Assembly (NCBI GenBank): GCA_963765495.1
Contig: CAVXWP010000001.1
Location: 1,120,001 to 1,184,000, forward strand
Direction: 5' to 3'
Origin: Blastocatellia bacterium
Lineage (GTDB): Bacteria; Acidobacteriota; Blastocatellia; UBA7656
Length of the DNA stretch: 64,000 nt
Shown here: in pieces, positions 1 through 64,000 of the stretch
Layout of the letters: each line of letters opens with the position of its first letter
Position numbering within the stretch: position 1 is the stretch's first letter
Program-made: the position numbers and the translations under genes
Notes under the pieces: generated by a model
Database searches by the model: none
Seen by the model: the letters and a program-made list of their open reading frames with translations, nothing else
What the model was told of the DNA's origin: nothing

Positions 1-281
1 TCATTATTTCCTTCAGGCTTTTCCTGATTTTGTGCCCCTACTCATGCCTGTAATTTCAGCCATAGGCCAGTAATAGAAAGGTTAAACAGGAAATTTCGGC
101 ATCCAAATAATTGGAAAACGTATCCGAAAATATGGAAAGCGCCGATGCGCTAATCCCTATAAATAGTAGCAAATCCTTATTTTCGGCTATTCTTTGCTGT
201 ATTTGGAGTAGGAATAGCAGTTGCACAAAATCTGCCGGATAGAACTGTCTACCCAAATAGCGGCTTTTTGGGGCAAAGATA

Positions 282-3200
282 ATGAGAGACCTGGCGAACA
301 AGACAAAGCCTATCGCGATCCTGGCGATAACTGTTTTGCTCGTTGTCATCGGGGTGCTCAATCTGCGCGACCGATTGAGCGCGCATCCCATAGCCGACGA
401 TGGCGTCGAATGGGTGGATACCGAAAACGGCGTTCAGGCTAAATCGATAAGCCCGCAATCACCGCTCGCGCCGGTCCTCAAAAAAGGCGACTACGTTCGA
501 GCGATCTTCTATCACGACAAGTACGAAAAAATAGACAGAGCAGAAACGCTCGCGCTCTATCTTGACAGGCAGGGCGTGGGAAACGATGCCCGCTACGTAA
601 TAGAGCACGATGACCCTGTGTTGCAATCCATCTACGGCATGCAGGAGCCGCTTTTTGACTTCGATTTCAAGATCATATCTCTGCAACAGAAACTGGGGCA
701 GGGATTGTATCTGGCCTTTATCGGAGTGGTTTATCTGATAATAGGTCTGTTCGTTCTCTTCAAACAGAGCCGCGCTCAATTGACATATCATTTCTTCGCC
801 TGGTCGCTTGTCTCTTTTGTTGTCTATTTCTATGATTCGACCGGCGAATTTACCCGTATAGACAAACTGGTGAGTTTGCTCGATGGTGGAGCCCTCGCCT
901 TGCTGGCTCCGATCTTTCTGCATTTCTGCGCCAATTTTCCCTCCGGGAAAAAGCTCTCCCTGCGTGAGCGCCCCGCTGTAGGGCTTTTATACGTGCCTGC
1001 GTTTGCAATCATCCTTGTCGAAATACTATGGCACTATAAACCGGCTATCTTCGGCGGCGGCTCGCTGGTTCGAGTGCGCAATTTTTTAGAGCCGTTGGAA
1101 CTGGTGCAGTATGCGCTCTTTTTCCTTGCCGGAAGCGCGCTTCTGGTTCGCACCTTTGTTCGCTCGCACAACACGCTGCTCAGGCAGCAACTCAAGTGGA
1201 TCATCTGGGGGCTTGGTTTATCGGTATTGCCCTTTGCGGCGCTCTATGTCCTGCCTTACATATCCAATGTCGAGATCACGCCGCTGATTGAAACGCTGGC
1301 TTTTGCGCCTCTGATTTTGATCCCGCTCTCTTTCGGATATTCGATAGTCCGCTATCGCCTGATGGATGTGGATGTGATAATGCGCCGCAGCTTCGTCCAC
1401 GTGGTTGCAATCGTCCTGGTCGCGGCGCTCTACATGGCGGTGCTTCTCGGCGTAGGCGATCTGGTCAAGTTCATCTGGGCGACGGCGGATTTGAATTCCT
1501 GGAATACGCGAGCCGTGGTCATCCTCGGCATGTTGATCGTGACAATGTTGTTTGCGCCCATCAAGAACAGGCTCCAGACGCTGGCCGACCGATGGTTTTA
1601 CGGCGAACGCTATACGGTCAGGGCGGGGCTTCAGGATTTCGGCAGGACTCTTGCGCAGACTACGGCGCTTCCGCAACTGCTCGATTCGCTTGTGCGGCGG
1701 TTGTCGGACATGCTCTCTGTCAGCAAAGTGGCTATCTTTATCGAAGACAGCCGCTCGCCGTCGGGTTTTAGCCTGGCTCACGCGCTCGGAATCAGTCGCG
1801 ATATTCATCTGCCAAACGGCATCAAGAATATAATTCGGACTCGTTCGATAGGACGCGGCTATGTTTCGGCCAACGATCTCGATCTGAAATATGAAGGCGA
1901 GATGACGCCCGAATTGCTTCTCGAAGCGCGAATGAGCGTAAACGATCAGTCACTCGTGCGAGCGGCAACCACAGACAGGAGTTCCAGCTTTTATCTGCCT
2001 TCGTCGGAAGAAACGCTCGCGCAGGACGAGCTTTACTATTATGTGCCCTGCGTGGTCCGCGACCGTATGGTGGCGATCATCGGGGTGGGGAGGGAATCGT
2101 CGGGCGCGCTTCTGACGAGCGAAGACACCGACCTGCTCAGGGCGCTGTCTGGCTATGTAGCCATAGCCATAGACAACAGCCTGCTCTACAGATCAGAGCA
2201 GGAGAAGGCCGAAGAGCTTGCGCGACTGAAAGAGTTTTCGGAAAACATCATCGAAAGCGTCAATGTTGGCATACTGGTGATAGATTTCGATGGCCGCGTC
2301 ACTACGTGGAACAGCGCCCTCGAAGAGATATTCGGCATGTCGCGCGAGCGGTCGTTTGGGCGAAGCATATTCGAAATATTCGACCGTGATTTGATCGAAA
2401 CCGTTCAGAATGTTATCGGAGAGGAAGGCTGGGCGCTCAGTGAAGCGCGCCACATCTACAAATACAGCGCCGCGACCGAAGACGGGCGGCCTCTGACTCT
2501 CAACATATCGCTCGCGCCTTTCGAAGCCGCGCCCGGCGTTGTGACCGGAACTCTCGTGGTGTTTGAAAACGTCACCGAGCGTATGCAGCTTGAACAGCAG
2601 TTGCTCGAACGCGAAAAGCTCTCTTCAATCGGATTGCTTGCCGCAGGAGTGGCGCACGAAGTCAATACGCCGCTCGCCGGAATATCTTCTTACGCGCAGA
2701 TGTTGCTCGCGCAGATTGCCGAAAACGACCCCAAACGCAAATTGCTTGAAAAGATTCACGTCCAGACGCTCAGGGCTTCGGGGATAGTAAACAACCTGTT
2801 GAATTTCTCTCGCACGGGCGATACGCAGTTCCGCGAAGTCGATATAAGCGAGGTGCTTGAAAACACCATACAACTGCTGGAGCCGCAACTGAGAAACTCG
2901 ATGGTCGAGATTGTCTGCAATCACGGAGAGGATTTGCCGCCTGCTCACGGCAACGCGTCGAAATTGCAGCAGGTCTTCATGAACCTGATCCTGAATGCGC
3001 GTGACGCTATGCCCGGAGGCGGGCAACTGACGATCAACTCTCGTCTGATAGAGACATCTATCGTAGTAGATTTCCGCGATACGGGGATGGGAATAGCGCC
3101 CGAGCACATCGCGCGCATCTATGACCCGTTCTTCACCACAAAAGAGGTAGGGCAGGGGACCGGGCTTGGTCTTGCGCTCTCATACGGAATAATTCAGGAA

Positions 3201-3305
3201 CACAGCGGGCGCATGTTTGTCGAGAGCCGACCCGGCGAAGGCGCGCATTTCACAATTAAACTTCCCACCGCATTCGCTCGACAGATGCAAGCCGCCAGCG
3301 ATTAG
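282..3305 (+). CDS. Membrane-bound sensor histidine kinase (periplasmic PDZ-like region, multi-TM, GAF, PAS, HisKA, HATPase; NtrB-like)
   Basis: 1007-aa ORF; H-box AGVAHEVNTPL, N-box QVFMNLILNARDAM, G1 DTGMGI, F-box PFFTTK, G2 GTGLGL; many hydrophobic segments in the N-terminal half; PAS (WNSALEEIFG) and GAF-like (VAIAIDNSLLY) segments. Confidence 0.93.
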   Translation: MRDLANKTKPIAILAITVLLVVIGVLNLRDRLSAHPIADDGVEWVDTENGVQAKSISPQSPLAPVLKKGDYVRAIFYHDKYEKIDRAETLALYLDRQGVGNDARYVIEHDDPVLQSIYGMQEPLFDFDFKIISLQQKLGQGLYLAFIGVVYLIIGLFVLFKQSRAQLTYHFFAWSLVSFVVYFYDSTGEFTRIDKLVSLLDGGALALLAPIFLHFCANFPSGKKLSLRERPAVGLLYVPAFAIILVEILWHYKPAIFGGGSLVRVRNFLEPLELVQYALFFLAGSALLVRTFVRSHNTLLRQQLKWIIWGLGLSVLPFAALYVLPYISNVEITPLIETLAFAPLILIPLSFGYSIVRYRLMDVDVIMRRSFVHVVAIVLVAALYMAVLLGVGDLVKFIWATADLNSWNTRAVVILGMLIVTMLFAPIKNRLQTLADRWFYGERYTVRAGLQDFGRTLAQTTALPQLLDSLVRRLSDMLSVSKVAIFIEDSRSPSGFSLAHALGISRDIHLPNGIKNIIRTRSIGRGYVSANDLDLKYEGEMTPELLLEARMSVNDQSLVRAATTDRSSSFYLPSSEETLAQDELYYYVPCVVRDRMVAIIGVGRESSGALLTSEDTDLLRALSGYVAIAIDNSLLYRSEQEKAEELARLKEFSENIIESVNVGILVIDFDGRVTTWNSALEEIFGMSRERSFGRSIFEIFDRDLIETVQNVIGEEGWALSEARHIYKYSAATEDGRPLTLNISLAPFEAAPGVVTGTLVVFENVTERMQLEQQLLEREKLSSIGLLAAGVAHEVNTPLAGISSYAQMLLAQIAENDPKRKLLEKIHVQTLRASGIVNNLLNFSRTGDTQFREVDISEVLENTIQLLEPQLRNSMVEIVCNHGEDLPPAHGNASKLQQVFMNLILNARDAMPGGGQLTINSRLIETSIVVDFRDTGMGIAPEHIARIYDPFFTTKEVGQGTGLGLALSYGIIQEHSGRMFVESRPGEGAHFTIKLPTAFARQMQAASD

Positions 3306-3320
3306 AGTGACGCACAATAC

Positions 3321-3420
3321 TTGATGCGTGAAGAGTGATTCGTCATTAACCAGGCTTGCAAGTTGTCTAAAACATGCAGCCTGCCTGAGAGTCACGTATC
3401 GCGCATCAAGAATCACGCGT
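3321..3420. repeat. Heptamer-armed hairpin element, GTGA/TCAC family, copy 1
   Basis: TGATGCG-TGAAGAG-TGATTCG left arm; TCACGTA-TCGCGCA-TCAAGAA-TCACGCG right arm; 52-nt core in reverse orientation; lies between convergent genes. Confidence 0.85.
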
Positions 3421-4908
3421 TACGTAAATTGCCTGCTGGCTATCTGCTTCGTTTACTTCTTCGGCGGCGCGATTGCCCGATTCCAGGGCTCCATTCATCC
3501 ATCCGTGCCACAGCGACGTATGCTCTCCGGCAAAATGTATAAGGCCTTCCGGGCGCTGGGCCGCAGGCAATAGCCCGGTTATCTGCCCGGGTTCGAAATA
3601 GGCGAATGCGCCTCGCGCCCATTCGTCTTCGTGCCATATCTGGCTCGTGCCCGATTCGTACTGGCTGTCGAGGCCGCCAAACAGATTTCCCATTCGGCGC
3701 AAAACCAGATTCTGCCGGTCCTTTTCGCTCATTGCTCCCAAATCGAGCGCCCGCTGCCCGCCGGTGTAGGAAGCGAGTATCCCTCGCTGGCCGCCTTGAA
3801 TCAGTGTGGGCGAATAGGTGTCCTGGATGTTCAGGTCCGTTATTCCGTAGCCGTCAAGCCCGTCCTGTTCCCATACGCGTTTGCGAAATTGCAGATAAGT
3901 GCGCGTGACCGGCGTCAGCTTGATCTCTGATATGGCTCGCTGTTTCTCTTCGGAAAACGAAGGCGAGACTTCTATTTCGCTGAGCAACGGAAACGGAAGA
4001 GTGCAGATGACGCGATCTGCCTCGATGGTTAAGACCTCGCCGTTGCGCAGGTAAGTTACCTTAACGCCAGTTTCATTCTGCTCCAGGGCGATGACCTGTG
4101 ATTTCTTCTTGAAGTTCTTTTTAACGCGTTGTTTTAGAGCCTTTGGCAACAGGTCGTTTCCCCCTACGATCTCATAAAAGACTCCGCCCGACGCAACCTG
4201 TTCAGTCACTACGCCGTCGAGCGCTGAAAAGGAATCTAGTCCGAATCCGAGAATGCCCAATTGCGAGGCGGCGATTATGGCAATCGCCCCGTCGGATGCG
4301 CCCTGATCGCGCAGTAATTGCTCGAGCGAAATATTGTCCAGGTCTCTTAAACTGTCGGGCGGCCAGCCCTCTTTTCGAGGATTGCCTACCTGCGCCATGA
4401 ATTCTCCCAGATAGAGCGCCGTCAAATTATAGATGCCAACTTCTCTCTCTCTCGATTTAAGGTTAAAGGGGACACTTGCCGCGCCGCCCGGACCTATGCG
4501 AAAGCGACTGCCTTGAATGTAGGCTACCGAATCAAGCCCGAATCTGACCGAAGGCTGAAGGAGCAATCCGAAATCCGTAGCATAGCCCCAGGTGAATGTA
4601 TGGTCTTGAGGGAAGCTGAGCGGACCGGCTTCCGCGTATTGCCCGTCGGCAAAATTTCTGAGAGTCCGCACTCTGCCGCCCGGTTTTTTCCGCGCTTCCA
4701 GAATGGTCACGTTATGCCCGGCGCGTTTAAGCTCGTAACCGGCGGCAAGCCCCGCCAGCCCCCCGCCGAGAATCACTACGTTTTTTGGCGGTCCGACCAG
4801 CTTTATTCCGCGTCTCTGAGCTCTTGATACATAAGGCATCAAGGCGAGCGCGGCGGCGCTGAGACTCGCTTGCCTGATAAATTCACGGCGATTGATGAGC
4901 TTCGACAT
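3406..4908 (-). CDS. Flavin monoamine oxidase / L-amino-acid oxidase family protein with Tat signal
   Basis: NRREFI twin-arginine signal; VVILGGGLAGLAAG FAD motif; LEARKKPGGR; FAGEHTS..GWMNGALESG; ATG at 4908 with AGGAGG RBS (ORF track starts at 4923). Confidence 0.9.
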   Translation of the reverse strand: MSKLINRREFIRQASLSAAALALMPYVSRAQRRGIKLVGPPKNVVILGGGLAGLAAGYELKRAGHNVTILEARKKPGGRVRTLRNFADGQYAEAGPLSFPQDHTFTWGYATDFGLLLQPSVRFGLDSVAYIQGSRFRIGPGGAASVPFNLKSREREVGIYNLTALYLGEFMAQVGNPRKEGWPPDSLRDLDNISLEQLLRDQGASDGAIAIIAASQLGILGFGLDSFSALDGVVTEQVASGGVFYEIVGGNDLLPKALKQRVKKNFKKKSQVIALEQNETGVKVTYLRNGEVLTIEADRVICTLPFPLLSEIEVSPSFSEEKQRAISEIKLTPVTRTYLQFRKRVWEQDGLDGYGITDLNIQDTYSPTLIQGGQRGILASYTGGQRALDLGAMSEKDRQNLVLRRMGNLFGGLDSQYESGTSQIWHEDEWARGAFAYFEPGQITGLLPAAQRPEGLIHFAGEHTSLWHGWMNGALESGNRAAEEVNEADSQQAIYVTRDS

Positions 4909-5136
4909 CCGGCCCCTCCTCATTTTTCGTTCACGTAATGCTATAACCTCAAGGGGCTCATTTCAAGCCTGCTCAATAGCTTATGGAGCGAGACTGTTGC
5001 AAAAGTCTTGTATTGCGCTGACTCGGCTTGAATCATTCTTTGAAACAACATCAAAGTATATGCGTGTAAGAGAGTGTCCGAATTCAAGAAGGCCGAGGCC
5101 GTTTCCCTGTTATTGTGGTTAAAAATGAACCGGTTG

Positions 5137-5145
5137 TGTTATGAT
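5137..5145 (+). promoter_or_regulatory. Putative extended -10 promoter element (TGtTATGAT) for the T2SS-like cluster
   Basis: TGn-TATGAT about 77 nt upstream of the ATG at 5222. Confidence 0.4.
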
Positions 5146-5221
5146 TTCGTTTGGCTGCGTATAGCCCCAGAACGCAAGCGCCCGGCTGCTACAGGCCGGG
5201 ATTCACAAAGAGTTCAATCTT

Positions 5222-6457
5222 ATGGCTGAATATGTTTGCCGGTTAGGCACGCCCACGGGCGAGGTAGTAACACGAACGATTGAGGCCACGGCAGAGCGTG
5301 ACCTGAGGACGAAACTCGAACGCGATGGGTTTCGTGTCTTTTCGATCTCGGGTTCGGGCGGGCAGAGCGTTCGCAAGGCATTCGGAGGCGAATCGGGTCA
5401 GCGCAAGATCAAGACGGAAGACTTTCTGCTCTTCAACCAGCAGTTATCGGCGCTGCTGCGCGCGGGTCTTCCGATCATTCAGGCGATAGGGATACTTCGC
5501 AAGCGCGTTCCAAACGAACGGCTGCGGCTGGTGCTCGAAGATGTCGAGGAAAAGATACGCGCGGGGCAGGCGCTGTCGCAGGCGTTCGCCGCGCAGGGCG
5601 ATGCCTTCCCGCGAATCTATATAGCTTCGATACTTGCGGGCGAGCGGTCAGGCTCGCTTGATGAAGTCCTGCTTCGATACGTCAGCTATCAAAAGACGAT
5701 CTCTGATGCACGGCGAAAGATCAAAAAATCGCTCGCCTATCCGATGGTGCTCGTGGGCGCTTCGATCATTCTCGTGATAGTGCTTTCGACTTACGTCATA
5801 CCGAAATTCATGCAGCTTTACAGTGGAGTGGGCGCGCAAGAGCTGCCCTTTATTACGGTCATGGTCGTAAGCACAGCCGAATTCGTCAGCAAGAATCTTT
5901 TGTGGATCGTGCCAAGCATATTAGGCTTTTTGATCTTCAGCTTTTTCTGGCGACGTACCCCGAACGGGCGGCTTACGATTGACCGATGGATTATGAAGTT
6001 GCCGATTGCGGGCGAAACCGTTCGCCAGCTTACCATAGCGCAATTCACGCGCAGTCTGGCCACGCTGCTTGCGGGCGGAATCACGCTGCCCGAATCCGTG
6101 GAAATTGCGAGCGAATCTATCACCAATCGCGCGCTCAGTCAGGCGAGCAACGGTGTGCTGGTAGGCATACGCGAAGGCCGCGCCTTCACCGACAGCCTCG
6201 CCGCCTCCGGCTGGGTGAGCGAACTTGCGCTCGATATGATCGGCGTCGGCGAACGTTCGGGCGCGCTCAGAGAGATGCTCGACGAGGTGGCCAATTTTTA
6301 TGACGCGGAGCTCGATGTGCGATTGAGCACGATAACGACATTTATCGAGCCGGTAGTGCTGGTCTTTATGGGCAGCCTGGTTATGACTATTCTGCTTGCC
6401 ATGTATCTGCCGCTCTTCAACATGATCGGCAACATGGGAGGCGGTGGAGCGCACTAA
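5222..6457 (+). CDS. Type II secretion system F family / PilC-like platform protein
   Basis: QQLSALLRAGLPI, AGERSGSLDEVL, LAYP, GERSGAL, AMYLPLF duplicated T2SSF motifs. Confidence 0.93.
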   Translation: MAEYVCRLGTPTGEVVTRTIEATAERDLRTKLERDGFRVFSISGSGGQSVRKAFGGESGQRKIKTEDFLLFNQQLSALLRAGLPIIQAIGILRKRVPNERLRLVLEDVEEKIRAGQALSQAFAAQGDAFPRIYIASILAGERSGSLDEVLLRYVSYQKTISDARRKIKKSLAYPMVLVGASIILVIVLSTYVIPKFMQLYSGVGAQELPFITVMVVSTAEFVSKNLLWIVPSILGFLIFSFFWRRTPNGRLTIDRWIMKLPIAGETVRQLTIAQFTRSLATLLAGGITLPESVEIASESITNRALSQASNGVLVGIREGRAFTDSLAASGWVSELALDMIGVGERSGALREMLDEVANFYDAELDVRLSTITTFIEPVVLVFMGSLVMTILLAMYLPLFNMIGNMGGGGAH

Positions 6458-6561
6458 GTGATTCGTGAAGAGTGATCGATGATCCGTGATTTTCAGGTAA
6501 GCCGCCTGTTATAGACATCTTGCATGTCTGGTAAATCATGGATCACCGATCACTCTTCACG
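6458..6561. repeat. Heptamer-armed hairpin element, GTGA/TCAC family, copy 2
   Basis: 6464-6492 and 6533-6561 are complementary at 27 of 29 positions; 52-nt core. Confidence 0.9.
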
Positions 6562-6587
6562 GTCAATATTTTGGGAAGCGAATTCGA

Positions 6588-8291
6588 ATGTCAGAAACAA
6601 GCGAAACAACCACAGGAAATAAACAGAATCTGGCAAGCGCCGTTCAGATACCGCCTGAGTTGACCGCAAGCGAGCGCAGCGCGGTTCAGATGGGGCAGGA
6701 AGAGATGGTCGCGCGCGAGAAGGCGCGAAGATACAGGCTCCGGTTCATCGACCTGAAAGAAGATGCCGACGAGATAGATTATCACCTGATCCACGAACTG
6801 CCGGTTGATTTGATGATCCGTCACTGTTTTGTCCCGCTCAAGCGCGTCAATAACACGCTCTTCGTAGCGATGGCGGACCCGACAAATCTCGAGATTATAG
6901 ATGAGCTTCAAGCGCAATTGCACCTGCGGCTCAAGCCTGCTGTTGCCACGCAATCGGCCGTGGAAGAGGCGCTCAAACGAGGCGATACTGCCGCCCGCAT
7001 CCTCCAGACGGCGACGGCAAGTTTCCGCACAGACACTCTGGCTCTCGTACGCGAAACCGAGCAGGGCGAAGAGGTGCTCGACCTCGACCGGCTCGCGGGC
7101 GACGAAGAGATGTCGCCTATAATCAAGCTTGTCGATACGGTGGTTCTAAACGCGCTCGAACGTCGCGCATCCGATATTCATATCGAGACGCGCGACTCCG
7201 ATGTCATGGTCAAGTATCGCATAGACGGTGCGCTCTATCGCGCGGCAGACCCGATTGACATAGCTCATCATCAGACCATCATTCAGCGCATAAAGGTTAT
7301 GAGCGAGCTTGACATCGCCGAGCGCCGCGTTCCGCAGGACGGGCGTTTTCGCATGCGAATTCGCGGACGCAAGATAGACTTCCGCGTCTCGATCATGCCT
7401 TCGGTTCACGGCGAAAATTGCGTTATTCGTATTCTCGATAAAGAGCAGATCAACGAAGCCTTCCGCGAATTGAACCTCGACGTGGTGGGATTTGCTCCGC
7501 AAGACGTCAAAAAGTTTCGCAAGTTCATCGCCGAGCCCTACGGCATGGTGCTGGTCACGGGGCCTACGGGGTCCGGTAAGACGACGACTCTTTACGGCGC
7601 GCTCAACGAAATCAAGAACGAAGAAGATAAGATTATAACCATCGAAGACCCGGTCGAGTATCAGCTTCAAGGGATCACTCAGATACCCGTAAACGAGAAG
7701 AAGGGGCTGACCTTTGCGCGCGGGCTTCGAAGCATACTGCGCCACGACCCTGATAAGATAATGGTCGGCGAAATCCGCGACTCCGAGACGGCGCAGATAG
7801 CCATTCAATCCGCGCTTACGGGCCATCTGGTCTTTACAACCGTCCACGCAAACAACGTCATTGATGTCATAGGCCGATTCCTCAACATGGGAGTCGAGCC
7901 TTACAACTTTGTTTCGAGCCTGAATTGCGTGTTGGCTCAGCGTCTCGTGCGTATACTCTGCGCTCATTGCAAGATCAATTACGAACCGGAAGATCAGGAA
8001 CTGGTCGAGTCGGGAATCAGCCCTGAGAAGTATCGCAAACAGGTCTTCTATAACGCGGTCGGATGCGAGGTGTGTAACTTCACGGGGTATCGCGGGCGAA
8101 CCGCGATACACGAATTGCTGGATGTGACCGATCACATACGAGAGATCATATTGGAACGGCGGCCCGGCTCGGAGGTGCGCCGCGCGGCCCGCGCCGAAGG
8201 GCTCACATCTTTGCGCGAATCCGCGCTCGCAAAGGTGTTTTTGGGAGTGACGACACTGCACGAAATAAACCGGGTCACGTTTGTCGAATGA
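6588..8291 (+). CDS. GspE/PilB family assembly ATPase
   Basis: ASDIHIE, ERRVPQDGR, Walker A GPTGSGKTT, TIEDPVE, LRHDPDKIMVGEIRD, TGHLV, CxxC..CxxC. Confidence 0.95.
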   Translation: MSETSETTTGNKQNLASAVQIPPELTASERSAVQMGQEEMVAREKARRYRLRFIDLKEDADEIDYHLIHELPVDLMIRHCFVPLKRVNNTLFVAMADPTNLEIIDELQAQLHLRLKPAVATQSAVEEALKRGDTAARILQTATASFRTDTLALVRETEQGEEVLDLDRLAGDEEMSPIIKLVDTVVLNALERRASDIHIETRDSDVMVKYRIDGALYRAADPIDIAHHQTIIQRIKVMSELDIAERRVPQDGRFRMRIRGRKIDFRVSIMPSVHGENCVIRILDKEQINEAFRELNLDVVGFAPQDVKKFRKFIAEPYGMVLVTGPTGSGKTTTLYGALNEIKNEEDKIITIEDPVEYQLQGITQIPVNEKKGLTFARGLRSILRHDPDKIMVGEIRDSETAQIAIQSALTGHLVFTTVHANNVIDVIGRFLNMGVEPYNFVSSLNCVLAQRLVRILCAHCKINYEPEDQELVESGISPEKYRKQVFYNAVGCEVCNFTGYRGRTAIHELLDVTDHIREIILERRPGSEVRRAARAEGLTSLRESALAKVFLGVTTLHEINRVTFVE

Positions 8292-8354
8292 CGCCCGGGC
8301 GAATGTAGCAGATCCGTGCAAAGAACAGCGAATTTGAAAGTTTTGCGTTTTTTT

Positions 8355-8384
8355 TGAAACTAACTCGTGGTAGAGTAGTTCTTA
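8355..8384 (+). promoter_or_regulatory. Possible ECF-type promoter (TGAAAC-N17-GTTCTTA) upstream of the secretin gene
   Basis: Motif in the 178-nt gap between the ATPase and secretin genes. Confidence 0.3.
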
Positions 8385-8469
8385 AAAAACGAGTGATACA
8401 AACTTCAAGGATACGGACCGGGCGCGGGCGCGCCTCCCAAAGGGAAAATCAATAGTTGAGGGTAGAGCG

Positions 8470-11118
8470 ATGATTAACAGATCGGTGAAGATGCGAAAGG
8501 CAATGACGATAGCGCTGACGCTGGCCTTTATGGTAAGCGTTTCGGTGCCGGCCTTTGCCGCTGACGGTAAGAAGTATTTCAAGGAAGGCATGAAGTATGC
8601 CGAGAACCGTCAGTGGGACAAGGCCGCCGAAAGGTATGCGCTCGCGGTTGCCGAGAAGCCGGGTAACATCGAATACCAGTTGCATCTTCAGCGTGCCCTC
8701 GTCAATGCCGCGATAATGCTGGTCGAGCGGGGCGACAACTTCGCCGAGCAGAAAGATTACAACGCCGCTTATCTGGCTTACCGTCAGGCTTTCGCCTTCG
8801 ATCAAACAAACGAGCTTGCGCTGGTCAAGATGCGGAGAATGCTGGAAACTCAGGGTCTGCCTACGACAGACCTGCCGAGCGGCAGCGACCCTGCCGGGCC
8901 GAGTTATTCTCCAAACAAAGAAAAGAACGTAGAGGCCATCTACACGCCGACGGTTGCGACCTATAAAGCGGGTTCGCTTCGAGCAGACCTGCCGGGCATC
9001 TCGCCGCGCCGCTTTCCGAAAACCACCGTCATATCCCGAAGCGACAGCCTGCTCTCTTTCATCGAGCAACTGGCTCAGGACATAGGGCTGAACGTTATGT
9101 TCGATCAGCAGGTCTCCAATCAGATGAAGTCTCAGAAACTGAATGTGGACCTGCGAGGTGTGAGCAAGCCGAAGGCGCTGGAGATGATCCTCCAGACCAA
9201 TAACCTTATGTACGCGCAACTCGACACCAAGACCATAGTGATCGCGGTTGACAACCCTCAATCCAGAATGCGCTACGAGCCGCTTGCCGTGCGAACTTTT
9301 TACGTCAAGAACGGCGATATTCAGGAGATGCGCAGCGTGATTACGGCTACGCTTGCCTCAAAGCAGGTAGTTCCGGTCAAACAGCTTAACGCGCTTGTCG
9401 TGCGCGACACACCCACCAATTTGCAATTGATCGAATCGCTTATAGATTCGATGGACAAGGCCAAGGCCGAGGTGTTGATTGATATCAACATCTATGAAGT
9501 GTCAAAAAATGATCTGCTGCAAATCGGCAACCAGTTCAATACCGGGGGGAATTCGGGCCAGCAGGGCGCTCTCTCTCTGGATGCTCTCGGCGGACTCGGT
9601 CAGACGGGATTGGTCGATACCAGCGGATTGGCCCATAAATTCCTGAGCAACGGTCCTCTGGGGCTTGCGCTCGGGCTTCCGCCAAGCTTGATAAGCTTTT
9701 TCCAGGACAAGGGTAAAGCGAAACTGCTTGCGTCCACACAGGTCCATATACTCGATAAAGAGCAGCACACGATAAACATCGGCCAGCGTGTGCCTGTGCA
9801 ATCGGCTTTCATCCCGACCTATTCAACCACGGTCGTAAACCGTCGCGGCAATAATACGGGCACTGTTCCTACCAATCCGAATGACATCACTCAGGGTGTC
9901 AACCCGTTTGGATTTGGCGGCTCGGGCTATCCGCAATTCCAGTATGAAAACGTCGGTCTGAACATAGACATGACGCCCGAGGTTTATGAGAACGAAGTCC
10001 AGATGAAGATGAAGATCGAATCTTCATCGCTCGACCGTAGCACGGGCAATTTCACGCCGTCGTTCAATCAGCGCACGATGTCTTCTGTGGCCCGCATCAA
10101 AGACGGGCAGACGACGCTCGTAGCCGGTGTCAGCCAGACTGAAACGGCGAAGCAGGTAAAAGGAATTCCTCTTATCGGATTGATACCGATTCTGGGACGG
10201 TTCTTTGCTACTCCTTCCACGACCGACCGGCAGAGCGATGTGATCATTACCGTGACACCTCATATACTCCGTCGCGCGGACATAACTGAAATGGACCATC
10301 TGGCCAAAGCCGCCGGTACGCAGGCCGACCCGAGCACACAGTTGACGCTTGAGCAGATTCTATATCTGGCCGATCAAAACGAGGCCGGGGCAAGTCAGGT
10401 GGCCTCAACCGCCGAGCCGCCCAAACCTGTTGTCTCGCCTCCGGTGGAGAATCGCAACGTCAGCACATCGCCTGCGGGCAATACCGGCACGCCGGGCGTG
10501 GTTGTAATGCAACCGACACAGATGACGACGCCTGTCGCTCCGGCTTCGAGTCAGAGTTTTACACCACAGGTCGAGCGTCAGATCGTGGAAAAACCCGGTG
10601 CCACGACTAACAATCCCGTGCTTGATGATGACGACGATGATGACGACGACGATGACGATGACGACGGCAACGGACAGGCCGTTCAAAACAATCAGGCTGT
10701 CCAGCCGATTGAAGTGAGCGTCAGAAGCGCGTCGAACGTGGCGGTAAAGAATCAGGATATATACGCTGCCATAATCGTCAACGGCAATTCCGAGATTTCA
10801 TCCACGACCGTTTCGCTCAGCTACGACGCGAATGTGTTGGAGGTCAAGGGAGTGCGCGACGGCGGATTGCTCAGAGTCGGAGGAGCAAATCCCGATCTTC
10901 AATTCACGGCCGAAGGCGGAGTGTTGAACGTGCAGATGAGCCGTCCGGCAGGCTCCAACGGTGTGCCTGCGCGCGGGCAGTTGCTGTTGATAATATTCAA
11001 GGTGAAGGGACAGGGCACATCGCCTCTGACTCTTAACGAAGGCCAGACGGTCTTTTATTCTGCCAGTGGTCAGATGGTGCCGCTCAGGCTGCAATCTTCG
11101 CAGATCGAGGCAAAGTAA
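8470..11118 (+). CDS. GspD-like secretin with N-terminal TPR-like helices and C-terminal cohesin-like domain
   Basis: Signal peptide (..PAFA/AD); TPR-like helices; secretin motifs GIPLIGLIPILGRFF and VIITVTPHILR; Pro/Thr linker with 14 consecutive Asp; beta-rich C-terminus (LSYDANVLEV..GQLLLIIFKVKGQGTSPL) typical of cohesin domains. Confidence 0.88.
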   Translation: MINRSVKMRKAMTIALTLAFMVSVSVPAFAADGKKYFKEGMKYAENRQWDKAAERYALAVAEKPGNIEYQLHLQRALVNAAIMLVERGDNFAEQKDYNAAYLAYRQAFAFDQTNELALVKMRRMLETQGLPTTDLPSGSDPAGPSYSPNKEKNVEAIYTPTVATYKAGSLRADLPGISPRRFPKTTVISRSDSLLSFIEQLAQDIGLNVMFDQQVSNQMKSQKLNVDLRGVSKPKALEMILQTNNLMYAQLDTKTIVIAVDNPQSRMRYEPLAVRTFYVKNGDIQEMRSVITATLASKQVVPVKQLNALVVRDTPTNLQLIESLIDSMDKAKAEVLIDINIYEVSKNDLLQIGNQFNTGGNSGQQGALSLDALGGLGQTGLVDTSGLAHKFLSNGPLGLALGLPPSLISFFQDKGKAKLLASTQVHILDKEQHTINIGQRVPVQSAFIPTYSTTVVNRRGNNTGTVPTNPNDITQGVNPFGFGGSGYPQFQYENVGLNIDMTPEVYENEVQMKMKIESSSLDRSTGNFTPSFNQRTMSSVARIKDGQTTLVAGVSQTETAKQVKGIPLIGLIPILGRFFATPSTTDRQSDVIITVTPHILRRADITEMDHLAKAAGTQADPSTQLTLEQILYLADQNEAGASQVASTAEPPKPVVSPPVENRNVSTSPAGNTGTPGVVVMQPTQMTTPVAPASSQSFTPQVERQIVEKPGATTNNPVLDDDDDDDDDDDDDDGNGQAVQNNQAVQPIEVSVRSASNVAVKNQDIYAAIIVNGNSEISSTTVSLSYDANVLEVKGVRDGGLLRVGGANPDLQFTAEGGVLNVQMSRPAGSNGVPARGQLLLIIFKVKGQGTSPLTLNEGQTVFYSASGQMVPLRLQSSQIEAK

Positions 11119-11143
11119 TCTGATCCTGGATGTGAGTTTTCAG

Positions 11144-11722
11144 ATGTTTACAAGGGTTCTAACGACCGGCATCCGCCTTGCGGATAAAATGGCGCGAATT
11201 GGCAAAGATCGCTATTCTGTCTGGTCTCGCGTCTTAAAATCCGCGCCGCGAGCATCGTCAGGTTTCACGCTTGTCGAGCTTATAATCGTCATAACGATTC
11301 TTTCGGTCCTGACGGCGGCAGCCGTGCCTATGGTGCGAAACTCCGTCAGACGCGAGCGCGAGATGGAGTTGAGGCTTGCGCTCCGCCAGATACGCCAGGC
11401 CATAGATGCCTACAAGAAATACAACGACGAGACCGGAGGACAGGCGATCCCGATTGAGTGGAGGACGCAGAGCGGGTACCCGAAAGAGCTTAACCTGCTG
11501 GTCGAAGGATTTATCCCTGCAAACGTAGTCGGCGCGAGCGGCAACAAGAAGCGTTTCCTGCGCCGCTTGCCTATTGATCCCGTAACGGGCAGTGACGAGT
11601 GGGGATTGCGCTCATATAAGGACAAACCCGACTCGACCTCCTGGGGAGGCGATGACGTTTTCGATGTCTATTCAAAGAGCGATAAAGAGGCGCTCAACGG
11701 GACCAAGTATCAAGACTGGTAA
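11144..11722 (+). CDS. Prepilin-type N-terminal cleavage/methylation protein (GspG-like pseudopilin)
   Basis: G/FTLVELIIVITILSVL prepilin motif; FLRRLPIDP; start ATG at 11144 or 11189 (ORF track start overlaps the secretin gene). Confidence 0.88.
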   Translation: MFTRVLTTGIRLADKMARIGKDRYSVWSRVLKSAPRASSGFTLVELIIVITILSVLTAAAVPMVRNSVRREREMELRLALRQIRQAIDAYKKYNDETGGQAIPIEWRTQSGYPKELNLLVEGFIPANVVGASGNKKRFLRRLPIDPVTGSDEWGLRSYKDKPDSTSWGGDDVFDVYSKSDKEALNGTKYQDW

Positions 11723-11751
11723 AGGCGGGAAACAGCAAGCGGGAATTTATA

Positions 11752-12174
11752 ATGAAGTATCAGCATCCGACAAAGATAAAGAATTGTAAAAACCGGGCGG
11801 AGCGCGGCTTTACGTTGATCGAACTCGTCATGGTGATGACGATTATCGTGATCCTCGCGGCGGTCGGGGTGGCTTCCTATCAGCAGATTCAGTTGAAGGC
11901 CAGAGAGGAAGTGCTCAAAAAAGACCTGAAAGAGATGCGGATAATGCTCGATCAGTATGCCGCCGACAAAGAAGCGCTCCCGCAGTCGCTTGACGACCTC
12001 GTCTCTGCCGGATATATGCGCGAACTCCCGATTGACCCGATCACCGGACAGTCGGACTGGGTCGTCGAGTCTGGAGAGGATGACGTTTCAATAGAGGGTG
12101 GACAGGGCGTAGTTGATGTTCACAGCAACGCCGCCGGAGAAGGCAGCGACGGGAAATCCTACCGGGAATACTGA
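11752..12174 (+). CDS. GspG-like pseudopilin
   Basis: G/FTLIELVMVMTIIVILAAV; PQSLDDLVSAGYMRELPIDPIT. Confidence 0.9.
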   Translation: MKYQHPTKIKNCKNRAERGFTLIELVMVMTIIVILAAVGVASYQQIQLKAREEVLKKDLKEMRIMLDQYAADKEALPQSLDDLVSAGYMRELPIDPITGQSDWVVESGEDDVSIEGGQGVVDVHSNAAGEGSDGKSYREY

Positions 12175-12182
12175 CCTGATTT

Positions 12183-12269
12183 GTGAAGCGCGATGCGTGA
12201 CTTTCAGGCAATCACCTGTTAAATAAGGTTCTCGCTGGCTTCATAAATCACGGATCACGGAACATGCAT
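12183..12269. repeat. Heptamer-armed hairpin element, GTGA/TCAC family, copy 3 (core subtype B)
   Basis: GTGAAGC-GCGATGC-GTGA left arm; TCACGGA-TCACGGA right arm; core TGACTTTCAGGCAATCACCTGTT. Confidence 0.75.
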
Positions 12270-12279
12270 ATCTGAAAAT

Positions 12280-13215
12280 ATGGCAACAGCTATACAGAAA
12301 TATTTACTGGCTCCGCGCGTGCCTAACATCGCGGCCGGATTTGTTGACAACCAGTTTGCCGTAGTGGATGTCAGGCGCGGGCGTCGCGGCTACTCGCTTG
12401 CCGCCAGCGCAATCACTCAACTGCCGCAAGGGGTGGTGACGGCAAGTTTCGACGAACAAAATATCGATAACCCAGACGAACTTGCCGAGATAATTTTGCA
12501 AACGGCGGAGGCCGCCGGGCTTGGGAACAAGAAGCGATGGTCAATTGCCTTGCCCGAAGGCGTACTGCGTACCTTTGTGGTCACGCTTGAGAGCAAACCC
12601 TCCGGGCGCCGCGAACTGAACGAAGTGCTGGAGTGGAAGATAGAGCGCGTCATCCCCGCGCCTCCTTCCGCATTGCGTATCAGCCGACAGCGATTAACCC
12701 CCCTAAAGGGGCAGGAGCGTTATCTGGTGAGCGCCGGTCGTGAAGATGTGATTTCGCAATACGAATCAATCTTTGACGCGGTACGCTGGCACGCGGGGCT
12801 TATTTTGCCGCGTCATCTGGGCGAGGCGCAGTGGATTATGCTCGATCAAACGCCGGGCGATAAGATGCTAGTATCAGCCAACCACCTTGGCTTTACTGCC
12901 CTGATAGTCAGAAACGGCGAGCCCGCGCTAACCCGCACATACGAATGCGAGCCCGATTCAATCATAGACGAATTGCATCGCTTTGCGCTCTACTATCGCG
13001 ACCGCTTGGGCGATGGAGGCGTTGTCGATCTTTCAGGATTACTGGTGCTTGGCGGCATCAACCTGGCCGAGGCTTTGAGCGCCATCGTTGATGCTACGGA
13101 AAGCGAGCCGCAGCCCATTGATCCGGCGCGGTTCGGATTTGATCTGATCGGCGAGCCTATAGAATTCGATGATCTCGCGGGTGTGGCGGGACTGGCAAGC
13201 ATCGCATATCAGTAA
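12280..13215 (+). CDS. PilM/GspL-like actin-fold assembly protein
   Basis: 311 aa; ALPEGVLRTF, LEWKIERVIP, YESIFDAV..AGLI pattern of PilM-like proteins; cluster context. Confidence 0.7.
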   Translation: MATAIQKYLLAPRVPNIAAGFVDNQFAVVDVRRGRRGYSLAASAITQLPQGVVTASFDEQNIDNPDELAEIILQTAEAAGLGNKKRWSIALPEGVLRTFVVTLESKPSGRRELNEVLEWKIERVIPAPPSALRISRQRLTPLKGQERYLVSAGREDVISQYESIFDAVRWHAGLILPRHLGEAQWIMLDQTPGDKMLVSANHLGFTALIVRNGEPALTRTYECEPDSIIDELHRFALYYRDRLGDGGVVDLSGLLVLGGINLAEALSAIVDATESEPQPIDPARFGFDLIGEPIEFDDLAGVAGLASIAYQ

Positions 13216-16200
13216 TCAGTTGCTCTTTGTTTTGGGTTTGCCTTTCCAGACGCGGACCGAACTCCCGAGCGGGAGCGCGCCCTCCGGCGGGGTCCCGTAA
13301 AGATCTATCCACAGGGCAAATTTCTTCCTGACCACCAGTCCCACCTCTAGCCGCGCCTCGATTGTTTCTCCCGGCGCAAGCAAATTGCCTTCGCTCGTGG
13401 TGAGTGATTGCCGCGCACCCCCGACCGGCTTTGACTTCAGATCGCGAGAGAGCAAAACATTATTGCGGCTCAACTGGGAAACGCGCAGGAAGGGATTCGT
13501 TATGGGTATGTCGCTGTGGTTTTTTATACTCAGGTTGATGACGAGCCGCGACGAACCGCTCGATTGAGTGTTAAACCCGTCGCTTGAAGTGTCGGACCAG
13601 TTCAAATCCACAAGCTCCGAAGAGATAAAAGAAATATCTACCGCGGAGTTGACGTTCGAGCCTACTGAAAACTCTGCCTCGTTGTCTCCGAATACGGCAT
13701 TGCCGCCCACGCCGCGCACGATCACTCGCAATCGCGCGTGATCGGTGGAGATGGCCGGAAGCACGACCATCGATTTCTCGGCATCGCCGGGTATTCCCGT
13801 AGCGATGCGGTTAAAATTCACGCCGCCGTTTGTCGAGAGCCATACCTCGTTTTGAGCCGGTATAAAATTAGCAGTTTTTGTTGTCGTCCATGTCACCAGA
13901 TAGGGGTCGCCCCCGGCCAGTCGTTCGCCGCCTGTCGGGGTCCCCACAAAAACATAAACGAAACCGGCGCGCAAACTCGGCGACATCACATGTTGAGTAT
14001 CGAAGCCGCCTGTTGTGCCTGCACCGTTCGAATCTTCGTAACCCTGCCACGCTCCGGTTCCCGTGGCGTAGCTTGCAATTGTCGCGGGCGCTGCGTCGAG
14101 CGAATCACCTTCCGCATCCTTTGCTTCAACCTTGAGTTGCCAGGCATTTGTCAGATTGTCGTCCTGAGGGATGACCGTGTCGCCTATCCAGGTGTCGTTT
14201 GTGTAGTCGGTCTTTTTCCATCCCCCGACTTCGACCGCATCGGCAAAGCTCGCTTCGTTGATCTGTTCGTTGCGTCCGAGCGTAGCCACAAGCGAAGATG
14301 TGTCCATCGGTTTTGAGAACTTTAACTCCACCCGTAACGGGCTGCCCGGCTCAAGGACCGGGCTTCGAGTGTCAACCTTCAATTGCCTCAACCCGCCCGA
14401 TGCTGCGGTCGGCCTGGCCCAGTTGGCGGAATATACAAGTTTCGAAAAATCGCCGCCGGGCGCTTTCTGATAAGCCTTTACCGATTCCAGAATGGGCGGC
14501 CCTACGGCCCATTCCAGAACGGGCAGAGCGCCCGCCCAGTTTTCGCGGTTTATCGGCTCGATCTCGCTTTCAGGCACATTGAAATTGCAGCAGGCGGGCC
14601 GCATCTCGACCACAATCGGAGCGGCCACGCGATTGACCTCATAGGCGTAATCGCTTGAAGAGCCGGTCGTGACATAGAGATCAAAAGCCCGCTGGGCTTT
14701 GTAACGTACGCCATTTACATTAAAAATATCGTCCGACATACGTTGGGCCATGGGAACGAGCAAAGCCGAATCCGGCGTATTGCCGCGCTGGTAGCCCCAC
14801 GGATAAAGGATCAACTGAGAGAAATTATGGTAATCAATCTCCACGCGGAAGTGGCGATTGGGATCGTCCACAAGCGATTTTATCGCCTTTATTTCCGGCT
14901 CGCTTTCGGCCTTGGGGCCGCGATAAAGCTCATTAACGGGGTCATCGCTCGCCCCACGGTCGTCGTTATAATTCGGGCAGGGGTCGTCTCCTTGCAGCCG
15001 CCACTGAAAAGCATAATTGCGATTAAGATCGACTCCTATGCCGTTGGCGCAGCCGCTCGCAGATACGGGGCGACGGCTCTTGCGCCACATCCTTGTCGCG
15101 TCTATCTGATCGTTTGGCGAACTCTGGCTGTACTCAAGACCATCCGGGTTGACTATAGGCACGATCCATATTTGCAGAGTGTTTACGAGGAGCCTTATTT
15201 TCTCGTCGGTCTCGTACCCGCCGATCAGTTGATTGGCAAAATAGACGGGGGGTTCGACCGATATCCATTCGCGCGCGTGATGGCATCCGGTGATGAGAAC
15301 ATCCGGTTTGCTGGAATCGTCAATCTCGGGGTCTTTTGCGATCTTGAGCGCGAATATCTGGCGGCCTTCAAAGCTCGGCCCCAGATTGACGACTCGCGCA
15401 AGTGTGGGGTGTGCAGCGGCCAGAGCCTTGAATTCCGCGAGCGTCTCTTCGTAGCTGTGGAACTTTCCTTCGGCAAGCGCAAGGTGCACATTGCTCGATT
15501 CTTTAGCGCCCGATCCTTTTGTGTCTGATTCTTTAGCGCGACCATGACCGGGATCGAAAGTCTTGCCGTGGAAAAACCGTGTGACCGTGGCGGCAAATTC
15601 ATCCAGAGTGAAAAAGCCCGCAAGCGTATAGCCTCGCCGCCCGTACTTCTCTTCGATATGCGAATTTATTGAATTATCCGAGCCGTCGGATGGAAAGATG
15701 TCCAGATAAGCGAGGAAAGAATCATTGCTCATCAGGATATTTTCCTGATCGCCGAGCCAGTCGGAGTAGCCCGCCTGAGGCGGCCTTTGTTTAGAGAGAG
15801 AGACGACCGCGATACGGACCTGTGATACCACCTCTTCGGATTGATAGGCGGGCGTGATCGCTTTTGCCAGTTGATCTCCGGTTGCTCGCGCCCGTTGCCA
15901 GTCGGCTATCGAGGGGTAAAGCACTTCGGCGTAGTAGCCTTCGCGGCGCAATCGTTCGATCAGAAAATCGGGCGCGGCGACTACGGTGTCATTGCCCGCC
16001 TTTGACCAGATATTTGCGTCTATCCCGACCGATTGAGCGATACTTAAAATCTCGTCAGCCGGAGCGGGGATACGCGCGACACGCGGGATGGTCTCCCGTT
16101 CGATTAGAGAGCGGCGTACTTTCTGGTACTTTGCCCACGCTTCCCGTCGCAACTCAATGTCAGGAGTCTTGAGCGCCTCTTGCCAGACATCGAGCGCGCC

Positions 16201-16446
16201 CGGCTCGTCCAGTCTGGAAAGAGATTCGAGCGCCTTGCGGAATTCATCCCCGCGCGCGGCAGATAATTCTGCTTTCAGGCGCACCTGTCTTGCGCGCCTG
16301 AGGCCGTCATCAAAAGCCCCGCGTTGTTTTCCCGTATCGGTTTGAGCCGAGACAGTGAGATAAAAACTAAATCCGGCGATCAGCAGCGCCAGGGGAGCTA
16401 GAAAGACCAGCAGCGCAACCAAACGGCGAGGAATGAACTTCTTCAT
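13216..16446 (-). CDS. Secreted multi-domain M14 zinc carboxypeptidase (carboxypeptidase T-like)
   Basis: HHAREW, VNPDG, WRKSR, GVDLNRNY, SEPE, DYHNFSQ, VVEMRP; N-terminal signal/TM segment; long N- and C-terminal extensions. Confidence 0.9.
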   Translation of the reverse strand: MKKFIPRRLVALLVFLAPLALLIAGFSFYLTVSAQTDTGKQRGAFDDGLRRARQVRLKAELSAARGDEFRKALESLSRLDEPGALDVWQEALKTPDIELRREAWAKYQKVRRSLIERETIPRVARIPAPADEILSIAQSVGIDANIWSKAGNDTVVAAPDFLIERLRREGYYAEVLYPSIADWQRARATGDQLAKAITPAYQSEEVVSQVRIAVVSLSKQRPPQAGYSDWLGDQENILMSNDSFLAYLDIFPSDGSDNSINSHIEEKYGRRGYTLAGFFTLDEFAATVTRFFHGKTFDPGHGRAKESDTKGSGAKESSNVHLALAEGKFHSYEETLAEFKALAAAHPTLARVVNLGPSFEGRQIFALKIAKDPEIDDSSKPDVLITGCHHAREWISVEPPVYFANQLIGGYETDEKIRLLVNTLQIWIVPIVNPDGLEYSQSSPNDQIDATRMWRKSRRPVSASGCANGIGVDLNRNYAFQWRLQGDDPCPNYNDDRGASDDPVNELYRGPKAESEPEIKAIKSLVDDPNRHFRVEIDYHNFSQLILYPWGYQRGNTPDSALLVPMAQRMSDDIFNVNGVRYKAQRAFDLYVTTGSSSDYAYEVNRVAAPIVVEMRPACCNFNVPESEIEPINRENWAGALPVLEWAVGPPILESVKAYQKAPGGDFSKLVYSANWARPTAASGGLRQLKVDTRSPVLEPGSPLRVELKFSKPMDTSSLVATLGRNEQINEASFADAVEVGGWKKTDYTNDTWIGDTVIPQDDNLTNAWQLKVEAKDAEGDSLDAAPATIASYATGTGAWQGYEDSNGAGTTGGFDTQHVMSPSLRAGFVYVFVGTPTGGERLAGGDPYLVTWTTTKTANFIPAQNEVWLSTNGGVNFNRIATGIPGDAEKSMVVLPAISTDHARLRVIVRGVGGNAVFGDNEAEFSVGSNVNSAVDISFISSELVDLNWSDTSSDGFNTQSSGSSRLVINLSIKNHSDIPITNPFLRVSQLSRNNVLLSRDLKSKPVGGARQSLTTSEGNLLAPGETIEARLEVGLVVRKKFALWIDLYGTPPEGALPLGSSVRVWKGKPKTKSN

Positions 16447-16522
16447 CAATATCCCCTACAAGTATTTCCCCTACAAGGGTTTATCAAAACCCCGGCGATA
16501 CGTCAAGAATTTTTGAGATTCC

Positions 16523-16551
16523 TTGACAACCGCCCGGCCTTTCGATAACTT
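16523..16551 (+). promoter_or_regulatory. Putative sigma70 promoter for the gap operon (TTGACA-N17-TAACTT)
   Basis: Perfect -35 and a TA---T -10 upstream of the GGAGG RBS of gap. Confidence 0.55.
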
Positions 16552-16622
16552 TTCTTGTTGCTTTTTTAATGATCTCGGCAGCATAGGGACACCACTCTTA
16601 GTAGATTTAGTTTTGGAGGTAA

Positions 16623-17639
<1,017 letters not shown>

Positions 17640-17646
17640 AAACTGA

Positions 17647-17748
17647 TGAAGCGTGATGCATGACGGGTGATTTATCCGGGCTGCAAGTTATCTTTAACAA
17701 GCGGCCTGTCTGAAAATCACCCGTCACGCATCACGCATCACGAGTCAC
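17647..17748. repeat. Heptamer-armed hairpin element, GTGA/TCAC family, copy 4
   Basis: 17647-17673 and 17714-17740 are complementary at 25 of 27 positions; 52-nt core in reverse orientation; between gap and pgk. Confidence 0.9.
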
Positions 17749-17753
17749 TTTCT

Positions 17754-18956
17754 ATGTCCAAGCTTTCAATATCTGATCTGGACCTCAAGGGTCAGCGCGT
17801 CTTTATGCGCGTTGATTTCAACGTGCCTCTGGATGAGGACGGAAACGTCACCGACGACACGCGGATACGGGCGGCGCTGCCAAGCATAAAGTATGCGCTC
17901 GACCACGGCGCGCGGCTGGTGCTTGCCTCTCATCTCGGCAGACCAAAGGGGAAGCCCGACCCTAAATATTCGCTCGCGCCCGCCGCCCGCCGCCTCTCAG
18001 AGTTACTCGGGCGCGAGGTAGAGCTTGCGCCCGATTCCGTTGGGCCGGAAGTCGAAGCTATGGTAAAAGACCTGGGCGAAGGCGACGTGCTGATGCTCGA
18101 AAACGTGCGTTTTCACGCGGGCGAAGAGAAGAACGACCCCGAGTATGCGCGCGGTCTTGCATCGCTCGCCGATCTTTATATCAACGATGCCTTCGGCACT
18201 GCCCATCGCGCTCACGCTTCCACGGAAGGCATAACTCATTTCGTCGAAAAAGCGGCTGCCGGTTTCCTGATGGAGAAGGAGTTGCAATACCTCGGGCAGG
18301 CTCTGGAAACCCCCGAGCGCCCGTTTGTGGTCATTCTCGGCGGAGCCAAGGTGTCGGACAAGATCGCCGTGATCGAAAACCTTTTGAAATCTGCCGACTC
18401 GATTTTGATCGGCGGCGCTATGGCCTATACGTTTCTCAAATCACAGGGGCTTGAGACGGGGCGATCTCTTGTCGAAGATGATAAACTCGATCTCGCCCGC
18501 AGTTTACTCGCCCGCGCAAAAGAGAGCGGCGTCGAGCTTTTGCTGCCGGTAGACAATGTAGTTGTGGATAAAGGCAAATGGGACAGCGACCCGCAATCCG
18601 TAGAGCCGCGCGTCTGTTCTGTGAAAGAGATTCGCCCCGAAGAAGCAGGGTTTGACATTGGCCCCGAGGCCATAAAGCAATTTACCGAAAAGATAGCCGG
18701 AGCAAAGACGGTTGTCTGGAACGGCCCCGTCGGTCTGTTTGAGCGAGAGCCGTTTGACCGGGGTACGAGAGCCGTCGCCGAAGCCGTTGCCTCGACCGAT
18801 GCCACGACGATCATAGGCGGCGGCGACTCTGTAGCGGCAGTGACCGAAGCCGGGGTAGTGGACCGCATCGCGCACGTCTCTACAGGCGGTGGCGCATCGC
18901 TTGAGTTTCTTGCAGGCGAGCGGCTTCCCGGTGTGGCCGCTCTGACCGATAAATAG
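17754..18956 (+). CDS. pgk: Phosphoglycerate kinase
   Basis: [53 protein letters not shown]; true start ATG at 17754 (the ORF-track extension is the repeat element). Confidence 0.99.
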
Positions 18957-18982
18957 GCCCGATTATTTACGAACCAGAGGAT

Positions 18983-19624
18983 TTGTTAGAAGTGAAACCC
19001 CCTAGAAAATTAATTATGTCTTTGCTGCTCGTTGCGGCGGCTGTATCGCTTCCGGCCTGCGGAAAGAAGCCGGCTTATGACAATATTCAACTCAATCAAA
19101 ACAGCGCGCCTCAGCCGACTGATGCTGCCGCAAGCAATACCAGTGAGACGCAGCCCGACGCGCCCGCTCAACCCGAAGCGAACCCCCAGCCCGATCAAAC
19201 CGCTCCGGTTCCGGGGCAACCGCCTGCGGGACAACCGCAACCGGCGCCTGCTCAGCAGGGCGAGAGAAAGTTGCCGGATTTCGTCAATCCAAACACAGGG
19301 CAGATCAAAGACCTGCCCGATTATCCCAATGCTGTCAGGGTCAATGTGCAGGTTGGACCTGCATCCAGTGGCAAAATGGCTTCTGTCGTCATGCAGGCGA
19401 ATACCACTATAGAAGAGGTAGACAAGTTTTATGGGAAGGCGATAAAGAGCAACGGGTGGAGTGTGAATCGCGAAAGCCGCCAGCCGGATTCGATAAGAAT
19501 TGAACTCAAAAAAGGCGAGCTTCAGGAGGGGCTGATACAGATCATGAAATCTCCCCAGACCAGCAACATAACTATCTCACTGACTCGGCTCGAAAAGGAA
19601 GCGCCGCCAAAAGTGATCAAGTAA
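18983..19624 (+). CDS. Putative lipoprotein with Pro/Gln-rich linker, unknown function
   Basis: Hydrophobic stretch with lipobox-like LPA/C-GKK; PQ-rich linker; globular C-terminus; fills the pgk-tpiA gap; start could be 18983, 18992 or 19016. Confidence 0.75.
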   Translation: MLEVKPPRKLIMSLLLVAAAVSLPACGKKPAYDNIQLNQNSAPQPTDAAASNTSETQPDAPAQPEANPQPDQTAPVPGQPPAGQPQPAPAQQGERKLPDFVNPNTGQIKDLPDYPNAVRVNVQVGPASSGKMASVVMQANTTIEEVDKFYGKAIKSNGWSVNRESRQPDSIRIELKKGELQEGLIQIMKSPQTSNITISLTRLEKEAPPKVIK

Positions 19625-19650
19625 TCCCGCCCAGGATATTGGAAATTACC

Positions 19651-20415
19651 ATGCGAAGACCTGTCATAGCCGCAAACTGGAAGATGTACAAGACGATTTC
19701 TGAAGCGGTGGAATTCGTCCGAGAATTTAAGCCTCTTGTTGTGTCGTCAACTCACTCGGACATAGTGCTGGCCCCGCCCTTCACTTCGATGAAGGCGATA
19801 GCAGACCGCCTTGAAGGGTCGAATATAGCCGTCGGTGCGCAGGACGTGGCGGCAGAGGGTGGGCCGGGCGCATTCACCGGAGAAGTGTCTGCCGCGATGG
19901 TCAAAGATGCCGGGGCGAGTTACGCGATCATAGGTCATTCGGAGCGACGGCAATATTACTGCGAAACCGACGAATGGGTAAATCGTAAGATTAATTCTGC
20001 GACAAAGGCCGGACTCCTCCCCATAGTCTGTTGCGGAGAGCGGCTTGAAGATAGAGACTCGGGCCGAGCCGAAGATGTGGTAAAGCGGCAACTCGGCGAA
20101 GGATTGCAAAACTTGACAGTAGAGGAAGCCGCCCGTATCATTATCGCTTACGAGCCTATATGGGCAATCGGCACAGGGCGCACTGCAACACCGGAAACTG
20201 CCGAACATATGCACGCCTTTATCCGATCCCGCATACGCGAGATGTTTGGTGAAAAGGTGGCCGCAGATTTGAGAATAATCTACGGCGGCAGCGTGAAACC
20301 GGATAACATCGCCTCGCTGATGAGCGAGGCCGATATTGACGGCGCGCTGGTTGGCGGAGCAAGCCTTGAGGCGGGCTCGTTTGCGAAGATAGTAAATTAC
20401 AAAGAGAACAGGTAG
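19651..20415 (+). CDS. tpiA: Triose-phosphate isomerase
   Basis: ANWKM, GHSERR, AYEPIWAIGTG, YGGSVKP, DGALVGGASL. Confidence 0.99.
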   Translation: MRRPVIAANWKMYKTISEAVEFVREFKPLVVSSTHSDIVLAPPFTSMKAIADRLEGSNIAVGAQDVAAEGGPGAFTGEVSAAMVKDAGASYAIIGHSERRQYYCETDEWVNRKINSATKAGLLPIVCCGERLEDRDSGRAEDVVKRQLGEGLQNLTVEEAARIIIAYEPIWAIGTGRTATPETAEHMHAFIRSRIREMFGEKVAADLRIIYGGSVKPDNIASLMSEADIDGALVGGASLEAGSFAKIVNYKENR

Positions 20416-20423
20416 GTTTAATA

Positions 20424-20879
20424 GTGATTGGTTATATCTTAATGGCGCTTTATATTATTTCCTGTTTTGTCCTGATACTGTTCGTGCTTTTACAGCCGGG
20501 CAAATCGGATGCGGCAGCGGTTTTTGGCGGTGGTGCGAATTCGACGGCCTTCGGGCCGCGCGGCACGGCGACTGTGCTTGCGAAGGTGACTATAGGAGCT
20601 GCAATAGTATTCTTCTTAACGGCCTTCTTGTTTTCGATTCCCGGATTGTTTGCAAAACGCTCGCTCGGCGAAGGCGTAGGCCCCGCAGAGCAGACGGCCC
20701 CGGCCCCGCCCGCGACACCCCTTCCGGTGACGCCGGAATCCAGTGCGCCTCCGACCGCACAGCCCGGAGTGAATGATAAAGGGTCCACGACTGACTCAAC
20801 GTCGTCTACGGACAGCGGGGCGAAAAAGGAGCAACCGGCACCGCCAAAACAGGATTCTCAAAAGCCTCCGAACAAGTAG
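20424..20879 (+). CDS. secG: Preprotein translocase subunit SecG with low-complexity tail
   Basis: Two TM segments, VLLQPGK..FGGG..FG; conserved tpiA-secG-tRNA-Leu synteny. Confidence 0.93.
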   Translation: MIGYILMALYIISCFVLILFVLLQPGKSDAAAVFGGGANSTAFGPRGTATVLAKVTIGAAIVFFLTAFLFSIPGLFAKRSLGEGVGPAEQTAPAPPATPLPVTPESSAPPTAQPGVNDKGSTTDSTSSTDSGAKKEQPAPPKQDSQKPPNK

Positions 20880-20959
20880 CTAGCGATTTATTAGCGGCAA
20901 AAGCAAAGACGGTTTGCAGTTGGGAAGTAAGCATTGTTGTTTGAGAGATTGAATTTTTT

Positions 20960-21041
20960 GGGGATGTGGCGGAACAGGTAGACGCGCACGTTTGAGGGGC
21001 GTGTGGGGCAACCCGTGAGAGTTCGAGTCTCTCCATCCCCA
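20960..21041 (+). tRNA. tRNA-Leu(GAG)
   Basis: Acceptor stem GGGGATG/CATCCCC+A; D-arm GCGGAACAGGTAGACGC; anticodon loop TT-GAG-GG; long variable arm; GTTCGAGT T-loop; CCA not encoded. Confidence 0.96.
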
Positions 21042-21113
21042 TTGACAAAACATTATCAGTGCATCTGGGACAAGTAATTCCTTCGGCACCAATTACATCT
21101 CTATTTTATAGAT

Positions 21114-21143
21114 AGGCCTGAGCCAGAAAGCTCAGGCTTATTT
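21114..21143 (+). terminator. Putative intrinsic terminator after tRNA-Leu
   Basis: AGGCCTGAGC-cagaaa-GCTCAGGCTT followed by ATTT. Confidence 0.6.
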
Positions 21144-21172
21144 CATTACCGGCCTATTTCCATCTAACCGAA

Positions 21173-21201
21173 TTGACACCTGCAAAGCGTGACCATATTA
21201 T
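21173..21201 (+). promoter_or_regulatory. sigma70 promoter of the DUF47-pit operon (TTGACA-N17-TATTAT)
   Basis: Near-consensus -35 and -10 with a 17-nt spacer. Confidence 0.7.
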
Positions 21202-21210
21202 TAACAGCCT

Positions 21211-21238
21211 TGTTACGTGTTTGTTAATAAAATGTAAA
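21211..21238 (+). promoter_or_regulatory. Pho-box-like direct repeats with 11-bp period
   Basis: TGTTAC (21211), TGTTAA (21222) and TGTAAA (21233) between the promoter and RBS of a phosphate transport operon. Confidence 0.5.
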
Positions 21239-21248
21239 GAGAGGTGTT

Positions 21249-21860
21249 ATGGGGCTGTTTCCGCGAGACGAGAAATACTTCGGCCTGCTCAGCCAACTGG
21301 CGGGCAAAGTTCGGCAGGGTGGCGAACTGTTTGTGAAGTTATTCCAGGATTACGAGAATCACGCCGGATACGCCGATCAGATCAAGCAGATAGAGTTGGA
21401 ATGCGATGATCTTGCGGCAAAGATCACGGCGAAGTTGAATTCAAGCTTTATTACGCCCATTGATCGAGAAGATATATTTCTGCTCGTCACGGAACTCGAT
21501 GACGTGATTGATATGACTAATGATCTGGCGCGCAGGCTTGAGACATACGGAGTGGCTGCGCCAAAGCCGGAAGCCATAGAGGTGGCCGGTCTTCTGGGCC
21601 GGGCCACGGCTGAGATCGAGAGCGCGTTCCTTATGCTTGAGCAACACGAAGCAATGAACGAACACCTCCGAACTATAAGCCAGCTTGAGAAACGCGCCGA
21701 CTCGCTTTTCAGCGATGCGATTCGCCGTCTCTTCAGAGAAGAGAAGGACCCCATCGAAGTCATAAAATGGAAATCCATCTTTGAAGAACTCGAAGAATCT
21801 GTTGACCGATGCAAGGATGTGGCCGAGGTGCTTGAGGCCGTCATGGTTAAAAACAAATGA
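21249..21860 (+). CDS. DUF47 / PhoU-like phosphate transport regulator
   Basis: FITPIDREDI, LEKRADS, LEESVDRCKDVA; directly upstream of pit. Confidence 0.93.
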   Translation: MGLFPRDEKYFGLLSQLAGKVRQGGELFVKLFQDYENHAGYADQIKQIELECDDLAAKITAKLNSSFITPIDREDIFLLVTELDDVIDMTNDLARRLETYGVAAPKPEAIEVAGLLGRATAEIESAFLMLEQHEAMNEHLRTISQLEKRADSLFSDAIRRLFREEKDPIEVIKWKSIFEELEESVDRCKDVAEVLEAVMVKNK

Positions 21861-21972
21861 TCCGTGATCCGTGATTGTCAGGCAGGCCATCTGTTAAAGA
21901 TGACTTGCAAACCTGCCGTATCAGCATCACGCATCACGTATCACGCATCACGTATCACGTATCACCTATCAC
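21858..21972. repeat. Heptamer-armed hairpin element, GTGA/TCAC family, copy 5
   Basis: (TGATCCG)2 left arm starting at the DUF47 stop codon; 52-nt core; about seven TCACG(C/T)A-type units on the right. Confidence 0.9.
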
Positions 21973-21990
21973 TTCTGGAGGTCCAATCCT

Positions 21991-23022
21991 ATGACAACGC
22001 TGATGGCGTTTGTCGTAACTATAATCCTAGTCGCCCTCATTTTTGATTACGTCAACGGATTTCACGACGCAGCCAATTCGATTGCGACCGTAGTATCAAC
22101 GAGAGTGCTTTCGCCGGGGATAGCTGTAATCTGGGCGGCATTTTTCAATTTTATTGCCTTCCTGGTATTCGGGACCCGTGTGGCCAAAACCATCGGCGGC
22201 GACATGATCAACATCAAACTTATTGCCGAAGAGTGGCAGTTGTGGGCATTGATGTGTGGCCTCCTGGGGGCGATCATCTGGAATATTATTACCTGGTATT
22301 ACGGTCTGCCGTCGAGTTCCTCGCACGCGCTCATAGGCGGATACGCAGGCGCGTCCGTGGCCGCGCATGGCGGTTTTAGCGGTCTCTTTATAGCCACAGG
22401 ATGGATAAAGACAATAGCCTTCATATTCATCTCGCCGCTTGTCGGCATGTTTCTGGGATTTTCGTTTATGGTCGCCATAATGTGGATTTTCCGCCGTCGT
22501 TCGCCCGACCGTGTTGACAGCATATTTCGCAAGATGCAATTGATGTCGGCGGCGCTTTTCAGCCTCGGACATGGCGGAAACGACGCGCAAAAGACCATGG
22601 GCATCATTGCCGCCGTACTCGTAGCCTCAAATATCAATGCCGGTGCGACAAAAGAGATACCGCTCTGGGTGGTCCTGGTCTGCCACGCGGCCATCGGGCT
22701 GGGAACCCTTTCAGGCGGCTGGCGCATAGTCCATACGATGGGGTCGCGCATAACCAAACTCAAGCCCGTGGGCGGGTTCGCCGCTGAATCCGCCGGAGCT
22801 ACCACCATGTTTATGGCTACCTTTGGCGGCATACCCGTAAGCACTACGCATACGATAACGGGAGCCATCATGGGCGTAGGCTCTACCCGAAGGCTTTCCG
22901 CCGTGCGATGGGGGGTCGCAAGGACGGTCATCTGGGCCTGGGTACTGACCATACCTCTTTCGGCGCTGATTGCTGCCCTCTGCTTTTACCTCGTTCAATT
23001 CGCCGATAAAGCGATAAAGTAG
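21991..23022 (+). CDS. pit: Inorganic phosphate transporter, PiT family
   Basis: GFHDAANSIAT, GLPSSSSHA, HGGNDAQKTMG, PVSTTH. Confidence 0.95.
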   Translation: MTTLMAFVVTIILVALIFDYVNGFHDAANSIATVVSTRVLSPGIAVIWAAFFNFIAFLVFGTRVAKTIGGDMINIKLIAEEWQLWALMCGLLGAIIWNIITWYYGLPSSSSHALIGGYAGASVAAHGGFSGLFIATGWIKTIAFIFISPLVGMFLGFSFMVAIMWIFRRRSPDRVDSIFRKMQLMSAALFSLGHGGNDAQKTMGIIAAVLVASNINAGATKEIPLWVVLVCHAAIGLGTLSGGWRIVHTMGSRITKLKPVGGFAAESAGATTMFMATFGGIPVSTTHTITGAIMGVGSTRRLSAVRWGVARTVIWAWVLTIPLSALIAALCFYLVQFADKAIK

Positions 23023-23127
23023 TCCGTAGTCCGTGGTCCGTTGCCCGCCGTTTGCCGCAGAGTATTCGTTATCAGGAATTCGCAATTTTACAACACACCA
23101 CGAACCACGGATCACGGACAAAGGACA
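23020..23127. repeat. Heptamer-armed hairpin element, TAGTCCG/ACGGAC family
   Basis: TAGTCCG-TAGTCCG-TGGTCCG left arm starting at the pit stop codon; CCACGAA-CCACGGA-TCACGGA-CAAAGGA right arm. Confidence 0.7.
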
Positions 23128-23522
23128 CAGGGCTTATCAGAGATTATTATTGACATGCCACGAGCCTGATGTTACAAGGTTATCGGCTATAAGGCTGACC
23201 GAATATTCTGTCTTTGCCGTTCCCCACGGCCATTCAATCAGAGATCGGAGCAGCCCGGTTAGTTTTCAAACTGCCCCTGCGGTTACTGAGCTGTTATCTG
23301 TCGAACAGGTCGCTTCCCCCAGAAGTCTCTCAGTTAGCAAACAATTTATAAGTTACCAATAGCGCGCCCGCCCCCCAGGGTTTGTGGACGCGGGTGAAAG
23401 GTTTTCGGCGTATTACGCCGATTATCACGGGTGCACGGCAGGCAAGAAAGCTTGCGTTGCCGGAACCCTTCGAAAGGTGACTCCGCCTCGAATCAACAGC
23501 GAAGGCGGAACATTGTTTTAAT

Positions 23523-25262
23523 ATGTCGGCTAAACTGGGAGAGACCCTCCTAAAAGACAATCTAATAACGCCGCAGCAACTCAAAGAGGCGCTTGACTAT
23601 CAACGAGTCAACGGTGGCCGGCTCGCCTCTACGCTGGTTAAGCTCGGCATGCTATCGGATGAAGAAGTCACTGCCGTGCTGTCTCGCCAGTACGGCGTGC
23701 CCTCGGTCAATCTGGATCTGTTCGAAATTGATCCTGCGGCAGTGGCGCTCGTGCCTCAAGAGACTGCCGAACGTTACTGCGTGCTTCCGCTCTCTCGTGT
23801 CGGGGCTACGCTCACACTTGCCATGGTGGACCCGACCAATGTCTTTGCCATAGACGATATAAAGTTTATGACCGGGCTCTCGGTAGAGCCTGTCGTGGTC
23901 AGTGAAAACACTCTGCTTGCGGCAATCGCAAAGTATTACGGCACGTCACGCGAGATCGAACTTGCCCGCGTGATGGAAGACCTCGTCGCCGAGACCACAG
24001 GTAAGAACGATTACGGCGAGGAACTGGACCAGCTTGAACTTGAAGACGAAGAAGAGATAGACCTCGAAAATCTTGAGAGGATGGCCGAGGACGCTCCCGT
24101 CGTCAAACTTGTAAACGTCATACTGGTTGACGCGCTTCGACGCGGCGCTTCCGATATTCATATCGAGCCCTACGAAAAAGAGTTCCGCGTGCGCTTCCGC
24201 ATGGACGGTGTGCTTTACAACATAATGAATCCGCCGCTCAAGATGCGCGATGCGCTCACGTCAAGGATGAAGATCATGGCGCGACTCGACATCGCCGAAA
24301 AGCGTCTTCCGCAGGACGGGCGCATAAAGCTCAGAGTGCGACTCGACAATCGTTCGCGCGAACTGGATTTTCGCGTCTCGACACTGCCGACCATCTTCGG
24401 CGAAAAGATGGTGCTGCGCCTGCTCGATAAAGAGAACCTGCGGTTAGATATGACCAAGCTTGGCTTCGAAGCTGAAAGCCTTGACAAATTCAAACGCAAC
24501 ATCTCTAAACCATACGGCATGGTGCTTGTCACAGGGCCTACGGGGTCGGGCAAGACCTCTACGCTTTATTCCGCGCTTCAGAGCCTGAACACGCCGGAAA
24601 CAAATATAATGACCGCCGAAGACCCCGTAGAATTCAATCTGCCCGGCGTCAATCAGGTGCAGATGAAAGAGTCTATCGGGCTCAATTTCGCAGCCGCCCT
24701 GCGTTCGTTCCTCAGACAGGACCCGAACATCATACTGGTAGGTGAAATCCGGGATTTCGAAACCGCCGAGATAGGCGTCAAGGCCGCGCTCACAGGCCAT
24801 CTGGTCTTATCAACGCTTCATACCAACGACGCGCCTTCGACCATCAGCCGTTTAATGAACATGGGTATTGAGCCGTTTCTTGTGGCTACGTCTGTGAACC
24901 TGATTCAGGCTCAACGCCTCGTGCGCAGGATATGCAAGGATTGCAAGGTCGACCTGGCCGCGCCCGATGAGGCGATGATTGACGTGGGGTTTGCCGCAAG
25001 CGAAGTGGGCAATATAAAGACATTCAAGGGAACCGGATGCCCCAGTTGCAACGGGACCGGATACAAGGGCCGCGTGGGGCTCTATGAAGTTATGGAGATA
25101 ACCGACGAGGTGCGCGAATTGATTCTGGTCGGGGCGTCGGGCCTCGAACTGCGCCGCAAGGCGATTGAAGAGGGAATGCTGACCCTCAGAATGAGCGGCC
25201 TTGAAAAGATACGTCAGGGACTGACAACCATCGAGGAAGTGGTGAGAGAAACAGTGAAATGA
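23523..25262 (+). CDS. pilB: Type IV-A pilus assembly ATPase PilB
   Basis: MshEN-like N-terminus, ASDIHIEP, GPTGSGKTS, LRQDPNIILVGEIRD, tetracysteine motif; pilB-T-C-S-R synteny. Confidence 0.96.
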   Translation: MSAKLGETLLKDNLITPQQLKEALDYQRVNGGRLASTLVKLGMLSDEEVTAVLSRQYGVPSVNLDLFEIDPAAVALVPQETAERYCVLPLSRVGATLTLAMVDPTNVFAIDDIKFMTGLSVEPVVVSENTLLAAIAKYYGTSREIELARVMEDLVAETTGKNDYGEELDQLELEDEEEIDLENLERMAEDAPVVKLVNVILVDALRRGASDIHIEPYEKEFRVRFRMDGVLYNIMNPPLKMRDALTSRMKIMARLDIAEKRLPQDGRIKLRVRLDNRSRELDFRVSTLPTIFGEKMVLRLLDKENLRLDMTKLGFEAESLDKFKRNISKPYGMVLVTGPTGSGKTSTLYSALQSLNTPETNIMTAEDPVEFNLPGVNQVQMKESIGLNFAAALRSFLRQDPNIILVGEIRDFETAEIGVKAALTGHLVLSTLHTNDAPSTISRLMNMGIEPFLVATSVNLIQAQRLVRRICKDCKVDLAAPDEAMIDVGFAASEVGNIKTFKGTGCPSCNGTGYKGRVGLYEVMEITDEVRELILVGASGLELRRKAIEEGMLTLRMSGLEKIRQGLTTIEEVVRETVK

Positions 25263-25317
25263 TTTTATATTTTGGATTTTGGATTGGCGGCTAATCTAAA
25301 ATCTAAAATCCAAAATC
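25261..25317. repeat. Heptamer-armed hairpin, ATTTTGG/CCAAAAT family
   Basis: GATTTTATATTTTGGATTTTGGATT-ggcggct-AATCTAAAATCTAAAATCCAAAATC between pilB and pilT. Confidence 0.85.
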
Positions 25318-25329
25318 CCGGGAGGGAAA

Positions 25330-26496
25330 ATGCCAGAGATTGTTTTGAGTGATTTGTTGAGGAAGATGATCGAGATGGGCGGGTCTGACCTGCACATTAC
25401 GACCAATTCTTCGCCAATGGTCCGGGTGCACGGTGTGCTCAGGCCGCTTGAATTTGGGGAGCTATCCCCGGCCGATACGAAGCAACTGGCCTATTCTGTG
25501 TTGACCGACGCGCAGAAGCATCGCTTCGAAGAGACGCTGGAACTCGATTTCTCGTTCGGCATCAAGGGGCTGTCGCGTTTTCGCGCAAACATCTTCAACC
25601 AGCGGGGCGCGGTCGGCGCGGTATTTCGATCAATCCCGTACGAAATAAAATCATTTGAAGAGTTGGGACTGCCGGCGGTGATCGAAAAGCTTTGCGAGAA
25701 GCCACGCGGCTTGATTCTGGTCACAGGGCCTACGGGGTCGGGCAAATCGACTACGCTCGCGGCTATGATAGACAAGGTCAATCGTGACCGACACGAGCAC
25801 ATCATAACGGTCGAAGACCCGATTGAGTATCTGCATTCGCACAAGAGCTGCCTGGTGAATCAGCGTGAAGTACACGCCGACACACACTCGTTTTCAAACG
25901 CGCTCAGAGCGGCGCTTCGCCAGGACCCGGATGTTGTGCTCATCGGCGAAATGCGCGACCTCGAAACCACCGAGACCGCGCTCCGCATAGCCGAGACCGG
26001 CCACCTGACCTTTGCCACTCTGCACACCAATTCCGCGGCGTCTTCGATCAACCGCGTGATAGACATTTTCCCCGCGCACCAGCAGTCACAAATACGAACG
26101 CAACTTTCGATGGTGCTCGAAGGGATTGTCACTCAGGCCCTGCTTCCGAAAGCAAACGGACAGGGTCGCGTGCTTGCTATGGAGATACTGATTCCGAATT
26201 CCGCCATAAGAAACCTTGTGCGCGAAGATAAGGTCCACCAGATTTACTCGATGATGCAGACGGGCCAGGAAAAATACGGAATGCAGACCTTCAATCAGGC
26301 GCTTGCGAGCCTCTATTTCAAGCGGCAGATAACGCTTGAGATGGCTATGATGCGTTCGGGAGTACCGGACGAACTTCAGGATTTGATAAGTCGCGGGGCC
26401 GCCGCTCTGCAAACCGGCCAGCCGCAAATGGGAGCCCGGTCCGGCCAGGCGCAAGGCAACAGGCCGCTTTCGCCGCTCGGACGTGTGGGAAGATAG
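25330..26496 (+). CDS. pilT: Type IV pilus retraction ATPase PilT
   Basis: SDLHI, GPTGSGKSTT, ALRQDPDV, AETGHL, AIRNLVRE (AIRNLIRE motif), GMQT. Confidence 0.97.
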   Translation: MPEIVLSDLLRKMIEMGGSDLHITTNSSPMVRVHGVLRPLEFGELSPADTKQLAYSVLTDAQKHRFEETLELDFSFGIKGLSRFRANIFNQRGAVGAVFRSIPYEIKSFEELGLPAVIEKLCEKPRGLILVTGPTGSGKSTTLAAMIDKVNRDRHEHIITVEDPIEYLHSHKSCLVNQREVHADTHSFSNALRAALRQDPDVVLIGEMRDLETTETALRIAETGHLTFATLHTNSAASSINRVIDIFPAHQQSQIRTQLSMVLEGIVTQALLPKANGQGRVLAMEILIPNSAIRNLVREDKVHQIYSMMQTGQEKYGMQTFNQALASLYFKRQITLEMAMMRSGVPDELQDLISRGAAALQTGQPQMGARSGQAQGNRPLSPLGRVGR

Positions 26497-26500
26497 CATA

Positions 26501-26628
26501 AGGGATGAGGGATGAGGGATGAGGGATGAAAAGGACTCTTAGTAATTATCATATTGATTACGGAACTGCCTGTATGACATTGCGTGGTCAGGCTCCTTTT
26601 CATCCCTCATCCCTCATCCCTCATCCCT
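26501..26628. repeat. Heptamer-armed hairpin, GGGATGA/TCATCCC family, copy 1
   Basis: Perfect 35-bp inverted repeat, A(GGGATGA)4AAAGGA at 26501-26535 versus 26594-26628, with a 58-nt spacer. Confidence 0.95.
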
Positions 26629-26681
26629 CAAGAGTTGCCCCTTTAGCAGAATGCTAAACAAAAAATCAGTGAGGTTGTAAA

Positions 26682-27908
26682 ATGCCGACTTATGTATTTA
26701 AGGGTCGTAATCGTTTGAACGAAATAGTCGTCGGCGAGCGGGTGGCAGCAGACCGTGGGACGCTTGAGGCGATGTTGCGCCGAGAGCAGGTCATCCTGAC
26801 CAGCGCGCGCGAAAAAGGGCGCGAGATCAGCTTGCCAAAAGTGGGACGCGAAAAGGTAAAGAGCAAAGACCTGGCGCTGTTCACCCGGCAATTCTCCGTC
26901 ATGCTCGATGCGGGTCTCCCGCTCGTGCAATGTCTGGAGATACTCGGCCAGCAGCAGGACAACAAATATTTTCAGAAGGTAATTTTCCAAACGCGCAGCG
27001 ATGTGGAATCCGGTATGACGCTGGCAGACGCTATGGCCAAACACCCTCGCGTGTTTGAATCGCTCTACACCAATATGGTGGCGGCAGGCGAGACCGGCGG
27101 TATACTCGACATCATCCTCCAGCGCCTGTCAACTTACCTGGAAAAGATGGTCAAGTTGAAGAGCGATGTCAAGAGCGCGTTGATCTATCCTATAGCGGTC
27201 ATTGTCATCTCGATATTGGTGATTTCGGTAATCATGATCGTGGTCATCCCGGCCTTCAAGAATATATTCGAAGGTTTACTGGGGCCGGGCGAAAAATTGC
27301 CCTGGCTGACGGAATTCGTCGTCATGATATCGCAATTTATGGCCGGTTACTGGTGGCTGATAGGCATCGTGATCGGCATCTTTGTCTTCGCCATGAAGGC
27401 CTGGTACAAGACCGAAAAGGGCCAGCGCATAATTGATAGTATTATGTTGAAGCTGCCGGTTTTCGGCCCTATCCTGAGAAAGATTGCCATCGCGCGATTC
27501 AGCCGTACGCTCGGCACGTTGCTCTCTTCGGGCGTTCCGATACTCGAATCTCTCGACATCACTGCACGCACAGCGGGCAACGTAGTCGTAGGCGAGGCGA
27601 TCACGAAAGTGCGCGTAGGCGTAGAGCAGGGACAAACATTCGTCGAGCCGCTCAAGGCTACCGAGATATTTCCCGTTATGGTCAGCCAGATGATAGGCGT
27701 AGGCGAACAGACCGGCGCGCTCGATGCGATGTTGTCAAAGATAGCCGACTTTTACGAGCAGGAAGTCGACGCGGCAATCGCAAACCTGTTGAGCCTGATG
27801 GAGCCTGCGATGATCCTGTTCCTCGGCGTCACGATAGGAACTATCGTCATAGCGATGTATCTGCCGCTCTTCACACTTATCGGCAAACTCGCGGGCGGGG
27901 GGCACTGA
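26682..27908 (+). CDS. pilC: Type IV pilus platform protein PilC
   Basis: FTRQFSVMLDAGLPL, AGETGGILD, GEQTGALDAML, AMYLPLF. Confidence 0.95.
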   Translation: MPTYVFKGRNRLNEIVVGERVAADRGTLEAMLRREQVILTSAREKGREISLPKVGREKVKSKDLALFTRQFSVMLDAGLPLVQCLEILGQQQDNKYFQKVIFQTRSDVESGMTLADAMAKHPRVFESLYTNMVAAGETGGILDIILQRLSTYLEKMVKLKSDVKSALIYPIAVIVISILVISVIMIVVIPAFKNIFEGLLGPGEKLPWLTEFVVMISQFMAGYWWLIGIVIGIFVFAMKAWYKTEKGQRIIDSIMLKLPVFGPILRKIAIARFSRTLGTLLSSGVPILESLDITARTAGNVVVGEAITKVRVGVEQGQTFVEPLKATEIFPVMVSQMIGVGEQTGALDAMLSKIADFYEQEVDAAIANLLSLMEPAMILFLGVTIGTIVIAMYLPLFTLIGKLAGGGH

Positions 27909-28008
27909 AAAAAGAGCATCGGGGAGCTGTGGGGCAGCCACGATAAATGTATCCATTCAGGCTGCTCCTATCCCCCCTTGCTTCGGTCCCAAGGTCGGCT
28001 TGAAGGTC

Positions 28009-28037
28009 TTGAGCCGGATTCCGGTGCGTGGTATAGT
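28009..28037 (+). promoter_or_regulatory. Putative sigma70 promoter upstream of pilS (TTGAGC-N17-TATAGT, TGn extended)
   Basis: Motif in the pilC-pilS gap. Confidence 0.5.
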
Positions 28038-28204
28038 CGGTGACGACTTTTTGAATTCATGCCTCTAAACTGTTTCTCGGTTGTAAGCGGGATGATTTGG
28101 GGTTGACCGCAAGTCGGTTCGTCCGGCTGCCGAAGGGCGTTCCAACACAAAGGCCGATAACTGAATTCGTTAAAGCCATGTGATGGACATCACGTGATTG
28201 TGTT

Positions 28205-29893
28205 ATGCGTAGAAAGCTGAAATGGTTAATGATTTCGCGGCTCATCATAGCCGGGGCACTGCTTGTGCTTTTGGGCGTGATTGAGCAGAGCACATCCAGG
28301 TCATTTCTGCCCGTCCTGACGATTGTAACCGCGTCTGTATTGCTGGTATCGGCGTTGTACTTTCTGGCTTTGCGCTCCTCAATACCTTTCACAACGCAGG
28401 GTTATCTGCAACTGTCGCTCGACCTTTGCATAATCACGTGGCTCGTTTATAACACGGGCGATGTCGAATCACCGTTTCTGGCACTCTACCTTGTGATCAT
28501 CTTTGCCGCCAGCGCCCTGTTTGGTCGCTTTGGCATCTCGTGGCTGGGCGTCTCGGCCGGGTTGCTTTATGCGGTTACGGGGCTGCTCACTTTGACAAGC
28601 GCTGTGCCTCGCGCAAAGGGCTGGCCGGCCTATGAGATGAAGATGCTGCCCTGGGTCGAGTTCATGTTTGCCCTCAACCTGATAGCCATCCTTGCTGTTG
28701 TTGCCCTGTCGTCACAGTTGGCCGAGTATGTGCGCCGCAGCGAATCCCAGCTTGCAACCGCTACAAGAGAACTGGCTGATAACCGCCTCTTCAATGACCG
28801 CATTATTGAGAGCATGAGAAGCGGTCTTGTCACAACCGATCTTCAAGGCAACATACGCACCATCAATCGAGCCGCCGAAGAGATAACCGCTTATAAGGGG
28901 CAGGATGTTCGAGGCAAACATATCTCTACGATATTCGGCGATATAGAAAAGCAGATCGAAGTGGGGCTTGAATCAATACGCACGCGCTCGCGGCTGCCCC
29001 GGTTTGATGTAGGGTGCAAGACCGCCGAAGGAGACGAAATACATCTGGGATTTTCGGTCGCGCCGCTTGTCGACGAGGCCAATCGTTCGGGCGGATACGT
29101 GCTGACTTTTCAGGATTTGACCGATGTTATGGAGCTTGAACGCGAGGTCCGTCGCCAGGAACGGCTTGCCGCGCTTGGCAAGATGGCCGCCGGGCTTGCG
29201 CACGAGATTCGCAATCCGCTTGCTTCCATGCGCGGGTCCGTGCAGGTGCTCGCAAGCGAATTGAGCCTCTCTCCTGACCAGTTGCAGTTGATGGACATTG
29301 TGTTGCGCGAATCCGACCGGCTCAATCGCATAGTCTCTGACTTTCTCACTTATGCCCGCCCGCCGCGCACCGAACGCACGGTGGTCGAGCTTTCCAGCAT
29401 CCTTTCCGAAACGGTAGCTCTGTTGCGTAACAGCCCGGAGCTGATGTCGTCTCATCAGATATTGGAAGAGTACCCGCAAGAGCCTGTCCATTATAACGGC
29501 GACCCGAATCAGATAAGGCAGATATTCTGGAATCTGTCGCGCAATGCGATTCAGGCCATGCCGATGGGTGGCGAGCTTCGCGTCACGCTTGATGAGGGTC
29601 GCGACGGAGAGGTGACTATTACATTCGGCGATACGGGCAAGGGCATGAGTCGCGAGCAACAAGAGAGGATGTTCGAGCCCTTCAATTCCTCAAGCGGCGG
29701 AACGGGGCTGGGAATGGCCATAGTCTATCAGCTTGTCAGAGACCACGACGGCAAGATACTCATAGATAGCGAGGCCGGGAAGGGCACGCGCATTTCGATC
29801 AAGCTGCCGGCCACGGGCCGGGTCACGCGAAACCCGGACCCGAATGCGCTCGCGGAGTCCCACTCGTCGCTGGCAACTTTAAGTCGAGTTTGA
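28205..29893 (+). CDS. pilS: PilS-like sensor histidine kinase
   Basis: About 6 TM N-terminus (TGDVESPF), PAS domain, AGLAHEIRNPL, GTGLGM; synteny. Confidence 0.88.
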   Translation: MRRKLKWLMISRLIIAGALLVLLGVIEQSTSRSFLPVLTIVTASVLLVSALYFLALRSSIPFTTQGYLQLSLDLCIITWLVYNTGDVESPFLALYLVIIFAASALFGRFGISWLGVSAGLLYAVTGLLTLTSAVPRAKGWPAYEMKMLPWVEFMFALNLIAILAVVALSSQLAEYVRRSESQLATATRELADNRLFNDRIIESMRSGLVTTDLQGNIRTINRAAEEITAYKGQDVRGKHISTIFGDIEKQIEVGLESIRTRSRLPRFDVGCKTAEGDEIHLGFSVAPLVDEANRSGGYVLTFQDLTDVMELEREVRRQERLAALGKMAAGLAHEIRNPLASMRGSVQVLASELSLSPDQLQLMDIVLRESDRLNRIVSDFLTYARPPRTERTVVELSSILSETVALLRNSPELMSSHQILEEYPQEPVHYNGDPNQIRQIFWNLSRNAIQAMPMGGELRVTLDEGRDGEVTITFGDTGKGMSREQQERMFEPFNSSSGGTGLGMAIVYQLVRDHDGKILIDSEAGKGTRISIKLPATGRVTRNPDPNALAESHSSLATLSRV

Positions 29894-29977
29894 TCTGGTC
29901 AGAAACTAGAAGAGAGAGTGAAGAATCCTTTCTCGTCTTTGCTTATTTGCATAATCAGTTATAAATGAGGGGAAGTA

Positions 29978-31405
29978 ATGGAGAAGATTTTAGTTGTTGA
30001 TGACGAACGCAGCATGAGAGAACTGCTGGAGCTTGTGCTCAAGCGCGAAGGCTATGCGGTGCACACGGCCGAAAACGGCTCGCGCGCGCTCGATCTGGTC
30101 CGGCAGAACCTTTACGATCTGATAATCTCTGACGTGAAGATGCCCGACATAAACGGGATAGAGCTTCTCGAACGCGTGCGCGAGGTTTCGCCCGACACGA
30201 TGGTTATTATGATCACCGCCTTTGCCACGGTTGATACAGCGCGGCGCGCCTTTAAGCTCGGGGCGGAAGATTTTGTCATCAAAGATTCGGGATTCGATGT
30301 AGAAGAACTGAAGGTCACGGTCGGCAAGGTTCTGGAAAAGAAACACCTGCGTCAGGAAAATGTCCTGCTCAAGCGTGAACTGCGCCAGCGCAATTCTTTA
30401 GACAATATAATCGGGCGCTCGCCTCAAATGCAGGCCGTCTATCAGATGATAGAGACCGTGGCGGCGACGGCTTCGACCGTTCTTATCACGGGCGAGTCGG
30501 GAACGGGAAAAGAACTGGCGGCGCGCGCTATCCATCACATGTCTGACCGCGCAAGCCACCCGTTCGTATCCATAAACTGCGGCGCTTTTACCGAAACATT
30601 GCTTGAATCCGAATTGTTCGGTTACATGAAAGGCTCGTTTACGGGCGCAGTCGCCAATCGCAAAGGATTGTTCGAAGCGGCGGAGGGGGGAACCATCTTC
30701 CTGGATGAAATAGGCGAGACCACGCTCACCATGCAGGTAAAGCTGCTGCGAGTGTTGCAGGAGCGGTGCATTCGCAGGGTCGGCGGGCTTGAAGAAATAC
30801 CAGTAGACTGTCGCGTAGTCGCGGCCACAAACCGTGACCTCTCTCAGATGGTCGAAGACAACACGTTTCGCAACGATCTCTTTTATCGCATAAGCGTCAT
30901 TCCGCTCGAGATGCCGCCCCTGCGCGCCCGAAGGATGGACATACCCGAGCTTGTCCGCCATTTTCTGATCAAGTACAGCGCGGCGGCGGGCCGGTCTACG
31001 CTGGATATTTCGGAAGAAGCGGGCAATTATCTGGAAGGCTATGATTGGCCGGGTAACGTACGAGAACTGGAAAACACCATCGAGCGCGCCGTCGCGCTTG
31101 AGCCTACGGGCATCGTGCAGCCTCAACGCCTGCCCGAGCGGATATTGAAATACAAGCCGAGAACCATTACCGACATAGACCTGCCCGAAGAAGGCATAGA
31201 CCTTGAAGGCTATCTCGCGCAACTCGAAAAGGATTACATCATTCGCGCTCTGCAACGCACGGGAGGCAACCAGACCCGCGCCGCGGAAATTTTGAATATG
31301 TCTGTCCGCAGCCTGCGCCATCTGCTCGACAAACATAAGATACGTCAGACCGCGAGCCTCCTGCGCGAATCGAACGCTATGAGCGATAGCGCCGTTCACA
31401 AGTAA
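29978..31405 (+). CDS. pilR: Sigma54-dependent response regulator (PilR-like)
   Basis: Receiver domain VVDD..SDVKMP; GESGTGKE, ESELFG..GSFTGA, FLDEIGE, WPGNVRELEN; Fis-type HTH. Confidence 0.9.
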   Translation: MEKILVVDDERSMRELLELVLKREGYAVHTAENGSRALDLVRQNLYDLIISDVKMPDINGIELLERVREVSPDTMVIMITAFATVDTARRAFKLGAEDFVIKDSGFDVEELKVTVGKVLEKKHLRQENVLLKRELRQRNSLDNIIGRSPQMQAVYQMIETVAATASTVLITGESGTGKELAARAIHHMSDRASHPFVSINCGAFTETLLESELFGYMKGSFTGAVANRKGLFEAAEGGTIFLDEIGETTLTMQVKLLRVLQERCIRRVGGLEEIPVDCRVVAATNRDLSQMVEDNTFRNDLFYRISVIPLEMPPLRARRMDIPELVRHFLIKYSAAAGRSTLDISEEAGNYLEGYDWPGNVRELENTIERAVALEPTGIVQPQRLPERILKYKPRTITDIDLPEEGIDLEGYLAQLEKDYIIRALQRTGGNQTRAAEILNMSVRSLRHLLDKHKIRQTASLLRESNAMSDSAVHK

Positions 31406-31666
31406 AGACGCGAGAGTCGCGCGCCGGTTTCCTCTCTCTTTCGATTGCCGCACTTTGTCTGCTCTATATTTATCGGCTCTATATTTATTGGATGTTGGCG
31501 GAAATCCTATCCCAGATTGCCCTCCGTTCGTCAGACTCATAGTCGTACTTCGTTTTTCACCTCGTTTTTGAATTCAAGTTTTCAAGTTTTTCTAGTAGAT
31601 TTAGTGGGCGCTAAAGACTCTGCGCGTTGCTTGAATATAAGAACGACATTCGGGTTTGAGGTGAGA

Positions 31667-33061
31667 ATGACTTCGATATACTTCTGGACAATTGTAGCTT
31701 ACATGGTTTTCCTGGTCGGAATTGGCGCAATGCGAAGTCGCGGCGTCGAAAGCCAGGAAGACTTTTCAGTGGCCGGACGTCAACTGGGCCCCTTCGTCTT
31801 ATTCGGGACTATGCTGGCGACGTGGATAGGGACAGGCTCGATTTTCGGCAATGCCGGAAAGACCTATGAAGTCGGCATCGCCGCGATAATTCTGCCTCTG
31901 GGGGCGCTGGTCGGCATTGCGGCGCTCTCGTTTCTTGCCGGACGGGCGCGGAGCCTGCCTGCTATTACGGTGCAGGATATTCTTGAAGCGCGCTACAACA
32001 AATGGGCCCGCGTGCTTGGAGTAATAACACTCGTCTTGACTGCGGTGACGATAGTTTCTTATCAGTACCGGGCGGCGGCGGCGGTCATCAACCTGACTTT
32101 GCCTGATCTTGATTTCAAAGCTGCGGTCATCATCGTTGCGATCTTCATCGTCATCTATACGGCGCTTGCAGGCATGTTTTCGGTGGCCTACACCGATCTC
32201 GTGATGGGCGTAACGATGATGATAGGCATTCTCATCACACTGCCTTACCTGTATCTGAAAGCGGGCGGCTATTCAGGTATCGCAGCCGCACTGCCCGAAG
32301 ATCATATGAAGGTCTTTGGGCCGATAAACTGGGTGCAGGCGATAGGACTGGTCCTACCGGGCGGGCTACTCATTCTCGGGGATGCGAATATGTATCAGCG
32401 TTTCTTCTCCGCGAAATCCGAAGGCGCGGCGCGACGAGCGACTATCTGGCTGCTGATCGGTGTCACCTACATGGAACTGATGATCATATTGACCGCGTGG
32501 GTCAGTTCGGCGCTCGAGTGGCAGGGCGGAAAACTGGAGGTGCCCGGGCGCGTGATCGCTTATGTAGCCCGCGATCAATTGCCCGTCTGGCTTGGCGCTC
32601 TGGTGTTGACCACGATAATGGCTATCGTAGTGTCAACGGCGATCTCGTACCTGCTCGTTCCGGCGACCGCGCTCGTGCGCGATGTCTATCAACGCTTCAT
32701 TAATCCCAATGCCAGCGAGCGCAGCCTTGTCTGGTTGCTGCGGAGCATCGTTGTGGGGCTTGGGCTGGTGGCCTATGTGATCTCTACTTATTCAGAGAAG
32801 TTTCTCGAAGTGGCATTGCGCGCTTATACGATTTACGGGACAGGAATAACGCCCTCGCTGGTGGCGGCGCTTGTATGGAAGCGGGCGACATCGGCAGGAG
32901 CCGTGTGTTCGATATTCACAGGCGTTGCGACAACGCTCATCTGGGAGTTTGGCGGACTGGGCGCGAGCACAGGAATCGATCCCGTGATTCCGGCCATTAC
33001 CCTGTCAGTCTTGATGCTGATAGCGGTTTCGCTGCTTACCTCACCAAATCCTGAACCATGA
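31667..33061 (+). CDS. Sodium:solute symporter (SSS) family transporter
   Basis: DFSVAGR, ATWIGTGS, SVAYTD, YQRFFSAK; about 13 TM; ATG at 31667 with GAGGTG RBS. Confidence 0.92.
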   Translation: MTSIYFWTIVAYMVFLVGIGAMRSRGVESQEDFSVAGRQLGPFVLFGTMLATWIGTGSIFGNAGKTYEVGIAAIILPLGALVGIAALSFLAGRARSLPAITVQDILEARYNKWARVLGVITLVLTAVTIVSYQYRAAAAVINLTLPDLDFKAAVIIVAIFIVIYTALAGMFSVAYTDLVMGVTMMIGILITLPYLYLKAGGYSGIAAALPEDHMKVFGPINWVQAIGLVLPGGLLILGDANMYQRFFSAKSEGAARRATIWLLIGVTYMELMIILTAWVSSALEWQGGKLEVPGRVIAYVARDQLPVWLGALVLTTIMAIVVSTAISYLLVPATALVRDVYQRFINPNASERSLVWLLRSIVVGLGLVAYVISTYSEKFLEVALRAYTIYGTGITPSLVAALVWKRATSAGAVCSIFTGVATTLIWEFGGLGASTGIDPVIPAITLSVLMLIAVSLLTSPNPEP

Positions 33062-33101
33062 CCAGGCAGACTCGAAATTAATCTCTCTCTCTTCCGGGCT
33101 T

Positions 33102-33121
33102 TCAAATCTCAAATCTCAAAT
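33102..33121. repeat. Heptamer repeat (TCAAATC)n, single arm
   Basis: TCAAATC-TCAAATC-TCAAAT; same family as 58535-58562. Confidence 0.55.
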
Positions 33122-33130
33122 GGTTTTTTC

Positions 33131-33160
33131 TTGACCGATCTACGACATTTGTAGTAGAAT
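33131..33160 (+). promoter_or_regulatory. sigma70 promoter (TTGACC-N18-TAGAAT) overlapped by a BlaI/MecI-type operator CTACGACATTTGTAGTAG (33140-33157)
   Basis: Near-palindrome with ACA-TT-TGT core resembling TACA-N2-TGTA boxes, directly upstream of the BlaI-family gene; extra TTTGTAGTAG half-site at about 33169. Confidence 0.75.
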
Positions 33161-33198
33161 CAGCCTCGTTTGTAGTAGTAGCTTTTTGGGAGGGTTGA

Positions 33199-33600
33199 AT
33201 GGGGCGCAAAAAAGGCGTAAAGCTGACGAAGTTTGAGTTAGAGGTCATGGACGCGCTGTGGGAGATGGGAAGCGCATCTGTCAGGGAGATTCAGGAGCGG
33301 CTGCCGGAAAAGCGGCGGCCCGCCTACACTACGGTTCAGACGATAGTGCGAAGGCTTGAAGAGAAGCAAGCCGTTCGACAGGTAAAGAAAATAGGCAACG
33401 CGCACATATTCGAGCCGCTCATCACGCGCAAGGCGGCGCATCAAAGGTTGATAACCGAATTGCTTGAATTGTTTGGCGGTTCGGCCCGACCTCTGATGGC
33501 TCACCTGGCCGAATCGGGCAAGCTTACGCTTGAAGACGTGCGAGAAGTGGAAAATATTCTGAACGAACAAGAGAGCGCCGACCGAAGTGGAAAGGAGTAG
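33199..33600 (+). CDS. BlaI/MecI/CopY family transcriptional repressor
   Basis: LTKFELEVMDALW..SVREI..AYTTVQTIVRRLEEK..LFGGS. Confidence 0.95.
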   Translation: MGRKKGVKLTKFELEVMDALWEMGSASVREIQERLPEKRRPAYTTVQTIVRRLEEKQAVRQVKKIGNAHIFEPLITRKAAHQRLITELLELFGGSARPLMAHLAESGKLTLEDVREVENILNEQESADRSGKE

Positions 33601-33606
33601 CAGGCT

Positions 33607-35610
33607 ATGGAGTTGCACGAATGGATGGCCGGCTGGTCAAGCCGGGCGTGGCCTTTGGTTGCCGATCACCTGTGGCAGGCCACTCTGTTTTCGGCTGTCG
33701 CATTTATTGCCGTGGCGCTGCTCAGGCAAGCGCCTGCGCGGGCGCGCTACTGGGTCTGGCTCGTAGCCTCGGCAAAGTTTCTGATCCCGTCAGGTCTGTT
33801 TGTCGTGGCAGCAGATCGGCTGGGGCTGGATATATCGGCGCTCATTTTTTCGAGCGAGCAGGGGGCCAGGGCCTTTCAGATCGTCGCGCCGGTCTACTAC
33901 TTTTCTGATCAACTCATCGTAAACGTCACGGCCGGGGCGGGGCATAATGAAATCTATTGCGCTCTCACAATCATCTGGATAGCCGGATGCGGTGCGCTTG
34001 CTAGTTTGTGGAGTAAGCGACGATGGCAGTTTCAACGGGCGCTCAGGGCGGGGAAGACTGTCACCAGTGGTCGGGAAGCAGAGGTCTTAAAGAGGGTCTA
34101 TTTGTGGCTTGGCGTCAGGCAGCAGGTAAGCCTCGTGGTCTCGCCCGATGTGGCGGAGCCGGGAGTCTGGCGAATCCTCAGGCCAATCATCGTGATGCCT
34201 GAAAGCGTGGCCGATCATCTGAGTGAGGCGGAGCTTGAGGCCGTAATCATGCACGAACTGGTTCACGTCGTCCGGCGTGATAATTTGTTCAGCGCGATTC
34301 AGATGATTCTTTGTTGCCTCTTCTGGTTTCATCCCCTGGTCTGGGTGATAGATCGTAAGGCGCTCGCCGAGCGCGAGCGGGCTTGCGATGATCGGGTGGT
34401 GGAGCTTGGCGGAGCTTCAAGAGTCTATGCCACCGGTCTGTTGAAAGTTCTGCGTTTCTGCGTAGGATCGCGAATAGCCGGGATCTCTTATGCTACGGGT
34501 TCAAATCTGCGAAGGAGGGTTGAACAAATCATGGCTAATGATACGAATCGACGGCTTTCAATATCGCATCGTCTGTTGATTATAGCGACTGCGGTGATAA
34601 TGACAGTTCTGTCGTTTGCGGCCGGGGCCTTAAACCGCGACAGCGTCCTGGCCTGGCAGAAGGTAAGTTCTGCGGGGCTAGGGAAGGCGGCAGGGGAAGG
34701 CACAAGCGCGGGTGTAGGGGGCGGCCTTGGTGTAGGGGGCGGCCTTGGTGTAGGGGGTGGCCTTGGTGTAGGTGGCGGCCTTGGTGTAGGGGGCGGTGTT
34801 TCAGACGGCGTATCGAGCGACTTGATTCAAGTTGACACTTCTCAGGGAACGCTGAGCGTATCGGTGAAAGAGAAATTGTTTAAGGAACTGGAACAGGCCC
34901 CCAGAGCCTCCATCAAATTCGATAACATGTACAAAGCGCCGGTTTCAATTTCCAGCGCTTATATTCAGACCGTCAGGACCACTTCTTTTGACGCATTCAA
35001 AATCTCCGTCTCGCTCGTCAGTAATTCGGATCGTCCCATCTCCGGTTATGTAATAGAGATAAAGAATAAGGCGACTGACCTGACGCTGGAAATGTTTGGT
35101 AAGGCGCCCATCGAGCCCTATGCGTTTCAGGAAGGACTGTCGCTGACGGGGATGACAAGCGGGCTGGGCGATTCAGACGATTTAACGGCGAGGATTGCTG
35201 GCGTTTTATTCAAAAACGGTGAGACCTGGGGCGATGTGCCGCCGCCGCCGCCGCCCCCATCTTCTCTTTCTGCGCCGAGCGCACCGGCTGCGCCGCCCCC
35301 GCCGCCGCCGGCCCCGGACGCGCCCAGGGTCATTCGGAAATCAGGTGGCGGGCTTGCCAACAGTGTCGTTACGCGCGTAGACCCTGTCTATCCCGCTCTG
35401 GCCAAAGCCGCGAATGTTTCGGGCGTGGTCGTCGTCGAGATTACGATTGATGAAGCCGGTAATGTCATAAACGCGCGAGCCGTAAGTGGACATCCTCTTT
35501 TGAGAGACGCTGCATTAGATGCTGCGCGCCAGTGGACATTCGTTCCGACTCAGTTATCTGGAGAGCCGGTCAAAGTCATCGGCGCTGTGACATTCAACTT
35601 TACGCTTTAG
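33607..35610 (+). CDS. M56 (BlaR1-type) metallopeptidase fused to a TonB C-terminal domain
   Basis: HELVH zinc motif, FWFHPLVW, ERERACD; Gly-rich and Pro-rich linkers; PVYPALAKAANVSGVVVVEITIDEAGNV..W.F.P TonB_C. Confidence 0.92.
   Translation: MELHEWMAGWSSRAWPLVADHLWQATLFSAVAFIAVALLRQAPARARYWVWLVASAKFLIPSGLFVVAADRLGLDISALIFSSEQGARAFQIVAPVYYFSDQLIVNVTAGAGHNEIYCALTIIWIAGCGALASLWSKRRWQFQRALRAGKTVTSGREAEVLKRVYLWLGVRQQVSLVVSPDVAEPGVWRILRPIIVMPESVADHLSEAELEAVIMHELVHVVRRDNLFSAIQMILCCLFWFHPLVWVIDRKALAERERACDDRVVELGGASRVYATGLLKVLRFCVGSRIAGISYATGSNLRRRVEQIMANDTNRRLSISHRLLIIATAVIMTVLSFAAGALNRDSVLAWQKVSSAGLGKAAGEGTSAGVGGGLGVGGGLGVGGGLGVGGGLGVGGGVSDGVSSDLIQVDTSQGTLSVSVKEKLFKELEQAPRASIKFDNMYKAPVSISSAYIQTVRTTSFDAFKISVSLVSNSDRPISGYVIEIKNKATDLTLEMFGKAPIEPYAFQEGLSLTGMTSGLGDSDDLTARIAGVLFKNGETWGDVPPPPPPPSSLSAPSAPAAPPPPPPAPDAPRVIRKSGGGLANSVVTRVDPVYPALAKAANVSGVVVVEITIDEAGNVINARAVSGHPLLRDAALDAARQWTFVPTQLSGEPVKVIGAVTFNFTL
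34711..34800 (+). repeat. In-frame 18-bp tandem repeat x5 (GVGGGL)
   Basis: GGTGTAGGGGGCGGCCTT units with few substitutions. Confidence 0.9.
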
Positions 35611-35777
35611 CATCTGGACACTCGCGCGCGGGCACCCGGGATTTCAGGTTTCATATCTCCGTTCGGCAAGAGTGAAAGGTTTTGATTTCAGATGTAATGA
35701 ATTTGTCTGTTCGAGTTTGAGTTTGCTATCGTTTTGCCACGCGCTTGATCGAATGGCAACGATAGGAGATCAAACTG

Positions 35778-36248
35778 ATGGGATGGGAATACCAGCTTCG
35801 GATCATCGCCGAGGTGGGACTTGCGATGTTGCTTGGCGGTCTCATCGGCTTCGAGCGAGAGGTCGCGGATAAGGCCGCCGGGCTTCGCACTCACATGCTC
35901 GTAGGCGGCGCGGCCGCGTTGCTGGTCGGGTTGAGCGATGCGCTGCTGAACACCTACAGCGCAAATAACAATGTCGGTCTTATCAGGTCTGACCCGATTC
36001 GAATCATCGAGGCGATAATCACAGGGATCAGTTTTCTCGGAGCCGGAACGATCTTTCGCCGCGATAAAGGCGAGCAGGTTAAGGGGTTGACTACGGCGGC
36101 ATCGATTCTATTTACTGCCGCCGTAGGTATCTGCGTAGCTCTACGCCAGTTTGTGCTTGCCGTAGGCGTCACATTGCTTGCGCTTGTAATCCTGCGCCTT
36201 ATGGTCCTGGTCGAAAATCGCATATCCGGTCATCACGATAAACCTTAA
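35778..36248 (+). CDS. MgtC/SapB family membrane protein
   Basis: GFERE..AGLRTHMLV, DPIRI..GISFLGAG, GLTTAA. Confidence 0.93.
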   Translation: MGWEYQLRIIAEVGLAMLLGGLIGFEREVADKAAGLRTHMLVGGAAALLVGLSDALLNTYSANNNVGLIRSDPIRIIEAIITGISFLGAGTIFRRDKGEQVKGLTTAASILFTAAVGICVALRQFVLAVGVTLLALVILRLMVLVENRISGHHDKP

Positions 36249-37342
36249 AGCAACACGCCGCGCGACGGTATCCACAAATTCATTCTGAGCGGCGAAAGGT
36301 TGATCCTCGGTAAGGGGAGGGCCATCGGGGCAATCGCGGGTATCTCGATGCGTGGCATCTCAATGACCATAGGGGCGATCGCGGGTATCTCGATATGAGG
36401 CGACTGAATCGCCATCGGACCAATCCCCGGTACCTTGATATGTGGCAACTCCAGGACCATCGGTTCGATTTCCGGTATCTCTATTGCGGGCATCGAGAAG
36501 CTGAAGTCGAAAGGCTCGATTATCATTTGATCCGAATCGTCATCAAGAAAGACCTCAGACGTATTCGCGCCTTTTTCAAGCTGAACACTAAAGCTCATCT
36601 CCTGCTTGTTGCGCAATACTTTGACCTCGACCGCGCCCTCTTGTTTCTGTCTGAGCGCGCGCATGACGCCCACGGGACCTTCGATCTTTTCGCCGCCAAT
36701 CGAGAGAATTACATCGCCCGCTTTGATACCTGCTCTGGCAGCCGGTGAATCTTCGCGAACGGATGTGACCAGCGCGCCCGTCCCTTCGGGCACGCCGAAG
36801 TATTCGCTCAACTGTGAAGTCATGCCTTGCAACTCGATCCCCATCCGACCGCGCTCGCGCACCCGGAAGTTTCTGCTAATAGTCCTGGCACCTGCGGGGG
36901 CGACCTGGACGCGAACACTCGAAGGCTCGGCAAGCTCCATATCAAGCTCTATCTCGGAGCCGTTTCGCACGACCCCAATTCGCACGGAACGCCCGGCGGG
37001 GGTCTCGCGCTTGAGCCGCTGCAATTCCATAGCGCTGTCCACCCGTTCGCCGTTCCACCGAATGATCACATCATCTTTTTGCAGACCGGCCTTTGCAGCA
37101 GGGCTATCGGGCAATACTTCTGTCAGCAGCGCGCCGCGCTCTTCCCGAAGATTCAAGCGCTTTACAGTCTCTCCGGTCACTTCTTCCAGCCGAACGCCCC
37201 TAAATCCGCCGCCCCGAAGCGACCAGACGCGGGGCTGTCTTTGATTGTCTCTCTGCGCATCTCGTCCGGCTTTGCCTTCGGCCAGGGCCACGGCGCTCGT
37301 CGTCAGAAGAATGGTCAAAAAGAACAGTGATATTCGTTTCAT
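36245..37342 (-). CDS. Secreted tandem-PDZ protein without a protease domain
   Basis: Signal peptide; two PDZ domains (SPAAKAGLQKDDVII, SPAARAGIKAGDVIL); C-terminal 15-aa repeats. Confidence 0.85.
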   Translation of the reverse strand: MKRISLFFLTILLTTSAVALAEGKAGRDAQRDNQRQPRVWSLRGGGFRGVRLEEVTGETVKRLNLREERGALLTEVLPDSPAAKAGLQKDDVIIRWNGERVDSAMELQRLKRETPAGRSVRIGVVRNGSEIELDMELAEPSSVRVQVAPAGARTISRNFRVRERGRMGIELQGMTSQLSEYFGVPEGTGALVTSVREDSPAARAGIKAGDVILSIGGEKIEGPVGVMRALRQKQEGAVEVKVLRNKQEMSFSVQLEKGANTSEVFLDDDSDQMIIEPFDFSFSMPAIEIPEIEPMVLELPHIKVPGIGPMAIQSPHIEIPAIAPMVIEMPRIEIPAIAPMALPLPRINLSPLRMNLWIPSRGVLL

Positions 37343-37430
37343 AACGCTTTTTCCTCCCTGATTGTGAAGTAGTCCTTAAACCATTACTCGCTCGTTACCC
37401 GCTTCTGGTTCCAAATATTTTGGCCTCCGG

Positions 37431-38204
37431 TCAGCGAATCGTGATCGTGCCGTTTATATTGCTCATCGTCAGCGGTATGCCGCCCCCGCCTATCTGCCCG
37501 CGAAAACTCGAACGGCTCACCTTCTGCAACGACACATTTGGCATTTCGGCGCGAACATTGCCGTTTATCTGCGTGACGTCGATGTCGGCATTCAGGCCGT
37601 CCAGAACATGTATGTCAATCGCCCCGTTGATGCTCGACATGCGAATGCCGCGCTCGCCGAGCCGGGCAATGGTCATCGTCACGCGCCCGTTGATCGAGGA
37701 TAGCTCAACATGATCGAGCGCCTGCCCCAGTTCGAGCCTGCCGTTGATGCTCTTCAAAACAACAGGGCCGTCAATCTCTCCGATATTGATCGTGCCGTTG
37801 ACGCTTTTAGCCGTCAATTCGACCTGACGCGGAATCTTGAGCGTTACGCGATGGCGCACCTGCACATCGCGGACATCGTCTCGCGCCCCCGACACAACAA
37901 GGCTCGACGGCGAATGCGAAATATTTATCTTGTGATACTGGAGGTCTTCGCGGGTTCGTGCCGAACGAATTATGTGAACTTCGGCGGTGTCGGTGTAAGA
38001 GGTTTCAATCACGACCGGCCCGTTTATGCTCGATACTTCGACGCTAGCGCCGGGCGACAGTTTGTAGGATTGATTTATCTCTTCGGTTTCCGGCAGGTCG
38101 TGGTCTTGCCGGTCGTTTGTGGATGGATAAAAGCTCAAAGCCTGCGGCGCAGCCACAAAGATCATCGCTACGCCAACGAGCAAGGCAGTCAACACTCTTC
38201 TCAT
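37431..38204 (-). CDS. DUF4097-like beta-strand repeat protein (secreted)
   Basis: Signal peptide; repeated SING/SVNG motifs; ATG at 38204 with GAGGTG RBS. Confidence 0.82.
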   Translation of the reverse strand: MRRVLTALLVGVAMIFVAAPQALSFYPSTNDRQDHDLPETEEINQSYKLSPGASVEVSSINGPVVIETSYTDTAEVHIIRSARTREDLQYHKINISHSPSSLVVSGARDDVRDVQVRHRVTLKIPRQVELTAKSVNGTINIGEIDGPVVLKSINGRLELGQALDHVELSSINGRVTMTIARLGERGIRMSSINGAIDIHVLDGLNADIDVTQINGNVRAEMPNVSLQKVSRSSFRGQIGGGGIPLTMSNINGTITIR

Positions 38205-38246
38205 AATTTTTTCACCTCTCGTAATTGTTTTGCCCAACGCCCGGTT

Positions 38247-38273
38247 AGTGACGCCTCCGGGCAAAAAGTTTCA
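38247..38273 (-). promoter_or_regulatory. Putative ECF promoter TGAAAC-N16-TCACT
   Basis: Same motif and spacing as at 45908-45934 and 46090-46116. Confidence 0.6.
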
Positions 38274-38343
38274 GGTATTCATCTGCGGGCAATAAACGTC
38301 AATTCTTTTCGCAGCGTAATTTGAACGAAAGGGTTGCGCTAAC

Positions 38344-38442
38344 AGGCCACGGATGAACGCGGATCAGACGGATTTACGCGGATTAATCCCAATAGGGGCT
38401 GATCCGCGTAAATCCGCTAAAATCCGCGTTCATCCGTGGCCT
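38344..38442. repeat. Long hairpin built from 9-10-nt CGGAT units
   Basis: AGGCCACGGATGAACGCGGAT (38344-38364) is perfectly complementary to 38422-38442; inner pairing CGGATTTACGCGGAT / ATCCGCGTAAATCCG. Confidence 0.9.
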
Positions 38443-38489
38443 ATTTCAACTTTCCTGATCTAGATTTTTGAAAACCGATCAGAATTATT

Positions 38490-39287
38490 CTATGTTTTCT
38501 GGCGACCCAGATGCAGGCTGCCGTTTATGTCATAAATCGAAATGGGCGCGCCGCCCGACCCGATGCGCGCTCGCATGTTCGACCTGTCTACTTTGCCCTC
38601 AACGATCATAGTGAGAGGCAGATCGCTGTATATGCCTCCGCTTACTTCTCTCACATCGAGATCGGCATTTAACTCATCGGCAAATTTGATCTCGACCCGC
38701 CCGTTTATGTCGCTCAACTCCAATCCCTCTTTGCCGAGACTGGCGACAGTTACGGTAACGCTGCCGTTTATATCGTTGATCTTTGAATGATCCGAGGCCC
38801 GCGCTACTTCCACTTTGCCGTTGATGTCGTTCAGATGAACCGGCCCTTCGATTTCGCCGCAGATGGCGTGGCCGTTTATATCGTTGAGATTTAGCTCGAC
38901 CTGGCGCGGAATCTTCAGTGTGACGCGCTGGTGCACTCTGACATTGTGGTGGTTGTGATCCTCTACGCCGTGGACGGCGAGACTCGAATCAGTCTGCTCC
39001 ACAATCACCTTTCGGTATTCGAGATCGGATTTGCTTTCAGCCGAGCGGACGATATAGACCTCGGCTGTGGCAACGTTTGCGGTTTCGATCTCAACCGCGC
39101 CGTTTATGTTATAGACTTCGACGCGAGCGCCGGGCGAAAGCTGAAAAGTCTGTCGCATCTCGTCGCGCTCACGCAGGTCGTGGTCGTCATCATCATATCC
39201 TTGCGCGAAAGTGCTTGAAACCTGTGGCGCGGCTGCGAAGACCAGCGCCGCAAGCATGCTGATAACAGTCAGTCTGTATCTCATCAT
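38490..39287 (-). CDS. DUF4097-like beta-strand repeat protein (secreted)
   Basis: Signal peptide; repeated DING motifs; GAGGAGG RBS; paralogue of its neighbours. Confidence 0.82.
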   Translation of the reverse strand: MMRYRLTVISMLAALVFAAAPQVSSTFAQGYDDDDHDLRERDEMRQTFQLSPGARVEVYNINGAVEIETANVATAEVYIVRSAESKSDLEYRKVIVEQTDSSLAVHGVEDHNHHNVRVHQRVTLKIPRQVELNLNDINGHAICGEIEGPVHLNDINGKVEVARASDHSKINDINGSVTVTVASLGKEGLELSDINGRVEIKFADELNADLDVREVSGGIYSDLPLTMIVEGKVDRSNMRARIGSGGAPISIYDINGSLHLGRQKT

Positions 39288-39348
39288 TTTGCCTCCTCAC
39301 TCAGTTGACAATTGGTACACTGCGAAAGCGCCGCGTCTGTGCCTGTGC

Positions 39349-41817
39349 TCAGATGCCGCGCCTGAACAGATAAGACATCTTTATAAAAAACGTTCGGCCA
39401 TTTCTTTGAAATCCAGGTTCTCTGCGTGATGTGAACGGGCTGAACCCGTTGTAATTCAAATCATCGTTATAACCCGCGTAAAAAGAGGTGCCCGGATTTG
39501 GAGTCCACCCAAGCAGGTATTGCCCGCGTACGCTCGAAGCCAGCGTATCGTAATCGACCCGCGCTCTCGCGAATATGAAGCGCGTAAATTGATATGTGGC
39601 GCGCAGGGCAAATATGTTGTCGTCAAAAGCCAGTAACCCTGTGTCGTTGCGCCGCAGCCTGTCTTTCGTAAAGCTGAAGTCGGTGCGCAGCGCGTCCGTA
39701 GGCTGATAGACAAACTGGGATTCAAGATAAAATTCCTTGCCCGGACCCGGATCGAGCGGAGCATCGGGGTCGGCGAGCGCCGCCGGGCTTATGCGAGGGA
39801 AGCGAGACCCGCCGCCAAAGTCGAAGTCAAACGAATTCAGGATGTATGAGCCGAAGATGAATATAGAATATTTCTTACTCGGAGTCGTTCCGCCGTAAGC
39901 ATAAACATTCGTGTTGTTTGTGGATCGCTCCGAATCATTGCCAAAGAAAGCACCCGCGCGCGTCAGTGTGCGCGCCGGGCCGAACTCCTCTTCAAACAGC
40001 CGTTCGTATCCCTTTTGAAAGCCTCCGGCCAGAAACGATTGCTTGGGAAGATTGACGCGGAACTGAGATTCATTGACCCACGATTGTATGCGCCCGTCCC
40101 AGTCGAAATTGGTCGCGATGACGCTGAATGCGCGCCACTGTATGATCTTGCCTTTTGGATTCGGTTCGGATGCGTAGTAAGCGAAAAAACCTTCGCGGTT
40201 TGTGTTTGTGCGGCGCGTAAAGCCTACGTCTGCGCGGTAATCGCGTGAGCGCCCTTCGCCGTCGAAGTTATAACCGAAATGCCTTCCATCCTTTTCATAT
40301 CTGATGGAGTAGGCGAAACCGTTTCCCGTGCGATAACGGTTATCATCCAGTTGAGGGTCGTAAAAGTCGCGGCGCGATGTCGTGCCGAGCGCCTGAAAAC
40401 TAAAAGTGGTCTGCTTATCCAGCTTGAAACGTCCGTCGAAACCGGCAAGCTGGTTGTGTCTCTCAATAAAATTGTAGCTCGTAGCGATCAGGCCGAGACT
40501 GTTCTCTTTGCCGATGTCGCGCTTTAGTCTGAGCACGCCGATATAAGCGTTTTTATCCAGAAATCGCTCGATATCCGGGAGCAGATCGGGGTCGGTTCTT
40601 TCCTCGTCGCTGAAGTTTCCGGGCGCGTTGTCGGAAGCCATCATCAGTCCAAATGTAGTGCGGCCCTGTTTGCCCGTTAGCTTCACAGCCAGATCGGGGT
40701 CAACGATTGTGCGCGTGTGGACGGCCTGGAGGCTTGTTTGAAAAATATCTATGCCTTCGAGGAAGAACGGGCGCTTTTCAGCAAAGAAGATGGGGAAACG
40801 CTGATTGGTTGTGATGACGGTCTGGTCTGCTTCCACCTGAGCGAAATCCGGGTTGGCGGCAAAATCGAGAGTGACGGTAGGCGTGATGCCGAACTTAACC
40901 GTCAGCCCGGGATCGAATTCCGGCGGACGGTTGAGGAAACGACCGGGATCGTTGAGAGCAGGGTTATTATCCAGGATTGCCGCCCCAATCGTGCGGATGC
41001 GCTTGCCGGATTCTGAAATCGTCAGCGAAGGTATGATTTCAAGCGTGCGCTCTGTCGAGATGCCTATGAGTCCGCCGAGATGACCTGTTTGATTTAGGGT
41101 GCCTGATATATCACGCGACATCGGCATCCAGGAATCGAGTTCGTTATTGAACCGCTTGATTCTGCGAAAGAAGTGCGCGCCCCATACCTTGTCTTTTCCT
41201 GCCTCGTACCGCAGCGACTTGAAGGGGATGGCTATCTCTACCGTATAGCCGTCTTCATCGACCGTGCCCTTGGAATCCATCACGATGTCGAGGCTGTAAT
41301 CTTCGCCCTGGCCTTCGGTCATAGTACCATCCGCCTGTATGCCGAGCGGGCTAAAGAACAGGGCATAGGCTTTTCGTTTGTCGTTAAAGGTGTCGAGGAA
41401 CATCCCCACGTAATCGTCCGAAAAAATATTATCGCGTTTTGGAACGGTTGCGCGCACCTTGCCCGATTCGTCGTGCGCGCGAAAAGCTATGTAAAGAATC
41501 TTGGAATCGTACCCGATCAGGACTTCGGTCTGTTTGGAAGGTTCTATATTGTCGCCGGGGTTCACCTGAAAAAAATCTTTCAATACGGTAGCCGATTTCC
41601 ATGCCTCGTCATCGAGACGGCCATCAATGACGGGGGATTTTTCGAAACGGGCTATACTGACAGGCACAGCCTTCTCAGGCGGAATGGAAAAGGATTTAGC
41701 GACAGGTTTTACTGTCTTTGTCTCTGCGGCATTCGTCGCGGTGAGGGGCTGTGGTGTTTGGGCATAGATAGACGCCGGAGTCAGACACAAAATTAGTATC
41801 ACAAAAAAGGATTTCAT
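39349..41817 (-). CDS. CBM9-like / DUF5916 domain protein (probable outer-membrane beta-barrel)
   Basis: PVIDGRLDDEAW, EIAIPFKSLRY, NPDFAQVEAD, FFAEKRPFFLEG; C-terminal FFIKMSYLF. Confidence 0.85.
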   Translation of the reverse strand: MKSFFVILILCLTPASIYAQTPQPLTATNAAETKTVKPVAKSFSIPPEKAVPVSIARFEKSPVIDGRLDDEAWKSATVLKDFFQVNPGDNIEPSKQTEVLIGYDSKILYIAFRAHDESGKVRATVPKRDNIFSDDYVGMFLDTFNDKRKAYALFFSPLGIQADGTMTEGQGEDYSLDIVMDSKGTVDEDGYTVEIAIPFKSLRYEAGKDKVWGAHFFRRIKRFNNELDSWMPMSRDISGTLNQTGHLGGLIGISTERTLEIIPSLTISESGKRIRTIGAAILDNNPALNDPGRFLNRPPEFDPGLTVKFGITPTVTLDFAANPDFAQVEADQTVITTNQRFPIFFAEKRPFFLEGIDIFQTSLQAVHTRTIVDPDLAVKLTGKQGRTTFGLMMASDNAPGNFSDEERTDPDLLPDIERFLDKNAYIGVLRLKRDIGKENSLGLIATSYNFIERHNQLAGFDGRFKLDKQTTFSFQALGTTSRRDFYDPQLDDNRYRTGNGFAYSIRYEKDGRHFGYNFDGEGRSRDYRADVGFTRRTNTNREGFFAYYASEPNPKGKIIQWRAFSVIATNFDWDGRIQSWVNESQFRVNLPKQSFLAGGFQKGYERLFEEEFGPARTLTRAGAFFGNDSERSTNNTNVYAYGGTTPSKKYSIFIFGSYILNSFDFDFGGGSRFPRISPAALADPDAPLDPGPGKEFYLESQFVYQPTDALRTDFSFTKDRLRRNDTGLLAFDDNIFALRATYQFTRFIFARARVDYDTLASSVRGQYLLGWTPNPGTSFYAGYNDDLNYNGFSPFTSRREPGFQRNGRTFFIKMSYLFRRGI

Positions 41818-41904
41818 TTACTCAATCTCCCTGGATCGACCATATCAATTTTTGGGGCTGTGTTTTAACCCTCGAATTGCGCGAGCCTGATTTGACTCTT
41901 TCCT

Positions 41905-41933
41905 TAGACGAACCGCGCCGCTAATTTGTTCCA
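41905..41933 (-). promoter_or_regulatory. Putative ECF promoter TGGAAC-N17-CGTCTA upstream of the DUF5916 gene
   Basis: Classic GGAAC/CGTCTA ECF-type elements. Confidence 0.6.
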
Positions 41934-42127
41934 TTCAGAAGTAGAGAAATTGTTTTCTTCAACAGAAGTAATACGCACGATGTTGCCCAAAGTGTGCAAT
42001 CAAGCATTGAATTTGGCGCATAACTAAACTGAAGACACAATGATCCTGTAGTTAATCAAACTTGACCGAGTGAGCGGTTTCTCTCAAGTCACACATAAAG
42101 ACGCGAGAGAAAGGGAAGCGTTAACAG

Positions 42128-42236
42128 AAGGGATGAGGGATGAAAAAGAGTCTAAGAACAGAATCCGATAAATTGACTTGGCCAAATATCGGGATGTGTC
42201 CTTAGAGTCCGTTTCATCCTTCATCCTTCATCCTTT
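42128..42236. repeat. Heptamer-armed hairpin, GGGATGA/TCATCC(C/T) family, copy 2
   Basis: (GGGATGA)2 left arm, (TCATCCT)3 right arm; inner GGACTCT(T/A)AG shared with copy 1 in opposite orientation. Confidence 0.85.
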
Positions 42237-42237
42237 C

Positions 42238-43035
42238 CTACATTGCTGCTCGCGTGAGCCGGACACCGCCGTTTACTCCGCTGATCGAAATGGGGATGCC
42301 GCCTGCGCCTATGCGAGCGCGAAAGTTGTTGCGGTCCATCTTGCCCTGCAATGTCACATTCGGCACATCGGCATTCACGCTACCGTTGATTCCTGTCACA
42401 TCAAGGTCGGCATCCAGATTGTCTGCGAATCGCAACTCTACCCGACCGTTGACGCCGCTTACCTGTATGCCGCGCTCACCGAGGCGAGCTATTGTCACCG
42501 TCACTGCGCCGTTTATGCCGGATAGATCGGAATAGCCCACGGCCTGTGCCACTTCCACGCGGCCGTTTACGCCGCTTATGCGCACGGGGCCATCTACTTC
42601 GCCTACGTTGACGCGACCGTTTACGCCGCTGGTTGTAAGGTCAATCTGGCGAGGCAGACGGAGTTTTACACGTTGACGCACTTCTGGTCTGTTCCCCGAA
42701 TGATCACGCTCTTTTTCGCCGCGAATCGTCAGGCTGTTGGCGGTGTGTTCGATGATTATCTTGCGGTAGTTCAGGTCTTCGCGGGTTTTGGCCGACCGGA
42801 CTATGTATACTTCGGCTGTGCCGGTGTTTGAAGTTTCAATATCAACTGTCCCGTTTATGCCCGACACTTCAACGCGGGCGTTAGGCGCAAGTTCATAGCT
42901 CTGGCGAATCTCGTCGCGTTCCGCGAAATCGCGGTCGTCGCCTTGAGAGCTTCCCGGCAAATTGCTTGCGGCGAAAGCCGACATCGTCAATGCTGCTATC
43001 ATCATTATGGATAAGGCTATTAATCTGTTTTTCAT
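42238..43035 (-). CDS. DUF4097-like beta-strand repeat protein (secreted)
   Basis: Signal peptide; repeated SG(I/V)NG motifs; ATG at 43035 with AGGAG RBS. Confidence 0.82.
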   Translation of the reverse strand: MKNRLIALSIMMIAALTMSAFAASNLPGSSQGDDRDFAERDEIRQSYELAPNARVEVSGINGTVDIETSNTGTAEVYIVRSAKTREDLNYRKIIIEHTANSLTIRGEKERDHSGNRPEVRQRVKLRLPRQIDLTTSGVNGRVNVGEVDGPVRISGVNGRVEVAQAVGYSDLSGINGAVTVTIARLGERGIQVSGVNGRVELRFADNLDADLDVTGINGSVNADVPNVTLQGKMDRNNFRARIGAGGIPISISGVNGGVRLTRAAM

Positions 43036-43057
43036 CTCTTCTCTCCTTAATTTATAT

Positions 43058-43146
43058 GTGATTCGTGACGCGTGATTTGTGACCATTAAACAATTCGCTT
43101 ATACAAGATCGGTTGTTTGAAAATTACGCATCACGAATCACGCGTC
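43058..43146. repeat. Heptamer-armed hairpin element, GTGA/TCAC family, copy 6
   Basis: GTGATTC-GTGACGC-GTGATTT-GTGA left arm; TTACGCA-TCACGAA-TCACGCG right arm. Confidence 0.85.
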
Positions 43147-43159
43147 GCTTCCGCGTCAG

Positions 43160-44296
43160 TCACTTACAATCCGCCAGCATATTGGCACCGCCTTTGACTA
43201 TCCTAACCGAGCCGCTGAATGAATCAAGCGACAGCCTTGTGCCTCCATCGCCAAACACGCCCGTGATGCGCCGATTGATGGGGCCGCCATCCAGAGGCGA
43301 ATTAACTTTGAGCGGAAATGCCGTTTCAAGCTCGCCGCTGTAAGTAAGCATAGTGGCCGTAAAGCCGGGCGGGCTGTCCTGTATGTACATCTCTACCTCG
43401 CCGGAGATGGATTTCAAGTTGTAACGTCCGTTTTCGCGCAGGATTCCGCGAAAGGTCACTTCGCCGCTCGTCGTGACGGCGTCAGTGTCGCCGCCTATGC
43501 CTACGAGCATGATCGAGCCGCTTGCGCTTCTGATCTCCGCTCGCCCTTTGGCGCAATGTACTTCGACCTCACCGGTCGCCGTGGTTGCGCGAACGTCGCT
43601 ATTGGCGTTTCTTACAGTGATGTCGCCGTTTGTCGCGGCGACATCTACAAGACCGCCGATGTTCTCCGCGTTCACATCCCCGTTCAGAGTCCTCGAAGTA
43701 AAGTCGCCTTTAACATCCCTGATCACAATGTCGCCGCTGCGGCGGCTCACTTTCAAGGCTCCGACCTTTGTCACCTTTACATCGCCGCTGCCGCTATTTA
43801 TCGCCACGTCTCCATCGATCCCCGTCACCTCAACATCGCCGCGTGCGCTCTCAAGAAGTTCCACGGAGGCATACATCGGCAGCTTCACATCGAGTCGGAT
43901 TTCGCGACCGGCGCTCCGCCTTGCCATATCAGGGATGGATAGATAAATCCTTGAGCGGGACTCTTCGCCCGATACCTGTATAGGCACGGAGCCGGACTCT
44001 TCGCCCGTGGCCGTGGCCTCAATCGTGTCCTGGTCCCAGCCGGTTATAGAGATGTTTCCGACGCGGTTGCTCACAATCACCCTGCCGCCACGATCAAGCT
44101 TTGCCTTGACCTCGCCCGTTTGAATGGTCGTATCGGGATCGGCGGGCCTGGCTACGGGAGCGGGCCGTGGGCTTTGCGCGTGTGCGGGCGGGCTCGCGGG
44201 GGTCGGCTTTGTCTTCACAACCACTTGAGCTATTACGGCGGGACAAATGATTATGAGGGCCGCTATCACTGAAATTTTCAGAAGTATCTTATTCAT
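43160..44296 (-). CDS. DUF4097-like beta-strand repeat protein (longer paralogue)
   Basis: Signal peptide, Pro linker, many (S/T)xxG(D/E)(V/I) repeats; GDGGTRLSLDSFSGSV. Confidence 0.82.
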   Translation of the reverse strand: MNKILLKISVIAALIIICPAVIAQVVVKTKPTPASPPAHAQSPRPAPVARPADPDTTIQTGEVKAKLDRGGRVIVSNRVGNISITGWDQDTIEATATGEESGSVPIQVSGEESRSRIYLSIPDMARRSAGREIRLDVKLPMYASVELLESARGDVEVTGIDGDVAINSGSGDVKVTKVGALKVSRRSGDIVIRDVKGDFTSRTLNGDVNAENIGGLVDVAATNGDITVRNANSDVRATTATGEVEVHCAKGRAEIRSASGSIMLVGIGGDTDAVTTSGEVTFRGILRENGRYNLKSISGEVEMYIQDSPPGFTATMLTYSGELETAFPLKVNSPLDGGPINRRITGVFGDGGTRLSLDSFSGSVRIVKGGANMLADCK

Positions 44297-44371
44297 GATT
44301 TCGTCACAGGTGTCTGTCTCTCTACCTTAAAAATTTAGCTTCGGAGCGCGAAATAAAAACTATGATATGTG

Positions 44372-45268
44372 CTACTGTTCCCGGGCCATTTCTCTGAGAA
44401 CGTCTACCTTCTTCGCATAGGCAGAAAGCATGTATTGCAGGGCCACGGGGTCGTTGGGGTGCTGTCGCACGGTTGTCCGCGTCTCGGCAATTGTATAATC
44501 AATATCAGCAAGCGCGGTGTCGAAACGGGCCAGCACCTTCGGGTCAATCTGCGACCGGCGCGAGTTCACATCACGCGAGAGGATATTGATGGCCGCCACG
44601 TATTTCTGCTCGGCTTCGCGTATCAGCTCTTCCGGCGTCGGCTCCTTAACGACCGGGCGAGGCTTCCTTGGCCGAGGCGTGTTGCTCGCCACCTGTCTCT
44701 CTTCCGGCGCATTGGGTTTTACTATCTCTTCTTTTGGATTCTTTGTAGCCACCCGCTCCCCGAGGTCTGACTGAGTTTCGTCTTTTACACCGGGCTGAGT
44801 CGATTCATTCGCATTTAGATTCCCGGCTAATTTCTCTCTTTCATTATCGCTCGCATTGTTGTTTGCGATCTCCTGATTGCCTGCGCCCGGGCCGGTCGAA
44901 TGCAGATAGCTCATCAAGGCTACGGTTACACCCACGGTGATGATCACAAGCGCAACGGCAAGCGCGGGGCTGAATCTCGGCGTGGAAGCCAGATTCATAA
45001 ACCACTGGCGCAGCCTGCTTGTGAAGGCAGGCGGACGGGCAACCTGTTCGGTCGTAATGCGATCCTCGATGGTGGCCCACAGCGCGGGCGAGATCTCGAT
45101 ATCGCGCTCGTAGTGCGTATAGATTTCCTGCTCTCTGCGGACCTCTTCGCTAAAGGCCAAGCAATTCTCGCAAGCAGCAAGGTGTATTCGAACGCGCTCG
45201 GCGCTCGCACGGTCAAGCTCGCCGTCTATGTACTCTTCTATGATTTCCTGATAATCATCACACTTCAT
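44372..45268 (-). CDS. Zinc-finger (zf-HC2) transmembrane anti-sigma factor
   Basis: MKC..EYIDGEL..HLAACENC (HxxxCxxC); one TM; overlaps the 3' end of the sigma gene. Confidence 0.9.
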   Translation of the reverse strand: MKCDDYQEIIEEYIDGELDRASAERVRIHLAACENCLAFSEEVRREQEIYTHYERDIEISPALWATIEDRITTEQVARPPAFTSRLRQWFMNLASTPRFSPALAVALVIITVGVTVALMSYLHSTGPGAGNQEIANNNASDNEREKLAGNLNANESTQPGVKDETQSDLGERVATKNPKEEIVKPNAPEERQVASNTPRPRKPRPVVKEPTPEELIREAEQKYVAAINILSRDVNSRRSQIDPKVLARFDTALADIDYTIAETRTTVRQHPNDPVALQYMLSAYAKKVDVLREMAREQ

Positions 45269-45890
45269 AGCCTACTCCAAGATAAGGGCGAATCCGGCGG
45301 CGCATCTCCGCTCTCGCCCTGTGCAGATCGGTCTTGAGTTTTGGGATCGAGAAGCCGGTTATTTCGGCTATCTCTTCATAACTGCGCTGCTGGAAAATCT
45401 TCAGCGTAAAGACCATCCGCTTATCTTCGTCCAGCGCCTTAAGCGCTTCCTGAATGACGCCGTTCAACTCTTTATTCAACAACTGACTGTCGGGCGGCAA
45501 TCCGGCGTCGCTCAATTCCATCACGCGGTCGTCTTCAATCTCTACATTATTATCGTTTCTAAAGCGATAACGAAGCGATTCCCGCGCAACATTCTTGGCT
45601 ATGCCAAACAACCAGGTCGAAAGCTTTGTGTCATCACGCAAGGCGTTCATATTCTTGTACGCGCGCACAAAAGTCTCTTGCGTCAATTCCTCGGCCAGCT
45701 CGCGCTGACCCACCATATCATAGATGAAGCTGATGATGGGACGGACGTAACGGTCAAAGATGAGCCGAAAAGCTTCATCATCGCCGGAGCGGGCACGCGC
45801 TATCCACTGTTCAGAACTATTCATTAAAGTCCCGGCGCGTCCGCTCGGCTGGCCCACCAGAGTTGTTGCCTCCATCATTTGCTGCTTCAT
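45258..45890 (-). CDS. ECF RNA polymerase sigma factor
   Basis: GDDEAF, AEELTQETF, TWLFGIAKN, SYEEIAEITG..KTDLHRAR. Confidence 0.95.
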   Translation of the reverse strand: MKQQMMEATTLVGQPSGRAGTLMNSSEQWIARARSGDDEAFRLIFDRYVRPIISFIYDMVGQRELAEELTQETFVRAYKNMNALRDDTKLSTWLFGIAKNVARESLRYRFRNDNNVEIEDDRVMELSDAGLPPDSQLLNKELNGVIQEALKALDEDKRMVFTLKIFQQRSYEEIAEITGFSIPKLKTDLHRARAEMRRRIRPYLGVGYEV

Positions 45891-45907
45891 CCCCTGTTCA
45901 ACCAGTA

Positions 45908-45934
45908 AGTGGCGGACGCGCGTAAAAGGTTGCA
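45908..45934 (-). promoter_or_regulatory. Putative autoregulatory ECF promoter TGCAAC-N16-CCACT
   Basis: Immediately upstream of the ECF sigma gene; motif shared with two other sites. Confidence 0.6.
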
Positions 45935-46089
45935 GACGAGGCTAATCCTTCGCAAAAAAACTTTCTTCAAGGCTCAATAAAGGGATGAGCGATTTACATA
46001 CGAGCATCTTTACTGTGACGTTTCAGCCATCTTCCCCGACATATTTCTGGCATTACTAATGATAAAACAACTAAAAAAATCTCTTGAGG

Positions 46090-46116
46090 TGAAACTTTTT
46101 CAGATAATTTTGCACT
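46090..46116 (+). promoter_or_regulatory. Putative ECF promoter TGAAAC-N16-GCACT for the divergent ABC operon
   Basis: Same motif, with a TTTTT tract after the -35. Confidence 0.55.
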
Positions 46117-46333
46117 CACCTTCGTTTATGGGGATAGCGCCCGCATATTTGGTGCACCCGCAAAGCATAGACGAGGCGTAATTGCTTCAAAGGACTTTGG
46201 GCAGGCTATTTCGATTCGAATGCCAGGATGTTCAACGCAAAGCGGCGAGCTTTTTTCGACCCGAACTAGCCCGGCCCAAAGGTTTAATGAATTTACAAGC
46301 AGGCATCGAAAGAGTTTCGGAGGGACATAAAAT

Positions 46334-47035
46334 ATGAGCACATCCGACCAGGCTTTGTTGAAACTTGAAGCCGTTACAAAGGTTTTCTACACCGACGAAG
46401 TTGAAACACACGCGCTCGCAGGGATACATCTTGAGATAAATCAGGGAGAATACATCTCCATCTCCGGCCCGTCAGGTTGCGGCAAATCCACCTTGCTTTC
46501 CATACTTGGATTGCTCGATTCGCCGACGGACGGCAATTACTGGCTTGGCGGCAAACCCGTAGCCGATCTGCCGCTTGCCGAGCGCGCCCGCATTCGCAAT
46601 CGAGAGGTTGGTTTCATATTCCAGAGTTTCAATCTAATAGGCGATCTTTCGGTTTACGAGAATGTGGAATTGCCGCTCACCTATCGCGGCATGCGAGCAA
46701 GCGAGCGCAAGGAAAAAGTGCGCGCGGCGCTCGAACGAGTAGGCATGTCGCACAGGGCAAAACATCTGCCTGCCCAGTTGTCGGGCGGTCAGCAGCAGCG
46801 CGTAGCCGTTGCGCGCGCCGTGGCGGGCGACCCTCTGATACTGCTTGCCGACGAGCCTACCGGCAACCTCGACTCTACAAACGGCGAAGCGGTCATAGAT
46901 CTGTTGAAAGAGCTTCACGAAACGGGCGCAACCATCTGCATGGTCACACACGATCCTCGCTATGCCCGGCACGCCGACCGCACCGTTCACCTGTTTGACG
47001 GACGTGTGCTTGAAGAAAAGACTATGGCTGCCTGA
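46334..47035 (+). CDS. ABC transporter ATP-binding protein (MacB/LolD-like)
   Basis: GPSGCGKST, FQSFNL, LSGGQQQRV, LADEPTGNLD, VTHD. Confidence 0.96.
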   Translation: MSTSDQALLKLEAVTKVFYTDEVETHALAGIHLEINQGEYISISGPSGCGKSTLLSILGLLDSPTDGNYWLGGKPVADLPLAERARIRNREVGFIFQSFNLIGDLSVYENVELPLTYRGMRASERKEKVRAALERVGMSHRAKHLPAQLSGGQQQRVAVARAVAGDPLILLADEPTGNLDSTNGEAVIDLLKELHETGATICMVTHDPRYARHADRTVHLFDGRVLEEKTMAA

Positions 47036-47140
47036 TGCGCGATGCGTGATACGTGATTCGTGACCATTGAGGAAATGACTTTTACTTCTTAATTGCAAAT
47101 CTCACGAATCACGTATCACACATCACGTATCACACATCAC
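47033..47140. repeat. Heptamer-armed hairpin element, GTGA/TCAC family, copy 7
   Basis: Starts at the ATPase TGA; GTGATAC-GTGATTC-GTGA mirrored by TCAC-GAATCAC-GTATCAC. Confidence 0.9.
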
Positions 47141-47170
47141 TTTCCTGCCGACGCGTGGAGGCAATCCCTG

Positions 47171-49621
47171 ATGGATAGCTTACTGCAAGACCTTCGTTAT
47201 GGTTGTCGAATGCTCCTGAAGAAACCGGGCTTTACGGCTGCCGCGGTGCTGGCCCTCGCCCTGGGGATTGGCGCGAATACGGCGATCTTTAGCGTCATCA
47301 ACGCGTTATTACTCAGACCTCTGCCGTACCCGGATGCCGACAGGCTTGCGCTCGTCTGGGAAAAAGATCTAAAGACGGGCCGGCAGGTGTCAAACAATTA
47401 TGCTGACTATCTCGACTGGCAGCAGCAAACCCAATCATTCGAGGAACTGGCGGCGGCGGGCGATTCGGATTTTACCCTTTACGGCAATGACGCGGCCGAA
47501 CGCATCGACGGCGAGTGGGTAACGGCAAATTATTTTAACGCGCTCGGGATACTGCCCGTTGAGGGGCGCGCCTTTCTTCCCGATGAAAACGCTACGCCCG
47601 GCACGCATCCGGTGGTTATTTTAAGCCATGGTCTGTGGCAAAGCCGCTTCGGAGCGGACCGGAACCTTATCGGCAATACGGTAAATATAAACGGGATCAC
47701 TCTGACCGTGGTCGGAATAATGCCCGAAGGCTTTCGCGGGATAAGCGGCAAATCAGAGGTGTGGATTCCCTTTATGATGTTCGAAGCCGCAAACCCGATT
47801 CTCGCGCAGTACAAAATACTGAGCACACGTTCGACGGGCTGGCACATGGTCATAGGCCGCCTCAAACAGGGGATCACTCCCAGTCAGGCGCAGTCGGAGA
47901 TGGACGCAATCGCGGAGCGGCTCGGCGAACAATACCCAAAAACAAATGCCACCAGAGGCGCTATGGTAAGATCGGCCCGCGAAGAGCTTGTAGGCGATCT
48001 GCGACCCGCATTGCTCGTGCTGTTCGGGGCAGTCGGATTCGTGCTGTTGATAGCCTGCGCAAACGTGGCGAATCTCTTCCTCGTTCGCATGGCTGCGCGT
48101 GGGAAAGAGATGGCTATCCGTGTAGCTCTGGGCGCGAGGCGCGGGCGCTTGATACGCCAGTTGCTCACCGAAAGCCTGCTGATTTCGCTTGCAGGCGGCG
48201 CGCTCGGATTGTTACTCGCCTATTGGGGCGTGAAGTTTCTTGTAGTGTTGATTCCGGTAGAGATTCCGAGCTTTTTCTCCGTGACGATTGACGGTGGGGT
48301 TCTCGCCTTCACCTTCGCGATCTCGATTTTTACGGGCGTGATTTTTGGGCTTGCGCCCGCGACCGGAGCGGTAAAGCCCGACCTGAACGAGTCGCTGAAA
48401 GAGGGAAGTCGGACCGTGGGCGCAAGCGCGCGAGTCCGCAATCTTCGCAGTCTGCTTGCGGTCGCCGAAATTGCGCTTGCGCTCGTCCTTCTCGTAGGCG
48501 CGGGGCTTATGCTAAGAAGCTTTCAGCGTATCCGCCAGTTCGATCCGGGGTTTAATCCCGAAAATCTCCTTACAATGCGGTTCGACGTACCCAGTACGAA
48601 GTACTCCGAGTCGGAGCAGGCAGCGATCCGTCATCGCGTCCTTGAACGCGTGGCGAGTTTGCCGGGCGTGGAATCGGCGGCCATCTCTTCACACATATTT
48701 TTTGGAGGCGGATACCTGACGGGCAAGAATTCTGTCGAGTCAAGCGACGTGCCAACGCCCGATGAAGGTATATCAACTTTTCAGCAGTATCTGAGTCCAA
48801 ACTTTTTCCAGACCCTCGGTATCCCTCTTTTGAAGGGGCGCGATTTCACCGACCAGGACAACGCCGAATCTCCAAAGGTAGCCATCATCGGACAGACCTT
48901 TGCCGAGCGTTACTGGCCGGGTGAAGACCCCATAGGCAAACGCATAAAGCCGGGCCGACCCGATTCAAATAATGGCTGGATCGAGATCATAGGCGTTGTG
49001 AGCGATGTAAAACCGCGAACGCGCACGACCGACGCGAATAACTTCCCGCAGGTATATATGCCGCTGGCGCAATGGCCCGGCTGGCGTCCTGCTCTTATGG
49101 TTCGCACACGGACTGCTCCTGAAAAACTTGTTGGGAGTCTGCGCGCGGCTGTTCAGGAAATCAGCCCCGATATACCGGTCTACGAAATCGCCGCGATGCA
49201 CAAACTGCTCGCTGACAACTCGGCAGATACCCGGTTTATCGCGTTGCTGATGGGGCTGTTTGCGGGGCTTGCCGTGATAATGGCGGCGGTTGGAATCTAC
49301 AGCGTAATAGCCTATTCCGTCAGCCAGCGCACACGCGAAATAGGCATACGCATGGCGCTCGGCGCTCAAAGAATGGATGTGCTCCGGCTGGTAGTAGGGC
49401 AGGGAATAATACTGGCCCTTGCCGGGGTGGGGATCGGTCTCGGCGCGGCTCTCGCTTTGACGCGCGTCGTAGCGAGTCTGCTTTACGAAGTGAGCGCAAC
49501 CGATCCCACTATTTTTGCGGTCGTATCGCTTGGGCTAACGGCAGTGGCCTTTCTTGCCAGCTATATCCCCGCTCGAAGGGCCGCGAGGGTAGACCCGATG
49601 GTTGCGCTTCGCTACGAGTAG
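47171..49621 (+). CDS. ADOP-type duplicated MacB-like ABC permease
   Basis: LQDLRYG.R..PGF..LALGIGANTAIFS, LIACANVANL, QRTREIGIRMALGA, DPMVALRYE; ATG at 47171 with GGAGG. Confidence 0.94.
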   Translation: MDSLLQDLRYGCRMLLKKPGFTAAAVLALALGIGANTAIFSVINALLLRPLPYPDADRLALVWEKDLKTGRQVSNNYADYLDWQQQTQSFEELAAAGDSDFTLYGNDAAERIDGEWVTANYFNALGILPVEGRAFLPDENATPGTHPVVILSHGLWQSRFGADRNLIGNTVNINGITLTVVGIMPEGFRGISGKSEVWIPFMMFEAANPILAQYKILSTRSTGWHMVIGRLKQGITPSQAQSEMDAIAERLGEQYPKTNATRGAMVRSAREELVGDLRPALLVLFGAVGFVLLIACANVANLFLVRMAARGKEMAIRVALGARRGRLIRQLLTESLLISLAGGALGLLLAYWGVKFLVVLIPVEIPSFFSVTIDGGVLAFTFAISIFTGVIFGLAPATGAVKPDLNESLKEGSRTVGASARVRNLRSLLAVAEIALALVLLVGAGLMLRSFQRIRQFDPGFNPENLLTMRFDVPSTKYSESEQAAIRHRVLERVASLPGVESAAISSHIFFGGGYLTGKNSVESSDVPTPDEGISTFQQYLSPNFFQTLGIPLLKGRDFTDQDNAESPKVAIIGQTFAERYWPGEDPIGKRIKPGRPDSNNGWIEIIGVVSDVKPRTRTTDANNFPQVYMPLAQWPGWRPALMVRTRTAPEKLVGSLRAAVQEISPDIPVYEIAAMHKLLADNSADTRFIALLMGLFAGLAVIMAAVGIYSVIAYSVSQRTREIGIRMALGAQRMDVLRLVVGQGIILALAGVGIGLGAALALTRVVASLLYEVSATDPTIFAVVSLGLTAVAFLASYIPARRAARVDPMVALRYE

Positions 49622-49622
49622 C

Positions 49623-49710
49623 GAGTTTTGAGTTTTGAGTAGGTGGTTCCCGGCTCCGGCGCTTTACTGACAACTGTGAACTCAAAACTCAAAACTCAAA
49701 ACTCAAAACT
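49623..49710. repeat. Heptamer-armed hairpin, GAGTTTT/AAAACTC family
   Basis: GAGTTTT-GAGTTTT-GAGT left arm; (ACTCAAA)4 right arm; between the two permease genes. Confidence 0.88.
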
Positions 49711-49730
49711 GATTGAAGGAGTGGTCACAG

Positions 49731-52163
49731 ATGGAAGCACTACTGAAAGACATTCGATATGGTTTTCGCATGTTGATGAAGCAGCCCGGATTCACGCTGA
49801 CCGCAATCATAGCCCTTGCTCTGGGCATAGGCGCAAACACGGCGATCTTCAGCGTGGTCAATGCCGTGTTGCTTCGCACTTTGCCGTACAAAGCTCCCGA
49901 CCAGCTGGTGATGGTCTGGCATACCTATCGAGACATAAATTTGCCGAAGGCTGCCGTTTCGGCCCCGTCTTTTGTCGAATACAGAGATCAAAATCATGTG
50001 TTTGAAACCCTCACGGCCATGACCGGCTGGAGCGTAAACCTCACGGGAAGAGGAGAGCCCGAGCGTGTTCGGGGAGGGGTTGTTTCGGCAAGCTATTTTT
50101 CCACTTTCGGAGTCGAACCGGCGCTTGGGCACGCTTTCAGACCCGAAGAGGATCAGCCGGGCAATAACCGCGTCGTGGTCTTGAGCAACGGATACTGGAA
50201 GCGGCGTTTTGCCGCCGATCCCGACATAATCGGACAGACACTCACGCTCGACGGCAACAGCTACACGGTCATAGGCGTGATGCCCGCGAGTTTTGAGGCG
50301 TTGCGGGAAACCGATCTCTGGTCGCCCATAGCTTTCACGCCCGAGCAATTGTCGCCGGATAATCGCAGAGAATACCTGGGCGTGCTTGCGCGATTGAAAC
50401 CCGGCGTCACGCTCCCGCAAGCTCAGGCAGAGATGAACACAATAGCCGACCGTTTGCGCGATCAATTCTACGGTCCCGGCTGGAGCATTACGCTCACATC
50501 TTTACACGAAGAGATGGTCGGAGACATACGGCCTTCGCTTCTCATACTGCTTGGCGCTGTAGGGTTCGTGTTGTTGATAGCCTGTGCCAACGTGGCCAAT
50601 TTGCTGTTGACGCGGGCGGCGGCGCGGCAAAAAGAGATCGCCCTGCGCACCGCGCTCGGGGCTACTCGAATGCGGGTGATGCGGCAGTTGCTGACCGAAA
50701 GCGTACTGCTTGCGACGGTCGGGGGCGTTACGGGTCTCGTGCTGGCATTCATCGGAGTCAAGCTTCTGGTGGCGGGTGTTCCTACCGATCTCGCCAACTC
50801 CATCCCCGGCTGGAAAGCGATAGGGCTTGACGGGCGGGTGCTGATTTTCACATTTGGTATCGCGGTGCTTACAGGGATTTTCTTTGGTCTGATTCCTGCT
50901 ATTCAGGCCTCGAAACCTGATCTGAACGAAACGCTCAAGGAAGGCGGCAGAAACCCGTCCGCCGGATTTCACTGGTACAGCCTCCGCAGCCTGCTTGTGA
51001 TATTCGAAGTAGCAATCGCGCTTGTTCTTTTGATAGGAGCGGGATTGCTGATCAGAAGTTTCATGCGACTTCAAGAGGTCAACCCCGGTTTCAGCCCGCA
51101 AAACGCCGTGGACATGCAGCTATCGCTTCCGCCAACGAAGTACAAAGAGCCTGAAAAACGGGCGCAATTCTTTCAGCAATTGATGGAGAAAGTAAAGACG
51201 CTGCCCGGCATAGAGGCCGTGGGCGCAGTATCGAACCTGCCGATGAGCGGGAACAATTCCACCGCCTCTTTCACTGTCGAAGGGCTCACACGCGCCGAAG
51301 GCGAGCCGAGCCCTCACGGCGCGCCGCGAATGATAACTCCGAGTTACTTCCGGGCTATGGGTATACCTCTAATCAAGGGCCGGGAATTCACCGATCAGGA
51401 TAACGACAAGTCTACGATGGTTGCCATCGTGGATGAAGATACGGCCAATCAATTCTGGCCCGGCCAGGACCCGATTGGAAAGCGTGTGGCCTTCTATTTC
51501 GAGGGCACTGACACAGAGCTTTTCTGGCGCGAAATAGTCGGCGTAGTCGGCAATGTAAAGCATTACGGGCTGGACGGGCAGGCAAAGATGCACATTTACA
51601 TGCCGAACCTTCAACGCCCGCAAGCTAATATGGACCTCGTGGCGCGGACGACCACCGATCCGGCGAGCATGGTGTCGGCAATCAGAAATCAGATACTCGC
51701 GGTGGACAGCGATCAGCCCGTTTTTGGGGTAAAAACACTTGAACAGGTGGTTTCCGACTCCGTAGCGCCCCGGCGGCTGTCGATGATACTGCTTGCCATC
51801 TTTGCGGCTGTGGCAATAATCTTAGCCGGCGTAGGAATATACGGCGTTATGTCATACGCGGTCACGCAACGAACGCACGAGATCGGCATAAGAATGGCTC
51901 TGGGGGCTCAAAGGCGCGATGTGATGCGGCTTGTCGTAGGGCACGGGCTGGGGCTGGCCCTGGCCGGCGTGGCACTCGGCCTTGCAGGAGGGTTTGCCAT
52001 TACCCGCGTCATGTCGAGCCTGCTGTTCGGCGTAGGAGCAACCGACCCTCTGACCTTTGCACTGATACCTCCGGCCCTCATAGTCGTGGCGCTTGTGGCC
52101 TGTTACATCCCGGCGCGTAAGGCTATGAAAGTAGACCCGATGATCGCGCTCAGATACGAATAG
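49731..52163 (+). CDS. ADOP-type duplicated MacB-like ABC permease
   Basis: Same signature motifs as the upstream paralogue; AGGAG RBS. Confidence 0.94.
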   Translation: MEALLKDIRYGFRMLMKQPGFTLTAIIALALGIGANTAIFSVVNAVLLRTLPYKAPDQLVMVWHTYRDINLPKAAVSAPSFVEYRDQNHVFETLTAMTGWSVNLTGRGEPERVRGGVVSASYFSTFGVEPALGHAFRPEEDQPGNNRVVVLSNGYWKRRFAADPDIIGQTLTLDGNSYTVIGVMPASFEALRETDLWSPIAFTPEQLSPDNRREYLGVLARLKPGVTLPQAQAEMNTIADRLRDQFYGPGWSITLTSLHEEMVGDIRPSLLILLGAVGFVLLIACANVANLLLTRAAARQKEIALRTALGATRMRVMRQLLTESVLLATVGGVTGLVLAFIGVKLLVAGVPTDLANSIPGWKAIGLDGRVLIFTFGIAVLTGIFFGLIPAIQASKPDLNETLKEGGRNPSAGFHWYSLRSLLVIFEVAIALVLLIGAGLLIRSFMRLQEVNPGFSPQNAVDMQLSLPPTKYKEPEKRAQFFQQLMEKVKTLPGIEAVGAVSNLPMSGNNSTASFTVEGLTRAEGEPSPHGAPRMITPSYFRAMGIPLIKGREFTDQDNDKSTMVAIVDEDTANQFWPGQDPIGKRVAFYFEGTDTELFWREIVGVVGNVKHYGLDGQAKMHIYMPNLQRPQANMDLVARTTTDPASMVSAIRNQILAVDSDQPVFGVKTLEQVVSDSVAPRRLSMILLAIFAAVAIILAGVGIYGVMSYAVTQRTHEIGIRMALGAQRRDVMRLVVGHGLGLALAGVALGLAGGFAITRVMSSLLFGVGATDPLTFALIPPALIVVALVACYIPARKAMKVDPMIALRYE

Positions 52164-52190
52164 TGAAGCGTTCACGTGAACGCTTCACTA
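52161..52190. repeat. Perfect 30-bp palindrome (REP-like)
   Basis: TAGTGAAGCGTTCAC|GTGAACGCTTCACTA; begins at the permease stop codon. Confidence 0.9.
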
Positions 52191-52235
52191 CACAAATCGA
52201 TGGAACTTCGAGGCCGAAAGTTGCGTTAGGGTTGA

Positions 52236-52343
52236 CGAAGTTATTTTGAAAGAGAAAGGCAATTGCATCTCTCTTTCACCTGTGAATTCGGTTAGACCCT
52301 CCTCATAAGGGTGCGTCAATAAACAGCGCACCCTTATTTTGTT
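52236..52343 (+). ncRNA. Candidate small RNA (hairpin, anti-SD CCCTCCT, terminator)
   Basis: ECF-like promoter TGGAAC-N17-CGTTAG at 52201; hairpin 52247-52278; CCCTCCT at 52297-52303; terminator stem 52305-52337. Confidence 0.4.
52305..52343 (+). terminator. Intrinsic terminator
   Basis: 11-bp stem ATAAGGGTGCG/CGCACCCTTAT followed by TTTGTT. Confidence 0.65.
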
Positions 52344-52392
52344 CTTCATAATGCTGCTCGCCACTCGCCACCTGTAATTATATAATCGTCCT

Positions 52393-53328
52393 ATGACTAC
52401 AGCCTTGATTTACGATACCGCTTTTCTTAATCACGAGACGGGCCATCATCCTGAAAACGCGGGCAGATTGAAAGCGATAGTTTCGGCGCTCGAAGCCGAC
52501 GAAGAATTGATGTCGCGGGTGAACAGGGTTTCGCCACTTGCCGCAACCGTCGAAGACATCGAGCGGTGTCACAGTGCGCGGCTCGTCGAGCACATAGAGA
52601 GTCTTTGCGAAAGAGGCGTGCCTTATATCGATCTCGATACCGTCATCTGCCCGAACTCTTTCGAGGTTGCGCGGCTCGCGGCGGGCGCAGCCGTAACGGC
52701 GGTTGATCTGGTATTTGAGGGGCGGGCTGATAATGCCTTCGCATACGTGCGACCGCCCGGACATCACGCCACATCGAATCGGGCTATGGGCTTTTGCCTC
52801 TTTAACAATGCCGCGATAGGTGCCAGGTACGCGCAGGCAAAGTACGGGGCCGAGCGCGTGCTGATAATAGACTGGGACGTTCATCACGGCAACGGCACCC
52901 AGGATATTTTTTATGATGACCCGAGCGTCTTTTACTTCTCATCGCACCAATTTCCTTACTATCCCGGAACAGGAGCGGCGAACGAAAGAGGCGCAGGCAC
53001 GGGCGAAGGCTACACATTGAATATGCCGCTTCCTGCCCGAACCTCGGCCCGCTCGCATCGGGAAGGATTTGCCGACGCGCTCAGGATGATCGAAGCGAAG
53101 TTCCCACCCGATCTTATCATTATCTCGGCGGGGTTCGATTCTCGGCTCGGAGACCCGCTTGGCGATCTTATGCTCGAAGACGATGACTTTCGCGAAATGA
53201 CAAAGCAAGTGATGGATATGGCCGAACGTCACGCAACGGGCCGAATAGTGTCGGTTCTCGAAGGCGGCTACAACCTGCAAACCATAGGCGAAACCGTCAG
53301 AACGCACGTCACCGCCCTCTCGATATAG
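52393..53328 (+). CDS. Histone deacetylase family protein (Zn-dependent amidohydrolase)
   Basis: HPENAGRL, RPPGHHA, GFCLFNN, DWDVHHGNGTQ, SAGFD, LEGGY. Confidence 0.96.
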   Translation: MTTALIYDTAFLNHETGHHPENAGRLKAIVSALEADEELMSRVNRVSPLAATVEDIERCHSARLVEHIESLCERGVPYIDLDTVICPNSFEVARLAAGAAVTAVDLVFEGRADNAFAYVRPPGHHATSNRAMGFCLFNNAAIGARYAQAKYGAERVLIIDWDVHHGNGTQDIFYDDPSVFYFSSHQFPYYPGTGAANERGAGTGEGYTLNMPLPARTSARSHREGFADALRMIEAKFPPDLIIISAGFDSRLGDPLGDLMLEDDDFREMTKQVMDMAERHATGRIVSVLEGGYNLQTIGETVRTHVTALSI

Positions 53329-53332
53329 GTTT

Positions 53333-53409
53333 TAGACAGGATTTACAGGATTAGATTGGATTTGACAAGATTCCTGCTCAATCTTTTTTAACCCTGTAAA
53401 TCTTGTCTA
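53333..53409. repeat. Hairpin built from 9-nt ACAGGATT-type units
   Basis: TAGACAGGATTTACAGGATTA (53333-53353) pairs with TAACCCTGTAAATCTTGTCTA (53389-53409); between convergent genes. Confidence 0.85.
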
Positions 53410-54335
53410 TACCACTCGACCGTGCGCTTTAAACCTTCGTCAAAATCCACCTTTATCTGATAATCGAAGGCCGCCTCGGCCGCCTCAATAGCGGCCTGCG
53501 AATCGCGCACATCACCTGCGCGCGCGGGTTCGTGTACGGGCTCGATGTCTGACCCGAGTATCTCTTTGATCTTGCCGAGCAGATCGAGCAGCGTATAGCG
53601 CCCGCCGCAGGCGACGTTGAATGCCCGCCCGCCCGCGGCTTCGGACCGGGCGGCGAGGAGATTGGCTTCGACTACGTTTTCGACGTAAGTGAAATCGCGC
53701 GACTGAAGACCGTCTCCGAAAATTATCGGGCGGTTGCCTGTGAGCAGGGCGGTCACGAATTTTGGTATCACCGCCGCGTACTGAGATTCGGGGTCCTGGC
53801 GCGGGCCGAATATGTTGAAGTACCGCAGAGCTACGGCTTCGAATCCGTAAACCTTTTTGAAGATGCTGATGTAATGCTCGCCCGCGAGCTTCGAAAGTGC
53901 ATACGGAGAGAGAGGTTGCGGCGTCATCGCCTCGCGTTTTGGCAGCTCTTCCGTCTCGCCGTATACGGACGAACTCGATGCATAGACCACGCGGCGCACC
54001 CCGGCATCTCGCGCCGCAAGAAGCACGTTGAGCGTGCCTGTTATGTTCACTTCGTGCGTTGTTACGGGGTCGGCCACCGAGCGGGGAACCGAGCCCAGCG
54101 CGGCCTCGTGAAAGACTACATCGGCGCCCGCGACCGCTTCGTCAACGGTCTTGCGGTCGCGGATGTCTCCGCGAATCACTTCAATATCACCGCCGAGCGC
54201 GTTTAGATTCTCTTCCTTGCCGGAGATGAAATTATCGAGCACACGCACGCTCTGGCCGTCGTTCAAGAGTCGCTCGCAGATATGACTGCCTATAAAGCCC
54301 GCCCCGCCTGTCACCAGATAAAGTTGTTTTCCCAT
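53388..54335 (-). CDS. NAD-dependent nucleotide-sugar epimerase (extended SDR, UDP-GlcNAc/Glc 4-epimerase-like)
   Basis: TGGAGFIGS, SVPRS, ASSSSVYG, PYALSK, RYFNIFGPRQDP, RDFTYV. Confidence 0.94.
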   Translation of the reverse strand: MGKQLYLVTGGAGFIGSHICERLLNDGQSVRVLDNFISGKEENLNALGGDIEVIRGDIRDRKTVDEAVAGADVVFHEAALGSVPRSVADPVTTHEVNITGTLNVLLAARDAGVRRVVYASSSSVYGETEELPKREAMTPQPLSPYALSKLAGEHYISIFKKVYGFEAVALRYFNIFGPRQDPESQYAAVIPKFVTALLTGNRPIIFGDGLQSRDFTYVENVVEANLLAARSEAAGGRAFNVACGGRYTLLDLLGKIKEILGSDIEPVHEPARAGDVRDSQAAIEAAEAAFDYQIKVDFDEGLKRTVEWYRQDLQG

Positions 54336-54342
54336 TGTTCCC

Positions 54343-56073
54343 CTATTTCTGTATTAAGAAATTTCCGATAGCCAGACAATCGATGCCTGAGCAGTAAAGG
54401 CCGCGCACCGCTTCGCGAGGAGTGGCGACGACCGGCTCTCCGAAGAGATTGAATGATGTATTCAGCAATACGGGCACGCCTGACGCTTCGCCGAATTTCA
54501 TGAGCAGTTTCCAGAAGGCCCGATTGGTCTTGCGATCTACGCTGTGGACGCGCACGAGGCCGTCTCCGAATACGGCGGCCGGAATCAATGCCTCTTTATC
54601 CGGCTTGATGCGGCTTACGCCCTGAAGGAAATCGGTCAGCGTACTGGGCGTGAAAAATTCTTCGGCTCGTTCTGAGGGTACAGCGGCTGAAAAGGGGCGA
54701 AAGCCCTCTCTGTGCTTGATGAAAGTGTTCAGGTTGTCGCGCATCAGTTCGTCCACGGGCGAGGCAAGAATAGAGCGCGCGCCGAGCGTGCGCGGGCCAA
54801 ATTCCATAGCGCCCTGAAACCAGCCTGCGATCTTTCCCTGCGCAAGAGCGCGCGCCACATCGGCTATGATCTTGTCTTCCGTCAGAAAGTATTCATAGCT
54901 GATCTTGCAATTATCGAGAACGCTTTTGATCTCTTCCTCATTGAACTGCGGGCCTAAAAAAGCGTGGTCCATTTTATAGACACGCTCCGGGTTTCCAAGT
55001 ATTTGATGCCAGACGTAGAGCGCCGCGCCTATAGAGCAGCCTGCGTTGCCCGCCGCCGGTTGCACAAAGATTTGCCTGAACCCTGCGCGACGTTCGATGG
55101 CCGAATTGGCCAGGCTGTTGAGCGCAAGCCCTCCGGCAAGACAGAGATTTTCTTCGCCCGTGCGTTTGCGGTGGCAGATTGAAATCTCGCATAAAACATC
55201 CTCGATGCGCGATTGCAAACTGCAAGCGAGATTGCGGTGTTTTTGCGTCAGGGGTTCATCTTTTGCTCGCGCCTTCAAACCTGCGGTCTCAAGAAATTTT
55301 TCGGAAAGCGACGGCGCGCCTCTGGTGGTTATGTCGAAGTAATCGAGATTAACCTGCGGCAGCCCGGCGGCGTTCACCTGTAACAGGTCGCTGAATAAAT
55401 CGGCAAATTCCGCCTTACCCGTGGGCGAAAGCCACATGGTTTTATGCCAGTCGCCGTATGCGTCGAAACCGAGCCAGGCCGTGACCGCGCTATAGACCAT
55501 GCCAGGCGAATTTGGAAATATCGCCTCCCTGTCGAGGGTCAACCGATTGCCTTCGCCCCGCATCAGGGCCGTTGAACTCATATCGCCGCGATTATCAGCG
55601 GCAATGACGGCCGCTCGCTCAAAACCCGAAGCGTAAAAGGTGCTCGCTCCATGAGCCAGATGATGGTTGACCGTCAGAAATTGCCCTCCGGCAGACAAAC
55701 GCGATTCGGCGAGGCTTCTGGTTCTGAGCCGTTGTTTCAATTCGTTGAGGCTTTCGACAAAATAGCTGGGAAACTCTTCGAGAGGCGGAAGATCAGTCGT
55801 GTTGACGGCGTGCTGTGAGTGAAAGGCTATCTCGCGGTGAAAGAGCTTGTGCGGTTCCAGATAATAGGCTACGTAATCGACCTTATCGAAGGTAATCCCC
55901 GCCCGATCGAGGCAAAACTCAATGGCGCGAAAAGGCAATCCCCCGGCATAGTTCATTCCTATATGGCGAATACGCGAGAGTTTTTCTTCTTCGATAGCGG
56001 CTCGGACCCGCCCATCCACGACGATTGCAGCAGCCGCGTTTCTCTCCTGTCCGGAGATGCCAAGAATATTCAT
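54343..56073 (-). CDS. CmcH/NodU family O-carbamoyltransferase, divergent
   Basis: HHLAH, AGGLALN, EFGPR.LG.RSILA, FRPF, LLNTSFN..GEP; several conserved residues substituted. Confidence 0.88.
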   Translation of the reverse strand: MNILGISGQERNAAAAIVVDGRVRAAIEEEKLSRIRHIGMNYAGGLPFRAIEFCLDRAGITFDKVDYVAYYLEPHKLFHREIAFHSQHAVNTTDLPPLEEFPSYFVESLNELKQRLRTRSLAESRLSAGGQFLTVNHHLAHGASTFYASGFERAAVIAADNRGDMSSTALMRGEGNRLTLDREAIFPNSPGMVYSAVTAWLGFDAYGDWHKTMWLSPTGKAEFADLFSDLLQVNAAGLPQVNLDYFDITTRGAPSLSEKFLETAGLKARAKDEPLTQKHRNLACSLQSRIEDVLCEISICHRKRTGEENLCLAGGLALNSLANSAIERRAGFRQIFVQPAAGNAGCSIGAALYVWHQILGNPERVYKMDHAFLGPQFNEEEIKSVLDNCKISYEYFLTEDKIIADVARALAQGKIAGWFQGAMEFGPRTLGARSILASPVDELMRDNLNTFIKHREGFRPFSAAVPSERAEEFFTPSTLTDFLQGVSRIKPDKEALIPAAVFGDGLVRVHSVDRKTNRAFWKLLMKFGEASGVPVLLNTSFNLFGEPVVATPREAVRGLYCSGIDCLAIGNFLIQK

Positions 56074-56143
56074 GTGAGAATCCGTTCCCTGTCCGTTCCG
56101 AATAAAGCCGAACGCATATCAATAACATTCGGGAGCGGTGTTT

Positions 56144-57028
56144 TCAAGCAAGCTCGCTCGACTTGAGCCCTGCCTTGAGCGCCACGGCGAGCAGGAGCAA
56201 AACCGCGCCCGTCAGGATCATTGAGAGGGCCGAGCCAAAAGGCTGGTTCAATTGCGAGAATTGATTTTGTATTAGGTTGCCGATCATCACGGATTTTGCG
56301 CCGCCTAATAAATCGGGCGTGATGAAGGCTCCAAGCGACGGGATGAATACGAGCACGACTCCGGCAATAAGGCCGGGACGCGAGAGCGGCAATGTGACTT
56401 TCGCAAAGGTCCAGAAGGGATTGGCCCCCAGGTCCTGAGCCGCTTCAAGCAAACGGGTGTCGAGCCGTTCCAGCGCGACATAAACGGGTAAAATCATGAA
56501 GGGCAACTCGCCGTATACCTGTCCTAAGAGGACCGCGAAATCCGTATAAAGCAGCTTGAGCGGCTCATGTATCAATCCTGAATGCAGGAGAATCGAATTT
56601 ATTACGCCTTCGCTGCGAAGCAGCAATATCCACGCATAGGTCCTTATCAAAAAACTTGTCCAGAAGGGAATTACCGTCAGCACCAGGAGCATGCGCCTCC
56701 ATTTGACGGGCGCTCTCAAGGCTATGTAGTAAGCTGCCGGAAAGCTGACTATGACACAGAGCATGGTCGTGAGCGTTGCTATCCATATCGTGCGCCAGTA
56801 AGCCGCGAGGTAAAGCGGGTCTATCGAGCGCAGATAATTGACCGGGCTGAAATCATATATGATCCTGCCGTAGGGGCCGCGCACGGCAAAGCTCACGACG
56901 ATGATTACGATGAGCGGTCCAACGACAAAAGCGAGCAGCCAGACAAGCGCCGGCGCAAGCAACAGCCTTGCCGGTCTGTTGTTCTTTTCACCTGCGCGCA
57001 ACTTTACCTCTTTTTTACCTGTAGCCAT
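56144..57028 (-). CDS. potB: Polyamine ABC transporter permease (PotB-like)
   Basis: IPFWTSFLIRTYAW, LPFMILP, LLEAAQDLGA, FITPDLLGG; start at 57028 (ATG) or 57043 (TTG). Confidence 0.9.
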   Translation of the reverse strand: MATGKKEVKLRAGEKNNRPARLLLAPALVWLLAFVVGPLIVIIVVSFAVRGPYGRIIYDFSPVNYLRSIDPLYLAAYWRTIWIATLTTMLCVIVSFPAAYYIALRAPVKWRRMLLVLTVIPFWTSFLIRTYAWILLLRSEGVINSILLHSGLIHEPLKLLYTDFAVLLGQVYGELPFMILPVYVALERLDTRLLEAAQDLGANPFWTFAKVTLPLSRPGLIAGVVLVFIPSLGAFITPDLLGGAKSVMIGNLIQNQFSQLNQPFGSALSMILTGAVLLLLAVALKAGLKSSELA

Positions 57029-57039
57029 AACCTGCCGGA

Positions 57040-57417
57040 TCAATCAACATAGATGGCGATCACCGCGCGCTCTCTTTTTCTGAGCTTGCTGAAAAAGTCT
57101 CCCAGCCTTTTCATCAGGCCATATTTTTTATTGAGCAATCTGTGACCTCGCGCTGCGCCCTCCTCATCCTGAATGACGGTTCTTGCATCCACCCACTCGC
57201 CTTTCAGCTTTCCGCGAAAGTCACAGGGAGCTATGCGCGCGCGCGGGTTGTTGCGCAGGCGTTTTACTTTGCCCGCGTTGGCAAGCGAGTAGATGTAAAT
57301 CGCGCCATCGGTTTCGGCAAACCAGACGGGCGTTTGCACCGGGGCCCCGGTTTTTCTATAGGTTTCGAGGTTCAGGTATTGTTCATTCTTGAATTGAGCG
57401 AGCCTGTTATTGCTCAT
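57040..57417 (-). CDS. PPOX class F420-dependent oxidoreductase family (split-barrel) protein
   Basis: YLNLETYRKTG..TPVWF..GKVKRLRNNP..PCD.RG..KKYG; ATGA overlap with the potA stop. Confidence 0.88.
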   Translation of the reverse strand: MSNNRLAQFKNEQYLNLETYRKTGAPVQTPVWFAETDGAIYIYSLANAGKVKRLRNNPRARIAPCDFRGKLKGEWVDARTVIQDEEGAARGHRLLNKKYGLMKRLGDFFSKLRKRERAVIAIYVD

Positions 57418-58508
57418 AGGTTTTTCTCTTTCTGAGGGCGCAGCATCACGGCGCTTTGCGCCTCCCAACTGATTGTGACCGGCTGGCCGATCCTGTTTTG
57501 GGTCGAGCCGGAAGCTTCGCGGTTTTGCTCAAGGACGATTATCTCCTGCCCGCTTTCGATAACTATTCGCCACTGTGTGCTCTCGCCAAGATAGACGGCC
57601 GAGGCCACCCGTCCGCGCAGTAACCCACCCGAACCGTTTTGCGAAAGCGTGATCTTTTCCGGTCTGATCATAACGCGCACTCTGTCGCCGGGGTTGACCC
57701 CGTTGCTGAGAACTTCGATCTGCGCGTTGCCGAGACTTATGATCGAAATATGATCGCGCACATTTTCCACAGTGCCTTCTATGATGTTGGATACGCCTAT
57801 GAAATCGGCCACAAATTCGGTTTCGGGGCGTTCGTAAATCTCCTGCGCGCTCCCTATCTGCTCGATGTCTCCGGCGTTCATGACCGCCACGCGGTCGCTC
57901 ATCGTCAGCGCCTCTTCCTGATCGTGAGTCACATAGACAAAGCTGATGCCGAGCCGTCGCTGCAAGCTTTTCAATTCAAGCTGCATCTGTTTTCTGAGCT
58001 TGAAATCGAGAGCGGCGAGCGGTTCGTCAAGCAACAATACGCGAGGCTCAAGCACGAGCGCGCGAGCAAGAGCCACGCGCTGCTGCTGCCCGCCGGATAG
58101 CTCGGCAGGTCTTCTCTTTTCGAGCCCCGACAGGCGGACCATTTCAAGAGCCTTGACGACGCGCTTCTGTATTTCATTGCGCGCCACACGCCGCCGCTCC
58201 AATCCGAAGGCGCAATTATCGAATACGTCCATGTGAGGGAATAGCGCGTAGTGCTGAAACACCGTGGTGACATCGCGGCGGTAGGGTGGCACGTCCGTAA
58301 CATCGTGCCCGCCGAGTATTACGCGGCCTTCGTCGGGTATCTCAAAGCCCGCGATCATCCTGAGCAGCGTAGTCTTCCCGCAACCCGAGGGGCCCAACAG
58401 GGTCAGGAATTCAGCCCGACGCACGCCAAGCGATACTCGGTGAACCGCCGCGACATCGGTGAACTTCCTGGTGACGTTTACCAGTTCGACTTCTAAGGCA
58501 TCTTCCAT
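57414..58508 (-). CDS. potA: Polyamine ABC transporter ATP-binding protein (PotA-like)
   Basis: GPSGCGKTT, VFQHYALFPHM, LSGGQQQRV, VTHDQEEAL, TOBE domain. Confidence 0.92.
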   Translation of the reverse strand: MEDALEVELVNVTRKFTDVAAVHRVSLGVRRAEFLTLLGPSGCGKTTLLRMIAGFEIPDEGRVILGGHDVTDVPPYRRDVTTVFQHYALFPHMDVFDNCAFGLERRRVARNEIQKRVVKALEMVRLSGLEKRRPAELSGGQQQRVALARALVLEPRVLLLDEPLAALDFKLRKQMQLELKSLQRRLGISFVYVTHDQEEALTMSDRVAVMNAGDIEQIGSAQEIYERPETEFVADFIGVSNIIEGTVENVRDHISIISLGNAQIEVLSNGVNPGDRVRVMIRPEKITLSQNGSGGLLRGRVASAVYLGESTQWRIVIESGQEIIVLEQNREASGSTQNRIGQPVTISWEAQSAVMLRPQKEKNL

Positions 58509-58534
58509 CGCAACATACGATCTCCCGCCGTGGG

Positions 58535-58562
58535 TCTGAGATTTGAAATCTGAAATCTCAGA
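58535..58562. repeat. Short heptamer hairpin, TGAGATT/AATCTCA family
   Basis: TCTGAGATTT-gaaatctg-AAATCTCAGA between ligA and potA. Confidence 0.7.
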
Positions 58563-58565
58563 TAG

Positions 58566-60854
<2,289 letters not shown>

Positions 60855-60867
<13 letters not shown>

Positions 60868-61394
60868 CCGCAATCTCTTGCGGCCTGCACGTGCCGATGG
60901 CGTGAATTTGTAGACGGCAGCCGCGCGCCGGAAAACAGATGAATGTATGCATATACCTGGCCTCTGTGATGAGAGGCGTGTGTCAAGGTATTGATCAAGA
61001 TTTCGCCGATGGTAGCCCCCGTAGCATTCGGAAAATATATCTTCTTGGGCAGGTCCTGGTCTGTCAGGCGAGCAAAGGCTACCCGTCGCGTGCGCGCCGT
61101 TTCTTCCAGATAATCGGCTATATGCAAGCGTGTGGGAAGGGCCTCGCGTGTTATCCACTCGAAAGGCTCTTCCCAGAAATTGCTCGTAATACCGTTGAAT
61201 GCGTATTCGATGCTGCCGCCTATGTGGCTGATAAGTTCTCCACACGAATAGATGTGAATGAAGTCGGCGCTCTCAAACGGCTTCCAGTAAAGCCGGTCTT
61301 CCGGGATCAGGGCGAGCGCCTCCAGGAGGTTGCTGTGTATAGTCTCTAATTCGGAGTTCAGGACTTCGACCGTCGCCAATTTTACCTCACTCAA
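60855..61394 (-). CDS. DinB family protein
   Basis: LYWKP..SCGELISHI..THASHHRGQ metal-binding His pattern; GTG start. Confidence 0.85.
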
Positions 61395-61546
61395 GACTGA
61401 TCATCTGTCAAACTATCCGCTGTCAAGTCAAAAAGCAATTTTCTTACTGCGTAACACCAGTGAATAATATGCAGGCGGAAAAAATCTTTTGCAAATTTTT
61501 TACATCAAAGTGCCGTCTAAATGCGTCTAAGGTTATGAGGGACAAA

Positions 61547-61735
61547 ATGAAGATACTGGCATTTTTCAGAAACCACGCTCACTACTGGGGTATTCCCCAT
61601 CCTCGCAACACTGACGACCGTCTGGTTCAGACCTGCTACGAATGCGGAGCGGAGCGAGAAGTAAAAATCGAACTGCGCCCGTCGCCCGTGGATGGCGTCA
61701 TTATGCCTGCCCCGGGCGATCCGATGGCAGCCTGA
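61547..61735 (+). CDS. Small (62 aa) hypothetical protein with HxH..CxxC putative zinc site
   Basis: GAGGGA RBS; HAHYW..TCYECG; upstream ECF-like GCAAAT-N17-CGTCTAA; fills an otherwise empty gap. Confidence 0.6.
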   Translation: MKILAFFRNHAHYWGIPHPRNTDDRLVQTCYECGAEREVKIELRPSPVDGVIMPAPGDPMAA

Positions 61736-61755
61736 TATATTCAATCGACAGCAAA

Positions 61756-62757
61756 TCAGTGCAACGTGCGGTTCGGATCGTCGAATCCGAATATATCGCG
61801 ATAGGCGACCGCTGCCGACGAGACTATCCACGGCATCGTGACAAATATGCCGACGAAACAGGCAAAAGTTCCGCCCACGGCTATTGTCGAAAAGACAAGA
61901 CCGACAACCCACCACATCAGCGCATCGCGCGAAAAGATCAATCGCCCTACCTCGTTGACCGCCGCTGCTACGTCCATCTTGCGCTCCAGTATCAGCGGCA
62001 GCGTGAATCCGAGCAGCATGGTCAAAATCGGTACCACGATGAAAGCCACTATGGCAAATAGCCCCCCGTTCTTGCTTGCGCCAGTGAGACCGCCATATAT
62101 GACCGCGCTTATCAGGTAGGCAAGAAACGCCTGAAAGAATCGGCCTTCCCAGTTGAACAGATCGTGCATCTCGGGGCGCTCTCCGCGCATGGCCTTAAAC
62201 GCCATGCGAAAAAGCCCCATCAGCAACGGCCCGGCCAGTATGCCTATCGAAAGCACGCTAAATAGACCGCCCAGAAATGAAGCAAGCGACATAAGCGCCG
62301 CATTTTCTTTGTAGAGGTGCCATCCGCCTGAAAGCCAGTCGCCCAGAGAAATATTATTGTATCCGGTACCGGGATTGATCGGGGCCGGCTGCTGCGGCTG
62401 TACGTACTGCGGCTGCGCGTAGGGTGGTTGCGTGTACTGCGGCTGCGCGTAGGGTGGGGGTTGAGGCTGTTGAGGCGGTTGATAATATCCCGCCGGAGGC
62501 GCGTAATTTGGGTTAGGTGGCCGCTCGGGATATGGAGCGGGATTATCACGCACCGGCATAGTCGGGCGCTGCTGGTCGCCGGTTACCCGCTTTTCCGGCG
62601 GCAATCGCCACGTGCCCGCATCTTCTGTGGGAGAAGTGTCGGGCGGCAACCGCATCGTGTCGCTCTCCTCTTCTGTCAGCTGGATGGGCATGCCGCATCG
62701 TTTGCAGAAGTTCACTCCCGGTTCAAGATCGGCTCTACAATTCGGACAATAATTCAT
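61756..62757 (-). CDS. Zinc-ribbon, Pro/Gln-rich membrane protein
   Basis: CPNC..CKRCG N-terminus, PQY-rich linker, 4-5 TM C-terminus. Confidence 0.85.
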   Translation of the reverse strand: MNYCPNCRADLEPGVNFCKRCGMPIQLTEEESDTMRLPPDTSPTEDAGTWRLPPEKRVTGDQQRPTMPVRDNPAPYPERPPNPNYAPPAGYYQPPQQPQPPPYAQPQYTQPPYAQPQYVQPQQPAPINPGTGYNNISLGDWLSGGWHLYKENAALMSLASFLGGLFSVLSIGILAGPLLMGLFRMAFKAMRGERPEMHDLFNWEGRFFQAFLAYLISAVIYGGLTGASKNGGLFAIVAFIVVPILTMLLGFTLPLILERKMDVAAAVNEVGRLIFSRDALMWWVVGLVFSTIAVGGTFACFVGIFVTMPWIVSSAAVAYRDIFGFDDPNRTLH

Positions 62758-62879
62758 TCGTCTGGCTCCGCCTTAGCTTAACGATGAATGGCTGTTTATT
62801 GTTGCTTGCTTACACCCGTTCGAATTTGAGTGATATAAAGACACTCGCAATTTCTCGAACGATGATGATTTAGATTGTA

Positions 62880-63920
62880 TCACACGCGACCGATAGAGAC
62901 AGTCTGCGCCCCTTCGACAATGCGACCTATATCGTAGTATGTCTCACCTAGCTCGTCCAGATGCCGTCGCAGGCCGGCGGCATCATCGGCGCTCGTGACT
63001 ACGACCATGCCTATGCCCATGTTAAATGTTCTGTACATCTCCGGTTCGGGCACGTTGCCCAAGCGGGCGAGCAGGTCATAGACGGGCAGGACGGGCCAGG
63101 AGCCTTGAATGATACGGGCCGCAACACCTCTGGGAAGGATACGAGGAAGGTTTTCAAGCAATCCGCCGCCCGTGATATGAGCGAGACCCTTGATCACGCC
63201 CGATCCGATTAATCCTTCGAGCGCGCCGAGATAGCTTTTATGCGGCTTGAGCAACTCTTCGGCGACCGTGCAGCCAAACTCCTCAACCTGTGTATCGGGC
63301 GCATAGCCAGCCACTTCAAACAGTAATTTGCGCGCGAGGCTATAGCCATTTGTGTGCAGCCCCACCGAAGGCAGACCTGTCAGCACGTCTCCCACCTCGA
63401 TGCGCGAGCCGTCAATGATCTCTGAGCGATCAACCACGCCCACAATAAATCCGGCGATATCATATTCGCCGTCTGCATAAAATCCGGGCATCTCGGCCGT
63501 TTCGCCGCCAAGCAATGCGCATCCCGTTTCGCGGCATCCACGCGCAAGCCCTTCGATCACCTTTTCGATGGTGTCAGGCACTAGACGTCCGGCAGCGATG
63601 TAATCAAAGAAAAAAAGCGGGCGCGCGCCCTGCACAAGTATATCGTTCACCGAGTGGCACACCAGGTCGTACCCCACCGTGTTGTGAATGCCGGTCATAA
63701 AGGCCACACGGAGTTTTGTCCCCACTCCATCGGCAGAGGAAACAAGCACGGGTTCGCGCATGTCTCCGAAGTCGGCGCGAAACATGCCGCCGAACGAACC
63801 TATCTCGGTCATCACACCCGGCGTGAAAGTATCTCGCGCCAGACGCCTGATGCGCGCCACGGCATCGTTTGCGGCGTCTATATCAACGCCTGCATCGCGA
63901 TAACTGATCTCTTCGGTCAT
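62880..63920 (-). CDS. purM: Phosphoribosylformylglycinamidine cyclo-ligase (AIR synthetase)
   Basis: YRDAGVDI, DGVGTK, GGETAEMPG, HTNGYSL, HITGGG, TFNMGIG. Confidence 0.99.
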   Translation of the reverse strand: MTEEISYRDAGVDIDAANDAVARIRRLARDTFTPGVMTEIGSFGGMFRADFGDMREPVLVSSADGVGTKLRVAFMTGIHNTVGYDLVCHSVNDILVQGARPLFFFDYIAAGRLVPDTIEKVIEGLARGCRETGCALLGGETAEMPGFYADGEYDIAGFIVGVVDRSEIIDGSRIEVGDVLTGLPSVGLHTNGYSLARKLLFEVAGYAPDTQVEEFGCTVAEELLKPHKSYLGALEGLIGSGVIKGLAHITGGGLLENLPRILPRGVAARIIQGSWPVLPVYDLLARLGNVPEPEMYRTFNMGIGMVVVTSADDAAGLRRHLDELGETYYDIGRIVEGAQTVSIGRV

Positions 63921-63940
63921 AAGTTATTGCCAATCCGTAA

Positions 63941-64000
63941 GTGATACGTGAAGAATGATACGTGATGCGTGATTTACCCGCCTTGCAAGTCGCCCTTAAC
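63941..64000. repeat. Heptamer-armed hairpin element, GTGA/TCAC family, copy 9 (truncated by the window edge)
   Basis: GTGATAC-GTGAAGA-ATGATAC-GTGATGC-GTGATTT, then the core start ACCCGCCTTGCAAGTCGCCCTTAAC. Confidence 0.85.

Follow-up and report, generated by a model that had tools for sequence, protein, structure and literature searches.

Heptamer repeats comparable to the elements analysed here have been described in Coxiella and Xanthomonas. In Coxiella, Warrier et al. 2016 (PMC4990558) report an intervening sequence (IVS) in helix 45 of 23S rRNA, with a 28-bp terminal stem in which RNase III cuts and with three tandem GACAGAT heptamers before the S23p open reading frame (ORF). In Xanthomonas, Rehm et al. 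2015 (PMC4692102) describe GGGAATC heptamer repeats with a preference for four units and 70-75 inverted pairs, located at most 50 bp from stop codons or overlapping them, and report that the G-rich consensus repeats form quadruplexes; in their data, repeat 15 overlaps the start of XCC0516. The XCC0516 protein (PDB 2GSC) is the crystallised homologue of a four-helix-bundle protein encoded in the genome studied here (E 2.7e-25), and this crystallised homologue is reported as a homopentamer (PMC4990558). In Clostridium, intergenic stem-loops are reported to set subunit stoichiometry (PMC4423207).

We analysed a 64,000-nt stretch (the window) of a Blastocatellia bacterium genome, positions 1,120,001 to 1,184,000 of contig CAVXWP010000001.1, for which an initial annotation had listed nine hairpins with heptamer arms as copies of one family. 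On our analysis, all nine probably belong to one class, GTGANNN, within a superfamily of palindromic cassettes spread across the genome.

Nine GTGANNN hairpins and their loops

All nine sites were read and proved real: in 9/9, GTGANNN is repeated in tandem on the left and NNNTCAC on the right. An inverted-repeat finder returned arms of 21-34 nt at 6464/6533, 17642/17714, 43058/43121, 47033/47102 and 60757/60834. The gene context is mostly co-directional, as had been described (seven co-directional, one convergent and one at the window end in the ORF list), and no transposase adjoins the family. The copies are:

Copy 1, 3306..3424: GTGANNN hairpin flanked by convergent genes; 52-nt core at 3345-3394, minus strand; stop TAG of ORF 282-3305 immediately 5' of the left arm; right arm contains the stop of minus-strand ORF 3406-4923 (TCA at 3406-3408)
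Copy 2, 6458..6562: GTGANNN hairpin; core at 6487-6538, plus strand; left arm follows at once on stop TAA of ORF 5222-6457
Copy 3, 12183..12262: GTGANNN arms around a second loop type (core2)
Copy 4, 17642..17748: GTGANNN hairpin separating gap from pgk; core at 17668-17719, minus strand
Copy 5, 21855..21974: core on the plus strand (21872-21923); first unit contains stop TGA of ORF 21249-21860
Copy 6, 43058..43141: GTGANNN arms; loop unrelated to the 52-nt core
Copy 7, 47029..47140: GTGANNN arms and a unique loop; stop TGA of ORF 46334-47035 in the first unit
Copy 8, 60757..60868: GTGANNN arms with core2 reversed; right arm contains the stop of minus-strand ORF 60855-61394
Copy 9, 63941..64000, truncated where the window stops: core at 63970-64021 in window coordinates, minus strand

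The four 52-nt cores of the initial annotation do align as stated; copy 9 has the same core and continues it past the window end. Iterated nhmmer recovered 164 copies in the 7.3-Mb genome (81 plus, 83 minus), with a mean pairwise identity of 0.68 and a maximum of 0.96, and since no identical or near-identical copies occur, there is no sign of current activity. A covariance model matched at least 125 sites in this genome and gave weak matches in only 4 of 40 relatives, where the seven loci that we read have GTGANNN arms around unrelated loops; no Rfam family was matched. Pairing in every proposed core helix equals the shuffled expectation, and core orientation relative to flanking genes is unbiased (45 same, 49 opposite). 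Lacking covariation and orientation bias and confined to this genome, the 52-nt core is therefore not an RNA motif but a passenger loop. The second core common to copies 3 and 8 recurs at 29 genomic sites, while the start shared by copies 6 and 7 is indeed common to both but extends to no family beyond those two. The 52-nt core, taken initially as the defining feature, is instead a single type of loop within a single heptamer class, itself part of a far larger superfamily.

A genome-wide superfamily of heptamer hairpins

The window holds hairpins of other heptamer classes at five further sites, which the initial annotation had left unlisted:

23018-23118: GTAGTCC / ACCACGG class, immediately 3' of the stop of ORF 21991-23022
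25262-25319: GATTTTG class with a 6-nt loop, beginning at the ORF 23523-25262 stop; shares its class with the arms flanking the four-helix-bundle gene at C1:951934
26496-26632: AGGGATG class with 35-nt arms, 100% complementary (folding z -14.6), beginning at the ORF 25330-26496 stop; shares its class with the arms flanking the four-helix-bundle gene at C7:193647
42129-42237: AGGGATG / TTCATCC class hairpin
49616-49713: GAGTTTT class (folding z -4.2), at the ORF 47093-49621 stop; shares its class with the 23S rRNA intervening sequence and with the arms flanking the four-helix-bundle gene at C1:1070960

Across the genome we counted 1383 arrays of period 7, compared with 42, 214, 148, 297, 56 and 47 for periods 5, 6, 8, 9, 10 and 11, the period-7 count being filtered for shorter periodicities and the others unfiltered. 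Strictly defined heptamer hairpins number 332 and belong to at least seven classes (GTGANNN 142, AGGGATG 43, ACTGCCT 39, CCCCCGG 30, AAAACTC 28, and others), with GTGA on the left in 142/142 GTGANNN hairpins. Arms mostly have four or five units (three in 134 arms, four in 242, five in 230, six in 48, seven or more in 10) and are equal in 210 of the 332. Cassettes of this architecture are abundant in the genome, and the same heptamer with the same polarity is found in distant phyla. Each cassette comprises two inverted arrays of 3-6 tandem heptamers each (a 21-40 bp stem) around a variable loop, which may be a short passenger (the 52-nt core is an example), almost nothing, another, nested repeat or a TIGR02436 (S23p / Avd-like) four-helix-bundle gene.

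Both the four-unit preference and the quadruplexes reported by Rehm et al. 2015 would suit repeats that act as G-quadruplexes or other non-B DNA, as proposed for Xanthomonas GGGAATC and Nostoc GGGGAYT, and two classes here are G-rich (GGGGCCN and AGGGATG). However, GTGATGC, GAGTTTT, GATTTTG and AGGCAGT units lack G-tracts and have the same architecture, unit number and position, and such an explanation, already inapplicable to the GTGANNN class, is very improbable.

Position at stop codons and RNA folding

The hairpins are positioned at stop codons. Where a gene 3' end faces a hairpin (n = 380), the distance between stop codon and array edge has a median of 0 and falls between -25 and +10 nt in 77% of cases, and 52% of stops are inside the array. 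Gene starts are placed loosely (median 21, interquartile range -27 to 80). Arrays lie at most 30 nt from 640 of 5853 crude gene 3' ends versus 346 of 5853 gene starts, and hairpin contexts comprise 78 convergent, 32 divergent and 211 co-directional cases, against a background in which convergent equals divergent. The 5'-arm unit contains a stop codon in 14 of 28 merged heptamer classes, the 3' arm in 5 of 28.

Folded as RNA, copies 2, 4, 7 and 8 reach -49 to -62 kcal/mol (z -9.0 to -9.7; copy 4 -9.7, copy 7 -9.6), with 0 of 200 shuffles as stable, and copy 2, the single copy for which both strands were folded, is equally stable on each (z -9.1 plus, -9.0 minus). Copy 5 has unequal arms (about 3 versus 8 units) and hence a weaker fold (z -3.3). 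The G-U signature of RNA-level selection is absent, sense and antisense folding alike (107 vs 104, p 0.42).

Tight stop-codon placement and the depletion of divergent gene pairs are what would be seen if the hairpins belonged to the host, as ordinary intercistronic or terminal stem-loops (mRNA stabilisers, attenuators or bidirectional terminators) under site-by-site selection with nothing mobile, whose stems drift into tandem heptamers through replication slippage. Unit number varies between arms, as slippage predicts, and the Clostridium stem-loops offer a precedent. For terminators, however, T-tracts 3' of the stems show no excess (10.7% vs 10.5% background), and a terminator scan gave sites no commoner than chance and flagged 0 elements. 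Host ownership is also at odds with one 52-nt loop at 164 unrelated sites in random orientation, with the recurrence of the same few heptamers at dozens to hundreds of sites in one genome, and with identical heptamer and polarity in distant phyla.

Turnover at orthologous sites and possible mobility

Related genera have other heptamers, or no heptamers, at the orthologous sites. Of 29 family genomes, about half have heptamer arms between gap and pgk, built from a wide variety of heptamers, 3 have 8-nt periods, and about 10 have plain hairpins or nothing. At the orthologue of ORF 25330-26496, arrays lie upstream in 12 of 27 genomes and downstream in 8 of 27, and two species of one genus have different classes at the same upstream site, which again argues against host-owned hairpins. 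The cassettes are lineage-specific and turn over at orthologous sites. In favour of host ownership, gap is followed by a stem-loop of whatever sequence in most of 30 family genomes, a persistence that fits host function as well as target preference, and in a within-genus pair (L065 vs L066) the gap-pgk arm drifts by single-base steps while the loop stays orthologous. On this evidence taken together we consider host-owned, immobile hairpins unlikely.

The target-site duplications that the initial annotation had suggested seeking were not found: direct repeats of at least 4 nt occur in 3.3% of observed and 3.1% of shuffled cases, in a test weakened by fuzzy element edges, and flank complementarity, with the same fuzzy edges, shows a weak excess only (15% vs 10%). 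This result counts against REP/REPIN elements moved by a RAYT (Y1 HUH) transposase and against MITEs of a classical insertion sequence, either of which would account for dispersed intergenic palindromes in a genome with two Y1_Tnp genes. Neither Y1 gene adjoins a heptamer hairpin (around one, no array occurs up to 1.5 kb away; around the other, the only array is about 1.4 kb off); one lies inside another insertion sequence and the other has GTAG-type palindromes of its own on its flanks, and on these grounds the REP/RAYT system was rejected. A search for longer copies enclosing an ORF, as first suggested, did find four-helix-bundle genes enclosed but no transposase, and elements of the REP or MITE type have almost no probability left.

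Four-helix-bundle genes and the 23S rRNA insert

Hairpin arrays are linked to four-helix-bundle genes. The statement in the initial annotation that TIGR02436 genes are flanked by heptamer repeats holds for 4/4 in this genome, which have inverted arrays on both sides, of a different class for each gene. Across 49 TIGR02436 loci (those of this genome, 26 from relatives, and 19 from one acidobacterial, one Chloroflexi and one verrucomicrobial genome), an array lies upstream in 29, downstream in 35, on at least one side in 37, on both in 27 and on both with complementarity in 23, with none in 12. Protein identity declines with heptamer distance over 37 loci (0.43, 0.44, 0.36, 0.32, 0.28 and 0.23 at distances 0 to 5; Spearman -0.31, label permutation p 0.0003), and in one cross-phylum pair the proteins are 82% identical and the arms differ by one base. 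Array density is 0-6.2 per 100 kb in 4 genomes without TIGR02436 and 10-29 in 4 with 12-21 copies, in a small sample of related genomes. Within the four cassettes of this genome the unique parts are single-copy and the arrays alone recur; therefore, the short hairpins are not simple deletion derivatives of four-helix-bundle cassettes.

Such co-divergence and the few arrays in genomes without the gene could also mean that the heptamers are recognition units of the pentameric four-helix-bundle protein or of another multimer, one unit per subunit, with the hairpin secondary. The prevalence of 4-5 units per arm matches the reported homopentamer, and GTGANNN units keep their four constant positions, whereas only 43-54% of copies show cross-stem pairing at the middle variable base. 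Co-inheritance alone can explain the co-divergence, however, and GTGANNN, the commonest class here, lacks a four-helix-bundle gene in this genome; 80 GTGATNC loci from other phyla likewise had none within 300 nt, and one genome without TIGR02436 still has five arrays of one class. Protein-binding arrays thus seem distinctly unlikely.

The 23S rRNA genes provide a further link to the heptamer cassettes. Both are 3133 nt long versus 2925 nt in the model, and each has a hairpin insert of about 100 nt in helix 45 with GAGTTTT/AACTCAA arms. In two relatives that position is occupied by a short plain hairpin, so that a filled and an empty site are both represented. As this helix-45 intervening sequence is a cassette of the same kind, we read the elements as IVS-type.

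Discussion

The initial annotation had posed a mobile element and an mRNA signal as alternatives; we favour both at once, given a probable spread by copying, the stop-codon placement and the hairpin-loop site in 23S rRNA. The elements are best explained, with a probability somewhat better than even, as IVS-type hairpin cassettes that are copied to gene ends and fold into RNase III-type stems. Counting against this reading are the missing target-site duplications, the lack of near-identical copies, the single-copy unique parts of the four-helix-bundle cassettes, the want of a four-helix-bundle gene for the GTGANNN class, and the equal folding of sense and antisense strands. Such cassettes would multiply by copying within a lineage, possibly with a role for the four-helix-bundle protein, and may cross between phyla as units. 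They would settle at gene 3' ends with high precision, abutting or replacing the stop codon, and also in apical loops of RNA hairpins. The first arm met by the ribosome would usually contain a stop codon, and three units would close all three frames because 7 is not a multiple of 3; arms may lengthen and shorten afterwards by slippage. Once transcribed, the long perfect stem would be, by analogy, a duplex of the type that RNase III cuts in rRNA intervening sequences, and may be cleaved likewise. In mRNA, the stem would serve as an intercistronic or 3'-end processing or stability hairpin on either strand, from which the host may benefit.

Heptamer-armed hairpins in the window

Inspection of the nine sites at which the initial annotation had reported hairpins confirmed that every one has GTGANNN units in tandem on its left side and NNNTCAC units on its right, and all nine copies are intergenic, none lying within an rRNA apical loop. 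The window also holds hairpins of four other heptamer classes, so that its elements are as follows (window positions; approximate starts for copies 1 to 9):

3321: copy 1, GTGANNN hairpin with the 52-nt core as its loop
6458: copy 2, GTGANNN hairpin, 52-nt core
12183: copy 3, GTGANNN hairpin, second loop type
17647: copy 4, GTGANNN hairpin, 52-nt core
21858: copy 5, GTGANNN hairpin, 52-nt core
23018-23118: GTAGTCC/ACCACGG hairpin
25262-25319: GATTTTG hairpin
26496-26632: AGGGATG hairpin
42129-42237: AGGGATG hairpin
43058: copy 6, GTGANNN hairpin
47033: copy 7, GTGANNN hairpin
49616-49713: GAGTTTT hairpin
60757: copy 8, GTGANNN hairpin, second loop type
63941: copy 9, GTGANNN hairpin, 52-nt core, continuing beyond the window end

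An inverted-repeat finder recovered arms of 21-34 nt with 88-94% complementarity at five of the nine copies. Copies 2, 4, 7 and 8 fold with z-scores of -9.0 to -9.7 (0 of 200 shuffles equally stable), and copy 2, folded on both strands, is equally stable on each; copy 5, with arms of about 3 vs. 8 units, reaches only -3.3. Taken over the window hairpins, arms of 21-35 nt and z-scores of -9 to -14.6 (copy 5 and the 49616-49713 hairpin being weaker) provide an extended stem like that of rRNA intervening sequences. The four 52-nt cores align as had been proposed, and copy 9 indeed carries the same core. As for the other shared loops, the type seen in copies 3 and 8 proved to have 29 copies, while the start that copies 6 and 7 have in common leads to no further family. 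The initial annotation had not recognised this architecture as a named family, and no Rfam family matches it, a tRNA alone reaching the gathering score; a permissive Rfam search of 3000-27000 returned just sub-threshold microRNA-hairpin matches at 26495-26635, on another hairpin, which we read as noise.

Two further repeats were observed in the window. An inverted repeat at 53333-53409, between ORFs 52393-53328 and 53388-54335, has 30-nt arms (80% complementary) of loosely 7-nt, ACAGGAT-like units and possibly represents a degenerate copy of a different heptamer class, and an 18-nt tandem repeat (4.8 copies) lies at 34711-34796 within ORF 33607-35610.

A genome-wide superfamily with fast-changing arms

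Across the 7.3-Mb source genome (54% G+C, 17 contigs), in which the window is C1:1120001-1184000, the family extends far beyond the nine copies initially annotated. We counted 1383 period-7 arrays, compared with 42, 214, 148, 297, 56 and 47 arrays of periods 5, 6, 8, 9, 10 and 11, shorter periodicities having been filtered out for period 7 only. They belong to a small number of heptamer classes, namely GTGATGC/GTGATTC-like (about 500), AGGGATG (115), CCCCCGG (100), ACTGCCT (98), AAATCTC (95), AAAACTC (80) and AAAATCC (36). Under a strict definition—paired arrays, each 21 nt or longer, with complementary units and a loop below 200 nt—there are 332 hairpins, comprising 142 GTGANNN, 43 AGGGATG, 39 ACTGCCT, 30 CCCCCGG and 28 AAAACTC, plus smaller classes, and the GTGA arm comes first in all 142 of the GTGANNN type.

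Arms of the strict hairpins contain 3 (134 arms), 4 (242), 5 (230), 6 (48) or at least 7 (10) units, with both arms equal in 210 of the 332 hairpins and one unit apart in 89. In GTGANNN arms, the four constant positions are paired in more than 90% of copies, and the middle variable base in 43-54%, against 34-40% when arms are swapped between copies. Unit number varies between the two arms and also between copies with near-identical loops, so arms change faster than loops, as slippage predicts. Hairpin arms with an 8-nt period in the gap-pgk spacers of three relatives (L062, L076 and L088) indicate that seven is the rule without being absolute.

Iterated nhmmer searches for the 52-nt core converged on 164 genomic copies (81 plus, 83 minus), with mean pairwise identity of 0.68 and a maximum of 0.96, such that no copy is recent. 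Their distribution is uneven by contig: C1 (1.3 Mb), the contig of the window, has 51, C2 (0.6 Mb) has 5 and C3 (0.33 Mb) has a single one. If the core were a conserved RNA motif, a shared fold would be expected; RNAalifold found no consensus structure, the paired fraction of two candidate core helices equals shuffled expectation at every position, and the strongest mutual-information pairs are not Watson-Crick and reflect subfamily signals only, and we reject this reading. Nor does the core behave as a promoter, its orientation relative to co-directional flanking genes being random (45 same, 49 opposite). Lacking a consensus fold, covariation and orientation bias, the core looks like decaying passenger sequence.

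Loop families follow heptamer class. A covariance model built from the core and two arm units, scanned against the genome and 40 relatives of other genera, gave at least 125 matches in the source genome and weak ones in only 4 of the 40 relatives; at seven weak-match loci inspected there, GTGANNN arms surround unrelated and often short loops. A different, non-heptamer hairpin repeat at 38341-38445, with units like CGGATTTACGCGGAT, recurs elsewhere in the genome nested within heptamer-hairpin loops; the loop cluster marked by it has 15 members, most of which belong to the ACTGCCT class.

Hairpins sit precisely at gene 3' ends

Using a crude gene set (longest non-overlapping ORFs of at least 80 aa, n = 5853, 88% of the genome), we found hairpins between co-directional genes in 211 cases, convergent genes in 78 and divergent genes in 32, with 10 inside ORFs; convergent and divergent gaps are equally numerous in the background. 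Among 380 hairpin-facing gene 3' ends, the distance from stop codon to outer array edge has a median of 0, with 77% of stops between -25 and +10 nt of that edge and 52% inside the array, compared with a loose gene-start side (median 21, interquartile range -27 to 80). The window illustrates both arrangements: the arm begins immediately 3' of the stop at copies 1 and 2, and the stop lies within the arm at copies 5, 7 and 8 as well as on the right side of copy 1. Overall, an array lies within 30 nt of 640 of 5853 gene 3' ends vs. 346 of 5853 gene starts. Over the genome and its relatives, the first-arm unit itself contains a stop codon in 14 of 28 merged heptamer classes, including the four commonest, and the second-arm unit in 5 of 28; with a 7-nt period, three such units close all three frames.

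We reject a reading of the elements as canonical terminators, given that T-tracts after the stems are not enriched (10.7% vs. 10.5% background) and that a terminator scan performed at chance (25 found vs. 22.4 ± 5.3 expected) and flagged none of the elements. A strand-specific RNA signal is likewise rejected: stability does not differ between sense and antisense strands (107 vs. 104), and core orientation is random.

Turnover at orthologous sites and occurrence across phyla

For the gap-pgk spacer, the comparison covered 29 genomes of the same family, each from a genus other than that of the source genome. Heptamer-armed hairpins are present in about half of them—10 by a strict automated rule applied across entire 4-kb loci, about 14 by eye—with diverse heptamers (GTGATGC, GAGTGCT, GTCCGTA, GAGGATT, GTTACTG, CAGCGGT and others), and about ten, including the family's two genomes without TIGR02436 genes, have a plain hairpin or nothing. 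In two species of one genus (L065 and L066), loop and right arm are orthologous, and the left arm consists of GTGATGC units in one species and of a long GAGTGCT/GAGTAAT/GAGTGAT run in the other; here the array appears to have drifted via single-base steps and then expanded. At orthologues of ORF 25330-26496, arrays lie upstream in 12 and downstream in 8 of 27 genomes, and between two species of one genus the upstream classes differ while the downstream class is the same. A metagenome scan with the gap protein gave no match above 73% identity.

Beyond the family, GTGATNC arrays occur, among the matches listed, in at least Chloroflexota, Acidobacteriota, Verrucomicrobiota, Xanthomonadales and Desulfococcaceae, with GTGA...TCAC hairpins at 17 of 80 such loci under a strict pattern and the reverse order at 1.

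Four-helix-bundle genes enclosed by heptamer arms

Searching for pairs of inverted arrays whose loops span 200-600 nt, we identified three that enclose ORFs of about 120 aa scoring 89-120 bits on TIGR02436 (cut-off 24), the S23p/Avd-like four-helix-bundle family. In all, the genome has four TIGR02436 genes:

C1:725061: four-helix-bundle gene, GGGGCCA arms
C1:951934: four-helix-bundle gene, GATTTTG arms
C1:1070960: four-helix-bundle gene, GAGTTTT arms
C7:193647: four-helix-bundle gene, AGGGATG arms

The gene outside the set of three is likewise array-flanked, which bears out the statement in the initial annotation that heptamer repeats stand beside such genes; the family comment of TIGR02436 may itself mention flanking repeats. 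For the annotation's other suggestion, longer copies enclosing a HUH/RAYT transposase, we found no example, the enclosed genes being four-helix-bundle genes only. The four cassettes all use different heptamers (GGGGCCA, GATTTTG, GAGTTTT and AGGGATG), and each of these classes also forms tens of ORF-less hairpins. We reject the idea that the short hairpins are deletion derivatives of such cassettes, since no part of a cassette other than its arrays is found again in the genome. The GTGANNN class is without a four-helix-bundle ORF in the source genome; a GTGAATC-armed cassette occurs in the relative G035 (locus L010).

TIGR02436 is present in 33 of 41 genomes searched (the source genome and 40 relatives) and in 4 of 5 distant genomes reached via GTGATNC loci. 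No four-helix-bundle gene lies within 300 nt of the GTGATNC arrays at 80 loci in other phyla. At 49 four-helix-bundle loci, arrays lie upstream in 29, downstream in 35, on both sides in 27 and on both sides with complementary units in 23, with none in 12. Protein identity falls as flanking heptamers diverge (0.43, 0.44, 0.36, 0.32, 0.28 and 0.23 for 0 to 5 differences; Spearman -0.31, label permutation p = 0.0003, 37 loci, 666 pairs), while a cruder test of same-class vs. other protein pairs gave only p = 0.08. One pair, from a genome of this family and a Blastocatellia genome, shares 82% protein identity with arms one base apart. Array density was 0, 2.4, 5.0 and 6.2 per 100 kb in four TIGR02436-free genomes vs. 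10, 22, 26 and 29 in four with 12-21 copies, a small comparison of related genomes based on 80-100 kb samples; the source genome has 18.9.

The encoded protein has a crystallised homologue in PDB 2GSC (XCC0516 of Xanthomonas campestris, E = 2.7e-25), which the available sections of PMC4990558 present as a homopentamer of four-helix bundles. A likeness to Avd of diversity-generating retroelements is weak: the enclosed proteins match the Avd model at 30 bits, below its cut-off of 80, with no adjacent reverse transcriptase, template or variable repeats. The genome has eight RVT_1 matches, and we saw none of them beside a four-helix-bundle gene.

A heptamer hairpin at the tip of a 23S rRNA helix

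Both 23S rRNA genes of the source genome have a length of 3133 nt, compared with 2925 positions in the model, and contain an identical hairpin of about 100 nt with arms of GAGTTTT/AACTCAA units—the class of the window hairpin at 49616-49713 and of one four-helix-bundle cassette. An assembled 23S copy was available in only 2 of 10 relatives, and alignment with these two shows the insert replacing the tip of a short hairpin, with flanks conserved on both sides and the position empty in both relatives. From the conserved flanks and the E. coli map, in place of a numbered alignment, we take the site to be helix 45. This helix is given as a classical intervening-sequence site in the sections of PMC4990558 available to us, which also describe excision of such sequences by RNase III within the terminal stem in Salmonella, Leptospira and Coxiella. 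Of the 23S genes of these two relatives, that of G002 (locus L285, 993-4428) is 3436 nt, about 500 nt over the model; it lacks tandem repeats as well as a helix-45 insert.

Relation to known repeat systems

The elements share several properties with rRNA intervening sequences: an extended stem-loop in place of a hairpin tip and, in the source genome, a helix-45 insert made of one of its own heptamer classes. An internal S23p/four-helix-bundle ORF, optional in intervening sequences, occurs in four cassettes of the genome but in none of its GTGANNN class. Terminal inverted repeats are similar in length (28 bp in Coxiella), and Coxiella has three tandem heptamers before its S23p ORF (Warrier et al. 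2016, PMC4990558, sections available). The window copies differ in being intergenic at stop codons, in numbering hundreds per genome and in being mostly ORF-less; furthermore, those sections describe the Coxiella inverted repeats and its three direct heptamers separately, not as heptamer-array arms.

Xanthomonas GGGAATC and cyanobacterial GGGGAYT and STRR heptamers resemble our elements in forming tandem arrays of about four units, frequently in inverted pairs. According to the available portion of Rehm et al. 2015 (PMC4692102), the Xanthomonas repeats prefer four units, form 70-75 inverted pairs, lie at most 50 bp from stop codons or overlap them with the G-rich strand as the strand concerned, are rare between divergent genes and are interpreted as quadruplex formers. 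Convergent heptamer pairs, stop-codon proximity and rarity between divergent genes are all found in the source genome as well. In the supplementary table of PMC4692102, repeat 15 lies six bases from XCC0517 and overlaps the start of XCC0516, whose four-helix-bundle protein is the crystallised one, an overlap that passes without comment in the portion available, which draws no link to four-helix-bundle genes or rRNA inserts. GTGATGC/GTGATTC units differ further in having no G-tract, and so no quadruplex, and the GTGANNN class carries the 52-nt loop.

Several other systems produce abundant intergenic repeats. REP/REPIN elements are palindromes often found at gene 3' ends and are thought to affect mRNA stability; stems in the window are instead tandem repeats, not one imperfect palindrome. 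We reject a HUH/RAYT link, as neither of the genome's two Y1_Tnp genes adjoins a heptamer hairpin, one having no array within 1.5 kb and the other a single array about 1.4 kb away. The source genome does contain a separate REP system of GTAG palindromes and a RAYT-like gene, with the Y1 transposase at C17:143990-144640 between GTAG-type palindromes, and a GTAG-related palindrome lies within a heptamer hairpin at C7:112199-112548. MITEs such as Correia elements are short, non-coding and multi-copy, with inverted ends and lineage-specific bursts, traits that our elements share. We nevertheless reject this assignment given the lack of a target-site duplication (no excess of direct repeats at the element edges, which are fuzzy) and of a parent insertion sequence, the only coding relatives carrying a non-transposase four-helix-bundle gene. 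Outer host stems are also rejected, flank complementarity showing only a weak excess.

Discussion

Collectively, the elements make up one coherent superfamily of palindromic cassettes whose stems are tandem heptamers; they are positioned precisely at stop codons, with lineage-specific loops and turnover at orthologous sites. A cassette may also hold a four-helix-bundle gene, which co-diverges with its arms, and one cassette occupies a 23S hairpin tip. Once transcribed, intergenic copies would give the same 21-40 bp duplex as rRNA intervening sequences, and might thus be processed, or act as barriers at coding-region ends, on either strand. We infer that the elements multiply through a form of copying that creates no duplication and favours gene ends or hairpin tips already present. 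The all-frame stops of the first arm would mean that a gene suffers no harm when a copy inserts at its end or just within it.

A bolder proposal, which we consider unlikely, is that the TIGR02436/S23p pentamer is the sequence-specific trans-acting factor of pan-bacterial hairpin cassettes, each paralogue reading its own heptamer, one unit per subunit, and causing the arms to be copied or homogenised onto the 3' ends of genes and the loops of rRNA hairpins. One unit per subunit would explain arms of 4-5 units and, if the proposal held, rRNA intervening sequences, the bacterial heptamer-repeat excess and an orphan four-helix-bundle family would be one mobile system.

Searches of the literature outside subscription journals returned neither a description of the GTGANNN/52-nt family nor a paper that connects heptamer hairpins with four-helix-bundle genes and with intervening sequences. 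In that literature, intervening sequences with an S23p ORF, heptamer excess near stops and the four-helix-bundle family have so far stood separately, and neither the S23p ORF nor the family has been assigned a function. We therefore rate the heptamer hairpins as a real, abundant and undescribed class whose main value lies in the link it exposes, with the source genome uniting intervening sequence, stop-codon heptamers and four-helix-bundle genes in one architecture. Arrays stand at about a tenth of this genome's gene ends (640 of 5853 crude ORFs), and since half of the adjacent genes use a repeat-supplied stop, arrays shape protein C-termini and probably operon processing, which also matters for annotation. 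Together, these results offer a concrete system for studying the origin and spread of intervening sequences and the role of the S23p family.

Follow-up and report, generated by a model that had tools for sequence, protein, structure and literature searches.

Inverted heptamer arrays behind stop codons in a soil acidobacterium and their association with S23p genes

The window, a 64,000-nt stretch of a 7.3-Mb, 97.9%-complete soil acidobacterial genome, contains seven tandem-heptamer loci, all present where the original prediction had placed them and all intergenic by our approximate ORF calls (Table 1). A PHO4-family transporter gene (21991-23022; Pfam) takes its TAG stop from the first unit of the array at 23019. 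The array at 25261 likewise overlaps the upstream stop codon, in this case the TGA (25260-25262) of a pilB-like gene, and its hairpin is followed by a pilT-like gene starting at 25330 (Pfam). The element at 26501 lies 4 nt past the pilT-like stop and 52 nt ahead of a pilC-like start. Its 70-nt core is typical of the AGGGATG family, to which the core of the element at 42129 also belongs; the right arm of the latter ends 2 nt from the stop of a minus-strand gene (42238-43086). The GAGTTTT hairpin is located between two MacB/FtsX-like permease genes (Pfam), starting 1 nt past a TAG stop (49619-49621), and its core motif recurs between AGGCAGT arms elsewhere in the genome. The GAGATTT/AAATCTC hairpin separates the ligA stop (58566) from an ABC-ATPase gene on the minus strand that starts at 58508.

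Folded as RNA and compared with dinucleotide shuffles, six of the seven loci form long hairpins (z -2.65 to -12.2). Two small corrections apply to the expected paired arms: the 3' arm of the first element (about 23100-23128) is degenerate, and the locus at 58535 is a single tight hairpin with no separation between its arms. The stretch at 33102 has no partner arm within 300 nt and folds no better than its shuffles, confirming it as a lone arm. The window also holds unlisted elements of the same class with TGATNCG units, one of them on the 5' side of ligA.

Table 1. Heptamer elements in the window and S23p genes elsewhere in the genome that share their units (TRF, Tandem Repeats Finder; genome coordinates begin with G000)
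Feature	Position	Arms	Fold
TAGTCCG/GTAGTCC hairpin	23019..23128	5' arm 23019-23041 (GTAGTCC x3.3, TRF)	z -2.65
RGATTTT hairpin	25261..25317	25261-25285, 25293-25317 (GATTTTG / AATCTAA, TRF); 7-nt loop	-22.8 kcal/mol, z -6.19
AGGGATG hairpin	26501..26630	26501-26529 (AGGGATG x4.1), 26600-26630 (TCATCCC x4.4), TRF	-87.2 kcal/mol, z -12.2
Second AGGGATG/AAGGATG element	42129..42235	42129-42143, 42213-42235 (TRF)	z -6.40
GAGTTTT hairpin	49623..49710	49623-49640, 49679-49710 (GAGTTTT / AACTCAA, TRF)	z -4.89
GAGATTT/AAATCTC hairpin, tight, 11 bp	58534..58562	array 58535-58558 (TRF)	z -3.37
Lone C/A-rich arm, GAGATTT family	33102..33121	TCAAATC x2.9 (TRF)	z +0.84
TGATNCG-family element	21858..21972	21858-21875, 21917-21972 (TRF)	
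TGATNCG-family element	47029..47140	47029-47063, 47102-47140 (TRF)	
TGATNCG-family element	60757..60866	60757-60794, 60834-60866 (TRF)	
TGATNCG-family left arm and core	63941..64000	right arm just past window end; whole element G000:C1:1183941-1184056 (TRF)	
S23p gene	G000:C1:951913	RGATTTT, as in 25261..25317	
S23p gene	G000:C7:193590	AGGGATG, as in 26501..26630	
S23p gene	G000:C1:1070945	GAGTTTT, as in 49623..49710	

The same architecture is widespread in the genome. Exact arrays (at least two copies plus 3 nt) number 954 at period 7, whereas period 6 has 189 and period 8 has 29; TRF assigns period 7 to 1641 of its 4768 rows, and contig C1 has 168 exact period-7 arrays versus 2 in its order-3 Markov copy. 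Neighbouring arrays no more than 400 nt apart form 560 pairs. Inverted copies of one unit make up 469 of these, direct copies 4 and other combinations 87. A degenerate inverted partner was also detected for 183 of 672 unpaired arrays versus 9 in the control. The G/T-rich arm is the 5' arm in 462 of the 469 inverted pairs. Enrichment of period 7, pairing above chance and G/T-rich left arms had all been anticipated. The hairpin itself looks weakly maintained, since the match of an arm to its own partner (0.836) barely exceeds that to an arm drawn at random from its family (0.823) and arm lengths within a pair are uncorrelated (r = 0.09); the two arms are also independent in variant order.

The eight main units are no more alike than random heptamers of equal composition (mean distance 3.43 vs 3.36), which agrees with their description as unrelated, except that GGATTTT, GAGTTTT and GAGATTT are only 1-2 substitutions apart. 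The proposal that the period and the hairpin, not the sequence, are conserved holds across families, which have a short period, inversion and polarity in common. It does not hold within them: most families keep 5-6 of the 7 positions at 92-99% conservation and leave one or two soft, and hundreds of dispersed copies agree in this way. TGATNCG is the largest family (216 pairs), and gene-less copies carry a core of 7-115 nt between the arms.

A close counterpart among published systems is the GGGAATC repeat of Xanthomonas campestris and X. axonopodis, with 70-75 convergent pairs per genome and arrays 28 nt from the upstream ORF end versus 160 nt from the next ORF (Rehm et al. 2015, PMC4692102). 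Both systems consist of tandem heptamers that are mostly intergenic, paired in inversion, close to the upstream ORF end and rare between divergent genes. Unlike Xanthomonas, where one dominant unit was read as a G-quadruplex former, this genome has at least eight unlike units, most without G-runs and each with its own core. A G-quadruplex role as proposed for GGGAATC would suit the AGGGATG and GGGGCCG arrays, which have at least four G-runs, and quadruplexes of GGGAATC and GGGGA(C/T)T formed in vitro (PMC4692102); however, TAGTCCG, ATTTTGG, GAGTTTT, TGAGATT and TGATNCG build the same architecture without a G-run, and we consider this explanation very improbable.

The median element begins 1 nt past a stop codon, and elements are under-represented between divergent genes (23 of 393 vs 800 of 5468 spacers). 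Such placement would fit slippage-born simple repeats that the host keeps. Heptamers would then arise because the replicative polymerase holds about 7 nt, as proposed by Mrazek, and inverted pairs would be retained because a post-stop hairpin serves the host, whether by protecting mRNA 3' ends or by punctuating operons, as with E. coli REP; S23p genes (below) would be passengers that survive well in these hairpins. Heptanucleotide repeats are the most abundant long simple-repeat class in most bacterial genomes, with the 7-nt polymerase contact as a proposed cause (summarised in PMC4679880). A signature of slippage is indeed seen, as adjacent units have the soft base in common in 0.61 of cases versus 0.36 expected, indicating their local duplication. 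The pilB-pilT spacer is also occupied in most sister genera: across 15 readable genomes (our own and same-family genera), 10 have hairpins there, built from different units, 4 have an empty or plain spacer and 1 has a remnant, a turnover that we count as support for the S23p cassettes proposed below. However, no T-tract is apparent after the 3' arm (6.9% vs 5.5%), the sense transcript is favoured neither by wobble pairs (131 sense vs 136 antisense) nor by fold stability (sense better in 139 elements, antisense in 123), and core orientation is random relative to transcription. The near-equal complementarity of arms to their own and to random partners and the hundreds of dispersed copies with the same fixed positions likewise speak against host-kept slippage products, an account that we consider unlikely.

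All four S23p genes of this genome (PF05635/TIGR02436, Avd-like) sit between inverted heptamer arms, each with its own unit. The units are GGGGCCA, GAGTTTT, AGGGATG and RGATTTT, all among the commonest gene-less families here, and the last three are units of predicted window loci. The four proteins match TIGR02436 at E 1e-25 to 1e-35, one of them also PDB 2GSC (2.6e-26). S23p is a small four-helix-bundle protein, a homologue of Xanthomonas XCC0516 and a distant relative of Avd from diversity-generating retroelements (DGRs). S23p has no known catalytic motif, no S23p copy with TGATNCG, AGGCAGT or GAGATTT arms was found in this genome, and neither target-site duplications nor fresh insertions were seen; all three points count against the cassette reading proposed below.

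Inverted arms also package S23p genes in other Acidobacteriota, in Cyanobacteriota and in Xanthomonadales. In a phylum sample, TRF called them at 24 of 30 S23p loci (18 with period 7, 5 with period 8 and 1 with period 9); both arms were present at 47 of the 77 S23p loci fetched from other genomes, one at 25 and neither at 5. For 30 cyanobacterial hits, inverted 7-8-nt arrays occur as both arms in 18, one arm in 11 and none in 1, and X. arboricola carries an S23p gene between accB and accC with GGGATTC/GAATCCC arms. The polarity is retained, with G exceeding C in the 5' arm of 42 of 46 two-armed cassettes. Some S23p clades hold 8- or 9-nt units, octamers occurring in two separate clades, so that period 7 is not obligatory; lineages that keep such periods are difficult to reconcile with a 7-nt polymerase contact. 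Close S23p proteins from different genera have units in common, ATTTTGG (L004/L309) and AGGCAGT (L011/L292). Protein and unit thus co-diverge, although this is expected from physical linkage alone.

In our samples, arrays were almost confined to genomes with S23p. We sampled 27-100 kb per genome, choosing genomes for their known contig sizes and blind to repeat content. In fourteen S23p-free genomes (1015 kb), exact period-7 arrays numbered 4, with a single inverted pair. The 14 genomes with at least five S23p matches (1120 kb) yielded 70 arrays, and 10 of these 14 genomes had inverted pairs. The contrast includes within-family and within-genus pairs; being related, the genomes do not count as independent. 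Relatives would be expected to have a polymerase property in common, so the near-absence of arrays from S23p-free relatives of similar G+C (e.g. G125, G163, G169) counts against slippage. It would also be left unexplained if the heptamers were post-transcriptional sites for a host single-strand-binding protein with a 7-nt footprint, such as a cold-shock-domain protein. CspB does bind direct heptamer repeats with one protein per heptamer (reviewed in PMC4679880) and the 5' arms are G/T-rich, but such weak specificity sits poorly with at least eight sharply different units of 5-6 fixed positions each, and the lack of strand preference relative to transcription also speaks against such sites. We consider this reading improbable.

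Given the observed architecture, polarity, position, family structure, gene link, cross-genome co-occurrence and co-divergence of protein and unit, the predicted loci are probably copies without the gene from several lineages of a single class of selfish palindromic cassette, the S23p cassettes of the intervening-sequence (IVS) type. A full-length cassette opens with a short tandem array whose unit is specific to the lineage, mostly 7 nt long and G-rich on the 5' strand; the core with the S23p gene follows, and then the inverted array. Short copies retain the arms, with the 7-115-nt core in place of the gene. The design matches that of ORF-bearing 23S rRNA IVSs, placed here between ordinary genes right after a stop codon. 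In the 23S IVS of Coxiella, tandem heptamers lie upstream of the S23p ORF, the stem measures 28 bp and RNase III cuts at the first repeat; the ORF-bearing IVSs of Coxiella burnetii and Leptospira are regarded as selfish and possibly mobile (PMC4990558). In common with the cassettes, they have the S23p ORF in the loop, a terminal-inverted-repeat stem of ~28-30 bp and variable-copy heptamers on the 5' side. Those IVSs occupy helix 45 of 23S rRNA, from which RNase III excises them (PMC4990558), whereas the elements here follow stop codons of protein genes and mostly lack an ORF. Cassettes would spread, copy number would drift through slippage, and the transcribed ~30-bp stem would be cut by RNase III as in rRNA IVSs.

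The original prediction called for a common generating mechanism or a common reader, and this remains plausible, with S23p as the candidate. Its pentamer may recognise the heptamer (or other repeat unit) that characterises its lineage; such reading would account for both the period and the 5-6 of 7 positions that are fixed within lineages and different between them. We found no paper in the literature describing a link between S23p and heptamers; the available text of PMC4692102 makes none and lacks the term 'four-helix bundle'. Several observations run against S23p cassettes. In four of the 14 S23p-rich genomes, the 40-60 kb sampled held no inverted pair, G169 has a few degenerate hairpins yet no S23p match, and the single S23p of G161 has a unit unlike those of two gene-less hairpins at its pilT locus. 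Moreover, S23p genes were absent within 700 nt of all 80 loci where GGGAATC occurs in five perfect units.

The predicted enzyme adding 7-mers has its counterpart in written repeats. Much as telomerase works, the arms flanking a break or insertion site would be synthesised unit by unit from a short template, and S23p would be the accessory factor, as Avd is for the DGR reverse transcriptase. The polarity, in pairs and cassettes alike, resembles two telomere-like G-rich 3' extensions aimed at the core; the arms are independent in length and variant order, and the orthologous pilB-pilT spacer holds different units in sister genera. S23p is related to Avd, with a homologous four-helix-bundle fold (PF05635 resembles Avd, 4DWL vs 2GSC; PMC10053308) and a match to the Avd model NF033474 at E 4.6e-7 and 30.1 bits, below its cut-off of 80 bits. 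Unlike DGR Avd, however, S23p has no adjacent reverse transcriptase and no template/variable repeat; the only reverse transcriptases found in the genome resemble those of group II introns, neither a template RNA nor a writing event was observed, and later slippage alone would likewise make the arms independent. Such writing of repeats seems improbable.

S23p cassettes also bear comparison with other dispersed repeats. REP/REPIN elements with RAYT transposases are dispersed palindromes at gene ends. Both systems have a gene flanked by cognate repeats and many gene-less copies, but tandem arrays are missing from the arms of REP, and its associated gene encodes an HUH nuclease; the RAYT-like gene here (C17:144080-144565) is flanked by classic GTAG-type palindromes and no heptamers. 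Cyanobacterial STRR heptamer repeats are said to have been described by Mazel et al. in 1990. In Beggiatoaceae, Cyanobacteria and Bacteroidetes, TAACTGA repeats form direct arrays immediately ahead of start codons, and the 170 sets include a single indirect repeat (PMC4679880); heptamer arrays, patchy cross-phylum spread and a forward orientation that closes all three reading frames are features in common, whereas the arrays here are inverted pairs after stop codons. The STRR and the Anabaena GGGGA(C/T)T repeats are likewise dispersed intergenic tandem heptamers, and while Rehm et al. report few inverted pairs in Anabaena (PMC4692102), inverted arrays frame the majority of the cyanobacterial S23p hits above.

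Tandem 7-nt arrays were found by TRF at all seven places where the original prediction had put heptamer repeats, and the seven loci all lie, as it had claimed, between protein-coding genes. Gene positions come from our own rough gene caller, which gave 5485 ORFs and 85% coverage of the host genome (7.3 Mb, 17 contigs, 54% G+C; the window spans G000:C1:1120001–1184000), together with Pfam matches. At six of the seven loci the arms are paired and inverted (convergent), forming long hairpins with RNA folding z scores of −2.65 to −12.2 against dinucleotide shuffles. The repeat at 33102 had been described as a lone arm, and the surrounding stretch indeed folds no better than dinucleotide shuffles (z +0.84). 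No element matched a curated Rfam family, the sole gathering-score match in the window being one tRNA.

Gene context of the seven heptamer loci (window coordinates), from gene calls and Pfam
Locus	Type	Gene context
23020	paired arms	3' of the stop of a PHO4-type transporter gene
25261	paired arms	among pilB-, pilT- and pilC-like genes
26501	paired arms	among pilB-, pilT- and pilC-like genes
33102	lone arm	3' of a sodium:solute symporter gene
42128	paired arms	3' of a minus-strand gene
49623	paired arms	between two MacB-like permease genes
58535	paired arms	between an ABC ATPase gene and ligA

The 7-nt period is a property of the whole genome. With an exact array taken as at least two copies plus 3 nt, there are 954 arrays at period 7 versus 189 at period 6 and 29 at period 8, and period 7 accounts for 1641 of the 4768 TRF rows. 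Contig C1 carries 168 exact period-7 arrays, whereas its order-3 Markov copy carries 2. After merging, 1610 period-7 arrays with 202 canonical units remained. Of 560 neighbouring arrays within 400 nt (median gap 45 nt), 469 were inverted with the same unit, 4 were direct and 87 were of other kinds; a degenerate inverted partner was found for 183 of 672 unpaired arrays, versus 9 in the control. The proposal that period 7 is enriched and that arms are paired more often than by chance therefore stands on both counts.

Each element consists of two inverted arms around a core, and families are named by the unit on the G-rich strand: TGATNCG (216 pairs), AGGGATG (66), AGGCAGT (53), GGGGNCN (46), GAGTTTT (38), RGATTTT (21), GAGATTT, which is chiefly tight or one-armed, and rarer families such as TAGTCCG. 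To call these units unrelated was fair, as their mean pairwise distance is 3.43 versus 3.36 for random heptamers of the same composition; the sole close units are a T-rich trio, 1–2 changes apart. Inside most families 5–6 positions of the unit are constant at 92–99%, and one or two positions are soft, chiefly G/A or C/T. Core lengths are also typical of a family (44, 70 and 87 nt), and cores occur in both orientations (601 versus 602 BLAST hits). Core modules are partly common to different arm families; the core of the 49623 element, for example, is also present in AGGCAGT elements. The complementarity of an arm is barely higher to its own partner than to a random same-family partner (0.836 versus 0.823 for TGATNCG and 0.862 versus 0.824 for GGGGNCN), and the lengths of the two arms are uncorrelated (r = 0.09). 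The soft base is alike in adjacent units at 0.61 versus 0.36 expected, and between units of partner arms at 0.445. Since adjacent units are more alike than those of partner arms, the arms appear to grow by local duplication, largely independently of each other. Arm copy number would be set by slippage in the reading that we favour below; slippage plus use by the host is also a rival account in its own right.

We found that the heptamer arrays are linked to genes for S23p (PF05635/TIGR02436), a small four-helix-bundle protein that is also encoded in 23S rRNA intervening sequences (IVS). A PF05635 search of the genome gave four matches, and all four lie between inverted heptamer arrays, in cassettes directly 3' of the stop of a co-directional gene. 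Their units are all different (GGGGCCA, GAGTTTT, AGGGATG and RGATTTT), and three of them are units of the seven-locus set. All four proteins reach TIGR02436, though they share just 15–21% identity with the first of them. One protein matches structure 2GSC (XCC0516) at 2.6e-26; it also matches the model of Avd, the accessory protein of diversity-generating retroelements, but weakly and below the cut-off. S23p domains are mostly basic, with a median pI of 9.1 (n = 71). The seven window loci hold no ORF between the arms, where cores are 0–70 nt long, and these loci were therefore classed as gene-less derivatives and not as IVS.

The link extends beyond this genome. The S23p family is present in 87 of 151 genomes of the phylum, a tally that takes in the unpublished G049 and G024 for counts only. 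TRF called inverted arms at 24 of 30 fetched S23p loci, 18 with period 7, 5 with period 8 and 1 with period 9. In a wider set of 77 matches, which has overlaps (L301 repeats L001, and L168 overlaps L169), both arms were found at 47, one arm at 25 and none at 5. Among Cyanobacteria, 25 of 61 sampled genomes have the family, with both arms at 18 of 30 matches, one arm at 11 and none at 1 (L349 and L368 overlap). An S23p gene was also present in all five genomes picked for holding GGGAATC arrays; in Xanthomonas arboricola it lies between accB and accC, with GGGATTC/GAATCCC arms around it. Around stretches of five perfect GGGAATC units, an S23p ORF was found within 700 nt in none of 80 (80 of 124 stretches examined). 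Such stretches (L035–L114) come from Xanthomonadales, several cyanobacterial genera, Acidobacteriota, Gemmatimonadota, Vibrio, Balneolales, Planctomycetaceae and Elusimicrobia, and that phyla so far apart have a unit in common is a sign of horizontal spread.

Co-occurrence was assessed in 27–100 kb from each of 28 further genomes, chosen for usable contigs and blind to repeats. The 14 genomes that gave no S23p match (1015 kb) yielded 4 exact period-7 arrays and a single inverted pair. The other 14, each with five or more matches (1120 kb), yielded 70 arrays, and inverted pairs were present in 10 of them. The counts come from related genomes, which are not independent samples. The contrast in arrays is kept within one family (G169 and G163 versus G167, G158 and the window's genome) and within one genus (G125 versus G113). 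However, 40–60 kb from four S23p-rich genomes held no inverted pair, and G169 has a few degenerate hairpins though it is without S23p; both count against the link. A quick tree of 71 S23p domains shows the same units in close proteins of different genera (fetched loci L004/L309 with ATTTTGG, L011/L292 with AGGCAGT, L310/L311 with AGTCGGT/AGCCGGT and L024/L034 with ACTAGGG), and octamer units occur in two separate clades. Gene and arms therefore move as one, and the length of the period is characteristic of a lineage. Such co-divergence would also follow from physical linkage by itself, so the pattern is no proof of recognition.

The original prediction had also noted G/T-rich left arms, and this arrangement is found in 462 of 469 pairs and in 179 of 183 degenerate pairs. 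Because an inverted repeat reads alike from both strands, this polarity is an intrinsic handedness, the 5' arm being G-rich on either strand (G 41%, C 12%). The same rule applies to 42 of 46 S23p cassettes of other genomes and to 17 of 18 cyanobacterial ones. Of the 469 elements of the window's genome, 345 have a 5' arm with stops in every frame, versus 179 of 469 with shuffled units, and 401 have a 3' arm that closes no frame. Stop codons were nevertheless ruled out as the whole cause of the polarity, as stop-less units keep the G-rich 5' rule and foreign cassettes seldom close three frames (just 17–20 of the 46 from other genomes). The AGGGATG unit (window 26501–26529; G000:C7:193586–193600 in the window's own genome) holds ATGA, an overlapping start and stop, after a GGGA/GAGG Shine-Dalgarno-like run, so that its array gives stops and starts in every frame. 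The called start of the S23p ORF at G000:C7:193590 is an ATG within that ORF's own arm.

Elements lie between 266 co-directional, 104 convergent and 23 divergent gene pairs, with 75 centred in an ORF call of our own; the genome-wide spacers for comparison number 3860, 808 and 800, respectively. The distance from stop codon to arm has a median of +1 nt and an interquartile range of −5 to +6 (n = 474 ends). An intrinsic (Rho-independent) terminator was rejected, since a T run of at least 4 within 12 nt was found in 6.9% of 938 flanks versus 5.5% of intergenic controls. A further rival is that a host single-strand binder reads the elements. A search for orientation rules gave none. The soft base of TGATNCG showed no dependence on arm or gene direction, and core orientation was random with respect to transcription (15:12, 16:9, 7:3, 2:6, 5:0 and 0:3). 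G.U-compatible mismatches showed no sense preference (131 on the sense strand versus 136 on the antisense), and the fold was stronger for the sense transcript in 139 elements and for the antisense in 123 (p = 0.16), again no sense preference.

Compared with known classes, the elements have features in common with several. The inverted GGGAATC-type pairs of Xanthomonas (PMC4692102) are likewise convergent 7-nt tandem arrays, intergenic and nearer the upstream ORF end. G-quadruplexes, a rival suggested by the G-run of that type, would have a GGG here in GGGATGA (26501 and 42128) alone, the other listed units being without a G-run. With the IVS-type S23p cassette the elements share a terminal inverted-repeat stem of ~30 bp, the median arm being 29 nt in gene-less copies (both arms) and 32 nt in S23p copies; a Coxiella study describes an IVS with heptamers, a 28-bp stem and an RNase III cut (PMC4990558). 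In contrast to the IVS in helix 45 of 23S rRNA, the elements lie between protein-coding genes. Of the hallmarks of a MITE, inverted arms are present, and no transposase is linked. A REP/REPIN system with a RAYT (REP-associated Y1 transposase) was rejected, as neither of the two Y1_Tnp genes in the genome is flanked by heptamer arrays. One of the two, a RAYT-like gene outside the window at G000:C17:144080–144565, has classic GTAG-type palindromes (GTAGGGGCAGGGCTTGTCCCCGCCCGG) on both sides, and this REP system is separate from, and coexists with, the heptamer elements. A diversity-generating retroelement was likewise rejected, because the RT genes resemble those of group II introns and lie at a distance from S23p, and the Avd model stays below its cut-off. 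Neither RAYT nor RT is linked to the heptamer elements as a mobilising enzyme. Group II intron-type RT/maturase genes lie at G000:C2:554971–559270, outside the window, and at contig ends of C8 and C9, which suggests a multi-copy intron that breaks the assembly; one such gene is apparently split by insertion of another.

Turnover of the elements was followed in the pilB-pilT-pilC region of 15 same-family genera. The post-pilB spacer could be read in 15 genomes, among them the window's own, and is cut off in one locus (L271). Three genomes (again counting the window's own) have RGATTTT hairpins there and three have GTGTCAG-like units; GGATTGC, GAATTGA and TGGTTAT each occur in a single genome, as do a compound array and a remnant, and in four the spacer is empty or plain. 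The post-pilT spacer has AGGGATG in three genomes and other units in four, the remainder being empty or plain. Sister genera carry different units at these spacers, and elements are absent from them in order- and class-level relatives. Post-pilT in G169 (locus L272), an AGGGATG/AAGGATG hairpin has a 4-nt loop where the window's genome has a 70-nt core inside the same arms, and the core thus behaves as a separable module. The PilT tree (21 orthologues) is star-like, with 8 of 18 inner branches open, and too poor to split repeated insertion from vertical descent with in-place turnover. In this comparison of filled versus empty pilB-pilT spacers, no target-site duplication was evident. Nesting of element within element is rare in this genome, and nesting as the cause of hot spots was rejected, as a strict scan gave 0 cases and a looser one 11 candidates, ~5 with an unrelated inner array, which is too few.

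Taken as a whole, these comparisons make it reasonably probable that the seven loci are gene-less members of S23p (IVS-type) cassette lineages. That S23p is the likely reader of its own lineage's unit is a more tentative proposal, which we put at somewhat under an even chance. Our literature search, supplementary files aside, found no publication stating a general link between S23p and arrays, and published support for the cassette reading is limited, coming from the Coxiella IVS and the Xanthomonas pairs. A rival reading has the arms made anew whenever an insertion occurs instead of being inherited, with an S23p pentamer and its short template directing the addition of G-rich repeats, unit by unit, to the two 3' ends flanking the core. 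It would explain why the polarity is universal, why the two arms are independent and how one unit comes to replace another at the same orthologous spacer, yet we consider it very improbable. If it were true, the period (7, 8 or 9 nt) and the unit would be read-outs of a particular S23p lineage, S23p cassettes would be a bacterial repeat-adding system, and S23p would be a family of programmable, unit-specific nucleic-acid readers.

Heptamer repeats are reportedly in excess in STRR reports. To our knowledge, no function has been assigned to the S23p/TIGR02436 proteins since their discovery in rRNA intervening sequences. Linking the S23p cassettes with the heptamer excess gives a testable handle on each, namely whether a given S23p binds its own unit. 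A positive answer would make the family a natural collection of small proteins, each recognising a different short repeated sequence. The excess of heptamers in bacteria has been on record for decades with no explanation, as in Mrazek's survey (cited in PMC4679880) and Rehm 2015 (PMC4692102).

The elements also affect annotation, since they supply stop codons and make false starts and long spurious ORF extensions. Over-extended ORF calls at heptamer elements were seen at 47093 and 60815. The TTG starts of two MacB-like ORF calls (window 47093 and 49713) overlap or abut heptamer arms, giving false N-terminal extensions. The ligA ORF as called (window 58566–60815, minus strand) has 749 aa, with the adenylation domain matched in two stretches; its start as called, a TTG, reaches into the heptamer element at 60757–60866, and the true start is probably further downstream. 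A different repeat lies at window 34711–34796, where an 18-nt tandem unit (GGTGTAGGGGGCGGCCTT x4.8, TRF score 158) is in frame within a 667-aa ORF (33607–35610) and therefore encodes a 6-residue protein repeat; a BlaI-type repressor gene adjoins this ORF.
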